Source: Anaeromyxobacteraceae bacterium
GTDB taxonomy: Bacteria; Myxococcota; Myxococcia; Myxococcales; Anaeromyxobacteraceae
Reading direction: 5' to 3'
DNA length: 30,741 nucleotides
Assembly (NCBI GenBank): GCA_027349605.1
Contig: DAIEMM010000130.1
Location: 1 to 30,741, forward strand
Shown: one piece after another, positions 1 to 30,741 of the stretch
Position numbering within the stretch: position 1 is the first letter of the stretch
How the letters are laid out: every line of letters starts with the position of its first letter
Notes under the pieces: generated by a model
Told to the model about the DNA's origin: nothing
Database searches by the model: none
What the model saw: the letters and a program-made list of their open reading frames with translations, nothing else
Program-made: the position numbers and the translations under genes

Positions 1-21
1 GTCGCCACACGAGGAAGTTCC

Positions 22-1398
22 ATGGCCCCCGTCCCCAACTCCACGCTGGACCTCATCGGGCGTACGCCAGTCGTCAAGCTACAGGGCTTCGACACCGGAC
101 CTTGCGAGGTCTTCCTCAAGCTCGAGAACCAGAATCCCGGCGGCTCCATCAAGGACCGGATCGGCCGCTCCATGATCGCTGCAGCCGAATCCGATGGACA
201 CATCGGGCCCGACCAGCGGCGCCTCGTCGAGGCCACGGCCGGGAACACCGGGCTCGGCCTGGCGCTCGTGGCCGCGCAGCGGGGCTACCAGCTCACGCTC
301 GTCATCCCGGACAAGATGAGCCAGGAGAAGGTGCAGCACCTCCGGGCGCTCGGCGCCGAAGTCGTGCTCACCCGCTCCGACGTCGAGAAGGGGCACCCGG
401 ACTACTATCAGGACCTGGCGCAGCGCATCGCCGTCGAGGAGCGCGCGTTCTACGTGAACCAGTTCGGGAACCCCGCGAACCCCCTGGCCCACGAGACCAC
501 CACGGGACCGGAGATCGTGGAGCAGCTCGATGGTCGGCTGGACGCGATGGTCTGCGGTGTCGGCTCCGGCGGTACGATCACCGGGCTCTCCCGGCATCTT
601 GCTCGGACCGTTCCATCCTGCGAGATGGTGCTTGCCGATCCGGAGGGCTCGGTGCTCGCCGGATACGTCCAGACCGGCACGATTGGTGCGGCGGGTTCGT
701 GGCTCGTGGATGGCATCGGGGAGGACTTCATCCCGCCCATCTGCGACCTGTCACGCGTCCAGAAGGCGTACACCATTCCGGACCGCGAGAGCCTGGAGAC
801 GGCCAGGGCGCTTCTACGCCGGGCCGGCATCCTGGCGGGCTCGTCCTCCGGGACTCTGCTCGCAGCCGCATTGCGCTACTGCCAAGAGCAGGACCGTCCG
901 AAGCGGGTCTGCACGCTCGTCTGCGACAGCGGCAACAAGTACCTCTCCAAGATGTTCAACGACGATTGGATGTCCGATCAAGGGCTCGGGAGTCGCCACC
1001 TCGTTGGGGACCTGAGCGACGTCGTGGGCCGGCGACAGCAAGATGGATCCGTGGTGACGGTTCGTCCCTCCGACACGCTGCTCGTCGCCTACGCCCGTAT
1101 GCGGATGTACGACGTCTCCCAGTTGCCGGTAATGGATGGCGCCCGGCTCGTGGGCATCCTCGACGAATCGGACCTGTTGCATGCGGCGGTGGACCGCCCC
1201 GCACGCCTTCGCACGCCGGTCGGCGAGGTGATGTCGACCCGACTGCGGACGGTTCGGCCCTCGGCTCCGGTCCAGGAGGTCGTCGCGATGATCGACGATG
1301 GCTATGTGCCAATCGTCACGGATGGTGACGCGTTCCTGGGACTGGTGACGGCGATCGACCTCGTGAATCACCTCCGGAGGCAGGCGCTCAAGTCGTGA
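22..1398 (+). CDS. cbs: Cystathionine beta-synthase / PLP-dependent cysteine synthase family with C-terminal CBS (Bateman) pair
   Basis: KLENQNPGGSIKDRIG (PLP Lys), EATAGNTG, GSGGT phosphate loop, GIGEDF; C-terminal tandem CBS motifs (MRMYDVSQLPV..GILDESDL; VMS..LRTV..GLVTAIDL); RBS GAGGAAG upstream. Confidence 0.9.
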   Translation: MAPVPNSTLDLIGRTPVVKLQGFDTGPCEVFLKLENQNPGGSIKDRIGRSMIAAAESDGHIGPDQRRLVEATAGNTGLGLALVAAQRGYQLTLVIPDKMSQEKVQHLRALGAEVVLTRSDVEKGHPDYYQDLAQRIAVEERAFYVNQFGNPANPLAHETTTGPEIVEQLDGRLDAMVCGVGSGGTITGLSRHLARTVPSCEMVLADPEGSVLAGYVQTGTIGAAGSWLVDGIGEDFIPPICDLSRVQKAYTIPDRESLETARALLRRAGILAGSSSGTLLAAALRYCQEQDRPKRVCTLVCDSGNKYLSKMFNDDWMSDQGLGSRHLVGDLSDVVGRRQQDGSVVTVRPSDTLLVAYARMRMYDVSQLPVMDGARLVGILDESDLLHAAVDRPARLRTPVGEVMSTRLRTVRPSAPVQEVVAMIDDGYVPIVTDGDAFLGLVTAIDLVNHLRRQALKS

Positions 1399-1414
1399 TG
1401 CGCCCCACCGAGGC

Positions 1415-1439
1415 GTGAGTCGCCGGGAGGCGACCTCAC
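1415..1439 (+). terminator. Stem-loop after cbs (possible terminator or stabiliser)
   Basis: GTGAG-TCGCC-GGGA-GGCGA-C-CTCAC gives a 10-bp stem with a 1-nt bulge; no strong U-tract follows. Confidence 0.35.
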
Positions 1440-1470
1440 ATCTCTCGCACGGGTTTGACGCCACCCTGTC

Positions 1471-1486
1471 ATCCGTTATATAGGAT
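1471..1486. promoter_or_regulatory. Candidate operator ATCC-N8-GGAT upstream of the ssu operon, overlapping the probable -10
   Basis: ATCCGTTATATAGGAT is 14/16 identical to ATCCGTTAAGTAGGAT in the osmC-sir promoter; TTGACG lies at 1455-1460. Confidence 0.55.
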
Positions 1487-1497
1487 ATTCATCCGTC

Positions 1498-2298
1498 ATG
1501 ACGACACAAGCCGAAGTGGGGTCCGTATCGGCCATTCGACTCCGCCAACTCTCCAAGACCTACGAAGGGCACGGGCGGACCGAAGATCTCGTCGCCCTCA
1601 GGGACGTGAACCTCGACGTCGCGCCCGGGGAGGTGCTGGCGGTGGTCGGCGCCAGCGGGTGTGGCAAGAGCACCCTGCTGCGAATCATCGCCGGGCTGGA
1701 GAGGGGGCACATCGGAACGGCAGAGGTCGGTGGCACTCCGGTCACCGGACCGAGCCCCGACCGTGGCGTGGTGTTCCAGGAGCACCGCCTGCTCCCGTGG
1801 CTCACGGTGGAGCAAAACGTGGCCTTCGCCGTCCCCCACCTCGCGCCCCGCGAGCGTCGCGAAACCGTCGCCGAGCACGTTTCCCTGGTTGGGCTCCGAG
1901 GCTTCGAGCGCTGCTATCCCGCCCAGCTCTCCGGCGGCATGGCCCAGCGCGTGGCCATCGCGCGCGCCCTGGCGCCTCGGCCGGGCGTCCTCCTCCTCGA
2001 CGAGCCATTCGGCGCGCTCGACGCATTCACCCGAATGCAGATGCAGGAGGAAGTGCTTCGGATCTGGGAGGCGGAGCGCACCACCCTGGTGCTCGTCACG
2101 CACGACATCGACGAGGCCTTGTTCCTCGGCGACCGCGTGGTGGTGATGACCAGCCGGCCGGGCACGGTGCGGCGCATCTTCCCGGTCGAGCTCCGGCGCC
2201 CACGCGACCGGACCAGCTGGGAGTTTGCCGCGCTTCGGAAGGCAATTCACCAGGAGTTCTTTCAGAGCCGTGCGCGTGAACCCGAGTTCCAGATCTGA
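1498..2298 (+). CDS. ssuB: Sulfonate/nitrate-type ABC transporter ATP-binding subunit
   Basis: Walker A GASGCGKST, VVFQEHRLLPWLTVEQN, signature LSGGMAQR, Walker B LLLDEPFGALD, H-loop VTHDIDEA. Confidence 0.85.
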   Translation: MTTQAEVGSVSAIRLRQLSKTYEGHGRTEDLVALRDVNLDVAPGEVLAVVGASGCGKSTLLRIIAGLERGHIGTAEVGGTPVTGPSPDRGVVFQEHRLLPWLTVEQNVAFAVPHLAPRERRETVAEHVSLVGLRGFERCYPAQLSGGMAQRVAIARALAPRPGVLLLDEPFGALDAFTRMQMQEEVLRIWEAERTTLVLVTHDIDEALFLGDRVVVMTSRPGTVRRIFPVELRRPRDRTSWEFAALRKAIHQEFFQSRAREPEFQI

Positions 2299-2314
2299 CC
2301 CAAAGGAGATCGTC

Positions 2315-3289
2315 ATGACCCATCGCATCCCTCACGTCGCGCTCGGCCTGGCCCTTGCCGCAATCGTGCCGCTCCTCGCCTGCCAGAAGGCGGACAGGCC
2401 ATCGGTCGTGAAGCTGGACTACGCCACCTACAACCCGGTCGGCCTGCTCCTGAAGGACAAGGGCTTCCTGGAGCGGGAACTGGACAAGGACGGCATCAAG
2501 GTCGAGTGGGTCAAGAGCCTCGGCTCCAACAAGTCGCTCGAGCTCCTCAACTCGAAGAGCGTCGATTTCGGCTCCACGGCCGGCGCGGCCGCGCTCATCG
2601 CGAGGTCGAACGGAAACCCGATCCGTTCGATCTACGTCTACTCCAAGCCGGAGTGGACGGCCCTCGTCACCACGCCAGGAAGCGGCATCCAGAGGATCGA
2701 GGACCTCAAGGGCAAGAAGGTCGCGGTCACCCGGGGGACGGACCCCTTCGTGTTCCTGGTCCGATCGCTCGCCTCTGTCGGGCTCAGCGACAAGGACGTC
2801 GAGATCGTGCCCCTCCAGCACCCGGACGGGAAGACGGCGCTGGAGCGCGGGGACGTGGCGGCCTGGTCCGGCCTCGATCCACTCATGGCTACGAGCGAGG
2901 TGGAGAAGGGGTCGAAGCTCTTCTTCCGCAGCCCCGACTGGAACACCTACGGCGTGCTCAACGTCCGCGACGAGTTCGCGCAGAAGTACCCGTCCATCGT
3001 CGATCGCGTGCTATTGGCCTACGAGCAGGCCCGGAAGTACGCCATCGAGCACCCCGACGAGCTGAAGGCGGCCCTCGCCAAGGAGGCCCACCTCAGCGAC
3101 CCGGTGGCGGTCGTGGTCATCGGGCGAACCGACATCACCTCGGGGTCGATCGGCGAGAAGCAGGCGGCGGCGATCCTCGCCGCTGGAGACGTCCTGAAGA
3201 GGAGCGGCGTCGTGAAACCGGACGTCGACGTGGCCGCCGTGGTGAATTCCCTCGTCGACGTCAGCTTCTCCGCTCGGCTGCCGAAGTGA
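2315..3289 (+). CDS. ssuA: Aliphatic sulfonate ABC transporter substrate-binding lipoprotein (SsuA-like)
   Basis: ATG 2315 after AAAGGAG; lipobox-like LLAC; DYATYNPVGLLLK, GSNKSLELLNSKSVDFGSTAG, LKGKKVAVTRGTDP, LQHPDG motifs typical of SsuA. Confidence 0.85.
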   Translation: MTHRIPHVALGLALAAIVPLLACQKADRPSVVKLDYATYNPVGLLLKDKGFLERELDKDGIKVEWVKSLGSNKSLELLNSKSVDFGSTAGAAALIARSNGNPIRSIYVYSKPEWTALVTTPGSGIQRIEDLKGKKVAVTRGTDPFVFLVRSLASVGLSDKDVEIVPLQHPDGKTALERGDVAAWSGLDPLMATSEVEKGSKLFFRSPDWNTYGVLNVRDEFAQKYPSIVDRVLLAYEQARKYAIEHPDELKAALAKEAHLSDPVAVVVIGRTDITSGSIGEKQAAAILAAGDVLKRSGVVKPDVDVAAVVNSLVDVSFSARLPK

Positions 3290-4146
3290 GCTCGACGGTG
3301 GCCAGCTCGCCCGATGGCGCCGTCGGAGTCGCGCTTCCGTCTGCAGGATCGGCCCCGCCAAGGAGCTGTTCCCGCCAGCCTGGCATCCCTTCGCCGGCGG
3401 AATGGGGCCCTGTCGCCGGGCTGGTGGTGCCGGGCTTCACCCTCGTCCTGTGGGAGGTGCTGGCGCGCACCGGGGTGCTCCCCGCCAACTGGCTTCCGGC
3501 GCCGACCGTGATCGCGGCCACCATCGGCGACCTGGCTGCAACCGGGGAGCTGTGGGGCCATCTCGGAGCCACCCTGGCTAGGGTGACCGCGGGGTTCCTG
3601 CTGGGCGCGGCGGTGGCAACCGTGCTCGGCATCCTCACGGGTGCATCGCCGGGGCTCCGCGCGTTGCTCGACCCGTTGCTCCAGGCGCTCCGCAACATCC
3701 CCTCGATGGCCTGGATACCGCTCTTCCTGCTCTGGCTGGGGATCCAGGAGGCGTCCAAGGTGACGCTCATCGCCGTGGGCGCCTTCTTCCCGGTCTACCT
3801 GAACCTGCTCCAGGGAATCCTCCACATCAACCCCAGGCTGGTCGAGGTGGGGCGCGTGTATGGGTACCGGCGCCTCGGGCTTGTCCGGCACGTCCTCCTG
3901 CCCGCCACGCTACCGGCCTATCTCGTCGGCCTCCGGAGCGGCCTCGGGCTGGCCTGGATGTTCGTCGTGGCCGCCGAGATCATGGGCGCGAGCCGGGGCC
4001 TCGGGTACGTGATGGTCGACGGCCAGACCTCCAGCCGCGCCGACTTGATCCTGGCGAGCCTGATCCTCTTTGCCGTGCTCGGCAAGGTCACCGAGAGCCT
4101 CCTGGTCCTCTCCGGACGCCCCTTTCAGCACGGAAGCTCTACCTGA
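3286..4146 (+). CDS. ssuC: Sulfonate ABC transporter permease
   Basis: GTG 3286 overlaps the ssuA stop (GTGA); LPAPTVI, LDPLLQALRNIPSMAWIPL, EAA-like loop LVEVGRVYG, VVAAEIMGASRGLGY. Confidence 0.85.
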   Translation: MSSTVASSPDGAVGVALPSAGSAPPRSCSRQPGIPSPAEWGPVAGLVVPGFTLVLWEVLARTGVLPANWLPAPTVIAATIGDLAATGELWGHLGATLARVTAGFLLGAAVATVLGILTGASPGLRALLDPLLQALRNIPSMAWIPLFLLWLGIQEASKVTLIAVGAFFPVYLNLLQGILHINPRLVEVGRVYGYRRLGLVRHVLLPATLPAYLVGLRSGLGLAWMFVVAAEIMGASRGLGYVMVDGQTSSRADLILASLILFAVLGKVTESLLVLSGRPFQHGSST

Positions 4147-4172
4147 CCCGCCATCCCCGGAGACCTCCACCG

Positions 4173-6146
4173 ATGCCCGCACTGTCATCCTCCGATCTCG
4201 TCGCGCCGCCGCCCGCTCCCCGCCCGGTCGAGGTGACGGACCTGGACGCATATCGTCGCCTGCATGCGCAGAGCTTGGCCGACCCGGAGGGCTTCTGGCG
4301 CGAGCGCATCGCTCCGTTCCGCTGGACCCGCCCGCCGGATCGGATCCTGGAGGGAGACGGCCCGGGGGCTCGCTGGTTCGTGGGGGGGCAACTGAACGTC
4401 GCCGACAACGCCCTCGACCGCTGGGTGGACGAGGGACATGGAGATCGGACCGCCCTGATCTGGGAGAGCGAAGGAGTCGATCACCTTCGGCGGCCGCTGG
4501 AGACTCGCCAATATTCGTTCCGGGAACTGCGCGACGCCGTGGCACGGGCAGCGGGGGCGCTCCGCGACCTGGGGGTGCGGCAAGGCGACCGCGTCACCGT
4601 GTACCTGCCCATCGTCCCGGAACTTCCCATCGCCATGCTGGCGTGCGCCCGGCTGGGAGCGGTCCACAACGTCATCTTCGCCGGCTTCCCGGACCAGGCG
4701 CTGCTCGACCGGATAGAGGACAGCCAGAGCAGGGTCGTCGTGACGGCGGACGGCGGCTACCGTGGTGGCAAGGCCATCGCCCTCAAGTCCGTCGTCGACG
4801 CCGCGGCACGCAGGACGTCGCTCGTCGAGAAGGTCCTCGTGCTACGGCGGACGGGCGAGCCCGTAGGCTGGACGCCCGGCCGCGACCACTGGTGGCACGA
4901 GGCCTTGGAGAGAGCGACTCCCGCCGCTCCGGTGCCGGTGGCGAGCGATGCGCCCCTCTTCGTCATGTATACCTCCGGATCCACGGGGAAGCCGAAGGGG
5001 ATCACGCACGGTACTTCCGGATATCTGGTCCACACGGCGCTGACGGCACTCCATGCCTTCGACCTCCGGCCCGGAGACGTGAACTGGTGCACCGCCGATC
5101 CGGCCTGGATCACGGGTCACACCTACACGGTCTACGGGCCGCTGCTGTCCGGCGCGGCCACAGTGCTCTTCGAGGGAGTGCTCGGCTTTCCGGACTGGGA
5201 TCGGGCCTGGGACGTGGTCGAGCGGCACCGTCCGGCGGTGCTCTACTCCACGCCCACCCTCGTCCGGGCCTGGCTCCGGCAGGGGGACGCAGGCCCGCGA
5301 GAGCGAGACCTCTCCTCCCTCCGCCTGCTCGCGTCGGTGGGGGAACCCATCAGTCCGAGCGTCTGGCACTGGTTTCGGGACGTCGTGGGAGGCGGACGGA
5401 CGCCGGTGGTCGATACGTGGTGGCAGACCGAGGCCGGCGCCGCGATGATCTTCCCGTTGCCCTACGTCACCCCGGCCAAGCCCGGCTCGGCCACCCTGCC
5501 GTTCTTCGGGGTCGATCCTGCCATCGCCGATGCAGAGGGTCGATTGCTCGACGGGGAAGCGGCGGGTCAGCTGGTGATCCGGCGTCCCTGGCCAGGCATG
5601 CTGCATGGCATCTGGGGCAGCCCGGAGCGGTATCGCGACACCTACTGGAAGTCGGTACCAGGTGCGTTCGTCACGGGCGACGCCGCGCGCCGGGACGCCG
5701 ACGGGTATGTCTGGATCGTGGGGCGTACCGATGACGTCATCAAGGTGAACGGGCACCGGCTCGGGACGGCCGAGATCGAGGGAGCGGTCGTGTCCCACCC
5801 GGCGGTGTCGGAGAGCGCGGTGGTCGGCGTGCCCGACGAGCGGTCAGGTGAGGCGGTGCTCGTCTTTGTCGTGCTGAAGCCCGGATTCTCCGCCGACGCG
5901 GAGCTCGAGTCGGGAATCGTCCACGCCATCGAGGCGATGGTTGGAAAGCTGGCGCGACCGCGCGAGCTGCGCTTCCTGAAGGCGCTTCCCAAGAACCGAA
6001 GCGGCAAGATCTTGCGGCGCATGCTGCGGGAGTGGGCCGTGACCGGCAAGGTGACGGGTGACACGACGACGCTCGACGACGCCTCGGCGCTCCCTCCGTC
6101 GACGGATGGCGAGCTCGTGGATCACGTGCAGAGGGGCATCGAGTGA
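4173..6146 (+). CDS. acs: Acetyl-CoA synthetase (AMP-forming)
   Basis: YTSGSTGKPKG, WCTADPAWITGHTY, SVGEPI, DTWWQTE, RTDDVIKVNGHRLG, RSGKILRR (Lys equivalent to the acetylated K609). Confidence 0.85.
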   Translation: MPALSSSDLVAPPPAPRPVEVTDLDAYRRLHAQSLADPEGFWRERIAPFRWTRPPDRILEGDGPGARWFVGGQLNVADNALDRWVDEGHGDRTALIWESEGVDHLRRPLETRQYSFRELRDAVARAAGALRDLGVRQGDRVTVYLPIVPELPIAMLACARLGAVHNVIFAGFPDQALLDRIEDSQSRVVVTADGGYRGGKAIALKSVVDAAARRTSLVEKVLVLRRTGEPVGWTPGRDHWWHEALERATPAAPVPVASDAPLFVMYTSGSTGKPKGITHGTSGYLVHTALTALHAFDLRPGDVNWCTADPAWITGHTYTVYGPLLSGAATVLFEGVLGFPDWDRAWDVVERHRPAVLYSTPTLVRAWLRQGDAGPRERDLSSLRLLASVGEPISPSVWHWFRDVVGGGRTPVVDTWWQTEAGAAMIFPLPYVTPAKPGSATLPFFGVDPAIADAEGRLLDGEAAGQLVIRRPWPGMLHGIWGSPERYRDTYWKSVPGAFVTGDAARRDADGYVWIVGRTDDVIKVNGHRLGTAEIEGAVVSHPAVSESAVVGVPDERSGEAVLVFVVLKPGFSADAELESGIVHAIEAMVGKLARPRELRFLKALPKNRSGKILRRMLREWAVTGKVTGDTTTLDDASALPPSTDGELVDHVQRGIE

Positions 6147-6163
6147 CTCGACTGGTCACGGAG
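6139..6163. promoter_or_regulatory. Candidate sigma54-activator binding site (UAS A)
   Basis: TCGAGTGAC-TCGACTG-GTCACGGAG; perfect GTGAC-N7-GTCAC core; overlaps the acs stop codon; centre is 71 bp from the GG of the promoter at 6222. Confidence 0.55.
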
Positions 6164-6220
6164 TAGTTGGAAGGGCCACTCCAGGCTTGGTCAAGTGTGC
6201 GCAACCACGAGGCGCAGGCC

Positions 6221-6236
6221 TGGCTCGACGCATGCA
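6221..6236 (+). promoter_or_regulatory. Sigma54 -24/-12 promoter for small secreted protein P1
   Basis: TGGCTCGACGCATGCA (GG-N10-GC); 18/19 identical over 6220-6238 to 15210-15228. Confidence 0.65.
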
Positions 6237-6250
6237 CTGAACCCCTCCAT

Positions 6251-6295
6251 GCTCGGAGTGAGCGAAGGCGGCCGGCATCCGGCCCCGCACCGAGC
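6251..6295 (+). ncRNA. Structured 5-prime leader, copy 1 (candidate cis-regulatory RNA)
   Basis: GCTCGG-AGTG-AGCGAA-GG-C-GGCCGG-CAT-CCGGCC-CC-GCA-CCGAGC; same architecture as 15242-15284, with compensatory changes. Confidence 0.5.
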
Positions 6296-6311
6296 GGGAA
6301 AGGATGAGTTC

Positions 6312-6563
6312 ATGTCGAAGCGAATCGCATTGGCAGTGCTGATGTCGGTTCTGGCCGCGCCGGGTCTGGCAACCGAAGGCAATCAGCCGAGGGAGGCCTC
6401 CGAGGACCCCTCCACGAAGACACGCTCGAAGACCGTGTGCGTGTGCACCTTCGAAGGACGACCCGACCCGGCACGGTCGCATCCCTGTGCTCCGGTCCAG
6501 TCGGAGAAGACCGAGACCCGGAGCAACATCGACGAGCACCCCGAGGACTATCAGGCAGGCTGA
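6312..6563 (+). CDS. Small secreted CxC protein P1 (83 aa), uncharacterised
   Basis: ATG after AAAGGA; Sec-type signal MSKRIALAVLMSVLAAPGLA; mature part has VCVC plus HPC; has its own promoter. Confidence 0.65.
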   Translation: MSKRIALAVLMSVLAAPGLATEGNQPREASEDPSTKTRSKTVCVCTFEGRPDPARSHPCAPVQSEKTETRSNIDEHPEDYQAG

Positions 6564-6585
6564 CGGCGTCGACCGGCACCCAGCA

Positions 6586-6622
6586 AGGCCCTCCTCTCCG
6601 ATGACGCGAGGGAGGAGGGCCT
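6586..6622. terminator. Probable bidirectional terminator hairpin between convergent genes
   Basis: Perfect 11-bp inverted repeat AGGCCCTCCTC...GAGGAGGGCCT between the stops at 6563 (+) and 6622 (-). Confidence 0.5.
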
Positions 6623-6936
6623 CAGGGAGGGTCGTCATCGGTCGCTGCGTCCGTCCAGGCGTGCGGCACCACGTCGCCGAGCGACACACCGAGGTAGGCC
6701 AAGATCCGCACGTCACGCCGCGTGAGGCCGCGAACCCGAAACGTGCCACCCTCACGCTCGACGGCGCGCACGAGCAGAGTGACCGCGAAGATGTCGGGCT
6801 GCCGGCAGGCTCCGAAGTCCAGCATCACCACGCGCCCGCCGATGGCTCCCTCGATCTGACGGGCGACCCGCCACGCCTCGCTGACGTCGAAGTCCTGGGT
6901 CAGGGAAACGACCAAGCTGGATGCTCCATCACCCAC
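6622..6936 (-). CDS. STAS-like small protein (104 aa)
   Basis: GTG 6936, 10 nt after GGAGG; pattern LTQDFDVSEA...VVMLDFGACRQPDIFAVTLLV...RVRGL...VRILAYLG resembles STAS/anti-anti-sigma domains. Confidence 0.6.
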   Translation of the reverse strand: MGDGASSLVVSLTQDFDVSEAWRVARQIEGAIGGRVVMLDFGACRQPDIFAVTLLVRAVEREGGTFRVRGLTRRDVRILAYLGVSLGDVVPHAWTDAATDDDPP

Positions 6937-6953
6937 GGCGGCGGTACCTCCAT

Positions 6954-7379
6954 TCACAGCTCGGAAATCCCGAGCTCGCGCAGGCGTTGCCGGATCGTGC
7001 GAAGGCATCGCTCCTCGCACGCGTCGACGGGGAGTTCCACCTCGCCACGGTGCTCGACCCGGATGGCGACGAAGACCTCGTCCGAACCGGGGAGCACCTT
7101 GGAGTCGTAGAGCGAGCGATCGCAGGGCACGACCTCGATGCGAGTCTGGGCCACCTCCGGCGGGAGAGCCCAACGGACGACCTGCTCCAGTTCCTCGAGG
7201 AGCGGCCGACACTGGTCGCATCCCGGCATCGCATGTGCGGCCTTGTCGTGGACGCCCCAGACCCGCACCTCGAAGCCCACCGCCATGGGACGGTGGTCGC
7301 GATAGATGATGTCCGGGCGGACATCGAAGTGCACATGTCGGCGCTTGGCGAGGGCGCGAAGCTGCTGGAGGGTATCCAT
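6954..7379 (-). CDS. Hypothetical Cys/His-rich cytoplasmic protein (141 aa)
   Basis: ATG 7379 lies 7 nt after the upstream stop; HVH, PGCDQC and DACEERC motifs; operonic spacing. Confidence 0.7.
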   Translation of the reverse strand: MDTLQQLRALAKRRHVHFDVRPDIIYRDHRPMAVGFEVRVWGVHDKAAHAMPGCDQCRPLLEELEQVVRWALPPEVAQTRIEVVPCDRSLYDSKVLPGSDEVFVAIRVEHRGEVELPVDACEERCLRTIRQRLRELGISEL

Positions 7380-7386
7380 GTGTGCC

Positions 7387-7731
7387 TTACGGCGCCGGCG
7401 GACGCTTCTGGGTGGCTGGCTCGCCGGGACGCGCCAGCTGGATGGAAGTGGCCGTGACCACGCCGTCGACCTTCCTCCCGTGGACGACGGCGCGAAGGCC
7501 CGGGGCAATGTCCGCGGGCCTGGCGGCAACGCCTCCCAGGGTGATGCGCGTCTGCGGAGTCAATGCATAGCGCTGCTCGTGCCCGTCTCCGGTCCGCACG
7601 GTCACCTGCTTCGTGTCGGCAGAGAGGACTTCCCCGCGCATGTCGACGCCGCCCTCGTGCGCCGAGGCGGGGGTCGTGAGAATCAGCGCCGCGAGAAGAA
7701 AAGCAGGAGTGATCAGCGATGGCTTCGGCAT
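7387..7731 (-). CDS. Secreted beta-barrel (DUF5666-like) protein (114 aa)
   Basis: Signal peptide ending ASA followed by HEG (N-terminal His); RGEVLSAD...VTVRT...YALTPQTRI...DIAPGLRAVVHG...ATSIQL is a DUF5666-like repeat. Confidence 0.7.
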   Translation of the reverse strand: MPKPSLITPAFLLAALILTTPASAHEGGVDMRGEVLSADTKQVTVRTGDGHEQRYALTPQTRITLGGVAARPADIAPGLRAVVHGRKVDGVVTATSIQLARPGEPATQKRPPAP

Positions 7732-7750
7732 GTGGAGTCTCCGCGCTGCG

Positions 7751-8362
7751 TCAGTGGGAATGGTGGCTGTCCTTGGCTGGCCCAGCTGGAATTGATTGAA
7801 GGAACTCCTGGTCCTGCTGGAGCTCGCGCCACTCGCCGGGGCTCCTCGGGTTGAGCCGTTCCATCTCGAGGAGCTCCTCCGGTCCGAGACGCGGCAGGTG
7901 ACGGATGAAGAGCACCAGCTTCCAGCTGACCGCGGGAGACACCTCGCCGCCCCATCCGGGCATCCCGGTGAAGCGGATGCCATTCTCGATGACGTGGAAG
8001 AGCTCACCGTCGGTCAGGGACTGCGTGGCGGGAAGCCGCATGTCGGGAGCGCGAGGGTAGAGCCGTCGTCCCAGTGCCGTCTGCCCACTCCCGTCGTTAC
8101 CGTGACACGAGGCGCAGTGATCCGCGAAATGCGCTCGCGCCTCGACCAGCGTCTCGCGAGTCGAGGGAACGGGATTGACCTGGCTCCGGACCGCGGACGG
8201 GATCGCCACTCCGCGCACGAGGCGGGCGAGCCGGGCCTCGACGGCACCGGGCTCGTCCCGGGCGCTCAGTCCACTCTGCCGGACCGCCACGACCCCGAGA
8301 GCGAGCCCAGCCACCGCCAGGAGCCCGACGACGGCGAGGATTCGGTACCCGATCCGCAGCAT
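7751..8362 (-). CDS. Membrane-anchored monoheme c-type cytochrome (203 aa)
   Basis: N-terminal TM helix; HCASCHG heme motif; YPRAPD; LTDGELFHVIENGIRFTGMPGW (axial Met); C-terminal SHHSH. Confidence 0.85.
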   Translation of the reverse strand: MLRIGYRILAVVGLLAVAGLALGVVAVRQSGLSARDEPGAVEARLARLVRGVAIPSAVRSQVNPVPSTRETLVEARAHFADHCASCHGNDGSGQTALGRRLYPRAPDMRLPATQSLTDGELFHVIENGIRFTGMPGWGGEVSPAVSWKLVLFIRHLPRLGPEELLEMERLNPRSPGEWRELQQDQEFLQSIPAGPAKDSHHSH

Positions 8363-8390
8363 TCGAGGCTCGCTCGCGCCAGGGTGTCGA

Positions 8391-8906
8391 CTAAAGCGTC
8401 GACGTGCCCGGGTTGGAGGCGAGCCGAGCGGTCCGGGCGGCAGGCTGGAGTTGCTGGGCCCGGCGGAGAATCTCGGAAGCAACCGCGTCATCGGTCGAAC
8501 GAATCACGATGACGAATCGGCTTCCGTCGAAGCGAACACTGGCGGAGGCGCCCGGCACGAAGGCCGGGCAGGCGTTCATCCACGGCTCCTGTCGCGCCAT
8601 CGCCTCGGCGAGGTGGCAGTCGGCGATGCGCTGGAGTGCCTCGACCGAAAGTCCCGGCACCTGCCGAACGGAGATGATGGCGCCGCGCACGATCGGAAGG
8701 GCGCTGCTTCTCGAGACGCGGTAGCGCTGTTCGCGGAGCGCCGTCACCGACTCGACGTCCTCGGCGCGAACGAACAGGCTCATGTTGCGTTCGGCGTCGC
8801 TGAGGCCGGCGCACGCCTGGGCGGTGGTAGGGGGAGAGGGCGGTGCGCTCGCGGGAGAGCCAGAGACTGCGAGCGCGGCGGAACTAAGGATTGCGATGAG
8901 TTGCAT
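8391..8906 (-). CDS. Hypothetical secreted protein with three Cys (171 aa)
   Basis: ATG 8906 after GGAG; signal peptide MQLIAILSSAALAVSG; QAC, ADCH and ACP motifs; first gene after the sigma54 promoter at 8943-8958. Confidence 0.65.
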   Translation of the reverse strand: MQLIAILSSAALAVSGSPASAPPSPPTTAQACAGLSDAERNMSLFVRAEDVESVTALREQRYRVSRSSALPIVRGAIISVRQVPGLSVEALQRIADCHLAEAMARQEPWMNACPAFVPGASASVRFDGSRFVIVIRSTDDAVASEILRRAQQLQPAARTARLASNPGTSTL

Positions 8907-8942
8907 GGTGTGACTCCGGAAGGGGTGGACCAGCCTAGGTTC

Positions 8943-8958
8943 AGCAAGGTTCATGCCG
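8943..8958 (-). promoter_or_regulatory. Sigma54 promoter for the 8906-6622 operon
   Basis: CGGCATGAACCTTGCT (GG-N10-GC, consensus TTGCT). Confidence 0.65.
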
Positions 8959-9019
8959 TGGAGGCTTGGCCAAGGGTTCCGGGGCTTTCCCGGAGCAGAG
9001 GTCCCGAGCGTCTGGAACC

Positions 9020-9044
9020 TAATGTGACCGTGCCGGTTTCGCTG
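9020..9044. promoter_or_regulatory. Candidate activator binding site (UAS B)
   Basis: TAATGTGAC-CGTGCCG-GTTTCGCTG; the reverse strand reads CCACAGCG like the CCACAGTG of UAS C and E; centre is 75 bp from the promoter GG. Confidence 0.55.
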
Positions 9045-9083
9045 TGGGAAGCCCGGTGATCAAGAACGTCGCCGGGCCGGGCA

Positions 9084-10175
9084 TCAGACATCCTGCAGTT
9101 CCGCGACGGGGTCCCGGAGGGCCGCGGCGGCACCGGTCGGGAGCGCCGCCGCGATGCCAACGAGGGTCGCCGCGGCGATTGCCGAAGCCGCCAGCGGAAG
9201 AGCCGGGAGGACCGACGACGCGGCCCTGGCATCCAGGGCGAGTGTCGCGAGGGCGCCGAGCGCAAAGCCCACGACCCCGCCGGCCGCCCCGAGGGCCGCC
9301 GACCGCACCACCCCGGCCAGGGTGATGTCGTAGCCGGCTGCTCCGATCGCAACCAGCATGGCCACCTCGCGCCGACGCTCCTGGGCATCCAGGTGCGAGG
9401 CCACGGCCAGGCACAGGAGCGACACGATCCCCGTGACCCACCAGATGAGATGCCGGTGCGACGCCAGCGCATCCTGGGCCTCGCTCTCGACGACCGCCCC
9501 CCGGTCCGGACGCAGGACGGAGATGCCCGCCACCGAAATCTCGATGGCCGAGGCCACACTGGAGATGCTGGCGTCCGGGCGCAGGAAGAGGCGCAACTCC
9601 GTCGGCTGAACCTGCGCTTCCACTCGAGTCCGGGGCGCGGTCGGCAGGAAGGCAGCCGTGTCGTCCGCGTCCGCCCGCGACGGCAGGATCGTCGCGACCC
9701 GGTATGGCTCACCCAGGATCTCCACCATCTGGCCGGGCTGGACGCCCAGGGACGAGGCAAGGACCGGCCCGAGCGCGACCTCGCCGGCCAGGAGCACGGC
9801 GTCACCTCCCGACGTTGGCTCGACCCACATGACCAGGTTTCGCCTGCCGGCAACGGGGAGCCAAGCTACACGTCGTTGCTCGAGCGCGGCCAGGGCGGGG
9901 CCTGCCGTCCGTCGGACCGCCTCGACCGTGCCCGGTGGAAGAGCCGGTGAAGTCGTACCTTCCTGGACGATGGATTGCGGCGATGCGCCCGCCGGGAGGA
10001 TCCGTAGGGCCGGTCCAACGGCATCGAACTGGATCGCGATGGCCGCCTCCCTTGCGCGCGAGACCAGCTCGACGGTCACCGAGAGCGCAACCGCCGACGC
10101 CACCACCAGGACGGCGCCATAGGCCCGGCCGCGGCGGGAGAGGAGCTCGCGCAGGGCGAACCACATGATCGTCAC
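9084..10175 (-). CDS. MacB/FtsX-family ABC transporter permease (363 aa)
   Basis: N-terminal TM, large periplasmic domain, QERRREVAMLVAIGA motif, three C-terminal TMs, ALRDPVAELQDV end; start overlaps the ATPase stop (alternative ATG 10166). Confidence 0.8.
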   Translation of the reverse strand: MTIMWFALRELLSRRGRAYGAVLVVASAVALSVTVELVSRAREAAIAIQFDAVGPALRILPAGASPQSIVQEGTTSPALPPGTVEAVRRTAGPALAALEQRRVAWLPVAGRRNLVMWVEPTSGGDAVLLAGEVALGPVLASSLGVQPGQMVEILGEPYRVATILPSRADADDTAAFLPTAPRTRVEAQVQPTELRLFLRPDASISSVASAIEISVAGISVLRPDRGAVVESEAQDALASHRHLIWWVTGIVSLLCLAVASHLDAQERRREVAMLVAIGAAGYDITLAGVVRSAALGAAGGVVGFALGALATLALDARAASSVLPALPLAASAIAAATLVGIAAALPTGAAAALRDPVAELQDV

Positions 10176-10870
10176 GATGCGAGCCTCCGCAGCCGGCCTG
10201 GCCGGTCGTCGGTCACGCGCCCCGCGACGATCGAGACGATGCGGTGAGCCCGCTCGGCCAGAGCGGCGGAATGGGTGACGACGACGATGGTCTGTCCCTG
10301 GCCGTTGAACTCGGAGAGCAGATCGAGAAACTGGGTGCCGTTCGCGGAGTCGAGGCTGCCGGTGGGCTCGTCCGCGAGGAGGACCTTGGGCCGGTTCACG
10401 AGCGCCCGCCCGATCCCGACCCGCTGTCGCTCGCCCACGGAGAGCTGGGCGGGGTAGTGCCGGGCGCGCGCCACCATGCCGAGCTTCTCGAGCATGCCAT
10501 GGGCTAGGCTCCTCGCCTCGCGCCGTGACCGGCCCGCGAGCATCGCGGGGAACGCCACGTTGTCGACGACGTCGAGCCAGGGGACGAGATTGAACGTCTG
10601 GAAGACGAATCCGACCTCCGTCCGCCGCAGCGCGGCACGCCTCGACGGGCCGAGGGAATAGACGTCCGTGGCGCCCAGATGGACCTTGCCAGAGTCCGGC
10701 CCGGAGATCCCTCCGAGGGCGAAGAGAAGGCTCGACTTCCCGCTCCCGCTCGGCCCGACGACCGCAACGAATTCGCCCTCGTCGACCGACAGGGTCACCT
10801 CGTCGAGCGCCCGAACGGTCGATCCGTCGTCGGTCGTGAAGGTCTTGGTGATGTGGTCTGCGACGATCAT
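10172..10870 (-). CDS. LolD/MacB-type ABC ATP-binding protein (232 aa)
   Basis: GPSGSGKSS, GFVFQTFNL, LSVGERQRVGIGRAL, LLADEPTGSLD, VVTHS. Confidence 0.9.
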   Translation of the reverse strand: MIVADHITKTFTTDDGSTVRALDEVTLSVDEGEFVAVVGPSGSGKSSLLFALGGISGPDSGKVHLGATDVYSLGPSRRAALRRTEVGFVFQTFNLVPWLDVVDNVAFPAMLAGRSRREARSLAHGMLEKLGMVARARHYPAQLSVGERQRVGIGRALVNRPKVLLADEPTGSLDSANGTQFLDLLSEFNGQGQTIVVVTHSAALAERAHRIVSIVAGRVTDDRPGRLRRLAS

Positions 10871-10871
10871 G

Positions 10872-11969
10872 TCAGGACTCCCGAAGGACTTCGGAGGGAT
10901 CGAGTGCGACGGCGCGGCGCGTCGCCAGTGCAGCGGCCCCGGCGGCCACCAGACCAGCACCGATGACCGCGAAAGCGAACAGGTCGAGGGACGGGGATGC
11001 GGCAGCTCCAAGCGTGCGCGCGGAGAGCCAGCGGGTCGCCGGGATGGCAGTGAGGTACCCGGCCACTCCGCCGGCGATTCCGGACAGCCCAGCCGACGCG
11101 ACGAAGAGCGCCGCGACGACGGAGGGCGAGACCCCGATCGCCGCGAGCAATCCGAGGTCGCGCCGTGCCCTGCGCGCCTGCGCGGAGACGAGCGCGGCGA
11201 CGAGGCCGGCGACCGTCAGGGATCCAGCGATCAGGAGGGCCATGGCGTAGCGCCCCATCGTCGCGACCGCTCCCTTCTGGGCCTTCACCACGCCAGCGAC
11301 CGTGATCGCCCGGGAGCCGGGGAGGATGCGCTCCACCTCCTTCCCGAGCGCGGCCACGTCGATTCGGCACCAGCAACCAGCGAGTCGCAGGGCGTTGATG
11401 GCACCGGGCTGGCCGAGGACTTGCTGGGCCGTGACGAGGGGAACCAGGATCGCGTCCTCGAGGCCATCGGGCGGGCGGTCCATCACGCCCGCGACGGAGA
11501 GGCTGGCACCGTTGAGCTCGATGATGGAACCAGGCCGGAAACCGAGCCGGCCCGCCGCGGAAGGAGACAGCATGGCGGGCGCCGTCCCCACCACCGGCGA
11601 CCGGGGCCAGCTTCCCTCCTCGCCCACGAGGAGGACGTCCCGCCCACCGACGACCACGTGCCCGTACAGCCTGGCCTGGCTCCCGCGGATGTCCGAGGCG
11701 ATCTCGGACGACTTCAGGATGACCGGTGAGGCGTCGGGGAGCACCGACGGCCCGTACCGCTGCAGGTGAAAGTCACCAACGTCCTGGTCCCTGGGCAAGA
11801 CCAGCATGTTCGACCCGAGCCGGTGGGCCAGGTCATGGATGGCGCCATCAGCGGACGACGTCACCGCTCTCTGGGCGACGAGGGCCGCCACGATGAGGGC
11901 GACTGCCAGCGCGACGAGCGCGTACTCGCCCCAACGCACTCGTAGATACGCGAAAGTGATCCTGATCAT
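10872..11969 (-). CDS. MacB/FtsX-family ABC transporter permease with periplasmic CWC motif (365 aa)
   Basis: LGSNMLVLP after TM1, RRDLGLLAAIG motif, LDPSEVLRES end; periplasmic LRLAGCWCRID. Confidence 0.8.
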   Translation of the reverse strand: MIRITFAYLRVRWGEYALVALAVALIVAALVAQRAVTSSADGAIHDLAHRLGSNMLVLPRDQDVGDFHLQRYGPSVLPDASPVILKSSEIASDIRGSQARLYGHVVVGGRDVLLVGEEGSWPRSPVVGTAPAMLSPSAAGRLGFRPGSIIELNGASLSVAGVMDRPPDGLEDAILVPLVTAQQVLGQPGAINALRLAGCWCRIDVAALGKEVERILPGSRAITVAGVVKAQKGAVATMGRYAMALLIAGSLTVAGLVAALVSAQARRARRDLGLLAAIGVSPSVVAALFVASAGLSGIAGGVAGYLTAIPATRWLSARTLGAAASPSLDLFAFAVIGAGLVAAGAAALATRRAVALDPSEVLRES

Positions 11970-12016
11970 TCAGGCGTGCCCCCGGTCCGATGTGCTCGCA
12001 TTCGACGATGCGACGA

Positions 12017-12032
12017 TGCATGGGGCGGGCCG
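12017..12032 (-). promoter_or_regulatory. Sigma54 promoter for the ABC operon
   Basis: CGGCCCGCCCCATGCA (GG-N10-GC); 93 bp from the UAS C centre. Confidence 0.5.
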
Positions 12033-12111
12033 GAGCGGTCGCAATGACGTTTTCCCGCCATTCCTCGTCATACCCGCCGTCTTCAGGACGAAGTGGCCGA
12101 GCCGGCCGCCA

Positions 12112-12136
12112 CAGTGTGACGTTGCTGGTCACGCTG
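12112..12136. promoter_or_regulatory. Candidate activator binding site (UAS C)
   Basis: CAGTGTGAC-GTTGCTG-GTCACGCTG; the extended CGCCACAGTGTGA-N8-GTCACGCTGG is shared exactly with UAS E. Confidence 0.75.
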
Positions 12137-12195
12137 GTGCGGTCCCGATAGAGCGGAGCCTCCTGTGCTCGTGTGCTCAAGCCGGGAAGGCAGGA

Positions 12196-12211
12196 GGGCA
12201 CGCAAACTGCA
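12196..12211 (+). promoter_or_regulatory. Sigma54 promoter for the 12225-13133 genes
   Basis: GGGCACGCAAACTGCA; 73 bp from the UAS C centre. Confidence 0.6.
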
Positions 12212-12224
12212 GAAGCATGTTCCT

Positions 12225-12683
12225 GTGAGCGAACGAACAAGAGAGGCGGCGACCGAACCAGGACTCCCCGACCCAGGCGGATGCGCATTCGGCCCAGGGT
12301 TCTTTCTTGGTCAGCTCCGGGCGTTCGCGCGTGAAAGGTGTCCCGACCCAGCGGAGGGGCTACCGTCCGTGTCGGTCCACCTCGCCACGGGCGAGGTGCT
12401 GTCACTGTGTCACGTGGCAGGGCTCGCCCCGTGCTTCGTCGCACTCGTAATCCGTGAGGCAGACCGTGGCGACGGGCGAATGGCCACCGAGCTCGTCCCT
12501 TACTCGCTCATCACGCGCGTGACCATCCGAGCCGCGACCGGGGCAGATCGCCATGTGGGGTTCGACGCCACCCATGTGCCGCACATCCTCTCCGGGCGAC
12601 GCCCTCTCAGTCCGGAGGCGACCCTTCGAAGGGTGGCCATGCCTCCCGGAGTCGCTACCGTGGTGGAAGAAGACCGCGAGTAA
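12225..12683 (+). CDS. Hypothetical Cys-containing cytoplasmic protein (about 152 aa)
   Basis: GTG 12225 chosen because the ORF-track start 12165 lies upstream of the promoter; GCAFGPGFFLG, RCPDPAE, LCHV and ELVPYSLITRV look protein-like. Confidence 0.65.
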   Translation: MSERTREAATEPGLPDPGGCAFGPGFFLGQLRAFARERCPDPAEGLPSVSVHLATGEVLSLCHVAGLAPCFVALVIREADRGDGRMATELVPYSLITRVTIRAATGADRHVGFDATHVPHILSGRRPLSPEATLRRVAMPPGVATVVEEDRE

Positions 12684-12698
12684 GCGGAGGCAAGGCGA

Positions 12699-13133
12699 AT
12701 GAGTGGCCCGCGACTCCTAGTCCTCGGCGAGAAGCCACGACGAATCCTAGCCACCGCGCTGGGGCGCTCCTGGGAGATCACGGTCGCCCATGACGGCAGC
12801 GAGGCCCTGACGCTGCTCGCCGCCGAGTCTTTCGACGTTGCTTTCCTCGCGGATGAAGGCGGCGCACAGCACATCGATGCCGACTTCGTCCAGGCTGCGC
12901 ATCAAGTCGCTCCCGAGACCGAGATCGTCACCGTGTCCCATCTCCGTCTGGGATCGTGGCTTCCCGGGGAATGCCCGCCAGATGTCTACGGATTCCTGAC
13001 CTGGCCGCTCGATTCCGAACTCGTGGTGCGAACCCTTCGGGGTGCGGTCGAGCGTCGACGATTGCGCGCGGAGATCGAGTATCTGCGCGCCGAGCTTCGA
13101 CGGAGAGTTGGAATTCGAGACGTGGCCTCGTGA
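12699..13133 (+). CDS. Atypical (pseudo) receiver domain with NtrC-type coiled-coil linker (144 aa)
   Basis: RBS GGAGG; AHDGSEALTLL..ESFDV pattern; acidic pocket, phospho-Asp and Lys replaced (FLTWP); ends AVERRRLRAEIEYLRAEL. Confidence 0.7.
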   Translation: MSGPRLLVLGEKPRRILATALGRSWEITVAHDGSEALTLLAAESFDVAFLADEGGAQHIDADFVQAAHQVAPETEIVTVSHLRLGSWLPGECPPDVYGFLTWPLDSELVVRTLRGAVERRRLRAEIEYLRAELRRRVGIRDVAS

Positions 13134-13197
13134 GTCGGGCGCCCAGGGTTCATGGACCTAGCTAGCCGGCAATCCGGGTGCTGGAGCATTGGAGACT

Positions 13198-13259
13198 CCC
13201 GGCTGCCTGCTCGAACCATGAAGCGGGGGGGGGATGACATGGCGAGCAGGCGAGCCGGG
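13198..13259 (-). ncRNA. Long hairpin with C9-containing loop downstream of an orphan sigma54 promoter (candidate sRNA)
   Basis: On the + strand: CCCGGCT-GCCTGCTCG-AA-CCATG [17-nt loop with G9] CATGG-CGAGCAGGC-G-AGCCGGG, i.e. 21 bp paired. Confidence 0.4.
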
Positions 13260-13300
13260 CGAGGTCGGGTTCAACCGGCCCCACTGCATGAAAATCAAGA

Positions 13301-13316
13301 AGCACGATGCGTGCCA
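13301..13316 (-). promoter_or_regulatory. Near-consensus sigma54 promoter with no convincing downstream CDS
   Basis: TGGCACGCATCGTGCT; 94 bp from the UAS D centre. Confidence 0.6.
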
Positions 13317-13396
13317 TGTCGGCCCCAGCGTGGGCGAGTCAAGGATTGCCGGGATCGCGATGTCCGGGGGATGAGAGCAAGCGTCCGCAACAGTCA

Positions 13397-13421
13397 CGGC
13401 GTGACTGAGGGGGTTACACGG
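13397..13421. promoter_or_regulatory. Candidate activator binding site (UAS D)
   Basis: CGGCGTGAC-TGAGGGG-GTTACACGG; GCGTGACTGAGG is repeated at 13448-13459 as an extra half-site. Confidence 0.6.
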
Positions 13422-13469
13422 GGCGGTAGCGGCAACTCGTCAATGGAGCGTGACTGAGGAGCCGATGGA

Positions 13470-14540
13470 ATGGACGTCGGAACAGTTGGCGAAGGGACCA
13501 TCATGCAACAGACTGCGAGACGAAGGATCGCGTTCGTGCTGGGTGGCGGCGCCGCTCGCGGGCTGGCCCACATCGGGGTGCTGGAGGTGCTCGAGCGCGA
13601 GGGAATCCCCGTTGACTACCTGGTGGGGAGCAGCATGGGCGGCCTCATCGCGGCGCTGCACGCTTCCGGATTGAGGGCCGCGGAGATCGCCGAGGTGGCA
13701 TCGCACTTCCGATTTCCGCCTTGGTTCGTTCCGGGGTGGACGTTGTCCTGGGAGAGAATCTTCCCGTCTGCAGCAACCGAACTGGCGGGACTCACATTCA
13801 ACGAGGCCTTTCGCCCGATGGCCCTGGTCGCGGTCGACGTCGAGAGCGGGAAGCAGGTCGTGCTCAGGTCCGGGGAGCTTCTACCCGCCGTCAAGGCGAC
13901 GTGCGCGGTGCCGGGGGTATTGCCCCCCGTCGAGATCGGAGGGCGATGGCTCATCGACGGAGGGCTGGTGAACCTCCTCCCCGTTGACGTCGCCCAGATG
14001 TTCGACCCTGGGGTGATCGTCGCCGTGAAGGTGGGCGCGCAGCGATCCCGGACGATGCCCCGTTTGCACGAAGGAACGGAGACTCTGACCGAGTGGGTAG
14101 CGAGGATCGTTCCCAGCCCCTGGAGTGCTCGCCGAAGCTTCGAGCTGCTCGTCCGCGGGGCCGAGATCGCCCTCGATCGGCAATACACCTTGGCGGCGGC
14201 CATGGTGGGGCCAGACGTGCTCGTCGAGATAGACGTCGGGACCATGGGATTGCGGGACTTCCACCGACTCGACGAGGCCGTTCGAGCAGGACGGCGAGCC
14301 GCGGAAGCGGCCCTGGCGCGCCTGTTCGAGGCGATCGAGTCCGCGAACGAGGACACCGCACCTGCCTGCGCCATTCGAGATCTGATCTTCGACCCGATTT
14401 GCGAGATGGTCATCACCGCTGGCCGGGCCCGGGCGACGCTCGATTGCAGGGGCAGGACGTTCTACTTCTGTTCGGCCAACTGCCGCGACGAGTTCGCGAG
14501 GGGTCTGCACCGCCTGGATGACCCGTCGACGAGTGGGTGA
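13470..14540 (+). CDS. Patatin-like phospholipase fused to a C-terminal YHS/TRASH domain
   Basis: GGGAARG oxyanion motif, GSSMG nucleophile, DGG; C-terminus DPICEM...RATLDCRGRTFYFCSANCRDEF; start 13470 or 13503. Confidence 0.85.
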   Translation: MDVGTVGEGTIMQQTARRRIAFVLGGGAARGLAHIGVLEVLEREGIPVDYLVGSSMGGLIAALHASGLRAAEIAEVASHFRFPPWFVPGWTLSWERIFPSAATELAGLTFNEAFRPMALVAVDVESGKQVVLRSGELLPAVKATCAVPGVLPPVEIGGRWLIDGGLVNLLPVDVAQMFDPGVIVAVKVGAQRSRTMPRLHEGTETLTEWVARIVPSPWSARRSFELLVRGAEIALDRQYTLAAAMVGPDVLVEIDVGTMGLRDFHRLDEAVRAGRRAAEAALARLFEAIESANEDTAPACAIRDLIFDPICEMVITAGRARATLDCRGRTFYFCSANCRDEFARGLHRLDDPSTSG

Positions 14541-14559
14541 CGGTGCCCCCGTTTGGTCG

Positions 14560-14928
14560 TCACTCGACGACGACCGTGCCGCCGATCGAGTCCTTCGGGC
14601 AGGCGTAGCGGATCGTCCCGCTTTCCTCGGCCTTGAGCGCCACGGCTACTGGCTCATCCTTTGGCAGTTCCCGGACGAGTCCAAGATATCTGATGACGAC
14701 GGCGGTCGCACAGGTGTGATCTACGGTGCGTGTGAACACCAGCCTGATGTTCTCCCCCTTCTTCACGTGGATCTCCGAGGGGACGAATCCGCTGGAGTCG
14801 ACCGTGACCTTGACGATTCGCGGTCGGGGTGTCCAGGGATCCTGGATGGGGTGGAACTGTGCAAGCGCGGGGCTCGCCGCGAAGAGTGTATATGCAGCCC
14901 CGAGCGTGTACCAGGTCTTCTTGCGCAT
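14560..14928 (-). CDS. Secreted cupredoxin-domain protein (CupA-like), Met ligands absent
   Basis: Signal peptide; VTVDSSGFVPSEIHVKKGENIRLVFTR..DHTCAT..; YACPKDSIGG instead of FACxMxM; start 14928 or 14934. Confidence 0.8.
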   Translation of the reverse strand: MRKKTWYTLGAAYTLFAASPALAQFHPIQDPWTPRPRIVKVTVDSSGFVPSEIHVKKGENIRLVFTRTVDHTCATAVVIRYLGLVRELPKDEPVAVALKAEESGTIRYACPKDSIGGTVVVE

Positions 14929-14988
14929 CGTCATCCCCTGCCTGTCTGTGGGTTCTTGGTGGAGTGGAACCGTATGTGGCCATGCCTG

Positions 14989-15004
14989 TGCAGGGCGCGT
15001 GCCG
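14989..15004 (-). promoter_or_regulatory. Sigma54 promoter for the island cupredoxin
   Basis: CGGCACGCGCCCTGCA; 115 bp from the UAS E centre. Confidence 0.6.
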
Positions 15005-15105
15005 TCGCGGGTGAGAAGATGGCGATGCCGCCGCTCCCAGGAAAACCCGACGTCGAACTGGATGAAGGCACCTGGGATTCCACGAGGTGAAGTGTTCAAA
15101 CGCCA

Positions 15106-15130
15106 CAGTGTGATGGCGGACGTCACGCTG
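15106..15130. promoter_or_regulatory. Candidate activator binding site (UAS E)
   Basis: CAGTGTGAT-GGCGGAC-GTCACGCTG, located between divergent sigma54 promoters. Confidence 0.75.
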
Positions 15131-15210
15131 GGCGCGCTCAGGCCTTCGCGGTCAGGTTCCGAACGGGGCTGGGTACGGTTCGACCGACCTCGCGGGCGAT
15201 GGCCGCCCGC

Positions 15211-15226
15211 TGGCGCGACGCATGCA
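15211..15226 (+). promoter_or_regulatory. Sigma54 promoter for small secreted protein P2 (possibly also HD-GYP)
   Basis: TGGCGCGACGCATGCA; 94 bp from the UAS E centre; near-identical to 6221-6236. Confidence 0.65.
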
Positions 15227-15241
15227 CTCTCACCTCTTGGC

Positions 15242-15284
15242 CTCAGCAAGTGCCAAGGAGACCGGCATCCGGTCCCATGCTGAG
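15242..15284 (+). ncRNA. Structured 5-prime leader, copy 2 (candidate cis-regulatory RNA)
   Basis: CTCAGCA-AGTG-CCAA-GG-A-GACCGG-CAT-CCGGTC-CC-A-TGCTGAG. Confidence 0.5.
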
Positions 15285-15301
15285 CGTGCGAGGACGCGCC
15301 A

Positions 15302-15586
15302 ATGACTCTGCGAATCGTCGGAGCGGTACTGATTGGAGCCCTGTCGACACCGGGGCTGGCATGGGGAGACGGGGGAGGAGGGGGAGGGGCTCGTGAATTC
15401 GCGGGCCCGCTGAGGCCAACGGAGGTGGTCGGGGTCCCGCTCTCCAGGAGCGAAGCGAGCCCCACCTGCAGATGCATGATGGCGGAACCGCACGACGCCA
15501 CCCCGGACAAGTCGTCCGCCAGCTCAAAGCCCCCTGAAGGGGGTGAACGGGCTACGGGCCGGGGCCACGTCGAGGAGCATCACTGA
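15302..15586 (+). CDS. Small secreted CxC protein P2 (94 aa), uncharacterised
   Basis: Signal MTLRIVGAVLIGALSTPGLA resembles P1; poly-Gly; TCRCMM; C-terminal HVEEHH. Confidence 0.65.
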   Translation: MTLRIVGAVLIGALSTPGLAWGDGGGGGGAREFAGPLRPTEVVGVPLSRSEASPTCRCMMAEPHDATPDKSSASSKPPEGGERATGRGHVEEHH

Positions 15587-15664
15587 ACCAGATCTTGATC
15601 GTATTCGCCGGGGTACGACGCATCGCGCGCCGGTGAAGCGTCACCCTGGCTCGAGAGGTACCCG

Positions 15665-16630
15665 ATGCCTGTCCTTCAAGACGTGACGAATGCGTCTCGC
15701 AAGGGCTACTGGATCGTAGCGAGTTTCGCGGTGATCGGGTTCGCCCACCTCGCGGTGGGGAACGCTACCCACGCACAGCACCTCGTTCATCTGGTGTTTG
15801 GTGCGGCGTACCTGCTGCCCATCGTTGCCGCTGCCGCCTGGCTCGGTGCCCGTCCAGCTCTCCTGCTCAGCGCGGCTTCGGCGGCGACGTACCTGCTGCA
15901 CGCCAGGACCATCAGCGGTAACGGACCCATGGGGATCGCCAACGCGCTCGTGCTGTCCGCCGTGTTCCTGTTCGTCGGAGTGGTGTCGGCCACGCTCGTC
16001 GCGACGGCCGACCGCGAGCGGCGAGTTCGGCTCGACGGGGAAAGGACCGCGCAGCGCGATGCCATGATGCAGGCGCTCGCCAGCCTTTCGGGTGCTCTCC
16101 GGCAGCGGGACGATGGGACAGCCGCCCACTGCGAGCGTGTGGCGTGCATCGCGGCACGCGTTGGCGCGACCCTCGGGCTGTCAGAGGAGCGGCTCCAGGT
16201 GCTCCACCTCGCGGCGCTCGTCCATGACGTTGGGAAGACCGGCGTCCGTGACGACGTACTCCTGAAGCCGGGAGAGCTGACTGCGGAGGAGCGTGGCCGG
16301 ATCGAGCGGCACACGGTCCTTGCAGCCGAAATCCTGCGGCCCATAAGGGGGGCCGAGGAGATTGCCGAGATCGTCTTGTGTCACCACGAGTGTCCCGACG
16401 GGAGCGGATACCCTAGACGGTTACACGGCAACCAGATCCCGGCCCTTGCCGGAGTACTGCGCGTCGCTGACGTGTTCGCGGCCTTGGTCGAACCCCGTGC
16501 GTACAAGGTTCCGATGCGCCCGGAGGAGGCTGTCTCCCGGATGAGCTCGCTCCAAGGAAGGCTCGATCCGGACGGGTTCGCGGCACTGCAGCGCCTCGTG
16601 GCCGCCGATACTCCGGGCGATCTGGCATGA
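15665..16630 (+). CDS. Membrane-bound HD-GYP phosphodiesterase (probable c-di-GMP PDE)
   Basis: About 4 N-terminal TMs; HCERV, LVHDVGK, HHECPDGSGYP, ADVFAAL..PRAYK; RBS GAGG. Confidence 0.85.
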   Translation: MPVLQDVTNASRKGYWIVASFAVIGFAHLAVGNATHAQHLVHLVFGAAYLLPIVAAAAWLGARPALLLSAASAATYLLHARTISGNGPMGIANALVLSAVFLFVGVVSATLVATADRERRVRLDGERTAQRDAMMQALASLSGALRQRDDGTAAHCERVACIAARVGATLGLSEERLQVLHLAALVHDVGKTGVRDDVLLKPGELTAEERGRIERHTVLAAEILRPIRGAEEIAEIVLCHHECPDGSGYPRRLHGNQIPALAGVLRVADVFAALVEPRAYKVPMRPEEAVSRMSSLQGRLDPDGFAALQRLVAADTPGDLA

Positions 16631-16748
16631 CACCCCGGGAACGAGACGTCGGCGACGGTCGACGGGTCGCTGGAAACGAGGTGAAGACCATCGGGGACGC
16701 AGCGTGGCTGCGCCGCCCCTTGCTCGACTAGCCATTCCCCACGGGGGG

Positions 16749-17114
16749 TCAGCTCGTCTGTGGCGAAGCGGTGCTCCCGGAATCTGGCGCGTTGGGCCTC
16801 GCATCGGCTCCGGCCACGCACTCGCATTTCGCGGTCGAATGACCAGCAGCAGTGCCCGTCACGCTGGGATGCGACACGCGGGGCGTAATGATGTCGGCGA
16901 AAAAGGTGACCGGCGGGACGACGGTGATGAACAGGACCGCCATCGTGCCCAGCAAGGCGCCCGGCCCGGTCCAGGAGGATGCCGCGATGGTGGAACCAGT
17001 GTTCTGTGCGGGAGATGCCACGGTTCCATCGGTGCTCGTCGCCGCCTTCGGAAGCGGAGTGCCTGTGTAGGATGCGGCGTTGGCGACAGCTCGCATGTAT
17101 CTGGCTACGTTCAT
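16749..17114 (-). CDS. Hypothetical 121-aa single-TM protein with KCEC motif
   Basis: Start overlaps the DoxX stop (ATGA), suggesting translational coupling; hydrophobic segment followed by CxC; otherwise low complexity. Confidence 0.4.
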   Translation of the reverse strand: MNVARYMRAVANAASYTGTPLPKAATSTDGTVASPAQNTGSTIAASSWTGPGALLGTMAVLFITVVPPVTFFADIITPRVSHPSVTGTAAGHSTAKCECVAGADARPNAPDSGSTASPQTS

Positions 17115-17662
17115 TGGATGGTCGCTCCTGGGTGGTTGGACAGAGTTCGTCTGACTTGCGATGGGTGCTTCCTACGGCGAGTGGTGGAAACGGCGGGTGG
17201 ATCAGGCTCCTCGTGGCGCGCGGAAGACGGGAGGACGTGAGCGGCTGCGACAAGCCCACATGCGAGCCCGACCAGAATGTCGGCCGGGGAACCTTGGCCG
17301 AACGGGCTCCCCTGGAGAACCAACGGGGAGACCTGCGTCAGGGCCAGTATGGCGGCCGCCAGAGGCGTGAGCCGGGGCCAGAAGCCGCTCGCGGCCGGGA
17401 TGACGATCAAGAGAGCCCCCGCCACCTCCATCCAACCGGCCCAGGCGAGCGCTCCGTCGGCCACTCCCACGCCCAATCGGAATACCTGTCGAAGGATCTC
17501 GGGCTTGATGCCCGCCTTGAGGAGACCGGGCACGAGCAGGACGATGGCGAGTTCCCACTGCAAGAGCCAGAGAATGCTCGTTCTCCCCTCCTGCCCGTTC
17601 CACGCGCGCTCGGCGGGGGCCCTCGGGGCGGCAAGATCGGACGCGTCCGCGAAGGGGATCAT
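17111..17662 (-). CDS. DoxX-like membrane protein
   Basis: ILWLLQWELAIVLLVPGLLK...GWMEVAGALLIVIPAASGFWPRLTPLAAAILAL matches the DoxX-like pattern; start uncertain (ATG 17662 or ACG 17581). Confidence 0.7.
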   Translation of the reverse strand: MIPFADASDLAAPRAPAERAWNGQEGRTSILWLLQWELAIVLLVPGLLKAGIKPEILRQVFRLGVGVADGALAWAGWMEVAGALLIVIPAASGFWPRLTPLAAAILALTQVSPLVLQGSPFGQGSPADILVGLACGLVAAAHVLPSSARHEEPDPPAVSTTRRRKHPSQVRRTLSNHPGATIQ

Positions 17663-17675
17663 TGCCCCGATGCGG

Positions 17676-17691
17676 TGCAATGGGCTTGCCA
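17676..17691 (-). promoter_or_regulatory. Sigma54 promoter for doxX
   Basis: TGGCAAGCCCATTGCA, near consensus; only GTCAC half-sites upstream (17788, 17808). Confidence 0.6.
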
Positions 17692-17933
17692 ATCCATCGG
17701 GGAATCAACTTGAGCCTCGATGGGCGCCTTTCACGCGGTCGTCTTCACGACGCCGCGCCAGGACCCCGCACCTTCGGCCAGACCTCCGTCACTCGGGAAG
17801 CCACCCCGTCACTGGACGAGTCTCGTTCCTTGGGCATGCGGAGAGGCTCCGCGCGGGCAGTCCTGAGCGCCCAGCACCTTCCAACCTGCCAAGTTCCACG
17901 ACTTCCACACGGCTCAGCGACTCGCGACACAGA

Positions 17934-17949
17934 CGGCACAGCGGATGCA
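17934..17949 (+). promoter_or_regulatory. Sigma54 promoter for the receiver gene at 18028
   Basis: CGGCACAGCGGATGCA, divergent from the doxX promoter. Confidence 0.5.
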
Positions 17950-18027
17950 AATTGGCCACATGAACACGATGCGCCAGGCGGTACCGCGCTTTCGCGCGGG
18001 TCGCGGCCTGCGCTCCGAGGCGATGCA

Positions 18028-18498
18028 ATGACACGCATCCGTGTACTGGTGGCGGACGACGATCTGGACCAGAGGGCTCTCTGGACTGGAATCCTGCAGG
18101 GGGAGTTCGAGGCGGACGTCGTGACGGTCAACGACGGTGTGACCGCGATCAAATGCCTCTGCGAAGAGGGCTTCGATCTCGTCGTCGTCAATCACGACGT
18201 CCCGCTCGTTTCGGGCATGGACATACTCAGATACGTCCGAGCGAGATGGCCCTGGCTCCCGTTCCTCCTTCCGGCGAGAAGGGCCTCCCCGGTCGTTCGC
18301 ACCGAGGCGCGCCGCCTGGGCGCTCACGTGATCGCCAAGCCATTTGGAGCCGGTTACGCCGCCCGGTTGCTCGCCGTCGCAGCCTCGCGTCGGTCCCGCG
18401 GCAGGCCGCCATCGCGGGCCGATACCCGCTTCCGCAGGCACGTCGCGCCTGCCGAGGGATCGCAGAGGTGTGCACCGACGCGGCATGACAGCGCATGA
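18028..18498 (+). CDS. Stand-alone receiver domain lacking the phospho-acceptor Asp (156 aa)
   Basis: VLVADDD, DGVTAI, FDLVVVNHDVP (Asp to Asn), AKPF; Arg-rich tail. Confidence 0.75.
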   Translation: MTRIRVLVADDDLDQRALWTGILQGEFEADVVTVNDGVTAIKCLCEEGFDLVVVNHDVPLVSGMDILRYVRARWPWLPFLLPARRASPVVRTEARRLGAHVIAKPFGAGYAARLLAVAASRRSRGRPPSRADTRFRRHVAPAEGSQRCAPTRHDSA

Positions 18499-18525
18499 CG
18501 CTGCTCCGCCACGTCCCTGCCTGGA

Positions 18526-20289
18526 CTACGCCGCGCACTCGCCTGTCTTGACGTCCACCAGGAACTCCTCCGCACTCCCCGGCTCGACGAAGTCCTCGGC
18601 CGTCGCATCCTCCAGGCGGAGATCCTCGAACGAGGCCACGGCCTCCCTTGCCCGATCGGTTGCGCGCGCGAAGAAGGCGCCCGCGGGCTCCCCGGCGCGC
18701 CGTTCCGCGAGGTAGAGCGAGACGAGCCTCGTGACGGCTTCCGGAATGCGCCGCGATGGAACCTTCCCTACGGGCACGCCAAACCGTGCCTCGCTGCCAT
18801 CCGGATGTCCCCCGACCAGGATCGAATATTGCGGGACGGCTCGACCTCCGAGCTTCCTGGCACTTCCCTGCAGCCCGATGGCGGCCAGGTGGTGCTGGCT
18901 GCACCCGTTCGGGCACCCAGACACGTGCACCGGGAGCTCGGCCTGCAGGGCGAGCGGGCCGAGAGCCGTACGCACTTCGCCCTCGACGAGCCGGGCGACG
19001 GTCCGCGTCTGGGTGACCGCCAGCCGACAGACCTCCGCGCCAGGGCAGGCCACGACGTCGGCCGCACTTCCGGCTCCGTCCCGGCCCAACCCGACGGAGG
19101 TGAGCGCGTTGAATAGGGTACGCAGGTTGTCGTCCGCAACCCACCGGACGAGGATGTGGCCGCCACTCGTGAAGCGGACGCCACCCCCTCCGAAGGCTTC
19201 GGACAGGTCGGCCAGGGCCTCCAGCTGCGCGGCCGTCACATCGCCGAGCGGAAGGGACACCACGACGGAGGAGTACCCGGCCTGCCGTTGCGGTTGGACG
19301 TTCGTGGCCTGGAAGCCCTCCCAGCCCGGGTCGGGGCGAGACGGAACGGGAAGCGCCGGCAGTGGCTCCCGAGGTGCCCAGGTCTCGGGCGGCTGCTCGG
19401 GGGAGAAGGGTAGGGAGGGGACCCCATCTTCGCGAATCGACTCGAGCTCCTCGAGCACGAGCGCCCGGAACCGATCGAACCCCAGGGCACGCACCAGGAA
19501 CTTGAGACGGTTGCGTTGTCGGTTGACCCGGTCGCCGTGAGCGTGGAAGACGCGGACGACCGCCTCACCCAAGGCCAGGATCTCGCCTGCTGGCAGGAAA
19601 TCCAGGAGAGGGGATGCGGACGTGCAAAGGGTCGATGTCCCACCGGCGACGGAGACGGCGAAGCCTCGGACGACCTTCCCGTCGACGGACCGGACACGGG
19701 CCCGAAAGCCGAGATCCTGGATCGCGATCGGAACGTGATCCTCAGAGCACCCCTCGAAGGCGACCTTGAACTTGCGCGGGAGCGCGTCCCCGAGCGGATG
19801 GCGCAGGAAGTGGCGCGTGAATGCCTCGGCGTACGCAGTGGTGTCGAAGACCTCGTCCGGGGAGATCCCGCCGAACGGGCACGAAACCACGTTCCGGACC
19901 GTGTTCCCTCCTGCGCCGGAGGTGGTGATTCCCGCCTCGGCAAGTCGCCGAACGGCGGGCCCCACGTCGCCGGGCCTCACGAAGTGAAGCTGGAAGTTCT
20001 GGCGGGTCGTGAGGTGACCGAAGCCCCGGGAGTAGCGGGTCGCGGTGTCGGCGAGAGCGCGCAGCTGGACGGCAGTCACGGAACCCTGTGGCAGCTTGAT
20101 CCGCAACATGTGGATGCCGTCCTGCCGTTGACCGTAGACGCCTCGGGCCACGCGGTAGGCGCGCCAGGTGTCGGCGTCGATCTCCCCGCGCTCGAAGCGG
20201 CCCAGGTTCTCGACCAGTGCGGCAATCTCCGCCTCGTCTGCGAAGGTCGCCGCGGGTGGGGTAAGTGTTGATGGGTGAGTGGACGTCAT
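18526..20289 (-). CDS. Ferredoxin-type siroheme sulfite/nitrite reductase (sulfite likely from context)
   Basis: GVYGQRQ, HLTTRQNFQLH, NTVRNVVSCP, LPRKFK, CPGAEVC and SGCPNGCSQH (4Fe-4S/siroheme Cys); ends GECAA. Confidence 0.9.
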   Translation of the reverse strand: MTSTHPSTLTPPAATFADEAEIAALVENLGRFERGEIDADTWRAYRVARGVYGQRQDGIHMLRIKLPQGSVTAVQLRALADTATRYSRGFGHLTTRQNFQLHFVRPGDVGPAVRRLAEAGITTSGAGGNTVRNVVSCPFGGISPDEVFDTTAYAEAFTRHFLRHPLGDALPRKFKVAFEGCSEDHVPIAIQDLGFRARVRSVDGKVVRGFAVSVAGGTSTLCTSASPLLDFLPAGEILALGEAVVRVFHAHGDRVNRQRNRLKFLVRALGFDRFRALVLEELESIREDGVPSLPFSPEQPPETWAPREPLPALPVPSRPDPGWEGFQATNVQPQRQAGYSSVVVSLPLGDVTAAQLEALADLSEAFGGGGVRFTSGGHILVRWVADDNLRTLFNALTSVGLGRDGAGSAADVVACPGAEVCRLAVTQTRTVARLVEGEVRTALGPLALQAELPVHVSGCPNGCSQHHLAAIGLQGSARKLGGRAVPQYSILVGGHPDGSEARFGVPVGKVPSRRIPEAVTRLVSLYLAERRAGEPAGAFFARATDRAREAVASFEDLRLEDATAEDFVEPGSAEEFLVDVKTGECAA

Positions 20290-20299
20290 GGAGTTCCTT

Positions 20300-21661
20300 T
20301 CAGGCCCTCTGCGCGTCCGCGCGAGGGGTCGCTTCCACGGGCTGGGTGGCGTGGCCCGACACGAGGGACAGGCCGGCCACGCTTCCTACGACGATGGTTC
20401 CTGGCAAGTGAGCCGCCTCCTCGGGAAGGACGGTCGAGCCGAGCTCGGCGAGCGTGCCTCGCCAGCTTGCGGAACCGCTGCTCGACGCGCCCAGCAGGAC
20501 GGCCGCAGGCGTGTCGTCCCGCCAACCACGTTCGCGAAGCCGAGCGCTGATCCCCGCCCTCTCTCCGATTCCCATCAGGATCACGAGGGTCAGCGAGCCA
20601 GGGGCGACTCCATCCAGGATCGGGCCGTACGAGCGCTCGGAGTGTCCGGAGACGACGGCGAAGCCCGCGGCGAGGCCGCGGTGGGTGACCGGAATGCCGG
20701 CGAGCGCAGGGGCGGCGATGGACGAAGAGACTCCCGGGACGACCTCGAACGGAACGCCAGCCGCCGCGAGCGCCTGGGCCTCCTCGCCACCCCGGCAGAA
20801 GACGAAGGGATCCCCGCACTTGAGCCGGACCACGCGCTGTCCACGTCGGGCCGCCTTCACGAGCAGACGCTCGATGGACCGCTGGGACACGCTCGGCGTT
20901 CCTGCGCGCTTCCCGACGTAGAAGCAGTGGGCCCGGGGCGCGAGCTTCAGCACCTCGCCATCGGTCAGGGCGTCGTAGAGAACCAGGTCGGCCTCGGCGA
21001 GCCGCTCGGCCGCGCGACGCGTGAGAAGCCCCGCGTCCCCCGGCCCGGCTCCGACGAGCGAGACGAATCCGGGGGGCAGACGGGTGGACGTCTCCGGGCC
21101 GCCACCGTAAAGCGCGTTCAGCTTCTGGAGGAGCATGGGCCGCCTGGTCGCAAGCGGCACGCCGGCACGCTTCCACCCCGAGCGCTCACCCTCCGCCAGG
21201 TCCATCCAGGCCCCTAGATCCCGCGGCAGGACCGCGTCGATCGCCTCCCGGAGGAGGCCGGCAAGCGCGGGGGCGCGCCCGGCTGTCGAGATGGCGACCG
21301 TGGCTCCCCCGCGTCGGACGACGCCTGCGGTGTAGGCGGTGGCGCAGTCCGGGTCGTCGACGGCGTTGACGAGGATGCGGCGCTCCTCCGCGGCATCGGC
21401 CACGGCGCGGTTCACGGCCGCGGTCGCCGCGGCGACGGCGAACCACGTCCCATCGAGATCCCGGGGCTCGAACGGGCGCCGCAGGACGACCTCCGCCAGT
21501 GCCGCCGCGCCGTCGCTGACCTCCGGGGCGACGACGGTGAGACGCGCGCCGGCCGCGGCGAGCTGCTTCGCCCGGGCGGTCGCCATGGCGCCACCTCCCA
21601 CGATGACGACCCGGCGGCCCGCGAGCTTGGCGAACAGGGGGAACAGCTCCGGTGTGCTCAC
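20300..21661 (-). CDS. cysG: Siroheme synthase (dehydrogenase/ferrochelatase plus uroporphyrinogen-III C-methyltransferase)
   Basis: FPLFAKLAGRRVVIVGGG, NAVDDP, AISTAGRAP; VSLVGAGPGDAGLLT, RLKCGDPFVFCRGGEE, VVPGVSS. Confidence 0.92.
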   Translation of the reverse strand: MSTPELFPLFAKLAGRRVVIVGGGAMATARAKQLAAAGARLTVVAPEVSDGAAALAEVVLRRPFEPRDLDGTWFAVAAATAAVNRAVADAAEERRILVNAVDDPDCATAYTAGVVRRGGATVAISTAGRAPALAGLLREAIDAVLPRDLGAWMDLAEGERSGWKRAGVPLATRRPMLLQKLNALYGGGPETSTRLPPGFVSLVGAGPGDAGLLTRRAAERLAEADLVLYDALTDGEVLKLAPRAHCFYVGKRAGTPSVSQRSIERLLVKAARRGQRVVRLKCGDPFVFCRGGEEAQALAAAGVPFEVVPGVSSSIAAPALAGIPVTHRGLAAGFAVVSGHSERSYGPILDGVAPGSLTLVILMGIGERAGISARLRERGWRDDTPAAVLLGASSSGSASWRGTLAELGSTVLPEEAAHLPGTIVVGSVAGLSLVSGHATQPVEATPRADAQRA

Positions 21662-21900
21662 ATGATTCCCCAGAGGCGAGAGTACTCGAGCACGATCTGG
21701 AACTCCGGATCCCGGAAGCCGTGCCCTCGGAGATACGCCTTCGCCGCATGGGCCTCGACCGTCTCGGAGGAGAAGGAGACGTGCTGGCGCTTGCGATGCA
21801 CCCGGAAGCCGATCGCCTGGAGCGCGCCGGCCAGCTCGTTCACCCGGGGCTCCGCCAGCTCTCCGGCAGGGCTCACCGTCGTGACGTGGGAGACCATCAC
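21658..21900 (-). CDS. Small hypothetical protein (79-80 aa), translationally coupled
   Basis: Start overlaps the YeiH stop (GTGATG) and its stop overlaps the cysG start (ATGA). Confidence 0.7.
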   Translation of the reverse strand: MMVSHVTTVSPAGELAEPRVNELAGALQAIGFRVHRKRQHVSFSSETVEAHAAKAYLRGHGFRDPEFQIVLEYSRLWGIM

Positions 21901-23237
21901 TTCACCCCGTTCCAGTAGTCGGCGAAGACGTGAGCGGAGAGCCAGTAACCGAGCGGCACGTTCACGATCACGCCCACGGCGAAGGCCGCGAACGGCCTCC
22001 AGCCGAAGCGCGTCAGCTCCCGGAACCGCGTGGTGAACCCGATGCTGAGGAAGGTCCAGGTGAAGGCCCAGCCTCGAAGGGTCTTCAAGGGGGCGATGGC
22101 CTCCTTGGAGAAGCGGGTGCCACTCTTAGCGTCGATGGAGGCGAGGACGAAGGTCACCACGAGGGATGCAGCCAGGAAGCCGAGGATGAACTTGGGGAAC
22201 CGGCGCCAGATCTCGCCCACGTCGACCCGCTCGGCCTCGCCCGACTTCTTCCTGTCCCAGATGGTGACGGAGAGAAGCGCGACGACCAGCGCCCAGACGC
22301 CCACGAACATGTCACGCCCCACGACCTTCATGAGCGTGAAGGTCTTGATCGCTCGTTCGTCCCCGACGGCGGAGGCCGCCGCGAAGCCGGCCGCGTCCGC
22401 GAACTCGGACGTTCCGATCCAGGCGCCGGCCACGCCGGGCTCGAGGCCGAGGTTCCTTGCCCAGAGCGGGAGCACGAAGATCATCGCGACCGCCCAGAGG
22501 ATCACCATGGAGATCGCCACCGAAACGTGGCTCTTCTCGGCCCGGCAGGCGCCGCCGATGGCGATGGCCGCCGAAACCCCGCAGATCGACCCGCCCGCTC
22601 CGAGCGTGGCGCCGAAGCGGGGGTCGAGACCGAACAGGCGGGTCGCTGCGAAGTAGATGGTGGCGAAGGTGGTGACCGCGACGATGGTCGCCTGTGCGAT
22701 GGCGAGCGGGCCTGCCTGCAGGATGATCGTGAAGGGCAGGGTCGCTCCCAGGAGGATGATGCCGACCTTCACGTAGAACTCCGTGCGCAGCGCGGACTGG
22801 AACCACCCAGGCAGGGTCACCGAGTTGCCGAGCAGCATCCCGACGGCAAGCGCCAGGAGGGGAGTCTCGAGCTGCCACTGCTTGAGCGTCTGGTTGGAGC
22901 CGAGCACGGTCACGACGATCGAGAAGACGAAGAGGAGCGCGAACCCGGCCGCATACTTCCCCACGTCCCAGCCGATGACGGCGGATGCCGCGGAGAACGC
23001 GAGGAGGAAGACCGCGAAGAGCGCGATCGGCCCGGCTGGCTGGGCCGCGAAGGTGGCGGCGACCTTGGCCAGGCTTCCGGACCAGGTCGGGATGGTGAGC
23101 GCCGTCGCCCCCACGAAGGGCGATGCTCCGAGGAAGAAACCCGTCGTCACGGCGAGCACGAGACCGAGGGCGATGAAGATGGCCCAGGTGTCCTCGCGAC
23201 GGTGCCAGGGGAGTGCGATGGGGGCGATGTTGGACAT
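21897..23237 (-). CDS. YeiH/PSE family putative sulfate exporter (446 aa)
   Basis: ATG 23237 after GAGGAAG; EDTWAI, LRTEFYVKVGIILLGA, GGSICGVSAAIA, AWIGTSEFADAAG, FPKFILGF; multiple TMs. Confidence 0.88.
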   Translation of the reverse strand: MSNIAPIALPWHRREDTWAIFIALGLVLAVTTGFFLGASPFVGATALTIPTWSGSLAKVAATFAAQPAGPIALFAVFLLAFSAASAVIGWDVGKYAAGFALLFVFSIVVTVLGSNQTLKQWQLETPLLALAVGMLLGNSVTLPGWFQSALRTEFYVKVGIILLGATLPFTIILQAGPLAIAQATIVAVTTFATIYFAATRLFGLDPRFGATLGAGGSICGVSAAIAIGGACRAEKSHVSVAISMVILWAVAMIFVLPLWARNLGLEPGVAGAWIGTSEFADAAGFAAASAVGDERAIKTFTLMKVVGRDMFVGVWALVVALLSVTIWDRKKSGEAERVDVGEIWRRFPKFILGFLAASLVVTFVLASIDAKSGTRFSKEAIAPLKTLRGWAFTWTFLSIGFTTRFRELTRFGWRPFAAFAVGVIVNVPLGYWLSAHVFADYWNGVK

Positions 23238-23251
23238 GGCGGCTTCCTCGA

Positions 23252-23782
23252 TCAGGCGGCGTCGCGGGCGTCCGACGAACGAACGTGCTCGAGCGATCCC
23301 GACACCGCGAGCGGTGTCCTCAGGATGTCGAGGACGGGGCAGTGGGCCTCGACCACCTCGGAAAGGTTCCGGATCGTCTCCGGCGACTCGGGCGACACGA
23401 CACGGGTCGCGAAGGTGACGCGGTCGAATCCGGCCGGGTACTTGGAGTCCCCGAGGAAACCGCGGAGGTCGAGATACCCCTTCGCCTCCACCTCGACCCG
23501 GTCGATGCGCAGGCCCAGGGCGTTGGCGTAGGCCCGGTACACGATCGCCTGGCAGCTGCCGAGCGCGGCGAGGACGGCCTCCACCGGGTTCGGCCCCGTG
23601 TCCGTCCCACCCAGATCCGCGGGCTCGTCCAGGCGTACGCCGAATCCACGAATGCTCGAGTCCGTGGACAGCGAGTCCGCGTCCGAAACGGTGGTTGCGC
23701 GGAACACGGCCCTGGCCGCGGCGGGGTTCTCGGTGACGGCCTGCTTCAGGGCGACGACTGCCTTCTTCACTTGCTCGCTCAC
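23252..23782 (-). CDS. OsmC/Ohr family protein (176 aa)
   Basis: GTG after GAGG; DEPADLGGTDTGPNPVE, LGSCQAI, AHCPVLD (Cys pair). Confidence 0.85.
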   Translation of the reverse strand: MSEQVKKAVVALKQAVTENPAAARAVFRATTVSDADSLSTDSSIRGFGVRLDEPADLGGTDTGPNPVEAVLAALGSCQAIVYRAYANALGLRIDRVEVEAKGYLDLRGFLGDSKYPAGFDRVTFATRVVSPESPETIRNLSEVVEAHCPVLDILRTPLAVSGSLEHVRSSDARDAA

Positions 23783-23881
23783 TTGGACCTCTGGACAGGG
23801 CTCGAGTACGGAGGCGCACGGCAGGAGCCCTTGGCCCATGCGCTCTACGTCGTGGATGGATGGGGGAGATTCGCCGGCTGC

Positions 23882-23986
23882 TCAGCCGCGCATTCGCGCG
23901 GGCGGCGCCGGCCTGCGACAGATGCACATCACCCGCGGCACGAGGCGGGGGCCGATGGGCTGCAGGTCATGGCCGAAGTGCATCAT
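23882..23986 (-). CDS. Putative leaderless Cys-containing leader peptide (34 aa)
   Basis: MMHFGHDLQPIGPRLVPRVMCICRRPAPPARMRG; ATG lies 7 nt after the -10 TAGGAT; 99 nt upstream of osmC. Too short for the ORF track. Confidence 0.5.
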   Translation of the reverse strand: MMHFGHDLQPIGPRLVPRVMCICRRPAPPARMRG

Positions 23987-23993
23987 CGGGCGC

Positions 23994-24023
23994 ATCCTAC
24001 TTAACGGATTACCATCCTGTCAA
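23994..24023 (-). promoter_or_regulatory. Sigma70-type promoter of the osmC-yeiH-cysG-sir operon with overlapping operator
   Basis: TTGACA-N18-TAGGAT; contains ATCCGTTAAGTAGGAT (23994-24009), shared with the ssu promoter. Confidence 0.7.
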
Positions 24024-24063
24024 GCGGACAACGGAGGAACGTCCGATCTAGCGGATGACGCGA

Positions 24064-25467
24064 TCAGTCGTCACGCTGCCGGTAGTCGTCCGAGCGCAGA
24101 CCGTGGGTCTTCAGGAGCCGGTGCAAGCTTTCGCGCTTGATGCCTGCCCGTTCCGCCGCCTTGGTCACGTTGCCGTGGAACTCGGTGAGGAGTGCCACCA
24201 GGTACTCGCGCGAGACGCGATCGTGCGCCTGCTCTACGGCCTCCCGGTAGGGCATGGACGCGAGTACCGCTCCGGGTGGGATGAGCATCGCTGTCGCAGC
24301 GGAGAGCTCTGGCGGGAGGTCGCGCCCCTGGATCGTCGTTCCGCTGGCGACGGCGACGGCGCGCTCCACGGCGTTTTCCAGCTCCCTCACGTTCCCGGGC
24401 CAGGGGTGCGACGTGAGCAGGCGGAGCGCCTCCGGGTCGAAGCCGGAGATCTCCCGCCGCATCGCGCTCGCATGTTTCTCCAGGAAATGCGTTGCGAGGA
24501 GGGGCACGTCCTCGATGCGATCGCGAAGCGGCGGCAAGTGAACCGGGAAGACGTGGAGACGGTAGTAGAGGTCCTCCCGGAAACGACCGGCCTGGGACTC
24601 GGCGCGCAGGTCCCGGTGGGTGGCCGCGATCACGCGGACGTCCACCTTCACGGGCGTGTTGTCTCCCACCCTTCGGATCTCCTTCTCCTGCAACGCGCGG
24701 TTGAGCTTCACCTGGGTCGCGAGAGGTAGCTCGCCGATCTCGTCGAGGAAGATGGTTCCACCCTGGGCCTCCTCGAAGATGCCCGCCTTGGCCCCGGCTG
24801 CACCCGTGAACGCGCCCCGTGCATGGCCGAAGAGCTCGCTCTCCACGAGATCGGGTGGCAAGGCGCCGCAGTTCACGGGCACGAACCGGCGCTCCTTCCG
24901 CGACGAGTGGTAGTGGATGGCGCGGGCCGCGAGCTCCTTGCCGGTGCCGGTCTCGCCGCCGAGGAGCACCGTGATGTCGAGCGCGGAAGCCTTCTCGAGG
25001 AGGCGGTACACCTCGCGCATCGGAGCGCTCTTCCCGATGAGGTTGTGGAAGGAGTACACGCCCTCGAGCTCCCGCCGCAGGCTCATCGCCTCGTCTCGGA
25101 GGCGCTTGCGTTCGGCGGCACGCGCCACCGTCAGGCCCGCGGCGTCGGGGTCGAACGGCTTCTCGAGGTAGTCGTAGGCTCCCATCTTCATTGCCTTCAC
25201 GGCGTCGCCGACCGTCCCATAGCCGGTCATCATCACCACCTCGGTGGAGGGGGAGCGTGCCTTCACGGCCTGGAGGACCTCGAACCCCCCGGCGCCCGGC
25301 ATGCGGATGTCGGTCACGACCACGTCGAACTCCTCGGTGCCGACGAGCGAGAGGGCGTGCGCTCCATCTCCAGCGGTCGACAGGCGGTAGCCGTGGGACA
25401 GGATCTTCCCGAACAGCTTCAGCATGTTTTCCTTGTCGTCGACGACGAGAACTCTCACGTCGGTCAT
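24064..25467 (-). CDS. Sigma54-dependent response regulator (NtrC family; CorR-like)
   Basis: Receiver VLVVDDK...VVTDIRMPG...YLEKPF; Walker A GETGTGKE; GAFTGA; FLDEIGE; C-terminal HTH GNVTKAAERAGIKRESL. Confidence 0.92.
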   Translation of the reverse strand: MTDVRVLVVDDKENMLKLFGKILSHGYRLSTAGDGAHALSLVGTEEFDVVVTDIRMPGAGGFEVLQAVKARSPSTEVVMMTGYGTVGDAVKAMKMGAYDYLEKPFDPDAAGLTVARAAERKRLRDEAMSLRRELEGVYSFHNLIGKSAPMREVYRLLEKASALDITVLLGGETGTGKELAARAIHYHSSRKERRFVPVNCGALPPDLVESELFGHARGAFTGAAGAKAGIFEEAQGGTIFLDEIGELPLATQVKLNRALQEKEIRRVGDNTPVKVDVRVIAATHRDLRAESQAGRFREDLYYRLHVFPVHLPPLRDRIEDVPLLATHFLEKHASAMRREISGFDPEALRLLTSHPWPGNVRELENAVERAVAVASGTTIQGRDLPPELSAATAMLIPPGAVLASMPYREAVEQAHDRVSREYLVALLTEFHGNVTKAAERAGIKRESLHRLLKTHGLRSDDYRQRDD

Positions 25468-26930
25468 CCTGAAACCTCCTGGGTGTGCGGAATGTGAGGA
25501 AGGCTCAGGGTGAAGATGGCTCCCCTGCCGGGCGCCGGGGAGAGCGCGATGTCCCCCCCGTGAGCACGCGCGATGGCGCGAGAAACCGCCAGGCCAAGGC
25601 CGGTACCCTTGTCCTTCGTGGTGAAGAACGGCTCGAAGAGCCGCGAGGCCGCGTGCTCCGCGAGGCCGGGTCCGTCGTCTTCCACGTCGACCCGGACCCA
25701 CTGCTCGTCGCCGCGCACCCGGATGGTCACCCGTCCGTTCGCCCCGGCGGCTTCGGCGGCGTTCCGAATGAGGTTGGTGAGCACCTGCCGGATCTTCAGG
25801 GGATGGCACTGCACGGTGGCCTCGCCGTCGATCGCGACCTGGACTCCCTCGAGGGCCTCGGCCTCCCGGAGGCGGCCGACGACTTCATCGGCGACCTCGC
25901 GAAGGTCGAGCACCTCGCGAGCCTGCGACAGCGGACGAGACAGGTCGAGAAGTCCCTCGACGATGTCGCGAGCACGGATGGCCTCCTCCTCGATCACGCG
26001 GACGTCGTCCGCCAGAGGCCCGCGAGCGCTCTTCCCGAGCAGTCGCGCATAGCCGAGGATGACGGCCAGAGGGTTGTTGATCTCGTGGGCGACGCCCGCA
26101 GCCAGGCGCCCGATGCCAGCCAGCTTCTCGCTCTGGACCAGGCGAGCCTGGTTTTCCTTGAGGGCCGCCGTCATGGAGTTGAACTGGCGGGCGAGAGCGC
26201 CGAACTCGTCATCGGTGCCGACGTCGATCCGGGTATCCAGGTCGCCGGACGCGAGCCTCGTGGCGCCCGCGCGCAGGCGACCCAGGGGGCCAGCAATCGA
26301 GCGGCCGACGCTCACCGCGATGGCGACGGCGAGAATTGGAGCGCCGATGAGGAGGACCATCACCCAGCGGTGGATGCTCTCCTCCGCCGCGAGGACCTCG
26401 GCCCGGGAAGCCCGGATGCTCGCCTCCGACTTCTCGGTGATGAGATTGGCTCGATCCTGGATGAGGGAGACGAGTTCCTGGGCCCGATCGTGCTCGGACT
26501 GGATGACGGTGGCGTCACGGCGAAGGACGGCGGGAACGATGGAATCGCGAAACAGCGAATCCAGGCTTCTGCCGGCCGTCTCGATGTCACCCATCCACCG
26601 GGATTCCTCTTCCCCTCGATAGTGCGCACGGAGCTCGCGCGTGAGTTCGTGCACGCGCTCGCGGGCTCCCACGTAATGACCCATGTGCGATTCGTTGCCG
26701 ATGATGATGGTGTGGGCCTGGTGGGCGTACTGGTCCCGCACCGCGCTGGCGAGCTCGAGCGCGAGCCGCATCCCTTCCTCGTCGTCCTTCATCCGTTCCA
26801 CCGCCAGGTGCGTGCTGTGCAAGCCGGCCAGCGCAACCCAGGATGTCACCCCCACGACGAGGGCGAGAGCGCCCAGGCCAAGGGCGAGCCGTCGCGCCGT
26901 TCCCGACCAGCCAGAGAGGAAGGTGTGCAT
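25464..26930 (-). CDS. HAMP sensor histidine kinase with His-rich periplasmic domain (CorS-like)
   Basis: Two TMs; periplasmic QYAHQAHTIIIGNESHMGHY; HAMP; H-box GVAHEINNPL; N-box NLIRNA; DDGPG, FFTTK, GTGLGL. Confidence 0.9.
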   Translation of the reverse strand: MHTFLSGWSGTARRLALGLGALALVVGVTSWVALAGLHSTHLAVERMKDDEEGMRLALELASAVRDQYAHQAHTIIIGNESHMGHYVGARERVHELTRELRAHYRGEEESRWMGDIETAGRSLDSLFRDSIVPAVLRRDATVIQSEHDRAQELVSLIQDRANLITEKSEASIRASRAEVLAAEESIHRWVMVLLIGAPILAVAIAVSVGRSIAGPLGRLRAGATRLASGDLDTRIDVGTDDEFGALARQFNSMTAALKENQARLVQSEKLAGIGRLAAGVAHEINNPLAVILGYARLLGKSARGPLADDVRVIEEEAIRARDIVEGLLDLSRPLSQAREVLDLREVADEVVGRLREAEALEGVQVAIDGEATVQCHPLKIRQVLTNLIRNAAEAAGANGRVTIRVRGDEQWVRVDVEDDGPGLAEHAASRLFEPFFTTKDKGTGLGLAVSRAIARAHGGDIALSPAPGRGAIFTLSLPHIPHTQEVSG

Positions 26931-26946
26931 TCAGTCATTCCGTTAC

Positions 26947-26962
26947 AGCAAGAGTTACGCCT
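26947..26962 (-). promoter_or_regulatory. Sigma54 promoter for the kinase/regulator operon (autoregulation)
   Basis: AGGCGTAACTCTTGCT; 75 bp from the UAS F centre. Confidence 0.55.
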
Positions 26963-27023
26963 GCGCTCGATGGACCGAAAATCAGCTACTTGGCGACCCG
27001 GATGGGACAGCTAGCCGCTCCGG

Positions 27024-27048
27024 GGGCGTGACCGTGATGGTGACAGTG
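27024..27048. promoter_or_regulatory. Candidate activator binding site (UAS F)
   Basis: GGGCGTGAC-CGTGATG-GTGACAGTG (7/9 per arm) between the regulator operon and the efflux operon. Confidence 0.6.
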
Positions 27049-27151
27049 TAATGCAGCAGATCGAAGGCGGAGTGCCGTGTCTGAAGGAGTCGAACGCTCG
27101 ATCTCCTGAAATGCCAGAGGCTTGGGTTGATGAGCCCCGCCGCCCGTGATT

Positions 27152-27167
27152 CGGCACGCCGAGTGCT
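27152..27167 (+). promoter_or_regulatory. Sigma54 promoter of the cupredoxin-cus operon
   Basis: CGGCACGCCGAGTGCT; 117 bp from the UAS F centre. Confidence 0.7.
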
Positions 27168-27201
27168 AAGGACCACTCCGAACCCTTTCCCGGAGAAGCA
27201 A

Positions 27202-27618
27202 ATGGTCATCAAATCCATCGTCGTGACTTCCCTGACCGTCGCCGCTCTCGTCGCCATCCCCGCTCCGGCCTCTGCCATGGACGACCACCAGCACGGGTCG
27301 CACGGGCCGGCGCCAGTGGCGGCTCCCTCCACCGCCAGCCCTGCTCCGAAGGATGCCCAGGAGGTTGCGATCACCGTCACGAGCAAGGGCTTCGAGCCCT
27401 CGACGGTGACGGTGAAGAGCGGCAAGCCGGTGAAGCTCGTCGTGACGCGCAAGACTGAGCGGACCTGCGCGACCGAGATCGTGATGAAGGACTTCGGGGT
27501 GAACCAGACCCTTCCGCTGGAAAAGCCCGTGAACATCGTGGTCAACCCGAAGGGGCCCGGTCAGTATCGCTTCGCGTGCAGCATGAACATGATCGCCGGG
27601 ACCCTGAACGTCCAGTAG
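27202..27618 (+). CDS. Secreted cupredoxin-domain protein (CupA-like, 138 aa)
   Basis: ATG after GGAGAAG; signal peptide then MDDHQHGSHG; TCATEI and FACSMNMIAG ligand loops. Confidence 0.88.
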   Translation: MVIKSIVVTSLTVAALVAIPAPASAMDDHQHGSHGPAPVAAPSTASPAPKDAQEVAITVTSKGFEPSTVTVKSGKPVKLVVTRKTERTCATEIVMKDFGVNQTLPLEKPVNIVVNPKGPGQYRFACSMNMIAGTLNVQ

Positions 27619-27628
27619 GAGGAACGCC

Positions 27629-29011
27629 GTGCTCTCGATCGTGGCCTTGCTCGTCGTCGCCGCAGCCGATGTTGGGACTGCACCCATTCCGCTCGACGCG
27701 GATCCCGCGGTCCGGGGGCTCGTGGAGCAGGCGCTGAAGAGCAGCCCGGAGATCGGGAGGGCCGAGGCGACCGCGAAAGCGGAGGGCGAGCGGGCCCCTC
27801 AGGTGGGCTCCCTTCCAGACCCGACGCTCACGCTGGGCATCCAGAACGACGGCTTCAATGGGATCCAGATCGGGACCATGGAGACGTCCTACTGGCAGGT
27901 CATGCTGACGCAGCCGATTCCCTGGCCCGGAAAGCTCTCGGCGAGGGAAGCGGCGGCACGCTCCCAGGCGAGCGTCGCCGGTGGAGAGACGGCGCGGCTC
28001 CGGCTCACGACCACGGCGGACGTGGAGCGGGCCTACGTGGACCTGCTCCTCGTCCGCGGCCAGATCGCGCTGCTCGGCAAGCTGGAGGTGCTCTGGCGGG
28101 AGGCCGAGGTGATAGCCAGGGCGCGCTACGAGGTCGGTCAAGTGTCGCAGTCGGACCTGCTTCGCGCGCAGCTCGAGCGAACCCGGCTCCAGCAGCGCCG
28201 GGTGGCGCTGGAGGGCGAGGAGCGGACCCGGCTGCAGGCGCTCAACCGGCTCCGGGTCCATCCGCTCGACGAACCGGTCCCCACGCCACGTCCACTCTCC
28301 ACGTTCACCGACCCGGTCCTTCGCGCGGTTGACGAGGCAGTAGCCGATGCCGAGAGGCGGAGTCCCGACCTCGCCATCGCCGCGCTCTCGGTGCAGTCCG
28401 CCGACCGTCGCCTCGATTCCGCGAAGAAGGACTGGTTCCCCGACTTCGCCGTCACCGCGGGAGTCATGCCGCGGGGGCAGATCGAGCCCATGTGGACCGT
28501 TCAGCTCGGGATCACCCTGCCTGTCTGGGGTGCGACCAAGCAGTCGAAGGGCGTGGAGGAGAGCCAGTCACGCCGTGAAGCCGACCTCCGCAGCGAGGAG
28601 TCGGTGCGACTTCAAGTAAGGCTGCGCGCGCAGGAGCGGAGGACGCTTCTCGCCTCGGCGCTGCAGACCCTCGACATCTATCGCGGCGGAATCCTCGTGC
28701 AGTCGGACGCAACCATCCGCTCCACGATGTCCCAGTACCAGGTGGGCAAGGTCACGTTCCCCTCGGTGCTCGAGGTCCTGCGCGGTCTCGTCGGCGACGA
28801 GGGCGGCTACCTGGACGCCTTGGCTGCGGCCCAGAAGCTGGCCATCGCCGACCGTGAAGTGAGCCTTGCTCCTCCCGATGGAATAGGCAGCGGCTCCGGC
28901 GGATCGATGCCGGGCGCGGCCTCCGTGTCCACCGCGGGGCGCCCCGCCGGAGGTTCGCCCCAGCCCGCCGCCGTTCCCGCCGCGACCGGCAGCACGTCTT
29001 CCGGAATGTAG
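27629..29011 (+). CDS. TolC-family outer membrane efflux protein (CusC-like)
   Basis: GTG after AGGAGG; SLPDPTLTLG, QPIPWPGK, YEVGQVSQSDLLRAQ, KDWFPDF, YQVGKVTF. Confidence 0.88.
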   Translation: MLSIVALLVVAAADVGTAPIPLDADPAVRGLVEQALKSSPEIGRAEATAKAEGERAPQVGSLPDPTLTLGIQNDGFNGIQIGTMETSYWQVMLTQPIPWPGKLSAREAAARSQASVAGGETARLRLTTTADVERAYVDLLLVRGQIALLGKLEVLWREAEVIARARYEVGQVSQSDLLRAQLERTRLQQRRVALEGEERTRLQALNRLRVHPLDEPVPTPRPLSTFTDPVLRAVDEAVADAERRSPDLAIAALSVQSADRRLDSAKKDWFPDFAVTAGVMPRGQIEPMWTVQLGITLPVWGATKQSKGVEESQSRREADLRSEESVRLQVRLRAQERRTLLASALQTLDIYRGGILVQSDATIRSTMSQYQVGKVTFPSVLEVLRGLVGDEGGYLDALAAAQKLAIADREVSLAPPDGIGSGSGGSMPGAASVSTAGRPAGGSPQPAAVPAATGSTSSGM

Positions 29012-29030
29012 TCCCACTGGAGAAGCGACG

Positions 29031-30446
29031 ATGAGCGACATGAAGATCCCTGCCCCTTCGCGTCGGTTCGGCGCCGGGGCGATGGCCCTGGTCCTGATGC
29101 TTGGCCTTGGCCTGGGGGGCGGAGCGGCGTACCTGGTCTTCCGTGGCACGCCGGGTCACGATCACGCAGCCCCTTCCGCCGAGGCGAAGACCCGCTACAC
29201 CTGCCCGATGCACCCGACCATCGTGTCGGACCACCCCGGCGACTGCCCGATCTGCGGCATGGCGCTCGTAAAGGTGGGGGCAGCCGGCGGAGCAGCCGGT
29301 GGCGAGAGGAAGATCGCCTTCTATCGGTCGCCCATGGACGCGAAGCAGACCTCGCCGGTCCCGAGGAAGGACGAGATGGGCATGGACTACCTGCCCGTCT
29401 ACGAGGATGAGGTGGCGGGCGGCGCGGCGCCGGTGGAGGGGCTCGCGAACGTGCAGATCGATCCGCAACGCCAGCAGCTCATCGGCCTGCGAACCGTCGA
29501 GGCCAGCGTCGGCCCCGTGGGCGCGAGCTGGCGCACGGTCGGCAAGGTGGCGGTCGACGAGACCCAGGTGCACCACGTGAACATCAAGGTGGGTGGCTTC
29601 GTGGACACCGTCTACGTGGACTACGTCGGCAAGCCGGTGAAGCGCGGCGAGCGGCTCTTCTCGATCTACAGCCCGGACCTGCTCTCCGTGCAGCAGGAAT
29701 ACCTCCTTGCGCTCCGGACCCGGAAGGCGCTCTCCGAGGGCGGAGTGGCCACCGGCGCCGGCAACGACCTGGTCGAGTCTGCTCGCGAGCGCCTCCGGCT
29801 CTGGGACATCCCGGAGAGCGAGGTGAAGCGGCTCGAGGAGACCGGCAAGCCGACGAAGAACCTCACCCTCTACTCGCCCATGACCGGGGTGGTGACGAAG
29901 AAGGACATCGTCATGGGGCACCGGCTCAACGAGGGGGACATGCCCTACGAGATCACCGACCTGTCCCGGGTCTGGGTTCTCGCCGACGCCTACGAGACCG
30001 ACCTCGGCCGGATCCGGACGGGGATGACCGCGACGCTCTCCCTCGAGGCATTTCCGAACAAGACGTTCAAGGGGAAGGTCATCTTCATCGACCCCATCCT
30101 CGACGCCAAGACCCGTACCGCCAAGGTCCGCCTCGAGTTCGCGAACCCCAAGGGCGAGCTCAAGCCGGAGATGTTCGGCGAGGTGACGATGCAGGCCGAG
30201 AAGCGGGAGGGCCTCCGCATCCCCGCCGATGCGGTCATCGACTCGGGGACGAGGAAGGTGGTCTTCGTCGCGCTTGACGAGGGCAAGTTCCAGCCACGCG
30301 AGATCGAGGTCGGGTCGGTGAGCGGAGATCAGGTGGAGGTCGTCTCCGGCCTGAAGGCCGGTGACAAGGTCGTCACCCGCGCCAACTTCCTCATCGACTC
30401 CGAGTCGCAGCTGCGCGCCTCACTGGCCGCCATGGGAGGGAAGTAG
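29031..30446 (+). CDS. cusB: Heavy-metal RND periplasmic adaptor with heavy-metal-binding domains
   Basis: YTCPMHP...CPICGMAL; YRSPM...KDEMGMDYLPVY; GFVDTV...GKPVKRGE..IYSPDL; LKPEMF; ANFLIDSES. Confidence 0.9.
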   Translation: MSDMKIPAPSRRFGAGAMALVLMLGLGLGGGAAYLVFRGTPGHDHAAPSAEAKTRYTCPMHPTIVSDHPGDCPICGMALVKVGAAGGAAGGERKIAFYRSPMDAKQTSPVPRKDEMGMDYLPVYEDEVAGGAAPVEGLANVQIDPQRQQLIGLRTVEASVGPVGASWRTVGKVAVDETQVHHVNIKVGGFVDTVYVDYVGKPVKRGERLFSIYSPDLLSVQQEYLLALRTRKALSEGGVATGAGNDLVESARERLRLWDIPESEVKRLEETGKPTKNLTLYSPMTGVVTKKDIVMGHRLNEGDMPYEITDLSRVWVLADAYETDLGRIRTGMTATLSLEAFPNKTFKGKVIFIDPILDAKTRTAKVRLEFANPKGELKPEMFGEVTMQAEKREGLRIPADAVIDSGTRKVVFVALDEGKFQPREIEVGSVSGDQVEVVSGLKAGDKVVTRANFLIDSESQLRASLAAMGGK

Positions 30447-30448
30447 CG

Positions 30449-30741
30449 ATGATCCAGAGGATCATCCGCTTCTCGGCGGAGAACCGCTTCCTGGTCATCG
30501 CCGGGACAGTCGTGCTGCTCGCGCTCAGCGTCTACGCGATGCGGAACATCCCGCTCGACGCGCTGCCCGACCTGTCCGACACGCAGGTCATCGTCTACTC
30601 CCGGTGGGATCGAAGCCCCGACATCATCGAGGACCAGGTCACCTATCCCATCACGACGGCGCTGCTCGGCGCGCCCAAGGTGAAGGCGATCCGGGGCTTC
30701 TCCGACTTCGGCTTCAGCTACGTCTACGTGATCTTCGAGGA
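30449..30741 (+). CDS. cusA: CusA/CzcA heavy-metal RND permease, N-terminal part (runs off the window)
   Basis: Translated by hand: MIQRIIRFSAENRFLV...IPLDALPDLSDTQVIVYSRWDRSPDIIEDQVTYPITTALLGAPKVKAIRGFSDFGFSYVYVIFE. Confidence 0.9.
   Translation, partial: MIQRIIRFSAENRFLVIAGTVVLLALSVYAMRNIPLDALPDLSDTQVIVYSRWDRSPDIIEDQVTYPITTALLGAPKVKAIRGFSDFGFSYVYVIFE

Follow-up and report, generated by a model that had tools for sequence, protein, structure and literature searches.

Six dyads in a myxobacterial contig are probable sigma-54 enhancer sites of a neighbouring metal-responsive two-component regulator

Six dyads spread over the window (the whole 30.7-kb contig analysed here) are best explained as enhancer sites of the NtrC-family regulator encoded at 24064-25467, which would be phosphorylated by the kinase encoded at 25464-26930. 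Judging from the sequence, we give this reading a probability of roughly 0.75. Through these sites and their sigma-54 promoters the system very probably activates about eight neighbouring units under metal stress. The regulon is real but of a fairly ordinary kind, a metal-responsive enhancer-binding-protein regulon working like CorSR or ZraSR. The features are listed below; PWM scores refer to an independent matrix built solely from 10 orthologous sites of other genomes, and distances run from the dyad centre to the promoter GG.

6139..6163, no strand, candidate enhancer A, perfect core GTGAC-N7-GTCAC, overlapping the acetyl-CoA synthetase stop codon
6221..6236, plus strand, putative -24/-12 promoter, 71 bp from A, predicted target a small secreted protein (6312-6563)
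8943..8958, minus strand, putative -24/-12 promoter, 75 bp from B
9020..9044, no strand, candidate enhancer B, core GTGAC-N7-GTTTC, PWM 19.4 bits, fourth-best in the genome
12017..12032, minus strand, weak -24/-12-like element, 3 mismatches, 93 bp from C
12112..12136, no strand, candidate enhancer C, the one site without a mismatch to the 25-bp consensus, PWM 22.9 bits, second-best in the genome
12196..12211, plus strand, putative -24/-12 promoter, 73 bp from C
13301..13316, minus strand, the window's best -24/-12 match, TGGCACGCATCGTGCT, 94 bp from D
13397..13421, no strand, candidate enhancer D, core GTGAC-N7-GTTAC, PWM 14.0 bits
14989..15004, minus strand, putative -24/-12 promoter, 115 bp from E, predicted target a secreted cupredoxin (14560-14934)
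15106..15130, no strand, candidate enhancer E, core GTGAT-N7-GTCAC, PWM 16.1 bits, between divergent cupredoxin and small-protein/HD units
15211..15226, plus strand, putative -24/-12 promoter, 94 bp from E
24064..25467, minus strand, NtrC-family response regulator / enhancer-binding protein (Pfam: REC, AAA+ sigma-54 interaction domain, Fis-type HTH)
25464..26930, minus strand, partner sensor histidine kinase (Pfam and translation: TM, periplasmic His-rich domain, HAMP, HisKA, HATPase)
26947..26962, minus strand, weak -24/-12-like element, 3 mismatches, 75 bp from F, just before the kinase start
27024..27048, no strand, candidate enhancer F, core at 27028-27044 GTGAC-N7-GTGAC, separating the kinase operon from the cupredoxin-cus operon
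27152..27167, plus strand, putative -24/-12 promoter, CGGCACGCCGAGTGCT, 117 bp from F

The sequence-only reading had placed sites at 6139, 9020, 12112, 13397, 15106 and 27024, at intergenic or gene-end positions, and a check of the window finds each of them there, five intergenic and 6139 over a stop codon. The copy it described between the kinase/regulator operon and the cus operon is the 27024 site, and the exact string that it saw in both 12112 and 15106, CGCCACAGTGTGA-N8-GTCACGCTGG, is present in both. Its 25-bp consensus, CAGYGTGAC-N7-GTCACRCTG, proved overfitted. Against the 18 specified letters the sites carry, from 6139 to 27024, 5, 4, 0, 3, 1 and 4 mismatches; only two of the six fit it, and a search allowing 3 mismatches recovers three. 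The element common to all sites is the core GTGAC-N7-GTCAC, from which they differ (in the same order) at 0, 2, 0, 1, 1 and 1 positions; the 27024 site is not strictly palindromic, because GTGAC stands in both halves. With up to one mismatch allowed, the window contains 8 copies of the core, where shuffled sequence gives 1.7 and the rate in the 2.54-Mb assembly (153 such sites) predicts 1.85. Tandem second sites beside the window's palindromes had no significance, and a limited literature search found no description of the binding motif.

The nine centre-to-GG distances given earlier (71, 73, 75, 75, 93, 94, 94, 115 and 117 bp) were reproduced exactly. Outward GGC-N8-TGCW promoters flanking the six sites number nine against 0.20 expected at the genome-wide rate (Poisson about 1e-12). 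Seven of the nine match TGGCAC-N5-TTGCW with at most 2 mismatches, while the elements at 12031(-) and 26961(-) have 3. When a pair is defined as a core with at most 1 mismatch and an outward TGGCAC-N5-TTGCW with at most 2, 50-140 bp apart, the 2.54-Mb assembly holds seven pairs, six of them in this contig; about 1.6 would be expected genome-wide and 0.08 in the window. The orthologue-derived PWM combined with promoters returns 8 pairs against about 0.7 expected. The assembly also contains rpoN.

The genes behind these promoters are predicted targets. The 6221 and 15211 promoters are paralogous (17 of 18 positions identical), and the spacers of their units, whose site centres are 6151 and 15118, differ in length by an indel of 23 bp, or about two turns of the helix; the flanks of enhancer A fit the orthologue-derived PWM badly (5.8 bits). 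Promoter 8943-8958 would serve a secreted protein (8391-8906), a cytochrome c (PF13442, 7751-8491) and downstream genes. Promoter 12196-12211 would serve an ORF at 12225/12369-12683 and a stand-alone receiver-domain gene (12699-13133, by REC homology), and the weak element at 12017-12032 precedes a MacB-like ABC exporter operon (11969 to 9084). Enhancer D lies 61 bp upstream of a patatin-YHS gene (13470-14540). No ORF was found downstream of promoter 13301-13316 on the minus strand; its predicted transcript would run antisense to the REC-only gene, with a folding z of -3.0. The cupredoxin at 14560-14934 is 37% identical to the cus-linked one, and promoter 15211-15226 is predicted to drive a small secreted protein (15302-15586) and then an HD-domain protein (15665-16630). 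Enhancer F is the genome's top match to the orthologue-derived PWM, and promoter 27152-27167 would be expected to serve cupredoxin 27202-27618, CusC 27629-29011, CusB 29031-30446 and the start of CusA. Of the nine promoters counted earlier, seven are good, the geneless 13301-13316 among them; 12017-12032 and 26947-26962 are weak.

Helical phasing is moderately supported. With a period of 10.5 bp the Rayleigh test returns R=0.74, p=0.015 on the window's seven good promoters; when the two weak ones are included, p is 0.007 (best period 10.5-11 bp). For all 22 palindrome-promoter pairs, inside and outside the window, p=0.0008, these pairs being few and partly non-independent. The mean phase of the 15 pairs outside the window (9.7 bp) is the same as that within it (10.3 bp), and one relative's spacing, 68 bp, is out of phase. 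Phase dependence is suggested statistically, by 22 spacings. The helical phase claimed by the sequence-only reading has this moderate support, and odd turn numbers are not obligatory: spacings elsewhere of 63-64, 82-84 and 105 bp indicate that the rule is one of whole turns.

Comparison with other genomes supports the window's own NtrC-type regulator as the likely owner of the enhancers. This evidence can be summarised as (i) all 10 aligned relatives carry the same palindrome next to their orthologous HK-RR operon, and several have a second one 20 bp from the first; (ii) exact GTRAC-N7-GTCACASTG is found only in genomes holding the regulator orthologue, with 14 of its 16 occurrences within 2 kb of the HK-RR operon; (iii) 15 orthologues share an unchanged HTH recognition helix, RESLHRLLK, which 4 paralogues do not have; (iv) in three other genera the same palindrome with a sigma-54 promoter lies upstream of secreted cupredoxin genes (G017, d=83; G015, d=79; G029, d=84). 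In G029 this cupredoxin module and the regulator are on separate contigs, implying that the regulator acts in trans. Most target genes at 6-18 kb lack a syntenic counterpart near the regulator in relatives; the site-by-site comparison therefore covers site F only.

At site F, whose orthologous site all 10 relatives retain, same-genus relatives keep the orthologue of the 27152 promoter 112-118 bp from the palindrome. In them the palindrome runs right up to the start codon of the kinase gene, too close for a divergent promoter to fit in between. In the window, the predicted start from 26947-26962 lies about 7 nt before the kinase ATG, which would yield an almost leaderless transcript. The earlier proposal that the activator controls all these units and itself is partly supported: its core, a local sigma-54 regulon whose enhancers belong to the window's own regulator, gains support from the orthologues, the helix and the cupredoxin modules, evidence that the sequence-only reading lacked. 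The autoregulatory promoter is weak.

The enhancers might instead serve another enhancer-binding protein, leaving the window's regulator only the cus-side site. At least 16 NtrC-family matches exist in the assembly. One paralogous two-component system, on contig C188, has its own efflux gene and a variant dyad: the divergent OEP/kinase pair there comes with TGTCAC-N7-GTTACA and, at a distance of 82 bp, a good promoter. The 12112 and 15106 flanks (CAGTGTGA...GTCACGCTGG) are unlike those of the cus site. We consider this unlikely, since a PWM made solely from sites beside orthologues of the window's regulator puts centres 12124, 9032 and 15118 among the genome's 12 best matches. The CAGTGTAAT...GTCAC form also turns up among the sites linked to orthologues in G023 and G006, and G017 has several such sites clustered beside the same orthologue.

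Slightly less probable still is that the palindromes bind a regulator of another kind than the enhancer-binding proteins, such as a repressor or other dimeric factor, or act as RNA or DNA hairpins (terminators, repeats), with -24/-12 proximity incidental. The gene-end location of 6139, the hairpin-like 'promoter' at 13315 (terminator-like, with a T-tract following) and the 9-bp stems possible at 12112 and 15106 would suit it. The palindromes, however, are not followed by T-tracts, a terminator scan gave 2 matches against 3.8 in shuffles, and the sites stand clear of the promoters, 63-119 bp upstream, at spacings quantised in helical turns, and are conserved beside the operon of the enhancer-binding protein across families. 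Chance, or a compositional artefact of GC-rich intergenic DNA picked by eye, is already effectively refuted: the minimal promoter motif is indeed common, as had been conceded (1305 copies in the assembly, 26 in the window), and the 25-bp consensus overfitted, but unbiased genome-wide scans return the same pairs and almost nothing besides, and the pattern is recovered independently in other genomes.

Going by the way the family operates, we propose, for the window's own regulator as owner of the sites, that the kinase would respond to metal stress in the envelope, with copper or silver the most probable metal. Dimers of the regulator (the translation has Asp52, Walker A/B, GAFTGA and an HTH_8 domain) would bind TGTGAC-N7-GTCACA-like dyads set 6-11 whole helical turns before the -24 GG of sigma-54 promoters. 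The bound regulator would form an ATPase ring, loop the DNA to contact the closed sigma-54 holoenzyme complex, and open it; several sites between divergent units would serve promoters on either side. Most of the products predicted to be under its control belong to the envelope. The list comprises two secreted cupredoxins, CusCBA and the PF13442 cytochrome c operon, then two small secreted Cys-containing proteins and the HD-domain protein, with the MacB-type exporter and the regulator's own operon behind weak promoters. A secreted protein adjoining a multicopper oxidase on another contig is also a predicted target. The genes themselves suit the metal theme (cupredoxins, a CusCBA set that includes a heavy-metal-binding domain, the C311 multicopper oxidase, a YHS domain), as do the mine-drainage metagenomes from which the DNA comes. 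The single RNA-type run gave fragmentary contigs only.

NtrC at glnAp2 and NifA at nifH use a dimeric HTH on dyads roughly 60-140 bp upstream of -24/-12 promoters and activate by looping; helical phase matters when the enhancer is close, and tandem sites aid oligomerisation. The window would follow this scheme, with dyads upstream of -24/-12 promoters and proposed phase-dependent looping; its dyad differs from theirs. In Escherichia coli and Salmonella, ZraSR-ZraP joins a metal-responsive kinase to a sigma-54-dependent regulator, and a shared inverted-repeat enhancer in a divergent intergenic region serves both the periplasmic-protein gene and the regulator's operon. The arrangement predicted for the window is alike in both respects. 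Its motif is another one, its targets are of the cupredoxin/Cus type where ZraSR has ZraP, and many more units appear wired to one regulator. The regulator scores 382.8 bits, below the NCBIfam ZraR equivalog cut-off of 760, and is therefore not ZraR.

A myxobacterial parallel is CorSR with the curA operon of Myxococcus xanthus, an NtrC-type two-component copper-resistance system whose description gives promoters only, without an enhancer sequence (PMC3707914). Both systems pair a periplasm-sensing kinase (TM, HAMP) with a REC / sigma-54-activator / HTH_8 regulator, have several putative sigma-54 promoters inside one gene cluster and make mostly envelope-located products; the targets overlap in a His-rich secreted cupredoxin (PF13473), a PF13442 cytochrome c followed by a hypothetical gene, and a multicopper oxidase (PMC3707914). 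The window's HK-RR pair is divergent from cupredoxin-cusCBA, whereas CorSR forms part of a nine-gene operon that also includes cuoA and copA (PMC3707914). Unlike that system, the window has no P-type ATPase, and its oxidase is on another contig. Homologues in Corallococcus and G029, 61-66% identical, sit in an HK-RR-hypothetical-ECF sigma locus that is not of the curA type.

As a prediction from sequence, the sigma-54 regulon of the window is genuine and coherent. All six palindromes reported by the sequence-only reading are present, at 6139, 9020, 12112, 13397, 15106 and 27024 (sites A to F; centres 6151, 9032, 12124, 13409, 15118 and 27036). The 25-bp consensus offered for them, CAGYGTGAC-N7-GTCACRCTG, is overfitted, with 5, 4, 0, 3, 1 and 4 mismatches over the six sites; as a search pattern it recovered three of the six at no more than three mismatches, and a core pattern and a position weight matrix (PWM) derived from orthologues were used in its place. 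The element common to the six is GTGAC-N7-GTCAC (0, 2, 0, 1, 1 and 1 mismatches), which at one mismatch or fewer has eight copies in the window, against 1.7 in shuffles and 1.85 expected from the whole assembly. Site A combines a perfect core with poor flanks, and the string CGCCACAGTGTGA-N8-GTCACGCTGG is indeed shared exactly by the copies at 12112 and 15106. Outward-facing minimal promoters flank the sites nine times (0.20 expected), and the nine reported palindrome-promoter distances are all exact. Seven of the nine promoters match TGGCAC-N5-TTGCW with at most two mismatches, amounting to half of such matches in the window; 12031(-) and 26961(-) (elements at 12017-12032 and 26947-26962) have three mismatches each. 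These -24/-12 promoters are predicted, being consensus matches only. A reading of the palindromes as terminators or REP elements was rejected, as they lack T-tracts and a terminator scan gives fewer matches than shuffles. Tandem second sites beside the window palindromes are not significantly enriched: there are four weak candidates where about 1.9 are expected.

The window is one whole contig of a metagenome-assembled genome of 2.54 Mb (514 contigs, 72% G+C, about 74% complete). Its gene content, with products assigned by Pfam and gene starts assigned separately, is as follows.

1-6146, sulfur/acetate metabolism genes
6312-6563 (+), small secreted protein
8906 to about 6950 (-), operon headed by a secreted protein and a PF13442 cytochrome c
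11969 to 9084 (-), MacB/ABC/FtsX exporter
12225/12369-12683 (+), ORF
12699-13133 (+), stand-alone receiver domain, 144 residues
13470-14540 (+), patatin-YHS protein
14560-14934 (-), secreted cupredoxin
15302-15586 (+), small secreted protein
15665-16630 (+), HD-domain protein
17111-23927 (-), DoxX, sulfite reductase, sirohaem synthase, YeiH-like
24064-25467 (-), NtrC-type regulator
25464-26930 (-), kinase
27202 onward (+), His-rich cupredoxin, CusC, CusB, start of CusA

The receiver-only gene at 12699-13133 has no Pfam match, and its product is 31-37% identical to receiver domains of the regulator's family, that of the window's own regulator included. Possible roles are those of a decoy or a phosphate sink for the same kinase; alternatively, it may be the remnant of a truncated activator. 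Directly 5' of the DoxX-like gene, the sequence TGGCAAGCCCATTGCA at 17676-17691 (-) is a good -24/-12 match (one mismatch) with no palindrome near; it may serve a different activator or have arisen by chance.

That the pattern is more than chance is borne out by two concordant, unbiased scans of the whole assembly. When a palindrome with at most one mismatch was paired with an outward promoter with at most two, 50-140 bp apart, seven pairs were found in the assembly and six of these lie on the window contig. The PWM, built only from orthologous sites of ten other genomes, gave 65 matches of at least 12 bits, six of them within the window (27036, 12124, 9032, 15118, 13409 and one coding match at 6047). 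Combined with the promoter, it returned eight pairs: six in the window and one each on contigs C188 and C311. On C311 (2103-6956), a palindrome centred at 4894 lies between a divergent gene for an 831-residue multicopper oxidase and a secreted-protein gene, with the GG of a sigma-54 promoter at 4976, 82 bp from the centre. The predicted promoter heads a 213-residue secreted protein and then a radical-SAM/SPASM enzyme; several GGTAC repeats are found 5' of the oxidase gene. C188 (1074-4715) carries a paralogous module, in which an outer-membrane efflux gene is divergent from genes for a HAMP kinase and a receiver, and the intergenic region holds a variant dyad, TGTCAC-N7-GTTACA, with a one-mismatch sigma-54 promoter 82 bp off.

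The regulator possesses every part of an NtrC-type activator and is predicted to activate sigma-54 holoenzyme, at the expense of ATP, from its enhancer sites. It has a receiver domain (PF00072, 5.4e-27; DVVVTD motif with Asp52 in the translation), an AAA+ sigma-54 interaction domain (PF00158, 1.3e-68; GETGTGKE, GAFTGA and FLDEIGE present) and a C-terminal Fis-type HTH (PF02954, 3.5e-05, above cut-off). The same genome encodes RpoN (PF04552, 218 bits, contig C317). The regulator's closest named matches are from an Anaeromyxobacter sp. metagenome-assembled genome (72% identity) and Corallococcus (61%), which marks the organism as a myxobacterium of Anaeromyxobacter-like type. Orthologues (59-84% identity) are widespread in the genus and family, where most genomes have one, and extend to some other families of the order.

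Evidence linking the palindrome to these orthologues, and so predicting that the regulator binds the dyads, can be summarised as (i) a CGTRACC-N5-GGTCACAGTG palindrome adjoins the kinase-regulator operon in all ten aligned loci, where chance would give about 0.03 sites per locus, and lies between that operon and the cus or cupredoxin-cus operon wherever one is present; (ii) the predicted recognition helix reads RESLHRLLK in each of 15 orthologues and differently in four paralogues; (iii) exact GTRAC-N7-GTCACASTG occurs 16 times in 41 genomes, always in genomes that hold an orthologue and in 14 cases no more than 2 kb from the orthologue operon. The earlier proposal of a local regulon under the window's own regulator is supported. 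Several orthologous loci have a second palindrome exactly 20 bp away. Direct site orthology was assessed for site F only; synteny with ten relatives covers kinase-regulator-(cupredoxin)-cus only, plus a cytochrome c and a cupredoxin in genome G017. The 6-18 kb part is otherwise without synteny, which makes orthologous footprinting of sites A to E impossible, and no counterpart of the secreted protein at 8391-8906 was matched in five relatives.

The module recurs in other genomes. G017 has three palindromes with promoters at 82-84 bp; they lie 5' of the kinase operon, of a secreted cupredoxin and of a secreted protein of 61 residues. In G015 a palindrome with its promoter (79 bp) lies 5' of a cupredoxin on another contig. 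G020, an Anaeromyxobacter-like genome in one contig of 5.03 Mb, has the palindrome 83 bp from its cupredoxin promoter. In G029, a 9-Mb Myxococcaceae-like genome, the module is 5' of cupredoxin-cusCB (84 bp), on a contig other than that of the orthologue. The orthologue locus itself, in G029 (contig C101, 7742-8640) and in Corallococcus, reads kinase-regulator-hypothetical-ECF sigma; in G029, the region 5' of the ECF gene holds a sigma-54-like promoter and tandem palindromes spaced 20 bp apart, which suggests a sigma-54 to ECF cascade.

Spacings in the window fall at about 7, 9 and 11 helical turns (Rayleigh test at 10.5 bp, R=0.74, p=0.015, n=7; best period 10.5-11 bp). The 15 spacings outside the window (63, 64, 68, 74, 79, 82 four times, 83 twice, 84 twice, 105 and 119 bp) share its mean phase, with a Rayleigh p of about 0.03. 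For all 22 together, which are partly non-independent pairs, p is 0.0008 and the phase averages about 10.0 of 10.5 bp, which puts the dyad centre close to an integral number of turns away from the -24 GG. Since the data are few and partly related by descent, and 68, 79 and 119 bp are outliers, helical phasing is likely, not proven. The 6151 unit and the 15118(+) unit are paralogues by their leader, their signal peptide and their promoter, which agrees at 17 of 18 positions; a 23-bp indel in the spacer distinguishes them.

The further claim that the regulator controls itself is not supported in the form given. The window does have a candidate divergent promoter towards the kinase, a weak one with three mismatches. 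It is carried by about 95 extra bases (26930-27024) relative to same-genus relatives, six of which have no more than about 10 bp between the palindrome and the kinase start codon, so autoregulation by a divergent promoter is not general among them.

The best sigma-54 promoter match in the window, 13315(-) (element at 13301-13316), has no ORF downstream. Its 16-mer can itself be read as a hairpin, with a T-tract after it. A transcript of 140 nt, with a predicted start at about 13291 (-), would run antisense to the receiver-only gene on its 3' side and is predicted to fold well (-62.8 kcal/mol, z = -3.0), so a small or antisense RNA from this region (13150-13316) is a possible product. The patatin-YHS gene begins 61 bp from site D, and no -24/-12 element intervenes. 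An exact 12-bp direct repeat, GCGTGACTGAGG, is present at 13399-13410 and, 49 bp on, at 13448-13459; its first copy makes up the left half of site D and its second lies just 5' of the patatin-YHS start codon. The gene encodes a patatin-like phospholipase with a C-terminal YHS-type putative metal-binding domain (a match scoring under the Pfam cut-off), and sits amid the metal cluster.

Among known systems, the E. coli ZraSR-ZraP system has a divergent layout with a shared enhancer, and the window system resembles it in this respect. The regulator is not ZraR by NCBIfam equivalog NF007689 (382.8 bits against a cut-off of 760), and no other NCBIfam equivalog (AtoC, NtrC, GlrR and others) exceeds its cut-off. 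CorSR of M. xanthus is an NtrC-type copper system, studied genetically, with several sigma-54 promoters; its curA-type operon comprises cupredoxin, CuoA, CorS, CorR, ..., CopA and cytochrome c, and no enhancer for it is given in that paper (PMC3707914). The system here likewise has several predicted sigma-54 promoters, and its predicted targets share with those of CorSR a His-rich cupredoxin, a PF13442 cytochrome c and a multicopper oxidase. Unlike the curA-type operon, the window has its kinase and regulator divergent from cupredoxin-cusCBA and lacks CopA, with the oxidase on C311. The regulator is not in a curA-type setting, and neither are the orthologue loci of Corallococcus (L039) and G029 (L035) or two loci of 51-52% paralogues (L126 and L127). 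The latter two have no palindrome, and L127 has a GGDEF/NAD-kinase/Ser-Thr-kinase neighbourhood by Pfam annotation. Two cupredoxin loci (L130 and L131) have no kinase-regulator pair nearby, and CorR was not located among the loci examined in the hunt for M. xanthus curA. Papers on the M. xanthus Cus pumps report induction of Cus2 by copper (and cadmium) and up-regulation of cus2 and cus3 in a mutant lacking a copper ATPase; in the text consulted, no regulator of the pumps is named.

We propose, tentatively and with a probability of about 0.3, that one metal-sensing enhancer-binding protein, conserved in myxobacteria, employs a single dyad 6 to 11 whole turns from the -24 element at every target. 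The regulon would have expanded in the mine-drainage strain through duplication of cassettes made up of promoter, leader and small protein, with indels of about two turns in their spacers, and would have recruited unusual outputs: the orphan promoter, giving a structured antisense or small RNA opposite the stand-alone receiver gene, and the HD-domain signalling protein. Copper-dependent induction of the targets we infer solely from gene content and mine-drainage origin.

If this proposal is true, there is a natural set of spacing variants for looping rules, and cupredoxin-Cus copper efflux in Myxococcota acquires a previously unassigned regulator. The 22 spacings near whole turns are a ready experiment on enhancer-promoter geometry, and sigma-54 control is predicted for cupredoxin-CusCBA copper efflux. 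The analysis supplies a concrete motif (TGTGAC-N7-GTCACA-like) and a target list for a two-component system that is conserved in both Anaeromyxobacteraceae and Myxococcaceae; a limited literature search found no enhancer or binding motif described for it. The principle is not new: the scheme is that familiar from enhancer-binding proteins, with a new regulator.

The expanded local regulon suits a metal-rich mine-drainage habitat. Public metagenome runs contain near-identical DNA in several mine-drainage and sediment samples. The sole RNA-type run yields short contigs on coding parts and none across the intergenic sites, which fits the predicted starts and is not evidence for them. Identical or near-identical sequence to 11900-15400 is present in several mine-drainage, sediment, soil and groundwater metagenomes, and a strain variant about 89% identical covers 12243-12589 in public runs.

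Follow-up and report, generated by a model that had tools for sequence, protein, structure and literature searches.

Two paralogous genes with sigma-54-type promoters encode predicted exported CxC mini-proteins within an Anaeromyxobacter-like heavy-metal-efflux island

Two small genes, here called A and B, were analyzed in the window, which is the entire 30,741-nucleotide stretch of DNA considered in this study. The host is an Anaeromyxobacter-like bacterium, and the two genes, which are paralogous, lie within an island for heavy-metal efflux. We estimate a probability of about one in two that their products carry no PTM, are disordered, and use thiolates to bind Cu(I) or another soft metal in the periplasm, acting alongside the efflux system.

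The initial annotation had reported a near-identical 19-mer ahead of both genes and signal peptides that could be aligned with each other, and both observations were reproduced. The 19-mer CTGGC[T/G]CGACGCATGCACT occurs at positions 6220-6238 and 15210-15228, on the plus strand in each case, and is separated from the ATG by exactly 92 nt in both A and B. When up to three mismatches were allowed, these were the only two matches in the window, compared to 0.02 expected, and the whole 2.54-Mb assembly contained just one additional site, with 2 mismatches and on a different contig. From the promoter through the signal-peptide codons, A and B are collinear and identical at 97 of 152 nt without gaps (18/19 in the promoter, 41/73 in the leader, and 38/60 in the signal-peptide codons), and the background identity in the same window was 42 +/- 5.6 and never exceeded 63, for a z value of 9.8. 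The homologue P0010, a B-like/A-like mosaic, bridges the two genes, with tblastn matches to both (6.7e-23 and 7.4e-11). Because P0010 matches both copies, A and B are true paralogues. The leader RNA hairpin and a palindrome upstream of both promoters are further likenesses between the two units, beyond those originally listed.

Sigma-54 promoters were defined by GG at -24 and GC at -12 with a fixed spacing of 10 nt, within the consensus TGGCACG-N4-TTGCW. The unit A element (6220..6238, plus strand) reads TGGC-N8-TGCA, with its GG and GC 10 nt apart, and the unit B element (15210..15228, plus strand) is the second copy of the 19-mer; the -24/-12 elements of the two units are TGGCTCGACGCATGCA and TGGCGCGACGCATGCA. 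The GG-N10-GC spacing does not vary in any of the homologues, rpoN is present in the genome at C317, and a search for sigma-70-like promoters near A and near B found none. As judged from its sequence pattern, the 19-mer is a sigma-54 -24/-12 promoter. The shared element originally described as an identical promoter was upheld as a shared 19-mer. More precisely, it is a sigma-54 element that comes with an enhancer-like palindrome, belongs to a larger local regulon, and is not private to A and B.

The palindrome, GTGAC-N7-GTCAC, lies 70 to 93 bp upstream of each 19-mer. For unit A, the candidate enhancer (UAS) is GTGACTCGACTGGTCAC at 6143..6159, centered 70 bp before the -24 element, and its GTGAC half-site is conserved in relatives. 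For unit B, the candidate UAS GTGATGGCGGACGTCAC at 15110..15126 is held in common, at distances of 93 bp and approximately 115 bp, with the sigma-54-like promoter CGGCACGCGCCCTGCA (14989..15004, minus strand) of the cupredoxin gene that is divergent from B. A block of 31 nt around this palindrome matches the one at 12107-12137 with 81% identity; there, a further regulon module (12116..12211, plus strand) consists of a palindrome at 12116-12132 and the sigma-54-like promoter GGGCACGCAAACTGCA at 12196-12211, both of which form conserved islands in relatives. Another module (13301..13417, minus strand) has a palindrome cluster at 13390-13417 and the sigma-54 promoter TGGCACGCATCGTGCT at 13316-13301. 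In the interval separating the kinase operon from the cupredoxin-Cus operon, the palindrome GTGACCGTGATGGTGAC at 27028..27044 precedes the sigma-54-like promoter CGGCACGCCGAGTGCT (27152..27167, plus strand) of the cupredoxin-OEP-CusB operon. Its counterpart in relative L008 is a perfect GTGAC-N7-GTCAC followed by AGTGTGAC, and this palindrome before a Cus-type operon has the same extended motif as those at B and 12116.

The window contains eight palindrome matches compared to 1.7 expected, and they lie 70 to 120 bp upstream of sigma-54-like promoters. Palindromes and promoters alike remain conserved amid the diverged intergenic DNA of relatives, and the pair also stands ahead of four or more additional operons of the window that have envelope or metal functions. 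One of these is cupredoxin-OEP-CusB, which adjoins an NtrC-type two-component system. These shared, conserved sites indicate that the units are members of one regulon. In relative L009, only approximately 25 bp separate the B palindrome from the -24 element, an unusually short distance for an enhancer. The NtrC-family sigma-54 activator (24064..25467, minus strand; receiver, AAA+, and HTH_8 domains) is the candidate regulator of the palindrome-bearing promoters, and next to it is the gene for a HAMP histidine kinase (25464..26930, minus strand) with a periplasmic sensor domain rich in His and Met.

Following the promoter, each unit specifies a leader RNA with a two-tier stem-loop. The leader of A (6244..6303, plus strand) has an outer stem GCUCGG/CCGAGC, an inner hairpin GGCCGG-CAU-CCGGCC, and a Shine-Dalgarno sequence AAGGA at about 6300-6304. 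The leader of B (15234..15293, plus strand) is built like that of A and carries compensatory changes in both the outer (CUCAG/CUGAG) and the inner (GACCGG/CCGGUC) stem. This conserved 5' stem-loop may contribute to mRNA stability or provide a site for a regulator.

Gene A (6312-6563, plus strand) encodes 83 amino acids and gene B (15302-15586, plus strand) encodes 94, and in both the Shine-Dalgarno sequence is 8 to 9 nt ahead of the ATG. The signal peptides were called by eye, using as criteria a basic n-region, a hydrophobic h-region of 10 to 15 residues, small residues at -3/-1, and neither a lipobox Cys nor a twin Arg. That of A (6312-6371) is MSKR followed by IALAVLMSVLAA and PGLA/T, with predicted cleavage after GLA, and that of B (15302-15361) is MTLR followed by IVGAVLIGALST and PGLA/W. 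Both fit the Sec-type pattern, which is kept across the family, and the products are therefore predicted to be exported. The cores and C-terminal tails were present as first quoted: VCVC occupies residues 42-45 of A (CxC codons 6438-6446), which also has a third Cys within HPCAP and the conserved C-terminal motif NIDEHPEDYQAG, and TCRC occupies residues 55-58 of B (CxC codons 15467-15475), which also has a Gly-rich tract and a C-terminal GHVEEHH.

The mature proteins, of approximately 7 kDa, are acidic and of low complexity, with 3 Cys in 63 residues for A and 2 in 74 for B (3 to 5%) and 0 to 2 Met. In agreement with the initial annotation, which had called them probably disordered, approximately 79% of their residues are disorder promoting and no fold was predicted. 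AlphaFold2 gave a pLDDT of 60 and a pTM of 0.13, low values that may stem in part from the 10-row alignment, and almost no secondary structure (a single 4-residue helix). The mature parts are apparently unstructured. Searches of the mini-proteins against Pfam and NCBIfam returned no match. Downstream of gene A, a GC-rich, terminator-like hairpin lacking a U tract (6589..6623) lies between it and a convergent minus-strand operon and is kept after the homologue in relative L015; a search for a canonical terminator near gene A found none.

Relatives of A and B were found in near-identical metagenome strains, in two other species of the genus, and in one other genus. The family comprises A, B, P0010, P0011, P0012, P0014, and members in G212 and G221, all of which share the signal peptide, a disordered linker, the CxC, a short conserved C-terminal motif, and the sigma-54 promoter. 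The CxC is the sole invariant feature of the mature region, present in all 10 sequences that were aligned, which represent six sub-lineages and two genera; a lack of CxC conservation had been named at the outset as grounds for rejecting the proposal, and the proposal withstood this check. Among orthologues of A, dN/dS was 0.18 to 0.36 (approximately 0.2), and from the CxC to the C terminus omega was approximately 0.1 (4 nonsynonymous changes per 97 sites versus 9 synonymous changes per 29). These results demonstrate that copy A is under purifying selection and support its coding status. Copy B evolves fast, with a dN/dS of 0.74, and is almost neutral outside a few islands.

The claim that the mature parts diverge except for the CxC holds between the paralogues but not within clade A, where the C-terminal half, from the CxC to ...NIDEHPEDYQ, is strongly conserved. 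The proposal of a mini-protein family that keeps its export and regulation parts was likewise upheld in that promoter type, leader, and signal peptide are retained while the mature part diverges; binding of copper or another metal by this family is something that we infer.

The very narrow distribution of the family (4 clusters among 1.84 billion representatives), its fast divergence, most pronounced in B, and its low-complexity composition would also be expected if A and B were young, lineage-specific genes of little or no function, in which promoter and leader are conserved and the peptides, B above all, drift. We regard this as improbable, given the clear purifying selection on A, reading frames that stay open across an in-frame indel, a CxC that is invariant across genera, and the occurrence of the cassette with its sigma-54 promoter in four species.

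The NIDEHPEDYQ motif, which is very strongly conserved and resembles a docking motif, bears on a second alternative, that A and B are feedback modulators which, once induced by the two-component system, return to the periplasmic domain of its sensor kinase, with or without metal, and adjust its signaling in the manner of ZraP or CpxP. Their small, predicted periplasmic products, their sigma-54/NtrC-type control, and their location in the same island as a kinase whose sensor domain is His- and Met-rich are consistent with such a role. However, the C-terminal motif differs in other sub-lineages (RIWSSP/MVWSAP), and the peptides are not related in sequence to CpxP, Spy, or ZraP, which makes feedback modulation quite unlikely.

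The genomic setting is one of metal homeostasis and efflux. Divergent from unit B is a gene for a secreted cupredoxin_1 protein (14560..14934, minus strand), and the promoter at 27152..27167 is followed, on the plus strand, by genes for a cupredoxin with a His-rich N terminus (27202-27618), an OEP (27629-29011), and a CusB-like protein with an HMBD (29031-30446). The window thus has Cupredoxin_1 twice, an OEP, a CusB-like protein, and the His-rich sensor kinase, as well as a YHS domain on a patatin gene. The gene for a membrane HD-GYP-type (HD_5) protein (15665..16630, plus strand) begins 78 bp after B; no terminator was seen between the two, the gene order is repeated in relatives, and the HD_5 gene may be cotranscribed with B. 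Elsewhere among relatives, a mini-protein gene adjoins a P-type ATPase gene, and in another genus a look-alike opens an operon whose last gene encodes an OEP. By its score, the ATPase that neighbors A in relatives is of the Zn/Cd rather than the Cu type, and the identity of the metal is therefore left wider than Cu.

Gene A also adjoins sulfur-assimilation genes (PALP-CBS and a sulfonate-type ABC transporter), neighbors that would equally fit a thiol/redox role. The peptides could be periplasmic thiol-redox agents, in which a strained, reactive CxC disulfide serves as a small redox buffer or isomerase mimic and, instead of sequestering metal, shields envelope cysteines from metal-catalyzed misoxidation. 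CxC peptides reportedly mimic protein disulfide isomerase, according to Woycechowsky and Raines. The invariance of the CxC, the combination of metal stress with cysteine/sulfite assimilation genes, and a DoxX_2-like membrane protein encoded behind another sigma-54-like promoter of the island all agree with this explanation. We nevertheless consider it fairly unlikely; it leaves the conserved His/acid C-terminal motifs unexplained, and the peptides have neither a thioredoxin fold nor an adjoining gene for a partner oxidoreductase.

In the metal-binding reading, export, the acting regulator, metal binding itself, and the metal bound are all matters that we infer. A and B would each be transcribed solely from the sigma-54 promoter, activated through the GTGAC-N7-GTCAC enhancer. 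The most likely activator is the NtrC-type response regulator encoded 9 to 18 kb away, and the same two-component system appears to drive the neighboring cupredoxin genes and the cupredoxin-OEP-CusB efflux operon. After cleavage of the signal peptide, the peptides would remain in the periplasm, where the CxC thiolates, helped by a nearby third Cys or His and by the C-terminal Asp/Glu/His motif, would bind a soft metal, most likely Cu(I), with Cd or Zn also possible. They could then buffer the metal or hand it to the cupredoxin/Cus-type export machinery. Several observations count against this reading: each peptide has just 2 to 3 Cys, the Dsb system could oxidize a periplasmic CxC under oxic growth, B is near neutral outside a few islands, the nearest Myxococcaceae relative of the activator is not part of a copper cluster, the ATPase is of the Zn/Cd type, A adjoins sulfur-assimilation genes, and the palindrome spacing in L009 is short.

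The palindromic enhancer, the sigma-54 promoter, the structured leader RNA, the Sec signal, and the CxC core make up a cassette. We tentatively suggest, at well below even odds, that its products are metallochaperones or buffers of a class not described before, periplasmic, intrinsically disordered, thiolate based, and free of modification, and that the cassette is a self-contained unit which duplicates, moves inside a metal island, and recombines between copies, P0010 being a mosaic. If so, it would provide Anaeromyxobacter-type bacteria with a rapidly evolving first defense against soft metals.

Metallothioneins have approximately 15 to 30% Cys in clustered CxC/CxxC motifs and are usually cytoplasmic. 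The initial comparison of A and B with them was not sustained: the peptides have only 2 or 3 Cys and a signal peptide, and there was no hit to a bacterial metallothionein Pfam family. CusF, the periplasmic Cu(I)/Ag(I) chaperone of E. coli cusCFBA, is small, Sec exported, encoded with or near CusCBA-type efflux genes, and induced by a metal-sensing two-component system, as is predicted for A and B. It folds as a beta-barrel, has a Met/Met/His(Trp) site, and depends on sigma-70/CusR, whereas A and B have no predicted fold, CxC thiolates, and sigma-54 promoters; no Pfam hit or predicted OB-fold related them to CusF, and they have almost no Met. Another small periplasmic metal-binding protein, ZraP (ZraSR system of E. 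coli and Salmonella), is likewise expressed from a sigma-54 promoter, activated by the NtrC-family response regulator of a metal-sensing two-component system encoded nearby. It is a helical, oligomeric, Zn-binding member of the CpxP/Spy family; A and B are half its size and unstructured, with no Metal_resist/LTXXQ hit in Pfam or NCBIfam and almost no helix in the AlphaFold2 model. The PcoE/SilE-type periplasmic metal sponges are secreted proteins too, largely disordered in the apo state and induced together with Cu/Ag efflux genes. These plasmid-borne enterobacterial proteins of approximately 120 to 140 amino acids rely on Met/His motifs and become more helical when they bind metal, whereas the candidate ligands in A and B are Cys-x-Cys plus His and acid residues.

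Bufferins share with A and B a Sec signal peptide, conserved Cys, a proposed role as periplasmic metal buffers, and a copper-stress setting (PMC11626156). They fall into BufA1/DUF2282 and BufA2/BUF_6/12Cys types, have 4, 6, or 12 Cys, are predicted to fold, require an adjacent MNIO (DUF692) and DUF2063 pair that converts Cys to thiooxazoles, and in Caulobacter are under ECF sigma factor control (PMC11626156). A and B have none of these features. The bufferin-like identity first proposed for them was not supported, as they have 2 to 3 Cys and no DUF2282 or BUF_6/12Cys signature, and no MNIO/DUF692 gene (PF05114) was found in the window, in the neighborhoods (approximately 20 kb) examined in relatives, or in the assembly (74% complete). 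It is accordingly very improbable that A and B are precursors of a RiPP-type metallophore whose Cys are converted by an enzyme encoded elsewhere, even with the DoxX-like gene of the island in its favor.

The minimal motif itself has precedents, since CxC in unstructured tails binds Cu(I), Zn(II), Cd(II), and Pb(II), as in the C-terminal CXC(X4CXC) of CopY and in CadC alpha3 (PMC11672702). CopY and CadC are cytoplasmic DNA-binding repressors, whereas A and B are free, predicted-exported peptides. A likeness in context is with Myxococcus xanthus, whose curA cluster is copper induced and controlled by sigma-54/CorSR (PMC3707914). Both the cluster and the window pair a HAMP kinase with a sigma-54 activator and start with a gene for a His-rich cupredoxin_1; both also have a cbb3-type cytochrome c, a YHS domain, and more than one sigma-54 promoter, and most of their products belong to the envelope (PMC3707914). 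Domain architecture and neighbors match those of CorR/CorS, and the term CorSR-like refers to architecture and context only, because the nearest Myxococcaceae relative of the activator (61%) lies in an unrelated, non-copper locus. Compared to curA, for which no CxC mini-proteins have been described, the window has A and B, and a Cus-type RND system takes the place of CuoA/CopA.

The 19-mer CTGGC[T/G]CGACGCATGCACT was located by sequence search on the plus strand at 6220-6238 and 15210-15228, in each case exactly 92 nt before the ATG of a small gene, termed A (6312-6563, plus strand, 83 aa) and B (15302-15586, plus strand, 94 aa). The initial annotation had described this repeat along with the signal peptides, the VCVC and TCRC motifs, and the His/acid tails of the two products, and it was correct on all of these points. 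No third match to the 19-mer was found in the window at 3 or fewer mismatches (0.02 expected), and the whole assembly (2.54 Mb, 514 contigs) contains one extra site, with 2 mismatches. This third near-copy, GTGGCGCGACGGATGCACT on contig C148 (L003, ~1517-1499), precedes an unrelated secreted protein of 141 aa (L003:1049-1474, minus strand) that has a C-terminal tail rich in Lys, His, and Gly and is without a Pfam family. Over the stretch that starts at the promoter and takes in all signal-peptide codons, A and B were identical at 97 of 152 positions, ungapped and collinear (z = 9.8), compared to a background identity of 42 ± 5.6 with a maximum of 63. In addition, P0010, a homologue from a related metagenome strain, matched both A and B (6.7e-23 and 7.4e-11, respectively), and A and B are therefore true paralogues, as had been proposed. 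The 19-mer conforms to the -24/-12 consensus of sigma-54 promoters (TGGC-N8-TGCA, with a distance of 10 nt between GG and GC), and the GG and GC positions were invariant in all homologues found, including the most diverged ones. The genome contains rpoN, and no sigma-70-like hexamer pair was found near A or B. The loose pattern TGGC-N8-TGCW was not enriched genome-wide (323 matches versus 511 in the reversed control) and so cannot by itself be used for promoter mapping.

The transcripts of A and B are predicted to form one common two-tier stem-loop, which was also predicted for the A, B, and P0010 lineages of relatives. It consists of an outer stem (GCUCGG/CCGAGC) and an inner hairpin (GGCCGG/CCGGCC), and 3 of its 18 predicted pairs have compensatory changes. 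For the A-type gene of G221, a third species of the genus, the letters of the leader differ (GCCCGG/CCGGGC and GGGGAC/GUCCCC) and the predicted shape is the same. The structure stops approximately 10 nt before the Shine-Dalgarno sequence, which is left unmasked and lies 8 to 9 nt before the ATG of both A and B. The leaders of the "a"-type genes and of the gene from genome G217 did not fold into this hairpin, and no family was matched in an Rfam scan of the window. A DNA pattern combining the promoter and inner hairpin gave 109 matches in the metagenome collection, from which near relatives may be missing; we take these matches as chance because none precedes a signal-peptide/CxC frame. The regulatory cassette of A and B is unusual and portable.

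Among five A orthologues from related strains, dN/dS was 0.18 to 0.36, and constraint was concentrated in the part that begins with the CxC and runs to the C-terminus (4 nonsynonymous changes per 97 sites versus 9 synonymous changes per 29). The orthologue of B (TCTC ... RRIDEHH; L009:6937-7224 and L008:2524-2811) is an intact gene whose one indel, of 3 nt, is in frame. It had been missed by the gene predictions of the public contigs, which called wrong-frame ORFs in its place. With this orthologue included, the number of paralogues in the relatives comes to three (A, B, and P0010). The orthologue has 54% of its residues in common with B at a dN/dS of 0.74, and we therefore conclude that B retains only conserved islands, which are the signal peptide, a Gly tract with AREFAG, S-x-SEA-x-x-TCxC, and a terminal EHH. 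The ratio measured for B is what might be expected if these were merely drifting young genes, a reading that we consider very unlikely given the ratios measured for A. The N-termini of both proteins have the n/h/c layout of a Sec signal peptide, with G-L-A before the predicted cut and with neither a lipobox nor a twin-arginine motif. The mature proteins are approximately 7 kDa with a pI of 5.0 to 5.7, 79% disorder-promoting residues, and 10 to 14% hydrophobic residues. AlphaFold2 applied to the family alignment (pLDDT 60, pTM 0.13) predicted a single 4-residue helix and otherwise nearly no secondary structure.

Neither Pfam nor NCBIfam assigned A, B, or the new members described here to a family, and the ESM Atlas look-alikes of A scored 0.80 to unnamed clusters only, which is chance level. 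A word-indexed homologue search retrieved only close relatives and P0010 for A and only the queries themselves for B and P0012, a diverged paralogue. A profile search of 1.84 billion representatives returned only 4 clusters, a pattern scan of species-representative genomes with the A2 profile returned nothing, and a profile search of 200 same-order genomes returned only chance-level matches. Synteny showed that such searches understate the size of the CxC family, as it recovered diverged members that the profile searches had missed; the absence from same-order genomes is thus partly a matter of low sensitivity. Since gene callers as well as profile searches missed members, counts of CxC-type mini-proteins in GC-rich genomes are probably too low.

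In one relative, the A-type protein P0011 (CCPC ... RNIDEHPEDYQAG) is encoded by the second gene after P0012 (ICAC ... EELNRIWTSP), both lying behind one sigma-54 promoter. P0014 (ACHC ... EEVKRIWSSP), from another species of the genus (G127), also has a sigma-54 promoter and occupies the same place after the PALP-CBS gene. A 74-aa member (SCQC, VDEH, ... MVWSAP) from a different genus, G212, likewise has a sigma-54 promoter and adjoins the end of a P-type ATPase gene, and the G221 protein is A-type (TCTC ... SNIDLHPEDYR; hhalign probability 97.6%). Two direct copies of CACATCGTGACGCTCGCCG, which include a GTGAC half-site, lie approximately 100 and 190 bp upstream of the G212 promoter (L216:1888-2000, minus strand) and are a possible enhancer of that member. 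In an alignment of 10 sequences, the only invariant columns were one signal-peptide Pro and both Cys residues of the conserved CxC. A thiol-redox role of the CxC would also draw on this invariant pair, and we regard it as unlikely. In look-alikes from two further genera (G217 and G222), a sigma-54-like promoter lies 80 to 90 nt ahead of the ATG, the signal peptide ends in PGLA or PALA, and the region near the C-terminus contains GCGC or SCDCPCGHHG. These look-alikes were not accepted as members, as only their signal peptides align to the family profile. The G217 look-alike (GCGC) is the first gene behind a sigma-54-like site (L239:2-1704, minus strand). Next, apparently in one operon, come the gene of a 136-aa protein whose weak resemblance to DUF2946/DUF6153 is sub-threshold and an OEP gene.

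P0010 (L008:5591-5881) was compared with L006:8321-8572 and L008:2524-2811. It has a Gly-rich insertion as in B and an A-like 3' half, and 39 of its last 40 nt are identical to the A copy of the same metagenome sample. It thus reads as a mosaic or intermediate, which suggests gene conversion between the copies. Its locus also contains a paralogue of the window gene at 12699-13133.

The window can be read as an island of metal and envelope genes in which cysteine and sulfite genes are interspersed. It begins with PALP-CBS, a sulfonate-type ABC transporter, acetyl-CoA synthetase, and A, followed by a minus-strand operon (cbb3-type cytochrome c, STAS), a MacB/Lol-like ABC system, and a patatin with YHS; next are a cupredoxin, B, an HD-GYP protein, a DoxX_2-like protein, and sulfite reductase, and it ends with sirohaem synthase, OsmC, a two-component system, and cupredoxin-OEP-CusB. 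The C-terminal YHS-type metal-binding domain of the patatin-like phospholipase (13470-14540) was matched at E = 1.2e-4, below the Pfam cut-off. A variable segment (16617-18522) separates the HD-GYP gene from sulfite reductase and here contains a receiver-domain protein and the DoxX_2-like membrane protein (17111-~17560, minus strand), the latter behind a near-consensus sigma-54 site, TTGGCAAGCCCATTGCA, at 17691-17676; in relatives, this position is taken by a different insert of 2.1 kb that includes P0010. When window positions 1498-6146 were compared with L017 and L018, A was found directly after the PALP-CBS gene in some relatives, while in the window and L004-L006 the two are separated by a block of four genes, for a sulfonate-type ABC transporter and acetyl-CoA synthetase. 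The sequence around the palindrome of A is kept with or without this block. In relatives, a heavy-metal P-type ATPase gene (L004:3-1574) lies approximately 8 kb upstream of A, and its product passed the score cut-off of the Cd/Zn subfamily but not that of the Cu subfamily.

A repeat search identified the palindrome GTGAC-N7-GTCAC upstream of the -24 element, at a distance of 70 bp for A and 93 bp for B. The window contains 8 such sites at 1 or fewer mismatches versus 1.7 expected. Those at 12116-12132 and 27028-27044 are followed by promoters GGGCACGCAAACTGCA (12196-12211) and CGGCACGCCGAGTGCT (27152-27167), and that at 13401-13417 is paired with TGGCACGCATCGTGCT at 13316 on the minus strand. 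The 27028-27044 site precedes genes for a His-rich cupredoxin (27202-27618), an OEP, and a CusB-like protein with a heavy-metal-binding domain. The palindrome of B is also faced by a minus-strand promoter, CGGCACGCGCCCTGCA (15004-14989), for a second cupredoxin gene (14560-14934). A further sigma-54-like promoter, CGGCATGAACCTTGCT (8943-8958, minus strand), without a clear palindrome upstream, precedes the minus-strand operon at 8905-6622 (secreted protein, cbb3-type cytochrome c, STAS protein). In relatives 70 to 90% identical in DNA, the palindromes and promoter elements are conserved islands within diverged spacers. In L008, the Cus-type operon is preceded by a perfect palindrome whose extended motif, CACAGTGTGAC, also occurs at the B and 12116 sites. 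From this arrangement, we infer that the palindrome-bearing promoters form one regulon; the palindrome of B in L009, only approximately 25 bp from the promoter, is awkward for this reading. Elsewhere in the assembly, the exact palindrome occurs at 7 sites, without a sigma-54-like promoter within approximately 270 bp. These probably sit inside coding sequence and, from their flanks (GGTGAC...GTCACC), were taken as chance sites.

Most simply, the controller of the regulon would be the adjacent two-component system, which comprises an NtrC-family activator (24064-25467) and, beside it, a HAMP histidine kinase (25464-26930) with a periplasmic domain rich in His and Met. The best named relatives of the activator are from an Anaeromyxobacter MAG (72%) and Corallococcus (61%). 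Its assignment as a CorR orthologue was dropped, as the locus of the Corallococcus relative is unrelated and is not a copper cluster. The kinase sensor domain had no match among solved structures. With this kinase encoded nearby, the peptides might give feedback on it, as ZraP/CpxP do; we consider this quite unlikely, and the complex prediction for mature A with the kinase periplasmic domain (score 0.00, without controls) weighs neither way on binding.

We file A and B as putative metal-stress-induced periplasmic mini-proteins in an unannotated sequence family. The favored reading, to which we assign a probability of approximately one half, is that a disordered peptide would be exported to the periplasm by the Sec pathway, would bind a soft metal there through the CxC thiolates, neighboring Cys and His residues, and the acidic, His-containing C-terminus, and would be co-induced with the cupredoxins and the Cus-type pump. 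CxC motifs in unstructured segments, such as the CopY tail and CadC, bind Cu(I), Zn(II), Cd(II), and Pb(II) (PMC11672702). If the peptides bind metal, they would represent a third route to periplasmic soft-metal handling, in addition to folded chaperones (CusF, CopC) and enzyme-modified peptides (bufferins), in the form of a bare disordered CxC peptide requiring no maturation enzyme. The locus, as a compact and readable putative sigma-54 regulon comprising a single type of palindrome, six or more promoters, and a single adjacent two-component system, could also serve as a model for how enhancer-binding proteins in Myxococcota coordinate efflux with cupredoxins and small envelope proteins.

Of the initial interpretation of A and B as metallothionein- or bufferin-like proteins, the family, the export signal, the conserved CxC, and the metal setting stand, while membership in either named group does not. 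Their Cys count is far too low for metallothioneins. For bufferins, A and B lack the DUF2282 signature (Pfam), and no gene for MNIO, the DUF692 enzyme that modifies bufferins, was found in the window, the neighborhoods of relatives, or the 74%-complete assembly. That these short peptides are RiPP precursors is, beside this result, highly improbable. The domain content of the window parallels that of the Myxococcus xanthus curA cluster; that cluster is copper induced and under sigma-54/CorSR control (PMC3707914). Pfam and NCBIfam detected no LTXXQ or CusF domain in A or B. By concept, the closest analogues of the A and B peptides are bufferins and PcoE/SilE; by position and presumed job, the closest is CusF; and by regulation it is ZraP, a small periplasmic metal protein driven by sigma-54 and an NtrC-type activator.

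Follow-up and report, generated by a model that had tools for sequence, protein, structure and literature searches.

The closest described system is the copper-responsive CorSR pair of Myxococcus xanthus, where MXAN_3421, cuoA and copA show CorSR-dependent copper induction and the CorSR-controlled curA operon (MXAN_3413-3421, one operon of nine genes) includes a His-rich cupredoxin_1 protein, a PF13442 cytochrome c and the gene that follows it (PMC3707914). In term searches of that paper, zinc, silver, cadmium and nickel did not come up, nor did a CorR binding site; its Figure S2 analyses promoters only. A cupredoxin, a cytochrome c and a DUF5666 protein were already known in 2013 as parts of a CorSR regulon. 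Two E. coli systems also bear comparison, namely the CusCFBA pump with its two-component system CusRS, and ZraSR-ZraP, a sigma-54 two-component system that responds to metal.

The window is a contig of 30,741 nucleotides (30.7 kb, 1.2% of a 2.54-Mb MAG) from an Anaeromyxobacteraceae bacterium. As to habitat, the run that best contains the locus is a mine drainage metagenome, which we counted in favour of the copper reading, and one run labelled metatranscriptomic carried a signal indistinguishable from DNA. A preliminary description had proposed positions 6312-18498 as an undescribed 12-kb copper-response module. We consider it fairly likely that most of this block is a genuine, lineage-specific addition to the myxobacterial copper-responsive CorSR/sigma-54 system, in which, for the most part, one enhancer box is common to a Cu/Ag efflux pump and a set of envelope proteins, several of them with conserved copper-type ligands. 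The CorSR-like pair (24064-26930) and cusCBA (27202-30741) both lie beyond the block, and a boxless 5.5-kb cluster of sulfite reductase, cysG, yeiH and osmC stands between. The regulator and pump genes are as follows.

24064-25467, minus strand: corR, with REC, sigma-54 AAA+ and HTH_8 domains (Pfam)
25464-26930, minus strand: corS, with transmembrane segments, a helical His-rich periplasmic domain, HAMP, HisKA and HATPase (Pfam)
27202..30741, plus strand: cupredoxin-2 (CupA-like), cusC, cusB and cusA (Pfam, NCBIfam)

As had been suggested, sequence comparison identifies the kinase and the regulator as CorS and CorR orthologues, with reciprocal best hits at 52-57% and 66% identity, respectively; as in M. 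xanthus, the kinase combines a periplasmic sensor with HAMP, HisKA and HATPase, and the regulator is of the NtrC type. The reciprocal kinase comparison that the preliminary description had called for was run against a curA-type operon (L118), giving 52-53% for the kinase and 66% for the response regulator (both reciprocal best), the next-best response regulator reaching 45%; the HTH recognition helices of the two regulators are nearly identical. That operon encodes a multicopper oxidase, the histidine kinase, the sigma-54 response regulator, a beta-propeller protein, DUF305, a P-ATPase with YHS and HMBD, a PF13442 cytochrome c and, directly after it, DUF5666, in the gene order given for the M. 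xanthus curA operon (Table 1 of PMC3707914). The curA system and the window share several sigma-54 promoters, a cupredoxin_1 protein, a PF13442 cytochrome c and a DUF5666-type member; here, however, the genes are served by nine or more promoters across 21 kb and the effector is CusCBA, whereas that of M. xanthus is the multicopper oxidase CuoA with the P-type ATPase CopA. Pfam found no P1B-ATPase, multicopper oxidase or CopC/D in 6312-18498, in agreement with the preliminary description, and a multicopper oxidase and CopA lie on another contig of the genome. A second CorSR-cusCB copy is present in G000 (contig C188), and its regulator could use the same boxes.

The pump resembles E. coli CusCFBA in its outer-membrane factor, CusB-type adaptor and CusA-type RND pump, and in both organisms it is under two-component control, but the regulator here is of the sigma-54-dependent NtrC type and E. 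coli CusR of the OmpR type; CusF is absent and a CupA-like cupredoxin takes the chaperone position. The cusB product carries an HMBD domain. Only the first 97 codons of cusA precede the contig end, and the Met triad was therefore read in the syntenic orthologue, which keeps M573, M623 and M672 and scores 1024 bits to E. coli CusA versus 456 bits to ZneA. The Cys...Cys-x-Met-x-Met motif of CupA and of the CopA N-terminal domain, whose residues form the binuclear Cu(I) site, is conserved in cupredoxin-2, which also has a His-rich N-terminus. Cupredoxin-2 shares the cupredoxin fold of these S. pneumoniae domains (PDB 2MRY/4F2E, 4F2F) and matches CupA at E=3e-13; cupredoxin-1, the second CupA-like protein, keeps both Cys but has lost both methionines of CxMxM (YACPKDS). 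S. pneumoniae CupA is a membrane-anchored partner of CopA, whereas the cupredoxins here are secreted to a Gram-negative periplasm, with a His-rich N-terminus, and are encoded ahead of cusCBA.

We then mapped the regulatory elements. Nine times in the contig, a GG-N10-GC promoter is preceded at a distance of 50-140 bp by the palindromic box YGTGACCG-N3-CGGTCACR (boxes scored by a weight matrix built from relatives only, promoters by promoter scan).

6036-6058 and 6140-6162: two CorR-type boxes upstream of P1, 15.9 and 14.2 bits; the first is inside the 3' end of acs, the second has an exact GTGAC-N7-GTCAC at 6143
6221..6236, plus strand: P1 sigma-54-type -24/-12 promoter, TGGCTCGACGCATGCA
8943-8958, minus strand: sigma-54 promoter of the five-gene operon, CGGCATGAACCTTGCT
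9021-9043, minus strand: CorR-type box of the five-gene operon, 17.7 bits
12017..12211: divergent control region of the ABC operon and a conserved ORF
12017-12032, minus strand: ABC operon sigma-54 promoter
12113-12135: the contig's best box, 23.2 bits
12196-12211, plus strand: rightward sigma-54 promoter of this region
13301..13420, minus strand: orphan unit, box 13398-13420 (16.8 bits) and best-consensus sigma-54 promoter 13301-13316, not followed by a credible ORF
14989..15226: divergent control region of cupredoxin-1 and P2
14989-15004, minus strand: cupredoxin-1 promoter
15107-15129: shared box, 17.9 bits
15211-15226, plus strand: P2 promoter
26947..27167: divergent control region of corS and cupredoxin-2-cus
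26947-26962, minus strand: corS promoter, first base relaxed
27025-27047: corS/cus box, 20.1 bits
27152-27167, plus strand: promoter on the cupredoxin-2-cus side
17676-17691 (minus strand) and 17934-17949 (plus strand): boxless sigma-54-like matches near DoxX and REC

This architecture is far beyond chance. Seven of the 11 box and promoter pairs of the MAG fall in the contig, in line with the statement that most units sit behind it, as do 7 of the 35 strong boxes (at least 14 bits) genome-wide, against 0.42 expected. Counting both flanks of six boxes (12 in all), a strict promoter match stands on eight, where a genome-wide density of 0.39 per kb predicts about 0.24, and the corS promoter is the ninth, with its first base relaxed; rpoN is present in the genome. 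Other Anaeromyxobacteraceae have this box ahead of corS, of cusCBA and of homologues of block genes, and two curA-type operons of Myxococcaceae (L118 and L119) have it ahead of corS. Box and promoter pairs stand before corS, cusC, macB, cupredoxin, cytochrome c and small CxC genes in G017, G120, G023 and L038-L057; the macB promoter of five loci (L009, L011, L041, L043 and L055) is similar to that of the ABC operon. The position and conservation of the box suggest that CorR binds it, and the same element before cus and block units points to the proposed co-regulation with cusCBA.

Orthology makes copper the probable signal, and a signal other than copper acting through the same regulon and wiring, either a soft metal (Ag, Au, Cd, Zn) or a periplasmic thiol/redox stress tied to sulfur metabolism, which the block would then serve, appears unlikely. 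In several genera, genes of sulfur assimilation (CBS, ssuABC, sulfite reductase, cysG, yeiH) surround the island, but the weight-matrix scan found no box in the sulfur cluster. CxC/CWC thiols and a cytochrome c would also suit thiol-redox chemistry, and the link of CorS to copper comes from orthology; yet copper induces the orthologous system in M. xanthus (PMC3707914), the Met triad for Cu(I)/Ag(I) is present in the CusA orthologue, whose sequence resembles CusA far more than ZneA, and the Cu(I) ligands of CupA are retained in cupredoxin-2. Also on the side of the alternative, NCBIfam puts the pair in the neighbourhood of ZraSR/AtoSC, with every cut-off missed (160.8 against 479 for ZraS, 382.8 against 760 for ZraR), and although ZraSR-ZraP is similar in its periplasm-sensing kinase, NtrC-type regulator, divergent autoregulated promoter region and small periplasmic His-rich products, its targets are not those of the window system.

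The block itself, for which we continue with the copper-responsive extension, comprises the following genes.

6312-6563, plus strand: P1, 83-aa secreted protein with CVC, small secreted CxC family, paralogue of P2
6622..8906, minus strand: five-gene operon (Pfam, alignments, synteny with cus and CorSR in relatives)
8391-8906, minus strand: first gene, 171-aa secreted protein
7751-8362, minus strand: second gene, membrane-anchored monohaem cytochrome c, CASCH, SHHSH C-terminal end
7387-7731, minus strand: third gene, DUF5666, mature N-terminal His (signal peptide ending in ASA, then HEGG)
6954-7379, minus strand: fourth gene, 141-aa protein with CDQC and CEERC (CxxC/CxxxC)
6622-6915, minus strand: last gene, STAS protein
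9084..11969, minus strand: LolCDE-like type VII ABC transporter operon (Pfam, NCBIfam, synteny)
10872-11969, minus strand: MacB_PCD/FtsX permease with periplasmic GCWC (Pfam)
10172-10870, minus strand: ABC ATPase
9084-10175, minus strand: second FtsX permease
12225 or 12369 to 12683, plus strand: conserved ORF, function unassigned
12699-13133, plus strand: degenerate receiver-like protein (pseudo-receiver)
13470-14540, plus strand: patatin-like lipase with C-terminal YHS/TRASH-like Cys motif (Pfam Patatin 5.5e-25)
14560-14934, minus strand: cupredoxin-1, Cupredoxin_1 (Pfam, alignment)
15302-15586, plus strand: P2, secreted, CRC and HVEEHH tail, box/promoter-driven
15665-16630, plus strand: membrane HD-GYP phosphodiesterase, 78 nt after P2 (Pfam)
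16749-17114, minus strand: 121-aa ORF with CEC, doubtful membership
17111 to about 17650, minus strand: DoxX_2, doubtful membership
18028-18498, plus strand: receiver-only protein (REC), doubtful membership

Several ligands are conserved in alignments: the mature N-terminal His in 12/12 DUF5666 homologues, the periplasmic GCWC in 9/9 permease homologues and the CxxC in 8 of 10 homologues of the 141-aa protein. The transporter has a LolC/LolE/LolD-like layout of two FtsX-type permeases (one MacB_PCD) and one ATPase, but differs from LolCDE and MacB in the invariant GCWC, the CorR box and the lack of an adjacent MacA-type adaptor, and a sequence comparison with the PDB gave no match at E up to 0.01. 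Four His lie in the first membrane segment of the HD-GYP protein, whose orthologue (66%) directly follows corR in G120; homologues of the conserved ORF (12225-12683), 51-59% identical, stand behind the same box and promoter in L010 and L039. C-terminal CxC motifs occur in nine small secreted proteins of six genomes. Among small secreted box-driven proteins, cupredoxins left out, 9 of 14 carry one, against 1.5% of background small proteins. The Cys/His motif load of the block is only in part above chance: compared with 2,715 background proteins, the block has more Cys (1.17% against 0.81%, p=0.03), and a CxC is present in 4 of 17 block proteins, a set that leaves out the doubtful 121-aa ORF, against 1.5-4.7% of the background, but His is not enriched (2.33% against 2.17%). 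All the motifs listed beforehand (CxC, CxxC, YHS, cupredoxin, N-terminal His, SHHSH, HVEEHH and HD-GYP His) are in the sequence, the YHS at 22.5 bits, under the Pfam cut-off of 30.3; the wording that nearly every gene carries ligands went too far, since the STAS protein, ATPase, second permease, pseudo-receiver, REC and DoxX lack a conserved ligand motif.

A single co-regulated functional module covering all 12 kb, with patatin-YHS, DoxX/121-aa ORF, REC and pseudo-receiver as members, seems quite unlikely. These genes are adjacent, sigma-54-like matches precede DoxX and REC, and the DoxX stop and 121-aa ORF start overlap in ATGA, but the DoxX/REC intergenic region has no box of 7 bits or more and the patatin gene no upstream sigma-54 promoter. 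The C-terminal end of the patatin protein (DPICEM...FYFCSANC) is YHS-like and aligns in L035, but REC and patatin matches in relatives are scarce and mostly from Acidobacteriota, and for DoxX and the 121-aa ORF no match turned up in the relatives' loci. The pseudo-receiver (no Pfam match, about 30% identity to CorR N-termini) matches the relatives' CorSR/cus loci only at the corR receiver domain and is probably likewise a neighbour rather than a demonstrated member, as are patatin-YHS, DoxX/121-aa ORF and REC. Codon scores are weak for P1 and poor for P2, pseudo-receiver, REC, DoxX and the 121-aa ORF, and some of the latter five may be decaying or untranslated. An envelope module agrees with the location and metal-type ligands of several products, but the evidence does not place the lipase in it. 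That motifs and boxes are coincidental among unrelated neighbours in a GC-rich accessory region is highly improbable and already disfavoured by the data, for although the genome has 68% G+C, Cys/His composition is barely off background, short palindromes are common (153 matches genome-wide with at most one mismatch) and the boxes in C168, C241 and C272 are intragenic, the joint box and promoter enrichment, the wiring conserved across two families, the recurrent synteny and the invariant ligand residues speak against it.

A fixed 12-kb module does not hold, as only a core recurs in relatives: cytochrome c-DUF5666-141-aa-STAS, the ABC transporter, cupredoxins, HD-GYP and small CxC proteins. The G120 locus joins the ABC transporter, DUF5666-cytochrome c, two cupredoxins, the 141-aa gene, STAS, the sulfite-reductase cluster, HD-GYP, corR, corS and cusCBA, and synteny is similar in L055, L057, L038, L043 and G017. 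The expected co-occurrence with CorSR and cus was found in Myxococcota, but when the cytochrome c family is taken more widely, with Acidobacteriota in the majority, cus lies within 10 kb at only about 8 of 80 loci; the cytochrome c-cus link is strong in Myxococcota and not universal. Sampled same-genus genomes with corSR-cusCBA had no match for the cytochrome c and 141-aa genes; therefore, the block is accessory, and its components are possibly of different ages and functions.

The copper-responsive extension builds on box/promoter architecture, its conservation in relatives, CorSR orthology and ligand-residue conservation, all computed here; from these we infer copper induction, metal binding by each product and any metal or electron flow between products. 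CorS, a periplasm-sensing histidine kinase whose likely signal would be copper or silver, would phosphorylate CorR, an NtrC-type enhancer-binding protein, which would bind its box and activate nine promoters on the contig; since corSR stands behind its own box and promoter, the system would be autoregulated. A CupA-like periplasmic Cu(I) chaperone would act ahead of the CusCBA Cu(I)/Ag(I) efflux pump, co-produced with the monohaem cytochrome c, DUF5666 with its invariant N-terminal His, the cytoplasmic 4-Cys protein, the STAS protein, the LolCDE-like transporter with its invariant periplasmic CWC, two disordered secreted peptides with C-terminal CxC and a second, degenerate cupredoxin. The term undescribed does not apply to the cupredoxin, cytochrome c and DUF5666 published in the curA operon (PMC3707914), but stands for the remaining members: the LolCDE-like transporter with CWC, the 141-aa/STAS pair, the small CxC peptides and the HD-GYP phosphodiesterase, through which the response would be linked to c-di-GMP. 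In essence, the products together would serve the binding, redox handling and expulsion of periplasmic Cu(I).

The conserved core of the block at 6312-18498 is an expanded regulon of CorSR, the copper-responsive sigma-54 two-component system of Myxococcus xanthus, and this regulon was partly published in 2013. The window belongs to a MAG of 2.54 Mb (514 contigs, 74% complete, 68% G+C). Its long ORFs served to train the codon model used for gene calling, and Pfam and NCBIfam were then applied.

Genes of the window (coordinates, strand, product)
Left flank: PALP+CBS enzyme, ssu-type ABC importer, acetyl-CoA synthetase
6312-6563, plus strand: P1, a small secreted CxC protein
8906 down to 6622, minus strand: five-gene operon (171-aa secreted protein, monohaem cytochrome c, DUF5666 protein, 141-aa protein, STAS protein)
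11969 down to 9084, minus strand: ABC operon (MacB_PCD/FtsX permease, ATPase, second FtsX permease)
12225/12369-13133, plus strand: conserved ORF and degenerate receiver
13470-14540, plus strand: patatin+YHS protein
14560-14934, minus strand: cupredoxin-1 (Cupredoxin_1 protein)
15302-15586, plus strand: P2, a small secreted CxC protein
15665-16630, plus strand: HD-GYP protein
17650 down to 16749, minus strand: 121-aa ORF (doubtful) and DoxX
18028-18498, plus strand: receiver-only protein (REC)
18526-23782, minus strand, right of the block: sulfite reductase, cysG, 80-aa ORF, yeiH, osmC
24064-26930, minus strand: NtrC-type regulator and HAMP kinase (corR, corS)
27202-30741, plus strand: cupredoxin-2 (27202-27618), cusC, cusB, start of cusA

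A scan for TGGCAC-N5-TTGCW gave matches situated ahead of genes, and the palindrome GTGAC-N7-GTCAC (the box) was repeated upstream of these sigma-54 promoter matches. With a pair defined genome-wide as a box of at most one mismatch lying 40-140 bp upstream of a GG-N10-GC site, the MAG held 11 pairs, seven of which were on the window contig, which is 1.2% of the genome. A weight matrix built from 27 boxes of the relatives only (consensus YGTGACCG-N3-CGGTCACR) found 35 places in the MAG scoring 14 bits or more, seven of them in the window against 0.42 expected. When the promoter pattern was slightly relaxed, nine pairs were found on the window contig; rpoN was also found in the MAG.

Box-linked sigma-54 promoters of the window contig (position, strand, gene or operon behind it)
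6221, plus strand: P1
8958, minus strand: five-gene operon
12032, minus strand: ABC operon
12196, plus strand: conserved ORF and pseudo-receiver
13316, minus strand: no ORF
15004, minus strand: cupredoxin-1
15211, plus strand: P2, probably with HD-GYP
26962, minus strand: corS
27152, plus strand: cupredoxin-2-cusCBA

As is characteristic of the CorSR system, sigma-54 promoters precede the predicted CorSR targets. The regulatory wiring claimed in the preliminary description is strong, and its co-regulation with cusCBA agrees with the same box and promoter ahead of cupredoxin-2-cusCBA, but neither claim extends to several neighbours: in the window scan no box-linked sigma-54 promoter lies ahead of the patatin-YHS gene, and DoxX and REC have promoter-like matches only, with no box of at least 7 bits. 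DoxX and REC had been considered as regulon members owing to a two-mismatch box-like sequence seen by eye at 17787, and were dropped because it scores below 7 bits in the weight matrix. Strong boxes on three other contigs (C168, C241 and C272) are within coding regions with no promoter nearby and were taken as chance occurrences.

Several features of these promoters and of the doubtful genes deserve description. The contig's best sigma-54 consensus (TGGCACGCATCGTGCT, minus strand) is in 13134-13469, with its own box and no credible ORF; since it is directed at the 3' terminus of the pseudo-receiver gene, an antisense or small RNA could arise from it. The pseudo-receiver (12699-13133) is unmatched in Pfam, scores low on codon usage and shares about 30% identity with the N-termini of CorR proteins, while REC (18028-18498) seems to carry Asn at the expected phospho-accepting Asp position (VVVNHDVP), and either receiver-like protein may be a duplicate in decay or a decoy. 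An ATGA at 17111-17114 serves both as the DoxX stop and as the start of the 121-aa ORF, which suggests translational coupling; the ORF has a poor codon score and no homologues in the fetched loci. In all orthologues (window 26928-26962; L034, L057, L127, L118, L119), the start codon of corS is only 12-31 nt past the -12 element, so the corS mRNA leader would be very short or absent.

Sigma-54-dependent metal sensors are few, and CorSR is among them. The Pfam architecture of the kinase is complete (signal/TM segment, periplasmic sensor, HAMP, HisKA and HATPase_c), and its 488-aa form with the N-terminal TM segment is backed by orthologue alignments beginning at residues 2-10; the regulator carries Response_reg (3.5e-27), Sigma54_activat (8.9e-69) and HTH_8 (2.5e-05). 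Two 9-Mb Myxococcaceae genomes (loci L118 and L119) have an operon which by Pfam encodes a multicopper oxidase, a HAMP kinase, a sigma-54 regulator, a beta-propeller protein, DUF305 and, further on, a P-type ATPase with YHS and HMBD domains, a PF13442 cytochrome c and DUF5666, the last two being homologues of the window's cytochrome c (about 50% identity) and DUF5666 protein (34%). This content agrees with the M. xanthus curA operon (Table 1 of PMC3707914). The window kinase is 52-57% identical to the kinases of these curA-type operons (52-53% for L118) and the regulator 66% to theirs (next-best regulator, 45%), both matches are reciprocal best, and the HTH recognition helices are nearly identical; the CorSR-like identity proposed earlier thus named the right regulator family. 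The box and promoter also stand ahead of corS in the curA-type operons, and because the box is shared and the pairs are orthologous we read it, on sequence grounds, as the candidate CorR site. In M. xanthus, copper induction of the targets depends on CorSR, and in other bacteria counterparts of the cytochrome c MXAN_3414 lie in synteny with copper genes (PMC3707914); we infer copper to be the metal of the CorSR regulon in the window. Our literature search found no published CorSR DNA site, and no regulon beyond one M. xanthus operon.

Relatives were collected by DNA and protein searches of same-order genomes, all window proteins were then run by tblastn against the fetched loci, and a wider neighbourhood search was anchored on the cytochrome c family. 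A core set of block genes recurs in these loci. A genome of another genus (G120) carries the ABC operon, DUF5666-cytochrome c, two cupredoxins, the 141-aa gene, STAS, osmC-yeiH-cysG-sulfite reductase, HD-GYP, corR, corS, cusCBA and CBS; G017 has a cupredoxin, DUF5666, cytochrome c, corR and corS divergent from cusCBA; L055, L057, L038 and L043 are similar in gene content; and in G015 cytochrome c and the ABC operon come after cusBA. Of 121 genomes of the order, 15 have the 141-aa family; ten loci around it were fetched, and six of these carry cus or cytochrome c. Pairs are kept in relatives ahead of corS, cusC, macB, cupredoxins, cytochrome c and small ORFs. Among same-genus genomes, corS is present in 12 of 13 (59-64% identity), and G001 has a regulator 83% identical beside one box and cusCBA. 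The co-occurrence of the core with corSR/cus holds among relatives but not throughout the genus: neither the cytochrome c nor the 141-aa gene turned up in six sampled genomes of the genus, and the block is accordingly an accessory expansion. The periphery (P2, pseudo-receiver, DoxX, REC and 121-aa ORF) is poorly conserved, with low codon scores.

The sulfite reductase-cysG-80-aa-yeiH(-osmC) cluster (18526-23782; L024, L010, L127) adjoins corSR or cytochrome c genes in at least four genera, and CBS and ssu genes are also near it. As a part of the regulon it was rejected for want of a box, and its position next to corSR (G021, G120, G023) looks like old, ancestral synteny and not co-regulation, although a functional tie between cysteine supply and copper stress is conceivable.

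The window cusA is cut after 97 codons, so its methionine triad was read in the syntenic G120 orthologue (82% identity between the N-termini), which scores 1024 bits to E. coli CusA against 456 bits to ZneA and keeps M573, M623 and M672 (E. coli numbering). A CusB-type adaptor and an outer-membrane factor are in one operon (HlyD_D23, HMBD, CusB_dom_1 and OEP domains), with the CusB scoring 204.7 bits to the NCBIfam CusB subfamily, under the cut-off of 390. Cupredoxin-2 matches S. pneumoniae CupA (PDB 2MRY/4F2E; E=3e-13) with all four residues of Cys...Cys-x-Met-x-Met kept, whereas cupredoxin-1, the block copy, retains the two Cys but neither Met. Before cusCBA, in the place of the E. coli CusF, stand periplasmic relatives of the Gram-positive CupA, and CupA-like chaperones at this position are new.

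Elsewhere in the MAG, contig C188 (L126:1-4715) carries a further corS-corR pair, paralogous to that of the window and transcribed divergently from cusC-cusB (identity to the window copies: kinase 60%, regulator 78%, cusB 63%, cusC 55%), with a 13.6-bit box at 2607 and a sigma-54 promoter (2537, minus strand) of its own, so that the genome has two CorSR-cus systems, between which there may be cross-talk. The block indeed has no classical resistance gene, but contig C311 (L122:2106-12994) encodes a multicopper oxidase, DUF6515, a P-type ATPase and an RND pump, so the genes that seemed missing are present elsewhere in the genome. C311 also has a box (4886) and a good sigma-54 promoter (4975, TGGCAGGCACCTTGCA) before a 176-aa protein, for which Pfam gave no matches, and a radical-SAM enzyme.

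All the metal-ligand motifs listed in the preliminary description occur in the sequence, but its claim of ligand richness is weak as a compositional one. Cys is slightly raised in the block (1.17% against 0.81% in 2,715 background proteins, p=0.03) and four of the 17 proteins tested from the block have a CxC, compared with 1.5-4.7% of the background set, whereas no enrichment of His over the background proteins was found. The periplasmic GCWC of the permease is kept in all nine homologues at an overall identity of 46-54%; mature DUF5666 begins with His in all 12 homologues, curA-type copies included, often with a second His 3-5 residues further on; CxxC is present in eight of ten homologues of the 141-aa protein and CxxxC in about half; and the C-terminus of the cytochrome c, whose nearest match is the monohaem ActE subunit of alternative complex III, is His in all five homologues readable to their end. 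The 141-aa protein gave a confident model (pLDDT 90) with no PDB match at E of 0.001, only uncharacterised AlphaFold clusters and nothing named in the Atlas; the AlphaFold matches A7HHN8 and Q2IDN7 suggest that the 141-aa gene is present in sequenced Anaeromyxobacter strains. DUF5666 and the CWC permease had no sequence match in PDB. In the MacAB-TolC exporter a MacA adaptor is encoded beside MacB, whereas no MacA-type adaptor was found in the ABC operon, and this, together with the separate ATPase and two permeases, makes the layout LolCDE-like and not MacAB. The 15665-16630 protein (HD_5 at 3.7e-32; motifs VHDVGK and GSGYPRRL) is a predicted HD-GYP c-di-GMP phosphodiesterase. For a candidate YHS/TRASH metal-binding domain in the patatin protein, PF04945 gives 22.5 bits against a gathering cut-off of 30.3; the cysteines (DPIC...FYFCSANC) show the C-x(n)-C-x3-C arrangement of such domains and line up with a YHS segment in L035.

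P1 and P2 are weak paralogues (E=4e-4), each with a 64-nt leader and a PGLA signal-peptidase site. We examined all 56 box+promoter pairs across the fetched loci for small secreted products and found 14 other than cupredoxins, of which nine, spread over six genomes, carry one CxC close to the C-terminus (ACHCA, ACHCP, DCACK, PCTCS, ACDCA, ACSCK, ACACL, VCVCT and TCRCM); against 1.5% in the background, this is not chance. In the Atlas a small CxC protein was disordered (pLDDT 0.39), and only unnamed clusters scored, all below 0.9. The leaders of P1 and P2 (6237-6311 and 15227-15301) have in common a 15-nt element, CCGGCATCCGG(C/T)CCC, about 30 nt before the start codon. Two other box-driven small secreted products (L041:6840 and L034:11731, both plus strand) have no CxC and are rich in His and Met (e.g., AAHEHAAAMNMGKDHRD repeats), reminiscent of SilE/PcoE-type periplasmic metal sponges.

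Conceivably, though we hold it improbable, the CxC peptides and the CWC LolCDE-like transporter form an unrecognised thiolate route for periplasmic Cu(I), with the cytochrome c and His1-DUF5666 as electron partners. Disordered CxC peptides would capture Cu(I), thiol exchange would pass it to the CWC site of the transporter or to the CupA-like chaperone, the ABC transporter would pull out either the metal or the peptide carrying it, and the membrane cytochrome c with His1-DUF5666 would supply or remove electrons, replacing a multicopper oxidase.

Fragments of the block, error-free or identical, were found in further mine-drainage, sediment and soil metagenomes besides the mine drainage metagenome that, among public runs, best matched positions 6000-19000; their presence in independent samples argues that the sequence is not an artefact of one assembly. 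A run labelled metatranscriptomic has identical short contigs (6560-6776, 8163-8376, 14327-14647, 15693-15846 and 16479-16645), which, the run being WGA, are indistinguishable from DNA.

The description of the block as undescribed was too broad for the part published in 2013, but it stands for the candidate CorR box and for the dispersed, CusCBA-centred form of the regulon, both of which are new. Also new are three unstudied ligand-bearing components, the CWC ABC permease, the C-terminal CxC peptides and the 4-Cys (141-aa) protein; together with His1-DUF5666 they form a set of envelope proteins that are unstudied and carry invariant ligands. The expansion in a mine-drainage genome, with the sampled congeners having only corSR-cusCBA, makes regulon growth under metal stress plausible, and the candidate CorR box, drawn from the window and its relatives, offers a route to predicting CorSR regulons across Myxococcota.

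Follow-up and report, generated by a model that had tools for sequence, protein, structure and literature searches.

A candidate sigma-54-dependent small RNA with a C-rich loop in an accessory island of an Anaeromyxobacteraceae bacterium

Introduction

Small RNAs (sRNAs) made from sigma-54-dependent promoters are, to our knowledge, few and come mostly from Proteobacteria, and in Myxococcota only Pxr, the targets of which are unknown, has been studied. The sRNAs with C-rich loops include the staphylococcal UCCC-motif sRNAs. In Myxococcus and its relatives, the Pxr gene is flanked by nla19 and an NADH dehydrogenase gene, and the RNA forms three stem-loops (PMC5568312, PMC5684412). Qrr acts through Hfq (PMC4878744), and CrcZ sequesters Hfq/Crc (PMC6296734). 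The RepG RNA of Helicobacter carries a C/U-rich loop and targets a G-repeat (PMC8295292), and the copper regulon of Myxococcus xanthus is that of CorSR, a kinase with a sigma-54 activator (PMC3707914).

Here, we analysed a DNA stretch of 30,741 nucleotides (hereafter, the window) from an Anaeromyxobacteraceae bacterium, in which an initial annotation, made from the letters alone, had proposed an activator-dependent sigma-54 promoter driving a structured RNA with a C-rich loop. This core reading is supported by a conserved footprint, strand-specific substitutions, the loss of open reading frames in other lineages and an enhancer common to several promoters. Our results support the presence of a new small non-coding RNA gene, unlike any Rfam family, of a kind that is already known, namely the sRNAs driven by sigma-54 and two-component systems. 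Its location is not that of Pxr between nla19 and the NADH dehydrogenase gene, nor does it form three stem-loops.

Results

The window and its accessory island

The window represents contig C196 of a metagenome-assembled genome of 2.54 Mb, which is 74% complete and has a GC content of 71.6%; the metagenomes in which its DNA is represented best come from mine drainage. The Atlas cluster nearest to its RpoN consists mostly of Myxococcota, which is weak evidence for a probable Anaeromyxobacter-like myxobacterium, whereas the sulfite reductase gave no taxon. The genes at ~11800-15300 have a GC3 of 0.63-0.80, compared to 0.94 in the long ORFs of the genome, and thus an atypical codon composition, and the receiver-like protein encoded among them has no close homologue among 200 genomes of the order. 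Because GC3 is low and both the receiver-like protein and the RNA are absent from the sampled relatives, this stretch is, as judged from its sequence, an accessory island with a narrow or patchy distribution, along with which the RNA travels. The island was probably acquired horizontally.

The rpoN gene is located on contig C317, and approximately 20 Sigma54_activat genes are found in the genome, one of them inside the window, which encodes the following kinase/activator pair:

25464-26930, minus strand: HAMP histidine kinase (Pfam)
24064 to about 25470, minus strand: NtrC-type sigma-54 activator (Pfam)

Genes similar to CusC/CusB (Pfam) adjoin this pair (24064-26930), which is a candidate for the cognate activator of the enhancer motif described below. 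Judged from gene content only, the signal of the island is suggested to be a metal, since it involves a cupredoxin, a YHS domain, Cus-like efflux and, in related contigs, a P-type ATPase. Neither Hfq nor CsrA was found in this only 74% complete genome.

An intergenic unit conserved in ten lineages

The locus around the proposed RNA comprises the following features:

13400-13418, minus strand: enhancer TGTAAC-N7-GTCAC(G), with half-sites invariant and the 7-nt spacer variable in 10/10 lineages
13316-13301, minus strand: sigma-54 promoter TGGCACGCATCGTGCT, with the -24 GG at 13315/13314 and the -12 GC at 13303/13302
13190-13290, minus strand: predicted small RNA of ~100 nt, its start placed from the promoter and its end from the limit of conservation and a U/C-rich tail
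12699-13133, plus strand: stand-alone receiver-like gene, convergent with the RNA gene and adjoining it in 10/10 lineages; no Pfam hit
13470, or more likely 13503, to 14540, plus strand: patatin-YHS gene; the alignment favours the ATG at 13503
14934-14560, minus strand: Cupredoxin_1 gene, 124 aa (Pfam)

Homologous loci were reached through homologues of the cupredoxin and of the receiver-like protein, which yielded contigs L051-L072. The same intergenic unit is present in ten distinct metagenomic lineages (ten sequence variants), the neighbouring proteins of which are 56-74% identical. Conservation of the hairpin and its loop in relatives, which the initial annotation had named as a check, was found in all ten for the hairpin and for the C-run of the loop. 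Read in the direction of the RNA, the alignment starts with the invariant enhancer half-sites, followed by ~75 poorly conserved nucleotides, the GGCAC and TGC promoter elements, a variable stretch of about 14-18 nt and a near-invariant block of ~95 nt. This block begins at +3 to +6 of the predicted start site, 15-18 nt past the -12 GC, and ends at ~13192 with GGGAGU and a short pyrimidine tail; past the hairpin, conservation collapses to the level of a coding gene. The identity of the module to that of the window is 79-98%; the corresponding values for the adjacent receiver-like gene are 69-83% over all nucleotides and 55-76% at third codon positions. It is only through this conservation that the original observation becomes significant, since the promoter string and a 9-nt complement in the cupredoxin mRNA, taken each by itself, are at chance level. 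Altogether, the module is non-coding, structured and conserved beyond synonymous sites, as expected of a trans-acting base-pairing sRNA, the transcript of which would be discrete.

In 10/10 lineages, the module adjoins the receiver-like gene in convergent orientation. On its other side, the neighbour differs: the patatin-YHS gene occupies this position in the window, in L052 and L072 and probably in L065; in L059, L064 and probably also L068, it is the cupredoxin gene itself that comes next, and in L071 it is an ORF of 83 aa. The patatin-YHS gene, for which no promoter of its own was seen, stands between cupredoxin and enhancer only in the sub-clade of the window, L052 and L072. As the cupredoxin stop codon directly precedes the enhancer in L059 and L064, the patatin gene looks like an insertion.

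Several other observations concern the surroundings of this unit. L063 and L072 are parts of one 85-kb contig, from an organism with two cupredoxin paralogues; one of these lacks the RNA module and has small ORFs, a GAPDH-like gene and a gene for a P-type Cu-ATPase behind it, and the other is found in the patatin/RNA/receiver-like arrangement. Opposite the DUF gene at 12225-12683 (plus strand), which lies upstream of the receiver-like gene, public gene calls place an ORF of 132-148 aa (L064 1281-1727, L071 1309-1755, L072 1979-2377). Because all five substitutions between the window and L059 in one stretch are synonymous in the DUF frame, the DUF gene on the strand of the receiver-like gene is the real one, and the antisense calls are probably spurious.

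Promoter and activator site

The string TGGCACGCATCGTGCT matches TGGCACG-N4-TTGCW at 15 of the 16 positions and has the canonical spacing, so the sigma-54 promoter match that had been proposed at 13316-13301 (minus strand) is indeed present, one mismatch away from the consensus. Genome-wide, such one-mismatch matches number 16, as against 14 for a reversed control, and their frequency is not above chance. Across the lineages, GGCAC and TGC are invariant (10/10), with a free spacer between them (CATC, CGCC, AACC, CACC, CCTT, CAAT). The spacing is that of the consensus, RpoN and activators are encoded in the genome, and an upstream activator site lies in the 70-150 bp range, as expected of a sigma-54 promoter. 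Transcription would start near 13290, approximately 12 nt past the -12 GC. We also considered the promoter as a small minus-strand terminator (GCACG-CAT-CGTGC followed by a T-rich run) and rejected this possibility because the arms of its stem are the conserved -24 and -12 elements and the T-run is not conserved.

The activator site had initially been placed 94 bp from the promoter, which agrees with our data (centre at about 13409, ~94 nt from the -24 GG). Both the alignments and a pattern scan make TGTAAC-N7-GTCAC (13418-13401, minus strand) a better reading of it than the GTCAC-N3-GTGAC palindrome. The generalized motif GTRAY-N7-RTYAC has 29 matches in the genome, four of which are in the window, alike in architecture and each 70-114 bp from one or two -24/-12 motifs:

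enhancer 6143, promoter 6221: architecture matching that of the 13401 site
enhancer 12116 (12116-12132), promoter 12196: DUF/receiver-like operon; divergently, promoter at ~12032-12017: MacB-like permease
enhancer 13401, promoter 13316: small RNA gene
enhancer 15110, promoter 15211: small secreted protein; divergently, promoter at 15004: cupredoxin

Comparison of the homologous loci showed that other lineages, too, have kept the cupredoxin promoter and the region around 12116 with its divergent promoters. Since this type of site is common to at least five other promoters of the island, the RNA gene is one output of a multi-promoter island with a single enhancer type.

Four side observations relate to these sites. 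In the window, a 12-nt direct repeat, GCGTGACTGAGG, occurs at 13398-13409 and 13447-13458, 49 bp apart; compared to L052, the window has ~50 bp extra between the enhancer and the patatin start, which duplicates one enhancer half-site. On contig C311 (~4886-4990), GTGAC-N7-ATCAC lies 81 bp upstream of TGGCAGGCACCTTGCA, possibly marking a member of the regulon outside the window. At 28565-28578, in or beside the CusC-like gene, the 14 nt CAGTCACGCCGTGA match the palindrome at 13391-13407, probably by chance (E about 3). Finally, the small RNA (13287-13259, minus strand) and the leaders at 6257-6295 and 15249-15284 (both plus strand) each open with AGUG, after which a hairpin of the GGCCGG or GACCGG type comes within ~40 nt of the start; these starts of three sigma-54 transcripts, two of them leaders of small secreted proteins, could represent a common 5′ element or a coincidence in GC-rich DNA.

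Structure, strand and non-coding character of the predicted RNA

The predicted RNA is organized as follows:

13259-13284, minus strand: SL1, 5′-proximal hairpin of 8 bp with a hexaloop; two pairs changed on both sides, none broken
13199-13258, minus strand: SL2, hairpin of 20 bp with two bulges; 17/20 pairs never vary and three vary only to G·U
13221-13237, minus strand: apical loop of 17 nt with C9 at 13233-13225, candidate seed

The 103-nt RNA folds with -48.4 kcal/mol (z = -3.6), a stability attained by none of 200 shuffled sequences. The hairpin with a C-rich loop that had been described before is thus real, including its C9, while its stem measures 20 bp with two bulges rather than 21 bp. 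Nine C residues in the window correspond to C5-C9 elsewhere, with the C-run present in 10/10 lineages and with loop flanks and length (10-16 nt) being variable. RNAalifold returned the same two stems (SL1 of 8 bp, SL2 of 20 bp), with standard pairs in all 307 pair cells; across 11 sequences, all 28 pairs are 100% paired, and two pairs of SL1 are changed on both sides, compensatory variants of this stem being found in L064 and L067. Covariation is modest (27 of 500 shuffles attain the observed score), because the SL2 stem hardly varies.

There are 18 non-Watson-Crick cells, distributed over six columns; every one of them is G·U on the minus strand and would be an A·C or C·A mismatch on the plus strand. 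The minus strand is favoured for this reason, and our comparison shows that the pattern of substitutions fits an RNA structure on the very strand predicted by the promoter. The near-invariance of both stem arms is not accounted for by a model in which the loop acts as the seed; a protein partner or a constraint from the 3′ end of the convergent mRNA are possibilities.

None of the ORFs in the gap scores as coding, in agreement with the initial annotation, which had found no RBS-backed ORF there. One alternative raised at that stage was a leaderless ORF of 43 aa beginning at ATG 13289; in the other lineages, this ATG is directly followed by TAG, and the loop shifts the frame. Because loop length varies by numbers that are not multiples of three, no reading frame crosses the loop, and the spacer between promoter and module, variable in length (14-17 nt), breaks a plus-strand ORF of 46 aa. 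Comparison of the lineages thus shows, through the loop lengths and the ATG-TAG, that the module is non-coding at the sequence level.

Following SL2, the tails read AGUCUC, AGUUCUC or AGUUUUC, and a scan for intrinsic terminators (at least 5 U in 8) made no call at SL2, the tail having too few U residues. SL2 is probably also a terminator, possibly a bidirectional one, and termination may occur in the high-GC host despite the poor U-tract. The stop codon of the receiver-like gene lies 15-60 nt from SL2 across the lineages, and as it is about 15 nt away in six of them, SL2 very likely also ends the receiver-like mRNA; the two RNAs may have complementary 3′ ends. The bidirectional terminator that had been offered as an alternative to the RNA is in this sense probably part of the truth, given the stop codon ~15 nt away in six lineages. 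Taken alone, a terminator is insufficient because it leaves the near-invariant sequence and the conserved promoter without account.

Candidate targets

Two translation-initiation regions were considered as targets of the C-rich loop:

14925-14945, minus strand: cupredoxin translation-initiation region, GGGGAUGAC, the candidate target of the initial annotation
11970-11999, minus strand: initiation region of the gene for the MacB-like ABC permease; G5 run at 11983-11979
11969-10872, minus strand: gene of the MacB-like ABC permease

The 9-nt complement noted earlier at the cupredoxin start, GGGGATGAC, is present at 14930-14938 (minus strand), overlapping the start of the gene. The accompanying warning that such a match can arise by chance was justified, as 9-nt complements to the RNA occur dozens of times in the window. 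Pairing at this site persists, with bulges, in four of five lineages (the window, L052, L064 and L072); in L059 it has disappeared, and no change on the other side compensates for this. An RNAduplex ranking over the whole window did not place the site among the best 25. A duplex between the SL1 loop and the leader of the cupredoxin gene (GGUUCAAC) is not conserved and was dropped.

Upstream of the MacB-like gene, a G5-6 run is kept at -15 to -10 in 5/5 lineages, within a conserved leader of ~30 nt behind a conserved -24/-12 motif. In L052, the complementarity to this leader spreads into the flanks (-27.9 kcal/mol). Overall, the C-run is kept in 10/10 lineages, the cupredoxin site in 4/5 and the MacB-like G-run in 5/5, with no compensatory change and with weak statistics, which are not compelling for either site. 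The MacB-like leader is a second putative target, from the same regulon as the cupredoxin.

Distribution and occurrence in RNA libraries

The Rfam search that had been suggested as a check returned no known family for the candidate RNA: Rfam 15 gave no family at the gathering threshold anywhere in the window, and at E<=10 it gave only a generic hairpin match to a microRNA model, with 13.9 bits against a cut-off of 76 bits. In BLAST searches with the module, 40 relatives and ~400 phylum genomes gave short GC-rich chance matches only, and the covariance model R1, run against 91 genomes of the family, matched the window itself and nothing else. Exact-pattern scans of genome and metagenome contig collections with two conserved 24-26-mers produced 0 matches in all four scans; these collections evidently lack the contigs later reached through proteins. 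Within its genome, the module is single copy, so the idea of a repeat or mobile element was abandoned.

Public runs were compared with positions 12000-15300. Three unrelated metatranscriptomes (two from soil, one from a river) contain contigs that match only 13192-13284/5 or 13240-13291, with 1-3 differences from the module and unlike sequence on both sides, which delimits a discrete 93-nt block. These matches within unlike flanks indicate that other organisms, too, carry the hairpin block as a discrete and highly conserved module. In one of the contigs, the module is 89 nt from the 3′ end of a cupredoxin homologue, with GTGAC-N7-GTCAC in between. Being unstranded, the contigs show presence in RNA libraries and carry no start-site information; because of this, and because one of them reaches 148 nt upstream of the module, past the promoter, they may represent read-through RNA or DNA carry-over. 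In the RNA runs of the mine-drainage source study, the module is absent.

Discussion

Comparison of the ten lineages shows sequence conservation for the RNA module as well as for the promoter elements and the enhancer. For the locus as a whole, the best explanation is a sigma-54-dependent sRNA with a C-rich loop that is switched by an NtrC-type activator, to which we assign a probability of roughly 0.6. Its start site and 3′ end, the identity of its activator and its mode of action we infer as follows. An NtrC-type activator would bind TGTAAC-N7-GTCAC ~94 bp upstream and switch on the sigma-54 promoter at 13316-13301. The transcript would start near 13290, form a 5′ hairpin and then the long, almost invariant hairpin with an apical run of 5-9 C residues, and most likely end at the U/C-rich tail after SL2, facing the stop codon of the receiver-like gene. 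As a committed guess, the C-rich loop would pair with G-rich ribosome-binding regions of mRNAs of the regulon (the MacB-like leader and the cupredoxin start), and such pairing with co-regulated mRNAs would amount to a feed-forward loop. An additional effect in cis could arise where the RNA and the convergent receiver-like mRNA overlap with complementary 3′ ends. The fully specified version is a new sRNA family in which the poly-C loop clamps the G-rich ribosome-binding sites of the MacB-type exporter and of cupredoxin, while pairing of the 3′ hairpin with the overlapping 3′ end of the convergent pseudo-receiver mRNA tunes a possible anti-activator of the very enhancer-binding protein that switches these genes on; it is tentative and, in our view, rather doubtful.

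The same locus could instead produce a long antisense RNA or cause transcriptional interference, with read-through into the DUF/receiver-like operon (13133-12225) lowering its expression by pairing or polymerase collision, and with the hairpin serving both to stabilise the 5′ part of this RNA and to terminate the plus-strand operon. The constant convergent position of the RNA gene next to the receiver-like gene (10/10 lineages, with the neighbour on the other side varying), the mere ~15 nt between stop codon and hairpin in six lineages and the poor U-tract past the hairpin all fit this scenario, which we nevertheless consider unlikely: antisense complementarity is automatic and does not require the near-invariant sequence of the module, conservation falls to coding-gene level right after the hairpin, and a stem of about -40 kcal/mol with a conserved GAGU-pyrimidine tail resembles a stop. 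If the hairpin were merely a bidirectional terminator for the receiver-like and (ancestrally) cupredoxin transcripts, the promoter match would have no product of its own. Such a function agrees with the position of the hairpin between the 3′ ends of two convergent genes in L059, L064 and the X26 contig, and with a promoter string that by itself does not exceed chance genome-wide. It becomes highly improbable in view of the -24/-12 elements and enhancer half-sites, which are invariant in ten lineages around variable spacers, of a module identity (79-98%) that is abnormal for terminators when synonymous sites reach 55-76%, of the conservation of the C-run and SL1 as well, and of the G·U pattern, which suits the minus strand and not that of the receiver-like gene.

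That both stem arms hardly vary and show little covariation could also reflect a constraint on DNA, in which case the 21-bp inverted repeat with its homopolymer spacer would be a site of protein binding or recombination, or else a small mobile element. The sharp borders of the block (13192-13285) in contigs with unlike flanks and the atypical codon composition of the island (GC3 0.63-0.80 vs 0.94) point in the same direction. Yet the module is single copy in the genome, its orientation is constant with the same promoter and enhancer always ahead, its three arm changes are all G·U on one strand, and neither target-site duplications nor transposase genes were seen nearby, so that we see only a slim chance for an element of this type. 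Least credible of all is a small protein encoded by the 43-aa ORF (ATG 13289), a 51-aa ORF (13317) or the plus-strand 46-aa ORF (13234-13374). All three ORFs exist in the window, and the plus-strand one contains Cys/His residues; against them stand the TAG after ATG 13289 in all other lineages, loop lengths that do not change in multiples of three, the variable promoter-module spacer, which shifts the frame of the plus-strand ORF, and poor coding scores.

The activator-switched sRNA would be a second Myxococcota candidate, unrelated to the first and with an unusually clean comparative signature in enhancer and promoter as well as in the RNA and its strand. The compact regulon to which it belongs comprises cupredoxin, YHS-patatin, small Cys/His proteins, a MacB-like exporter and a pseudo-receiver and lies beside the kinase/activator pair and the genes for Cus-like efflux; the organisms come from mine drainage and sediments. 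This regulon yields a short list of candidate targets. Such islands would thus carry an RNA arm that is overlooked by protein-based annotation.

Among the described systems, Pxr is similar in being a myxobacterial RNA of ~100 nt with a predicted sigma-54 promoter and enhancer of its own, several stem-loops and a neighbour gene from the world of sigma-54 response regulators (PMC5568312, PMC5684412). Unlike Pxr, the window RNA has two stem-loops, a poly-C loop and receiver-like as well as cupredoxin/patatin neighbours, and it shows no detectable Rfam similarity and has no copy in ~400 genomes of the phylum. The wiring, in which a kinase and an NtrC-type activator act on an sRNA with a -24/-12 promoter, is that of Qrr1-4 (LuxO; PMC4878744), NrsZ (NtrBC; PMC4253122) and CrcZ (CbrAB; PMC6296734), from which the window RNA differs in phylum, sequence, structure and, judging from gene content only, probably in its signal, a metal. 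It also differs from Qrr and CrcZ in that Hfq was not found in its genome, itself incomplete. With CorSR, the locus shares a kinase with a sigma-54 activator and several -24/-12 promoters, clustered with genes for cupredoxin/oxidase, P-type ATPase and efflux (PMC3707914), a likeness in gene content; no sRNA is known from the CorSR regulon. Whereas RepG differs in promoter type and taxon, and the best targets of the window RNA are only candidate stretches of G5-6 and G4, the two RNAs have in common a single-stranded apical C-run suited to G-runs or Shine-Dalgarno-like sequences and a homopolymer length that varies between lineages (PMC8295292).

Follow-up and report, generated by a model that had tools for sequence, protein, structure and literature searches.

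To our knowledge, ribosome-mediated cysteine sensing has been proven by experiment only in mycobacteria, and the control of sulfur assimilation in Proteobacteria-like lineages is generally ascribed to transcription factors. The position of the ribosome on a leader ORF is thought to decide the access of Rho in tnaC-tnaA of E. coli and mgtL-mgtA of Salmonella, the mgtL leader sensing proline through its codons. The closest described systems are the polycysteine leaderless sORFs of mycobacteria (Ms5788A, the "Cys ribulon"), which regulate cysteine operons and for which two or more Cys codons in a row serve as the criterion (Canestrari et al. 2020, bioRxiv 10.1101/834739). In this study, we followed up the prediction that positions 23783-24023 of a 30,741-nucleotide stretch (the whole stretch being the window) hold a leaderless uORF with Cys codons ahead of a sulfite-reductase operon, possibly a cysteine attenuator outside Actinobacteria. 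The host family, Anaeromyxobacteraceae (Myxococcota), does lie outside Actinobacteria, and the parts listed in the original prediction, namely the promoter, the ATG, the 34-codon Cys ORF, a GC hairpin, a C-rich stretch and osmC at 99 nt, were all recovered on the minus strand. With a probability of roughly 0.55, we read the region as the 5' regulatory leader of an osmC-yeiH-orf78-cysG-sir operon, in which a ribosome-mediated, cysteine-sensing regulatory uORF would turn expression on when cysteine is low, a known type of switch in a new phylum and in an unusual form.

Like the mycobacterial sORFs, this short ORF is a first cistron predicted to be leaderless, its Cys codons are the presumed sensor of Cys-tRNA, genes of cysteine and sulfur assimilation lie downstream, and mRNA structure beside the Cys codons appears to be important. 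Unlike them, it carries two mostly nonadjacent Cys codons (C-x-C) in place of a poly-Cys run, which puts it outside the consecutive-Cys definition; folding predicts no pairing of its Cys codons with the downstream Shine-Dalgarno (SD) sequence, its stop lies within a conserved hairpin with a C-rich tract behind it, and it occupies a single locus per genome in Myxococcota instead of forming a multi-locus regulon. The arrangement also resembles the trpL, hisL, leuL, thrL and pheL leaders of E. coli and Salmonella, where codons for the end-product amino acid immediately precede a stable stem-loop, another hairpin follows farther downstream and control depends on ribosome position; unlike those leaders, it has no U-tract intrinsic terminator and no demonstrable terminator/antiterminator pair, it is predicted to be leaderless and SD-less, and its stop lies inside the first hairpin. 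With tnaC and mgtL it shares a translated leader ORF with a C-rich site just downstream, where Rho may act. However, unlike TnaC, which requires conserved residues near its stop, the leader peptide changes at -1, -3 and -4 (G121, G131b, G132, G133), and, unlike in mgtL, folding revealed no alternative stem hiding the C-rich tract.

All genes of the operon lie on the minus strand. The osmC-like gene (23252..23792, Pfam PF02566) starts, according to alignment with homologues, at GTG 23782, the uORF stop being 99 nt upstream, and has an AGAGG SD at 23792..23788. It is followed by a yeiH-like transporter gene (21897..23237, PF03601; 81% identity to the G020 orthologue), a conserved 78-codon ORF (21661..21894) whose start and stop overlap yeiH and cysG and for which a Pfam search returned no family, the siroheme synthase gene cysG (20300..21661, PF00590 and PF13241), and sir, encoding an assimilatory sulfite/nitrite reductase (NIR_SIR; 18526..20289, PF01077 and PF03460). 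Genes cysG-sir were present downstream of the element in 18 of the 20 genome loci, the uORF standing directly before them in G077, G103 and G023, and cysK-like PALP genes follow in five loci. No transcription-factor gene adjoins the locus, whose neighbours are cytochromes, a PF03601 paralogue or a Cys/Met PLP enzyme. The upstream kinase and sigma-54 activator genes are part of a separate copper system, and inspection by eye of the gap behind the activator gene gave no GG-N10-GC match for a sigma-54 promoter.

The sigma-70-type promoter TTGACA-18-TAGGAT (23994..24023, minus strand), with its -35 box at 24023..24018, an 18-nt spacer and its -10 box at 23999..23994, is conserved in hexamers and flanks across genera. 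It is the sole sigma-70-like site within 2 kb, where 0.1 are expected, as well as the sole one in 11000..30741, and clearly exceeds chance expectation. On the 5' side of the -35 box lies a dyad, TCCG-N6-CGGA (24042..24055, minus strand), which is kept in all uORF loci and is accompanied by extra TCCGT/TCCGC half-sites at 24035..24031, 24028..24024 and 24008..24004 (minus strand); the dyad and the same promoter type were also found at cysD and in uORF-less yeiH loci. We consider the dyad a candidate operator, probably of a sulfur-regulon transcription factor. These operator-like promoter repeats, conserved and common to cysD, had escaped notice in the original prediction.

Conservation of the Cys-codon uORF upstream of orthologous (osmC)-(yeiH)-cysG-sir operons was borne out in 25 distinct sequences from 20 Anaeromyxobacteraceae genomes and 5 metagenome contigs, which are related sequences, so that the counts given here overstate independence. 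Sixteen of them were retrieved with a 21-nt pattern that does not contain the Cys codons, four via the yeiH orthologue alone and five from metagenomes. In the window, the uORF (34 codons plus TGA; 23882..23986, minus strand) begins 7 nt past the -10 box with ATG 23986..23984, from which a leaderless mRNA is predicted, and it ends with TGA 23884..23882. A start codon (ATG or GTG) stands 7-10 nt after the -10 box in 25/25 homologues, a spacing that leaves no room for an SD, with flanking bases that vary; the four orthologous loci that have the promoter but not the uORF have no start codon at that position. In close relatives, metatranscriptome contigs start within the uORF and continue past the hairpin into osmC; their ends, a weak hint at the transcription start, lie 8 and 14 nt downstream of the predicted +1. 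ORF length ranges from 24 to 36 codons, with at least seven different lengths, and the frame survives indels; in-frame stops occur in 0/25 homologues and stops in other frames at 11/25 loci, and gaps of 1-2 nt directly 3' of the TGA indicate that coding constraint ends there. The comparison of these sequences clearly indicates that the element does not arise by chance, its conservation being clearly above it, and points to selection of the uORF for translation.

The N-terminal half of the peptide is not conserved, and its C-terminal 14 residues are. Within these (...V-M-C-I-C-R-R-P... in the window) lie the candidate regulatory Cys codons TGC-ATC-TGT (23918..23926, minus strand; TGC 23926..23924, TGT 23920..23918), at positions -14 and -12 from the C-terminus; as the original prediction had said, there are merely two, and they are nonadjacent (C-I-C). 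Cys at -12 is present in 25/25 homologues and is always encoded by TGT, a codon found 5 times in the window's own genes against 25 for TGC. Cys at -14 is present in 22/25 (20 as TGC, 2 as TGT), and the codon between -14 and -12 is free. The C-x-C form occurs in 19/25 homologues, adjacent Cys (CC or CCC) in 4/25 and a single Cys in 2/25, and Cys elsewhere in the peptides amounts to 5 in 425 N-terminal residues (1.2%). Five synonymous codons, AGA among them, encode the conserved Arg at -11, which is a coding signature. The distance from TGT to the stop is 36 nt in 25/25, and it is held in all 20 loci that were found without imposing this spacing.

A conserved GC stem-loop enclosing the TGA (23873..23912, minus strand; predicted -31.2 kcal/mol) starts 7 nt after the TGT, and the spacing between the UGC-N3-UGU unit and the stem is fixed in all homologues. 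The hairpin CCGCGC-GAAT-GCGCGG, which had been placed just before the stop, is indeed there (23901..23886), but it forms only the top of this larger predicted stem-loop, and the position of the stop inside the latter had been missed. Paired cells make up 90.6% of the hairpin alignment, versus 27-55% when the partners are slid. Its stability alone is unremarkable for this base composition, with z = -1.28 relative to shuffles and 24/200 shuffles folding as well; covariation within the hairpin was at chance level, with no significant pair and one compensatory pair (in G121). Conservation is thus what points to a role of the hairpin as RNA. Rfam covariance models run against 23000..24600 gave nothing relevant at E <= 10. 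The stem codons of the uORF are invariant at their wobble positions and include the rare codon CGA. Much of the apparent peptide conservation at the C-terminus is of nucleotide-level origin, a point likewise overlooked earlier. A second GC hairpin, GGGCTC...GAGCCC (23798..23830, minus strand), lies just 5' of the osmC ribosome-binding site, and every homologue has a strong hairpin at this position, with a sequence that varies by lineage.

We propose that the sigma-70 promoter, probably under a sulfur-regulon factor, would give an mRNA beginning at or at most 3 nt before the AUG, and such a start means that the first ribosome loads on the 5' end without an SD. This ribosome would translate the 34-codon leader peptide, whose sequence would be irrelevant save for the two Cys codons, UGC-N3-UGU, fixed 7 nt ahead of the GC stem-loop that contains the UGA stop. 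A shortage of Cys-tRNA(Cys) would leave the ribosome waiting at UGU, the invariant codon read by wobble, with the hairpin's foot placed at the entrance for mRNA; with ample cysteine, the ribosome would unwind the hairpin, reach the stop and leave. The two ribosome states would lead to different folds of the leader and so set transcription or translation into the sulfite-reduction genes, most likely through premature termination by Rho at the C-rich tract that follows the hairpin. Several points weigh against cysteine as the signal or against a simple form of the mechanism. The two Cys codons are nonadjacent and two of the 25 homologues have one only. Furthermore, with UGU in the A site, the ribosome would cover no more than the first 4-5 nt of the stem, thus the simple picture of a stalled ribosome melting the terminator does not fit, and a Rho model alone leaves unexplained why stalling upstream should differ from normal termination at the stop. 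Alternatively, and more doubtfully, the leader may be a terminator-less amino-acid attenuator, with the invariant UGU placed one ribosome half-footprint before the hairpin; the readout would then be whether the ribosome unwinds the stop-enclosing hairpin or waits, with Rho or another partner as effector, or else the nascent C-x-C-R segment might sense a sulfur compound in the exit tunnel. We know of no amino-acid operon for which either mechanism has been described.

As to the output step of the cysteine-sensing leader, Rho-dependent termination at the C-rich tract is our leading guess. In the window, a G-free tract at 23852..23871 (minus strand), a candidate Rho loading (rut) site, lies directly 3' of the hairpin, its start some 12 nt beyond the stop. 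Across 20 loci the composition here is 50% C and 25% G over 40 nt, and folding predicts the tract to be mostly unpaired whether the leader is free, stalled at Cys or occupied at the stop. A role of Rho is inferred from this tract, from the presence of rho (above the family cut-off in G020 and G074) and from the lack of U-tract terminators: as originally predicted, no intrinsic-terminator-like site was found in 23000..25000, no homologue has a U run after either hairpin, and canonical terminators are depleted (3 vs 7.1 expected). Partition-function folding of 20 leaders predicts no shift in SD accessibility, the unpaired probability being 0.48 free, 0.46 at Cys and 0.47 at the stop, and does not support SD sequestration by the Cys tract of the mycobacterial type. 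No conserved antiterminator was found. Pairing between the 3' half of the hairpin and the region of the downstream hairpin is feasible (-27 to -38 kcal/mol) and marginally stronger than in shuffled sequences (mean z = -0.77; 21/25 negative).

It is also conceivable, though we think it unlikely, that the leader is translation-coupled in a general way, the hairpin and C-rich tract forming a Rho- or structure-dependent attenuator that reports overall ribosome progress (any stall, stress or uncoupling of translation from transcription), to which the Cys codons add little. This mode of action has been suggested for many conditional terminators that go with uORFs in high-GC bacteria, and the clear selection of the uORF for translation, the C-rich tract, the presence of rho, the absence of intrinsic terminators and the small number of Cys codons would all suit it. 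A precedent is given by Term-seq in M. tuberculosis, which linked Rho-dependent premature termination with translated uORFs (bioRxiv 10.1101/2022.06.01.494293). What a general leader fails to account for is an invariant Cys at -12 and a near-invariant one at -14 when the codon beside them and the N-terminal half drift, and an element that is associated with cysG-sir in 18/20 loci and occurs nowhere else in these genomes.

Still less likely is an arrest peptide, in which C-x-C-R...P-A would detect a sulfur metabolite from the constriction of the exit tunnel. This segment lies 9-14 residues away from the peptidyl-transferase centre once the ribosome has come to the UGA or close to it, and a ribosome so held on hairpin and stop would protect the beginning of the Rho site in the manner of TnaC with tryptophan. 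Conservation of the C-terminal 14 residues with a free N-terminus, the synonymous codons of Arg -11, which suggest selection at the amino-acid level, and a stop that is almost always UGA, with the C-rich tract about 12 nt beyond, are as such a sensor would have them. However, the residues nearest the stop change where RNA pairing is kept: a compensatory C-G to G-C swap turns Gly -1 into Arg in G121, ARMRG becomes AHARG in G132 and G133, and M -3 becomes P or T. Position -10 varies as well (R, G, E, W, Q, P), one natural variant with TGG in place of TGA extends the ORF by six codons, and the wobble-invariant stem codons with their rare CGA point to constraint on nucleotides and not on the peptide.

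Least probable is a nucleic-acid element with an ORF that is incidental to high GC, i.e. a protein-binding RNA hairpin or a DNA operator or roadblock built on the inverted repeats GCCGGCG...CGCCGGC that flank CCGCGC-GAAT-GCGCGG: conservation of the repeats at every codon position, non-significant covariation and the clear presence of DNA-level operator repeats for some regulator at this locus would agree with it, but the start codon stands at the predicted +1 in 25/25 homologues and is missing from the four uORF-less loci, the frame is maintained across at least seven ORF lengths with frame-breaking indels only past the stop, -14 and -11 show third-position or synonymous patterns with both Cys TG kept beside a free codon, and G-U pairs and the one compensatory pair fit RNA and not DNA symmetry. 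Programmed frameshifting was rejected, as no slippery heptamer lies 5' of the hairpin, and so was a SECIS-type reading of UGA as selenocysteine, since the structure precedes and surrounds the UGA instead of following it, and the frame breaks past the stop.

If the cysteine-sensing reading is true, it would add a leader-peptide layer to sulfur control in Myxococcota, on a leaderless mRNA without a textbook terminator, and would place this layer under a promoter that probably has its own transcription-factor operator. Relatives with and without the uORF module offer a natural comparison, and Anaeromyxobacter dehalogenans, whose strains 2CP-C and 2CP-1 both have the element, is culturable, thus the idea is directly testable. 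The locus also bears on attenuation in high-GC bacteria with few intrinsic terminators, and on why a rare synonymous codon can be invariant.

A multi-locus "Cys ribulon" does not seem to exist in these bacteria, for no such uORF was present at the cysK and cysD loci of G020, G074, G021 and G000. In 61 Myxococcaceae genomes no yeiH orthologue was found. Within the genomes searched, the hairpin pattern is restricted to this locus, or to its duplicate in G131, and the strict pattern, run over 185,579 species, matched only Anaeromyxobacter-type records. In an exact look-up the uORF peptide turned out to have been called only as a "hypothetical protein", in a few metagenomes.

On the minus strand of the window, the genes run in the order histidine kinase (25464..26930), sigma-54 response regulator (24064..25809), a gap holding the leader element, osmC, a PF03601/yeiH-type transporter (21897..23237, start 23237), a conserved 78-codon ORF (21661..21894), cysG and NIR_SIR sulfite reductase, with all of these genes except the 78-codon ORF assigned by Pfam. 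A promoter scan of 23000..25000 returned one sigma-70-like site against 0.1 in shuffles, with -35 TTGACA at 24023..24018, an 18-nt spacer and -10 TAGGAT at 23999..23994 (minus strand), and this is also the sole such site across 11000..30741. Seven bases 3' of the -10 hexamer, an ATG at 23986 opens a 34-codon leader ORF (uORF) that ends with TGA at 23884..23882 and carries Cys codons TGC (23926..23924) and TGT (23920..23918) near its end; promoter, start codon, uORF and Cys codons of the original prediction are thus all read at 23882..24023 of the minus strand. The GC hairpin it described is present (23901..23886) and forms the top of a larger stem-loop (23912..23873, -31.2 kcal/mol) that holds the TGA in its 3' side; all structural statements on the leader are predictions. 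The C-rich stretch said to follow the uORF is a G-free tract of 20 nt (23871..23852) directly 3' of the stem-loop, a second GC hairpin (23830..23798) lies between it and the AGAGG ribosome-binding site of osmC (start GTG 23782), and, as claimed, no terminator-like hairpin with a U-tract was found in 23000..25000.

The kinase and regulator genes (24064..26930) end 41 nt ahead of the -35 box, an adjacency that is probably not functional, since in the related genome G021 a similar kinase sits downstream of sir instead. The yeiH-type protein has an N-terminal extension of ~100 residues with a conserved LPWHRREDTWAI motif, outside the Pfam model. The 78-codon ORF, whose start overlaps the yeiH stop and whose stop overlaps the cysG start, matched no Pfam family and is kept in four relatives (G020, G021, G073 and G125).

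The window is a contig from a metagenome-assembled genome that is 74% complete. When related genomes were searched at the DNA level, the leader, not osmC, proved to be the conserved part of this stretch in the family's other genera. A 21-nt pattern from the uORF end recovered 16 true homologues among 363 genomes of the order, all within Anaeromyxobacteraceae. A second search used the yeiH orthologue as sole query, imposing nothing on the leader, and yielded 4 further uORF loci, 4 loci where the same promoter leads through a short 5' UTR straight into yeiH without a uORF, and 2 loci with neither promoter nor uORF; no yeiH orthologue was found in 61 Myxococcaceae genomes. Scanning metagenomes contributed five further variants amid many chance matches, giving 25 distinct homologues, which are relatives and so not independent samples. 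The original prediction placed the element outside Actinobacteria, and a strict 39-nt pattern run over 185,579 species (one genome each) indeed gave matches in no genomes other than Anaeromyxobacter terrae, soli, oryzae and sp. PSR-1, together with metagenome-assembled genomes labelled Anaeromyxobacteraceae, 'Myxococcales' or 'delta proteobacterium', all of Anaeromyxobacter type, which puts the host in Anaeromyxobacteraceae (Myxococcota); the neighbouring sigma-54 activator also fits a non-actinobacterial host. In the four promoter-keeping yeiH loci (L073 in G094, L082 in G105, L076 in G110, L087 in G119) the uORF, hairpin and C-tract are missing entire, so the module has been gained or lost as one unit within the family.

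Counting residues back from the C-terminus of the leader peptide, position -12 is Cys, encoded by TGT, in all 25 homologues, the searches behind the 20 genome loci demanding neither Cys codons nor their spacing and the pattern behind the five metagenome variants itself requiring TGT and its spacing. Position -14 is Cys in 22/25 (TGC 20, TGT 2), the intervening codon is unconstrained with eight different residues, and 23 of the 25 have at least two Cys within codons -14 to -12; elsewhere there are only 5 Cys among 425 N-terminal residues. The distance from TGT to TGA is exactly 36 nt in 20/20 genome loci. TGT is invariant though the window's own genes favour TGC (25 against 5 TGT), which argues for a nucleotide-level constraint or selection for a wobble-read codon.

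Within ~7 kb downstream, tblastn and Pfam located cysG-sir in 18/20 genome loci, so that conservation of the Cys codons ahead of orthologous operons, put up for checking in the original prediction, is borne out. The commonest order is uORF-[osmC]-yeiH-cysG-sir, and in G077 (L192), G103 (L195) and G023 (L065) the uORF stands immediately ahead of cysG-sir; yeiH survives there only as a short remnant, MS..LP.RRR.DT... Genes of the cysK-like PALP type come next in G023, G076, G077, G108 and G121, and the divergent neighbour in A. oryzae is a Cys/Met PLP enzyme. The loci without downstream cysG-sir are G096 and one of the two copies in G131 (C23:127549, minus, and C8:227522, plus; L067 and L202): copy a stands ahead of yeiH only and has one Cys codon, while copy b is followed by the complete osmC-yeiH-cysG-sir operon. 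Two observations weaken the case for a translation-coupled leader without specificity for cysteine: it is specifically the Cys codons that are conserved, and the element is tied exclusively to cysG-sir.

The same two-tier stem is predicted in every homologue, at -31 to -40 kcal/mol, and 90.6% of alignment cells pair, against 27-55% with the partners slid. Covariation in the hairpin is at chance level, its stability is no better than that of dinucleotide shuffles (z = -1.28), and a synonymous change in G077 disrupts one inner pair. The stem codons CCG (25/25), GCG, GCG, CGC and GGC are invariant at wobble positions, the rare CGA codon is kept in 23/25, several G-U pairs occur among the homologues, and in G121 a C-G pair becomes G-C, which makes the final residue Arg instead of Gly. 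The GAAT loop is replaced in G132 and G133, and reads GACC in G131b and GAAC in G131a. Because wobble positions are invariant, changes are linked to pairing and G-U pairs occur, what looks like conservation of the peptide (..P-A-x-x-A-R-M-R-G) is largely conservation of nucleotides. In favour of a TnaC-like arrest peptide, a ribosome at the stop codon would put the Cys residues 12-14 residues from the peptidyl-transferase centre; against it stand changes at -1, -3 and -4 that track RNA pairing, and a stop-loss variant (TGA to TGG). The latter is the metagenome protein P0006, a close variant of the window's leader peptide, which extends by six codons through part of the 3' arm and into the C-rich tract.

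An ATG or GTG stands 7-10 nt 3' of the -10 hexamer in 25/25 homologues amid variable bases, leaving no space for a Shine-Dalgarno (SD) sequence, and no start codon occurs at the equivalent place in the four uORF-less yeiH loci; in the same genomes cysD starts ~17 nt after its -10 box. The frame to TGA is open in all 25 at lengths of 24, 30, 32, 33, 34, 35 or 36 codons, the other two frames contain stops in 11/25 loci, and gaps of 1-2 nt appear immediately after TGA, thus coding constraint ends at the stop. Arg at -11 (23/25) is encoded by five synonymous codons including AGA, a sign of coding beyond the hairpin. This evidence from start codon, frame and synonymous codons speaks against an RNA or DNA palindrome whose ORF is incidental. 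The N-terminal halves of the peptides are not alignable, and therefore what matters is not the peptide product itself. For one myxobacterial gene, a leaderless mRNA has been proposed (PMC12754779). Two metatranscriptome contigs from 90-95% relatives run from within the uORF through the hairpin into osmC, one (23690..23972, a single insert flanked by adapters on both sides) stopping 14 nt and the other (23765..23978) 8 nt before the predicted +1 is reached, and they weakly support the predicted leaderless 5' end; a third (23873..24039) includes the promoter and may stem from carried-over DNA or represent an assembly unit formed by the conserved block.

A Cys-tRNA-sensing leader ORF is the best reading of the element, given its regulatory codons, the constant spacing between these and the stem, and the downstream pathway; from the pathway alone the operon would be on when cysteine is scarce. 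It would work like other leader-peptide amino-acid sensors, and the leaderless polycysteine sORFs of mycobacteria are a published precedent (bioRxiv 10.1101/834739), but without consecutive Cys codons, predicted SD pairing or an intrinsic terminator it falls outside the strict definitions of both the mycobacterial class and classical attenuators. Folding gave SD unpaired probabilities of 0.48 free, 0.46 stalled at Cys and 0.47 at the stop, so that pairing between Cys tract and SD of the mycobacterial type is unsupported; a trp-type switch lacks its terminator. Pairing of the hairpin 3' half with the downstream hairpin region is feasible (mean z = -0.77 against shuffles), a weak hint of a possible antiterminator. 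By standard footprint sizes, a ribosome with UGU in the A site would cover no more than 4-5 nt at the start of the stem, leaving the hairpin unmelted with its foot at the mRNA entrance; since stalling would not melt the hairpin, what decides the outcome may be whether the ribosome then moves ahead and unwinds it.

For the output of such a Cys-sensing leader, Rho-dependent premature termination is our leading guess, as rho is present in the comparison genomes G020 and G074, the window has fewer U-tract terminators than expected (3 against 7.1), folding predicts a single-stranded C-rich tract in all modelled states, and Rho-dependent conditional termination is tied to translated uORFs in another high-GC bacterium (bioRxiv 10.1101/2022.06.01.494293). 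Anaeromyxobacter has a canonical rho (~695 bits) and a shorter second Rho-like gene (~475 bits, under the family cut-off), at C1:816346-817599 and C1:1418148-1419248 in G020 and likewise in G074, and G000 has a Rho-like gene at C374:1372-2457. We found no description of the leader in the literature searched, and where databases list its peptide, the product is unnamed or called 'hypothetical'; the leader's interest lies chiefly in an architecture without a terminator, a rare codon that never varies and testability in A. dehalogenans.

A dyad TCCG-N6-CGGA (24055..24042, minus strand), with three more TCCGT/TCCGC half-sites within 24004..24055, is probably the operator of a sulfur-regulon transcription factor. 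This promoter type and the dyad are also found ahead of cysD in G020, G021 and G074, where the dyad lies 3' of the -10 box, as it does in uORF-less yeiH loci, while in uORF-bearing loci its place is upstream of the -35 box. On this view the uORF module would be an addition carried by most, not all, lineages. Loci sharing the dyad or promoter type with the window are L188 (upstream of cysD in G020), L189, L187, L073 and L082.
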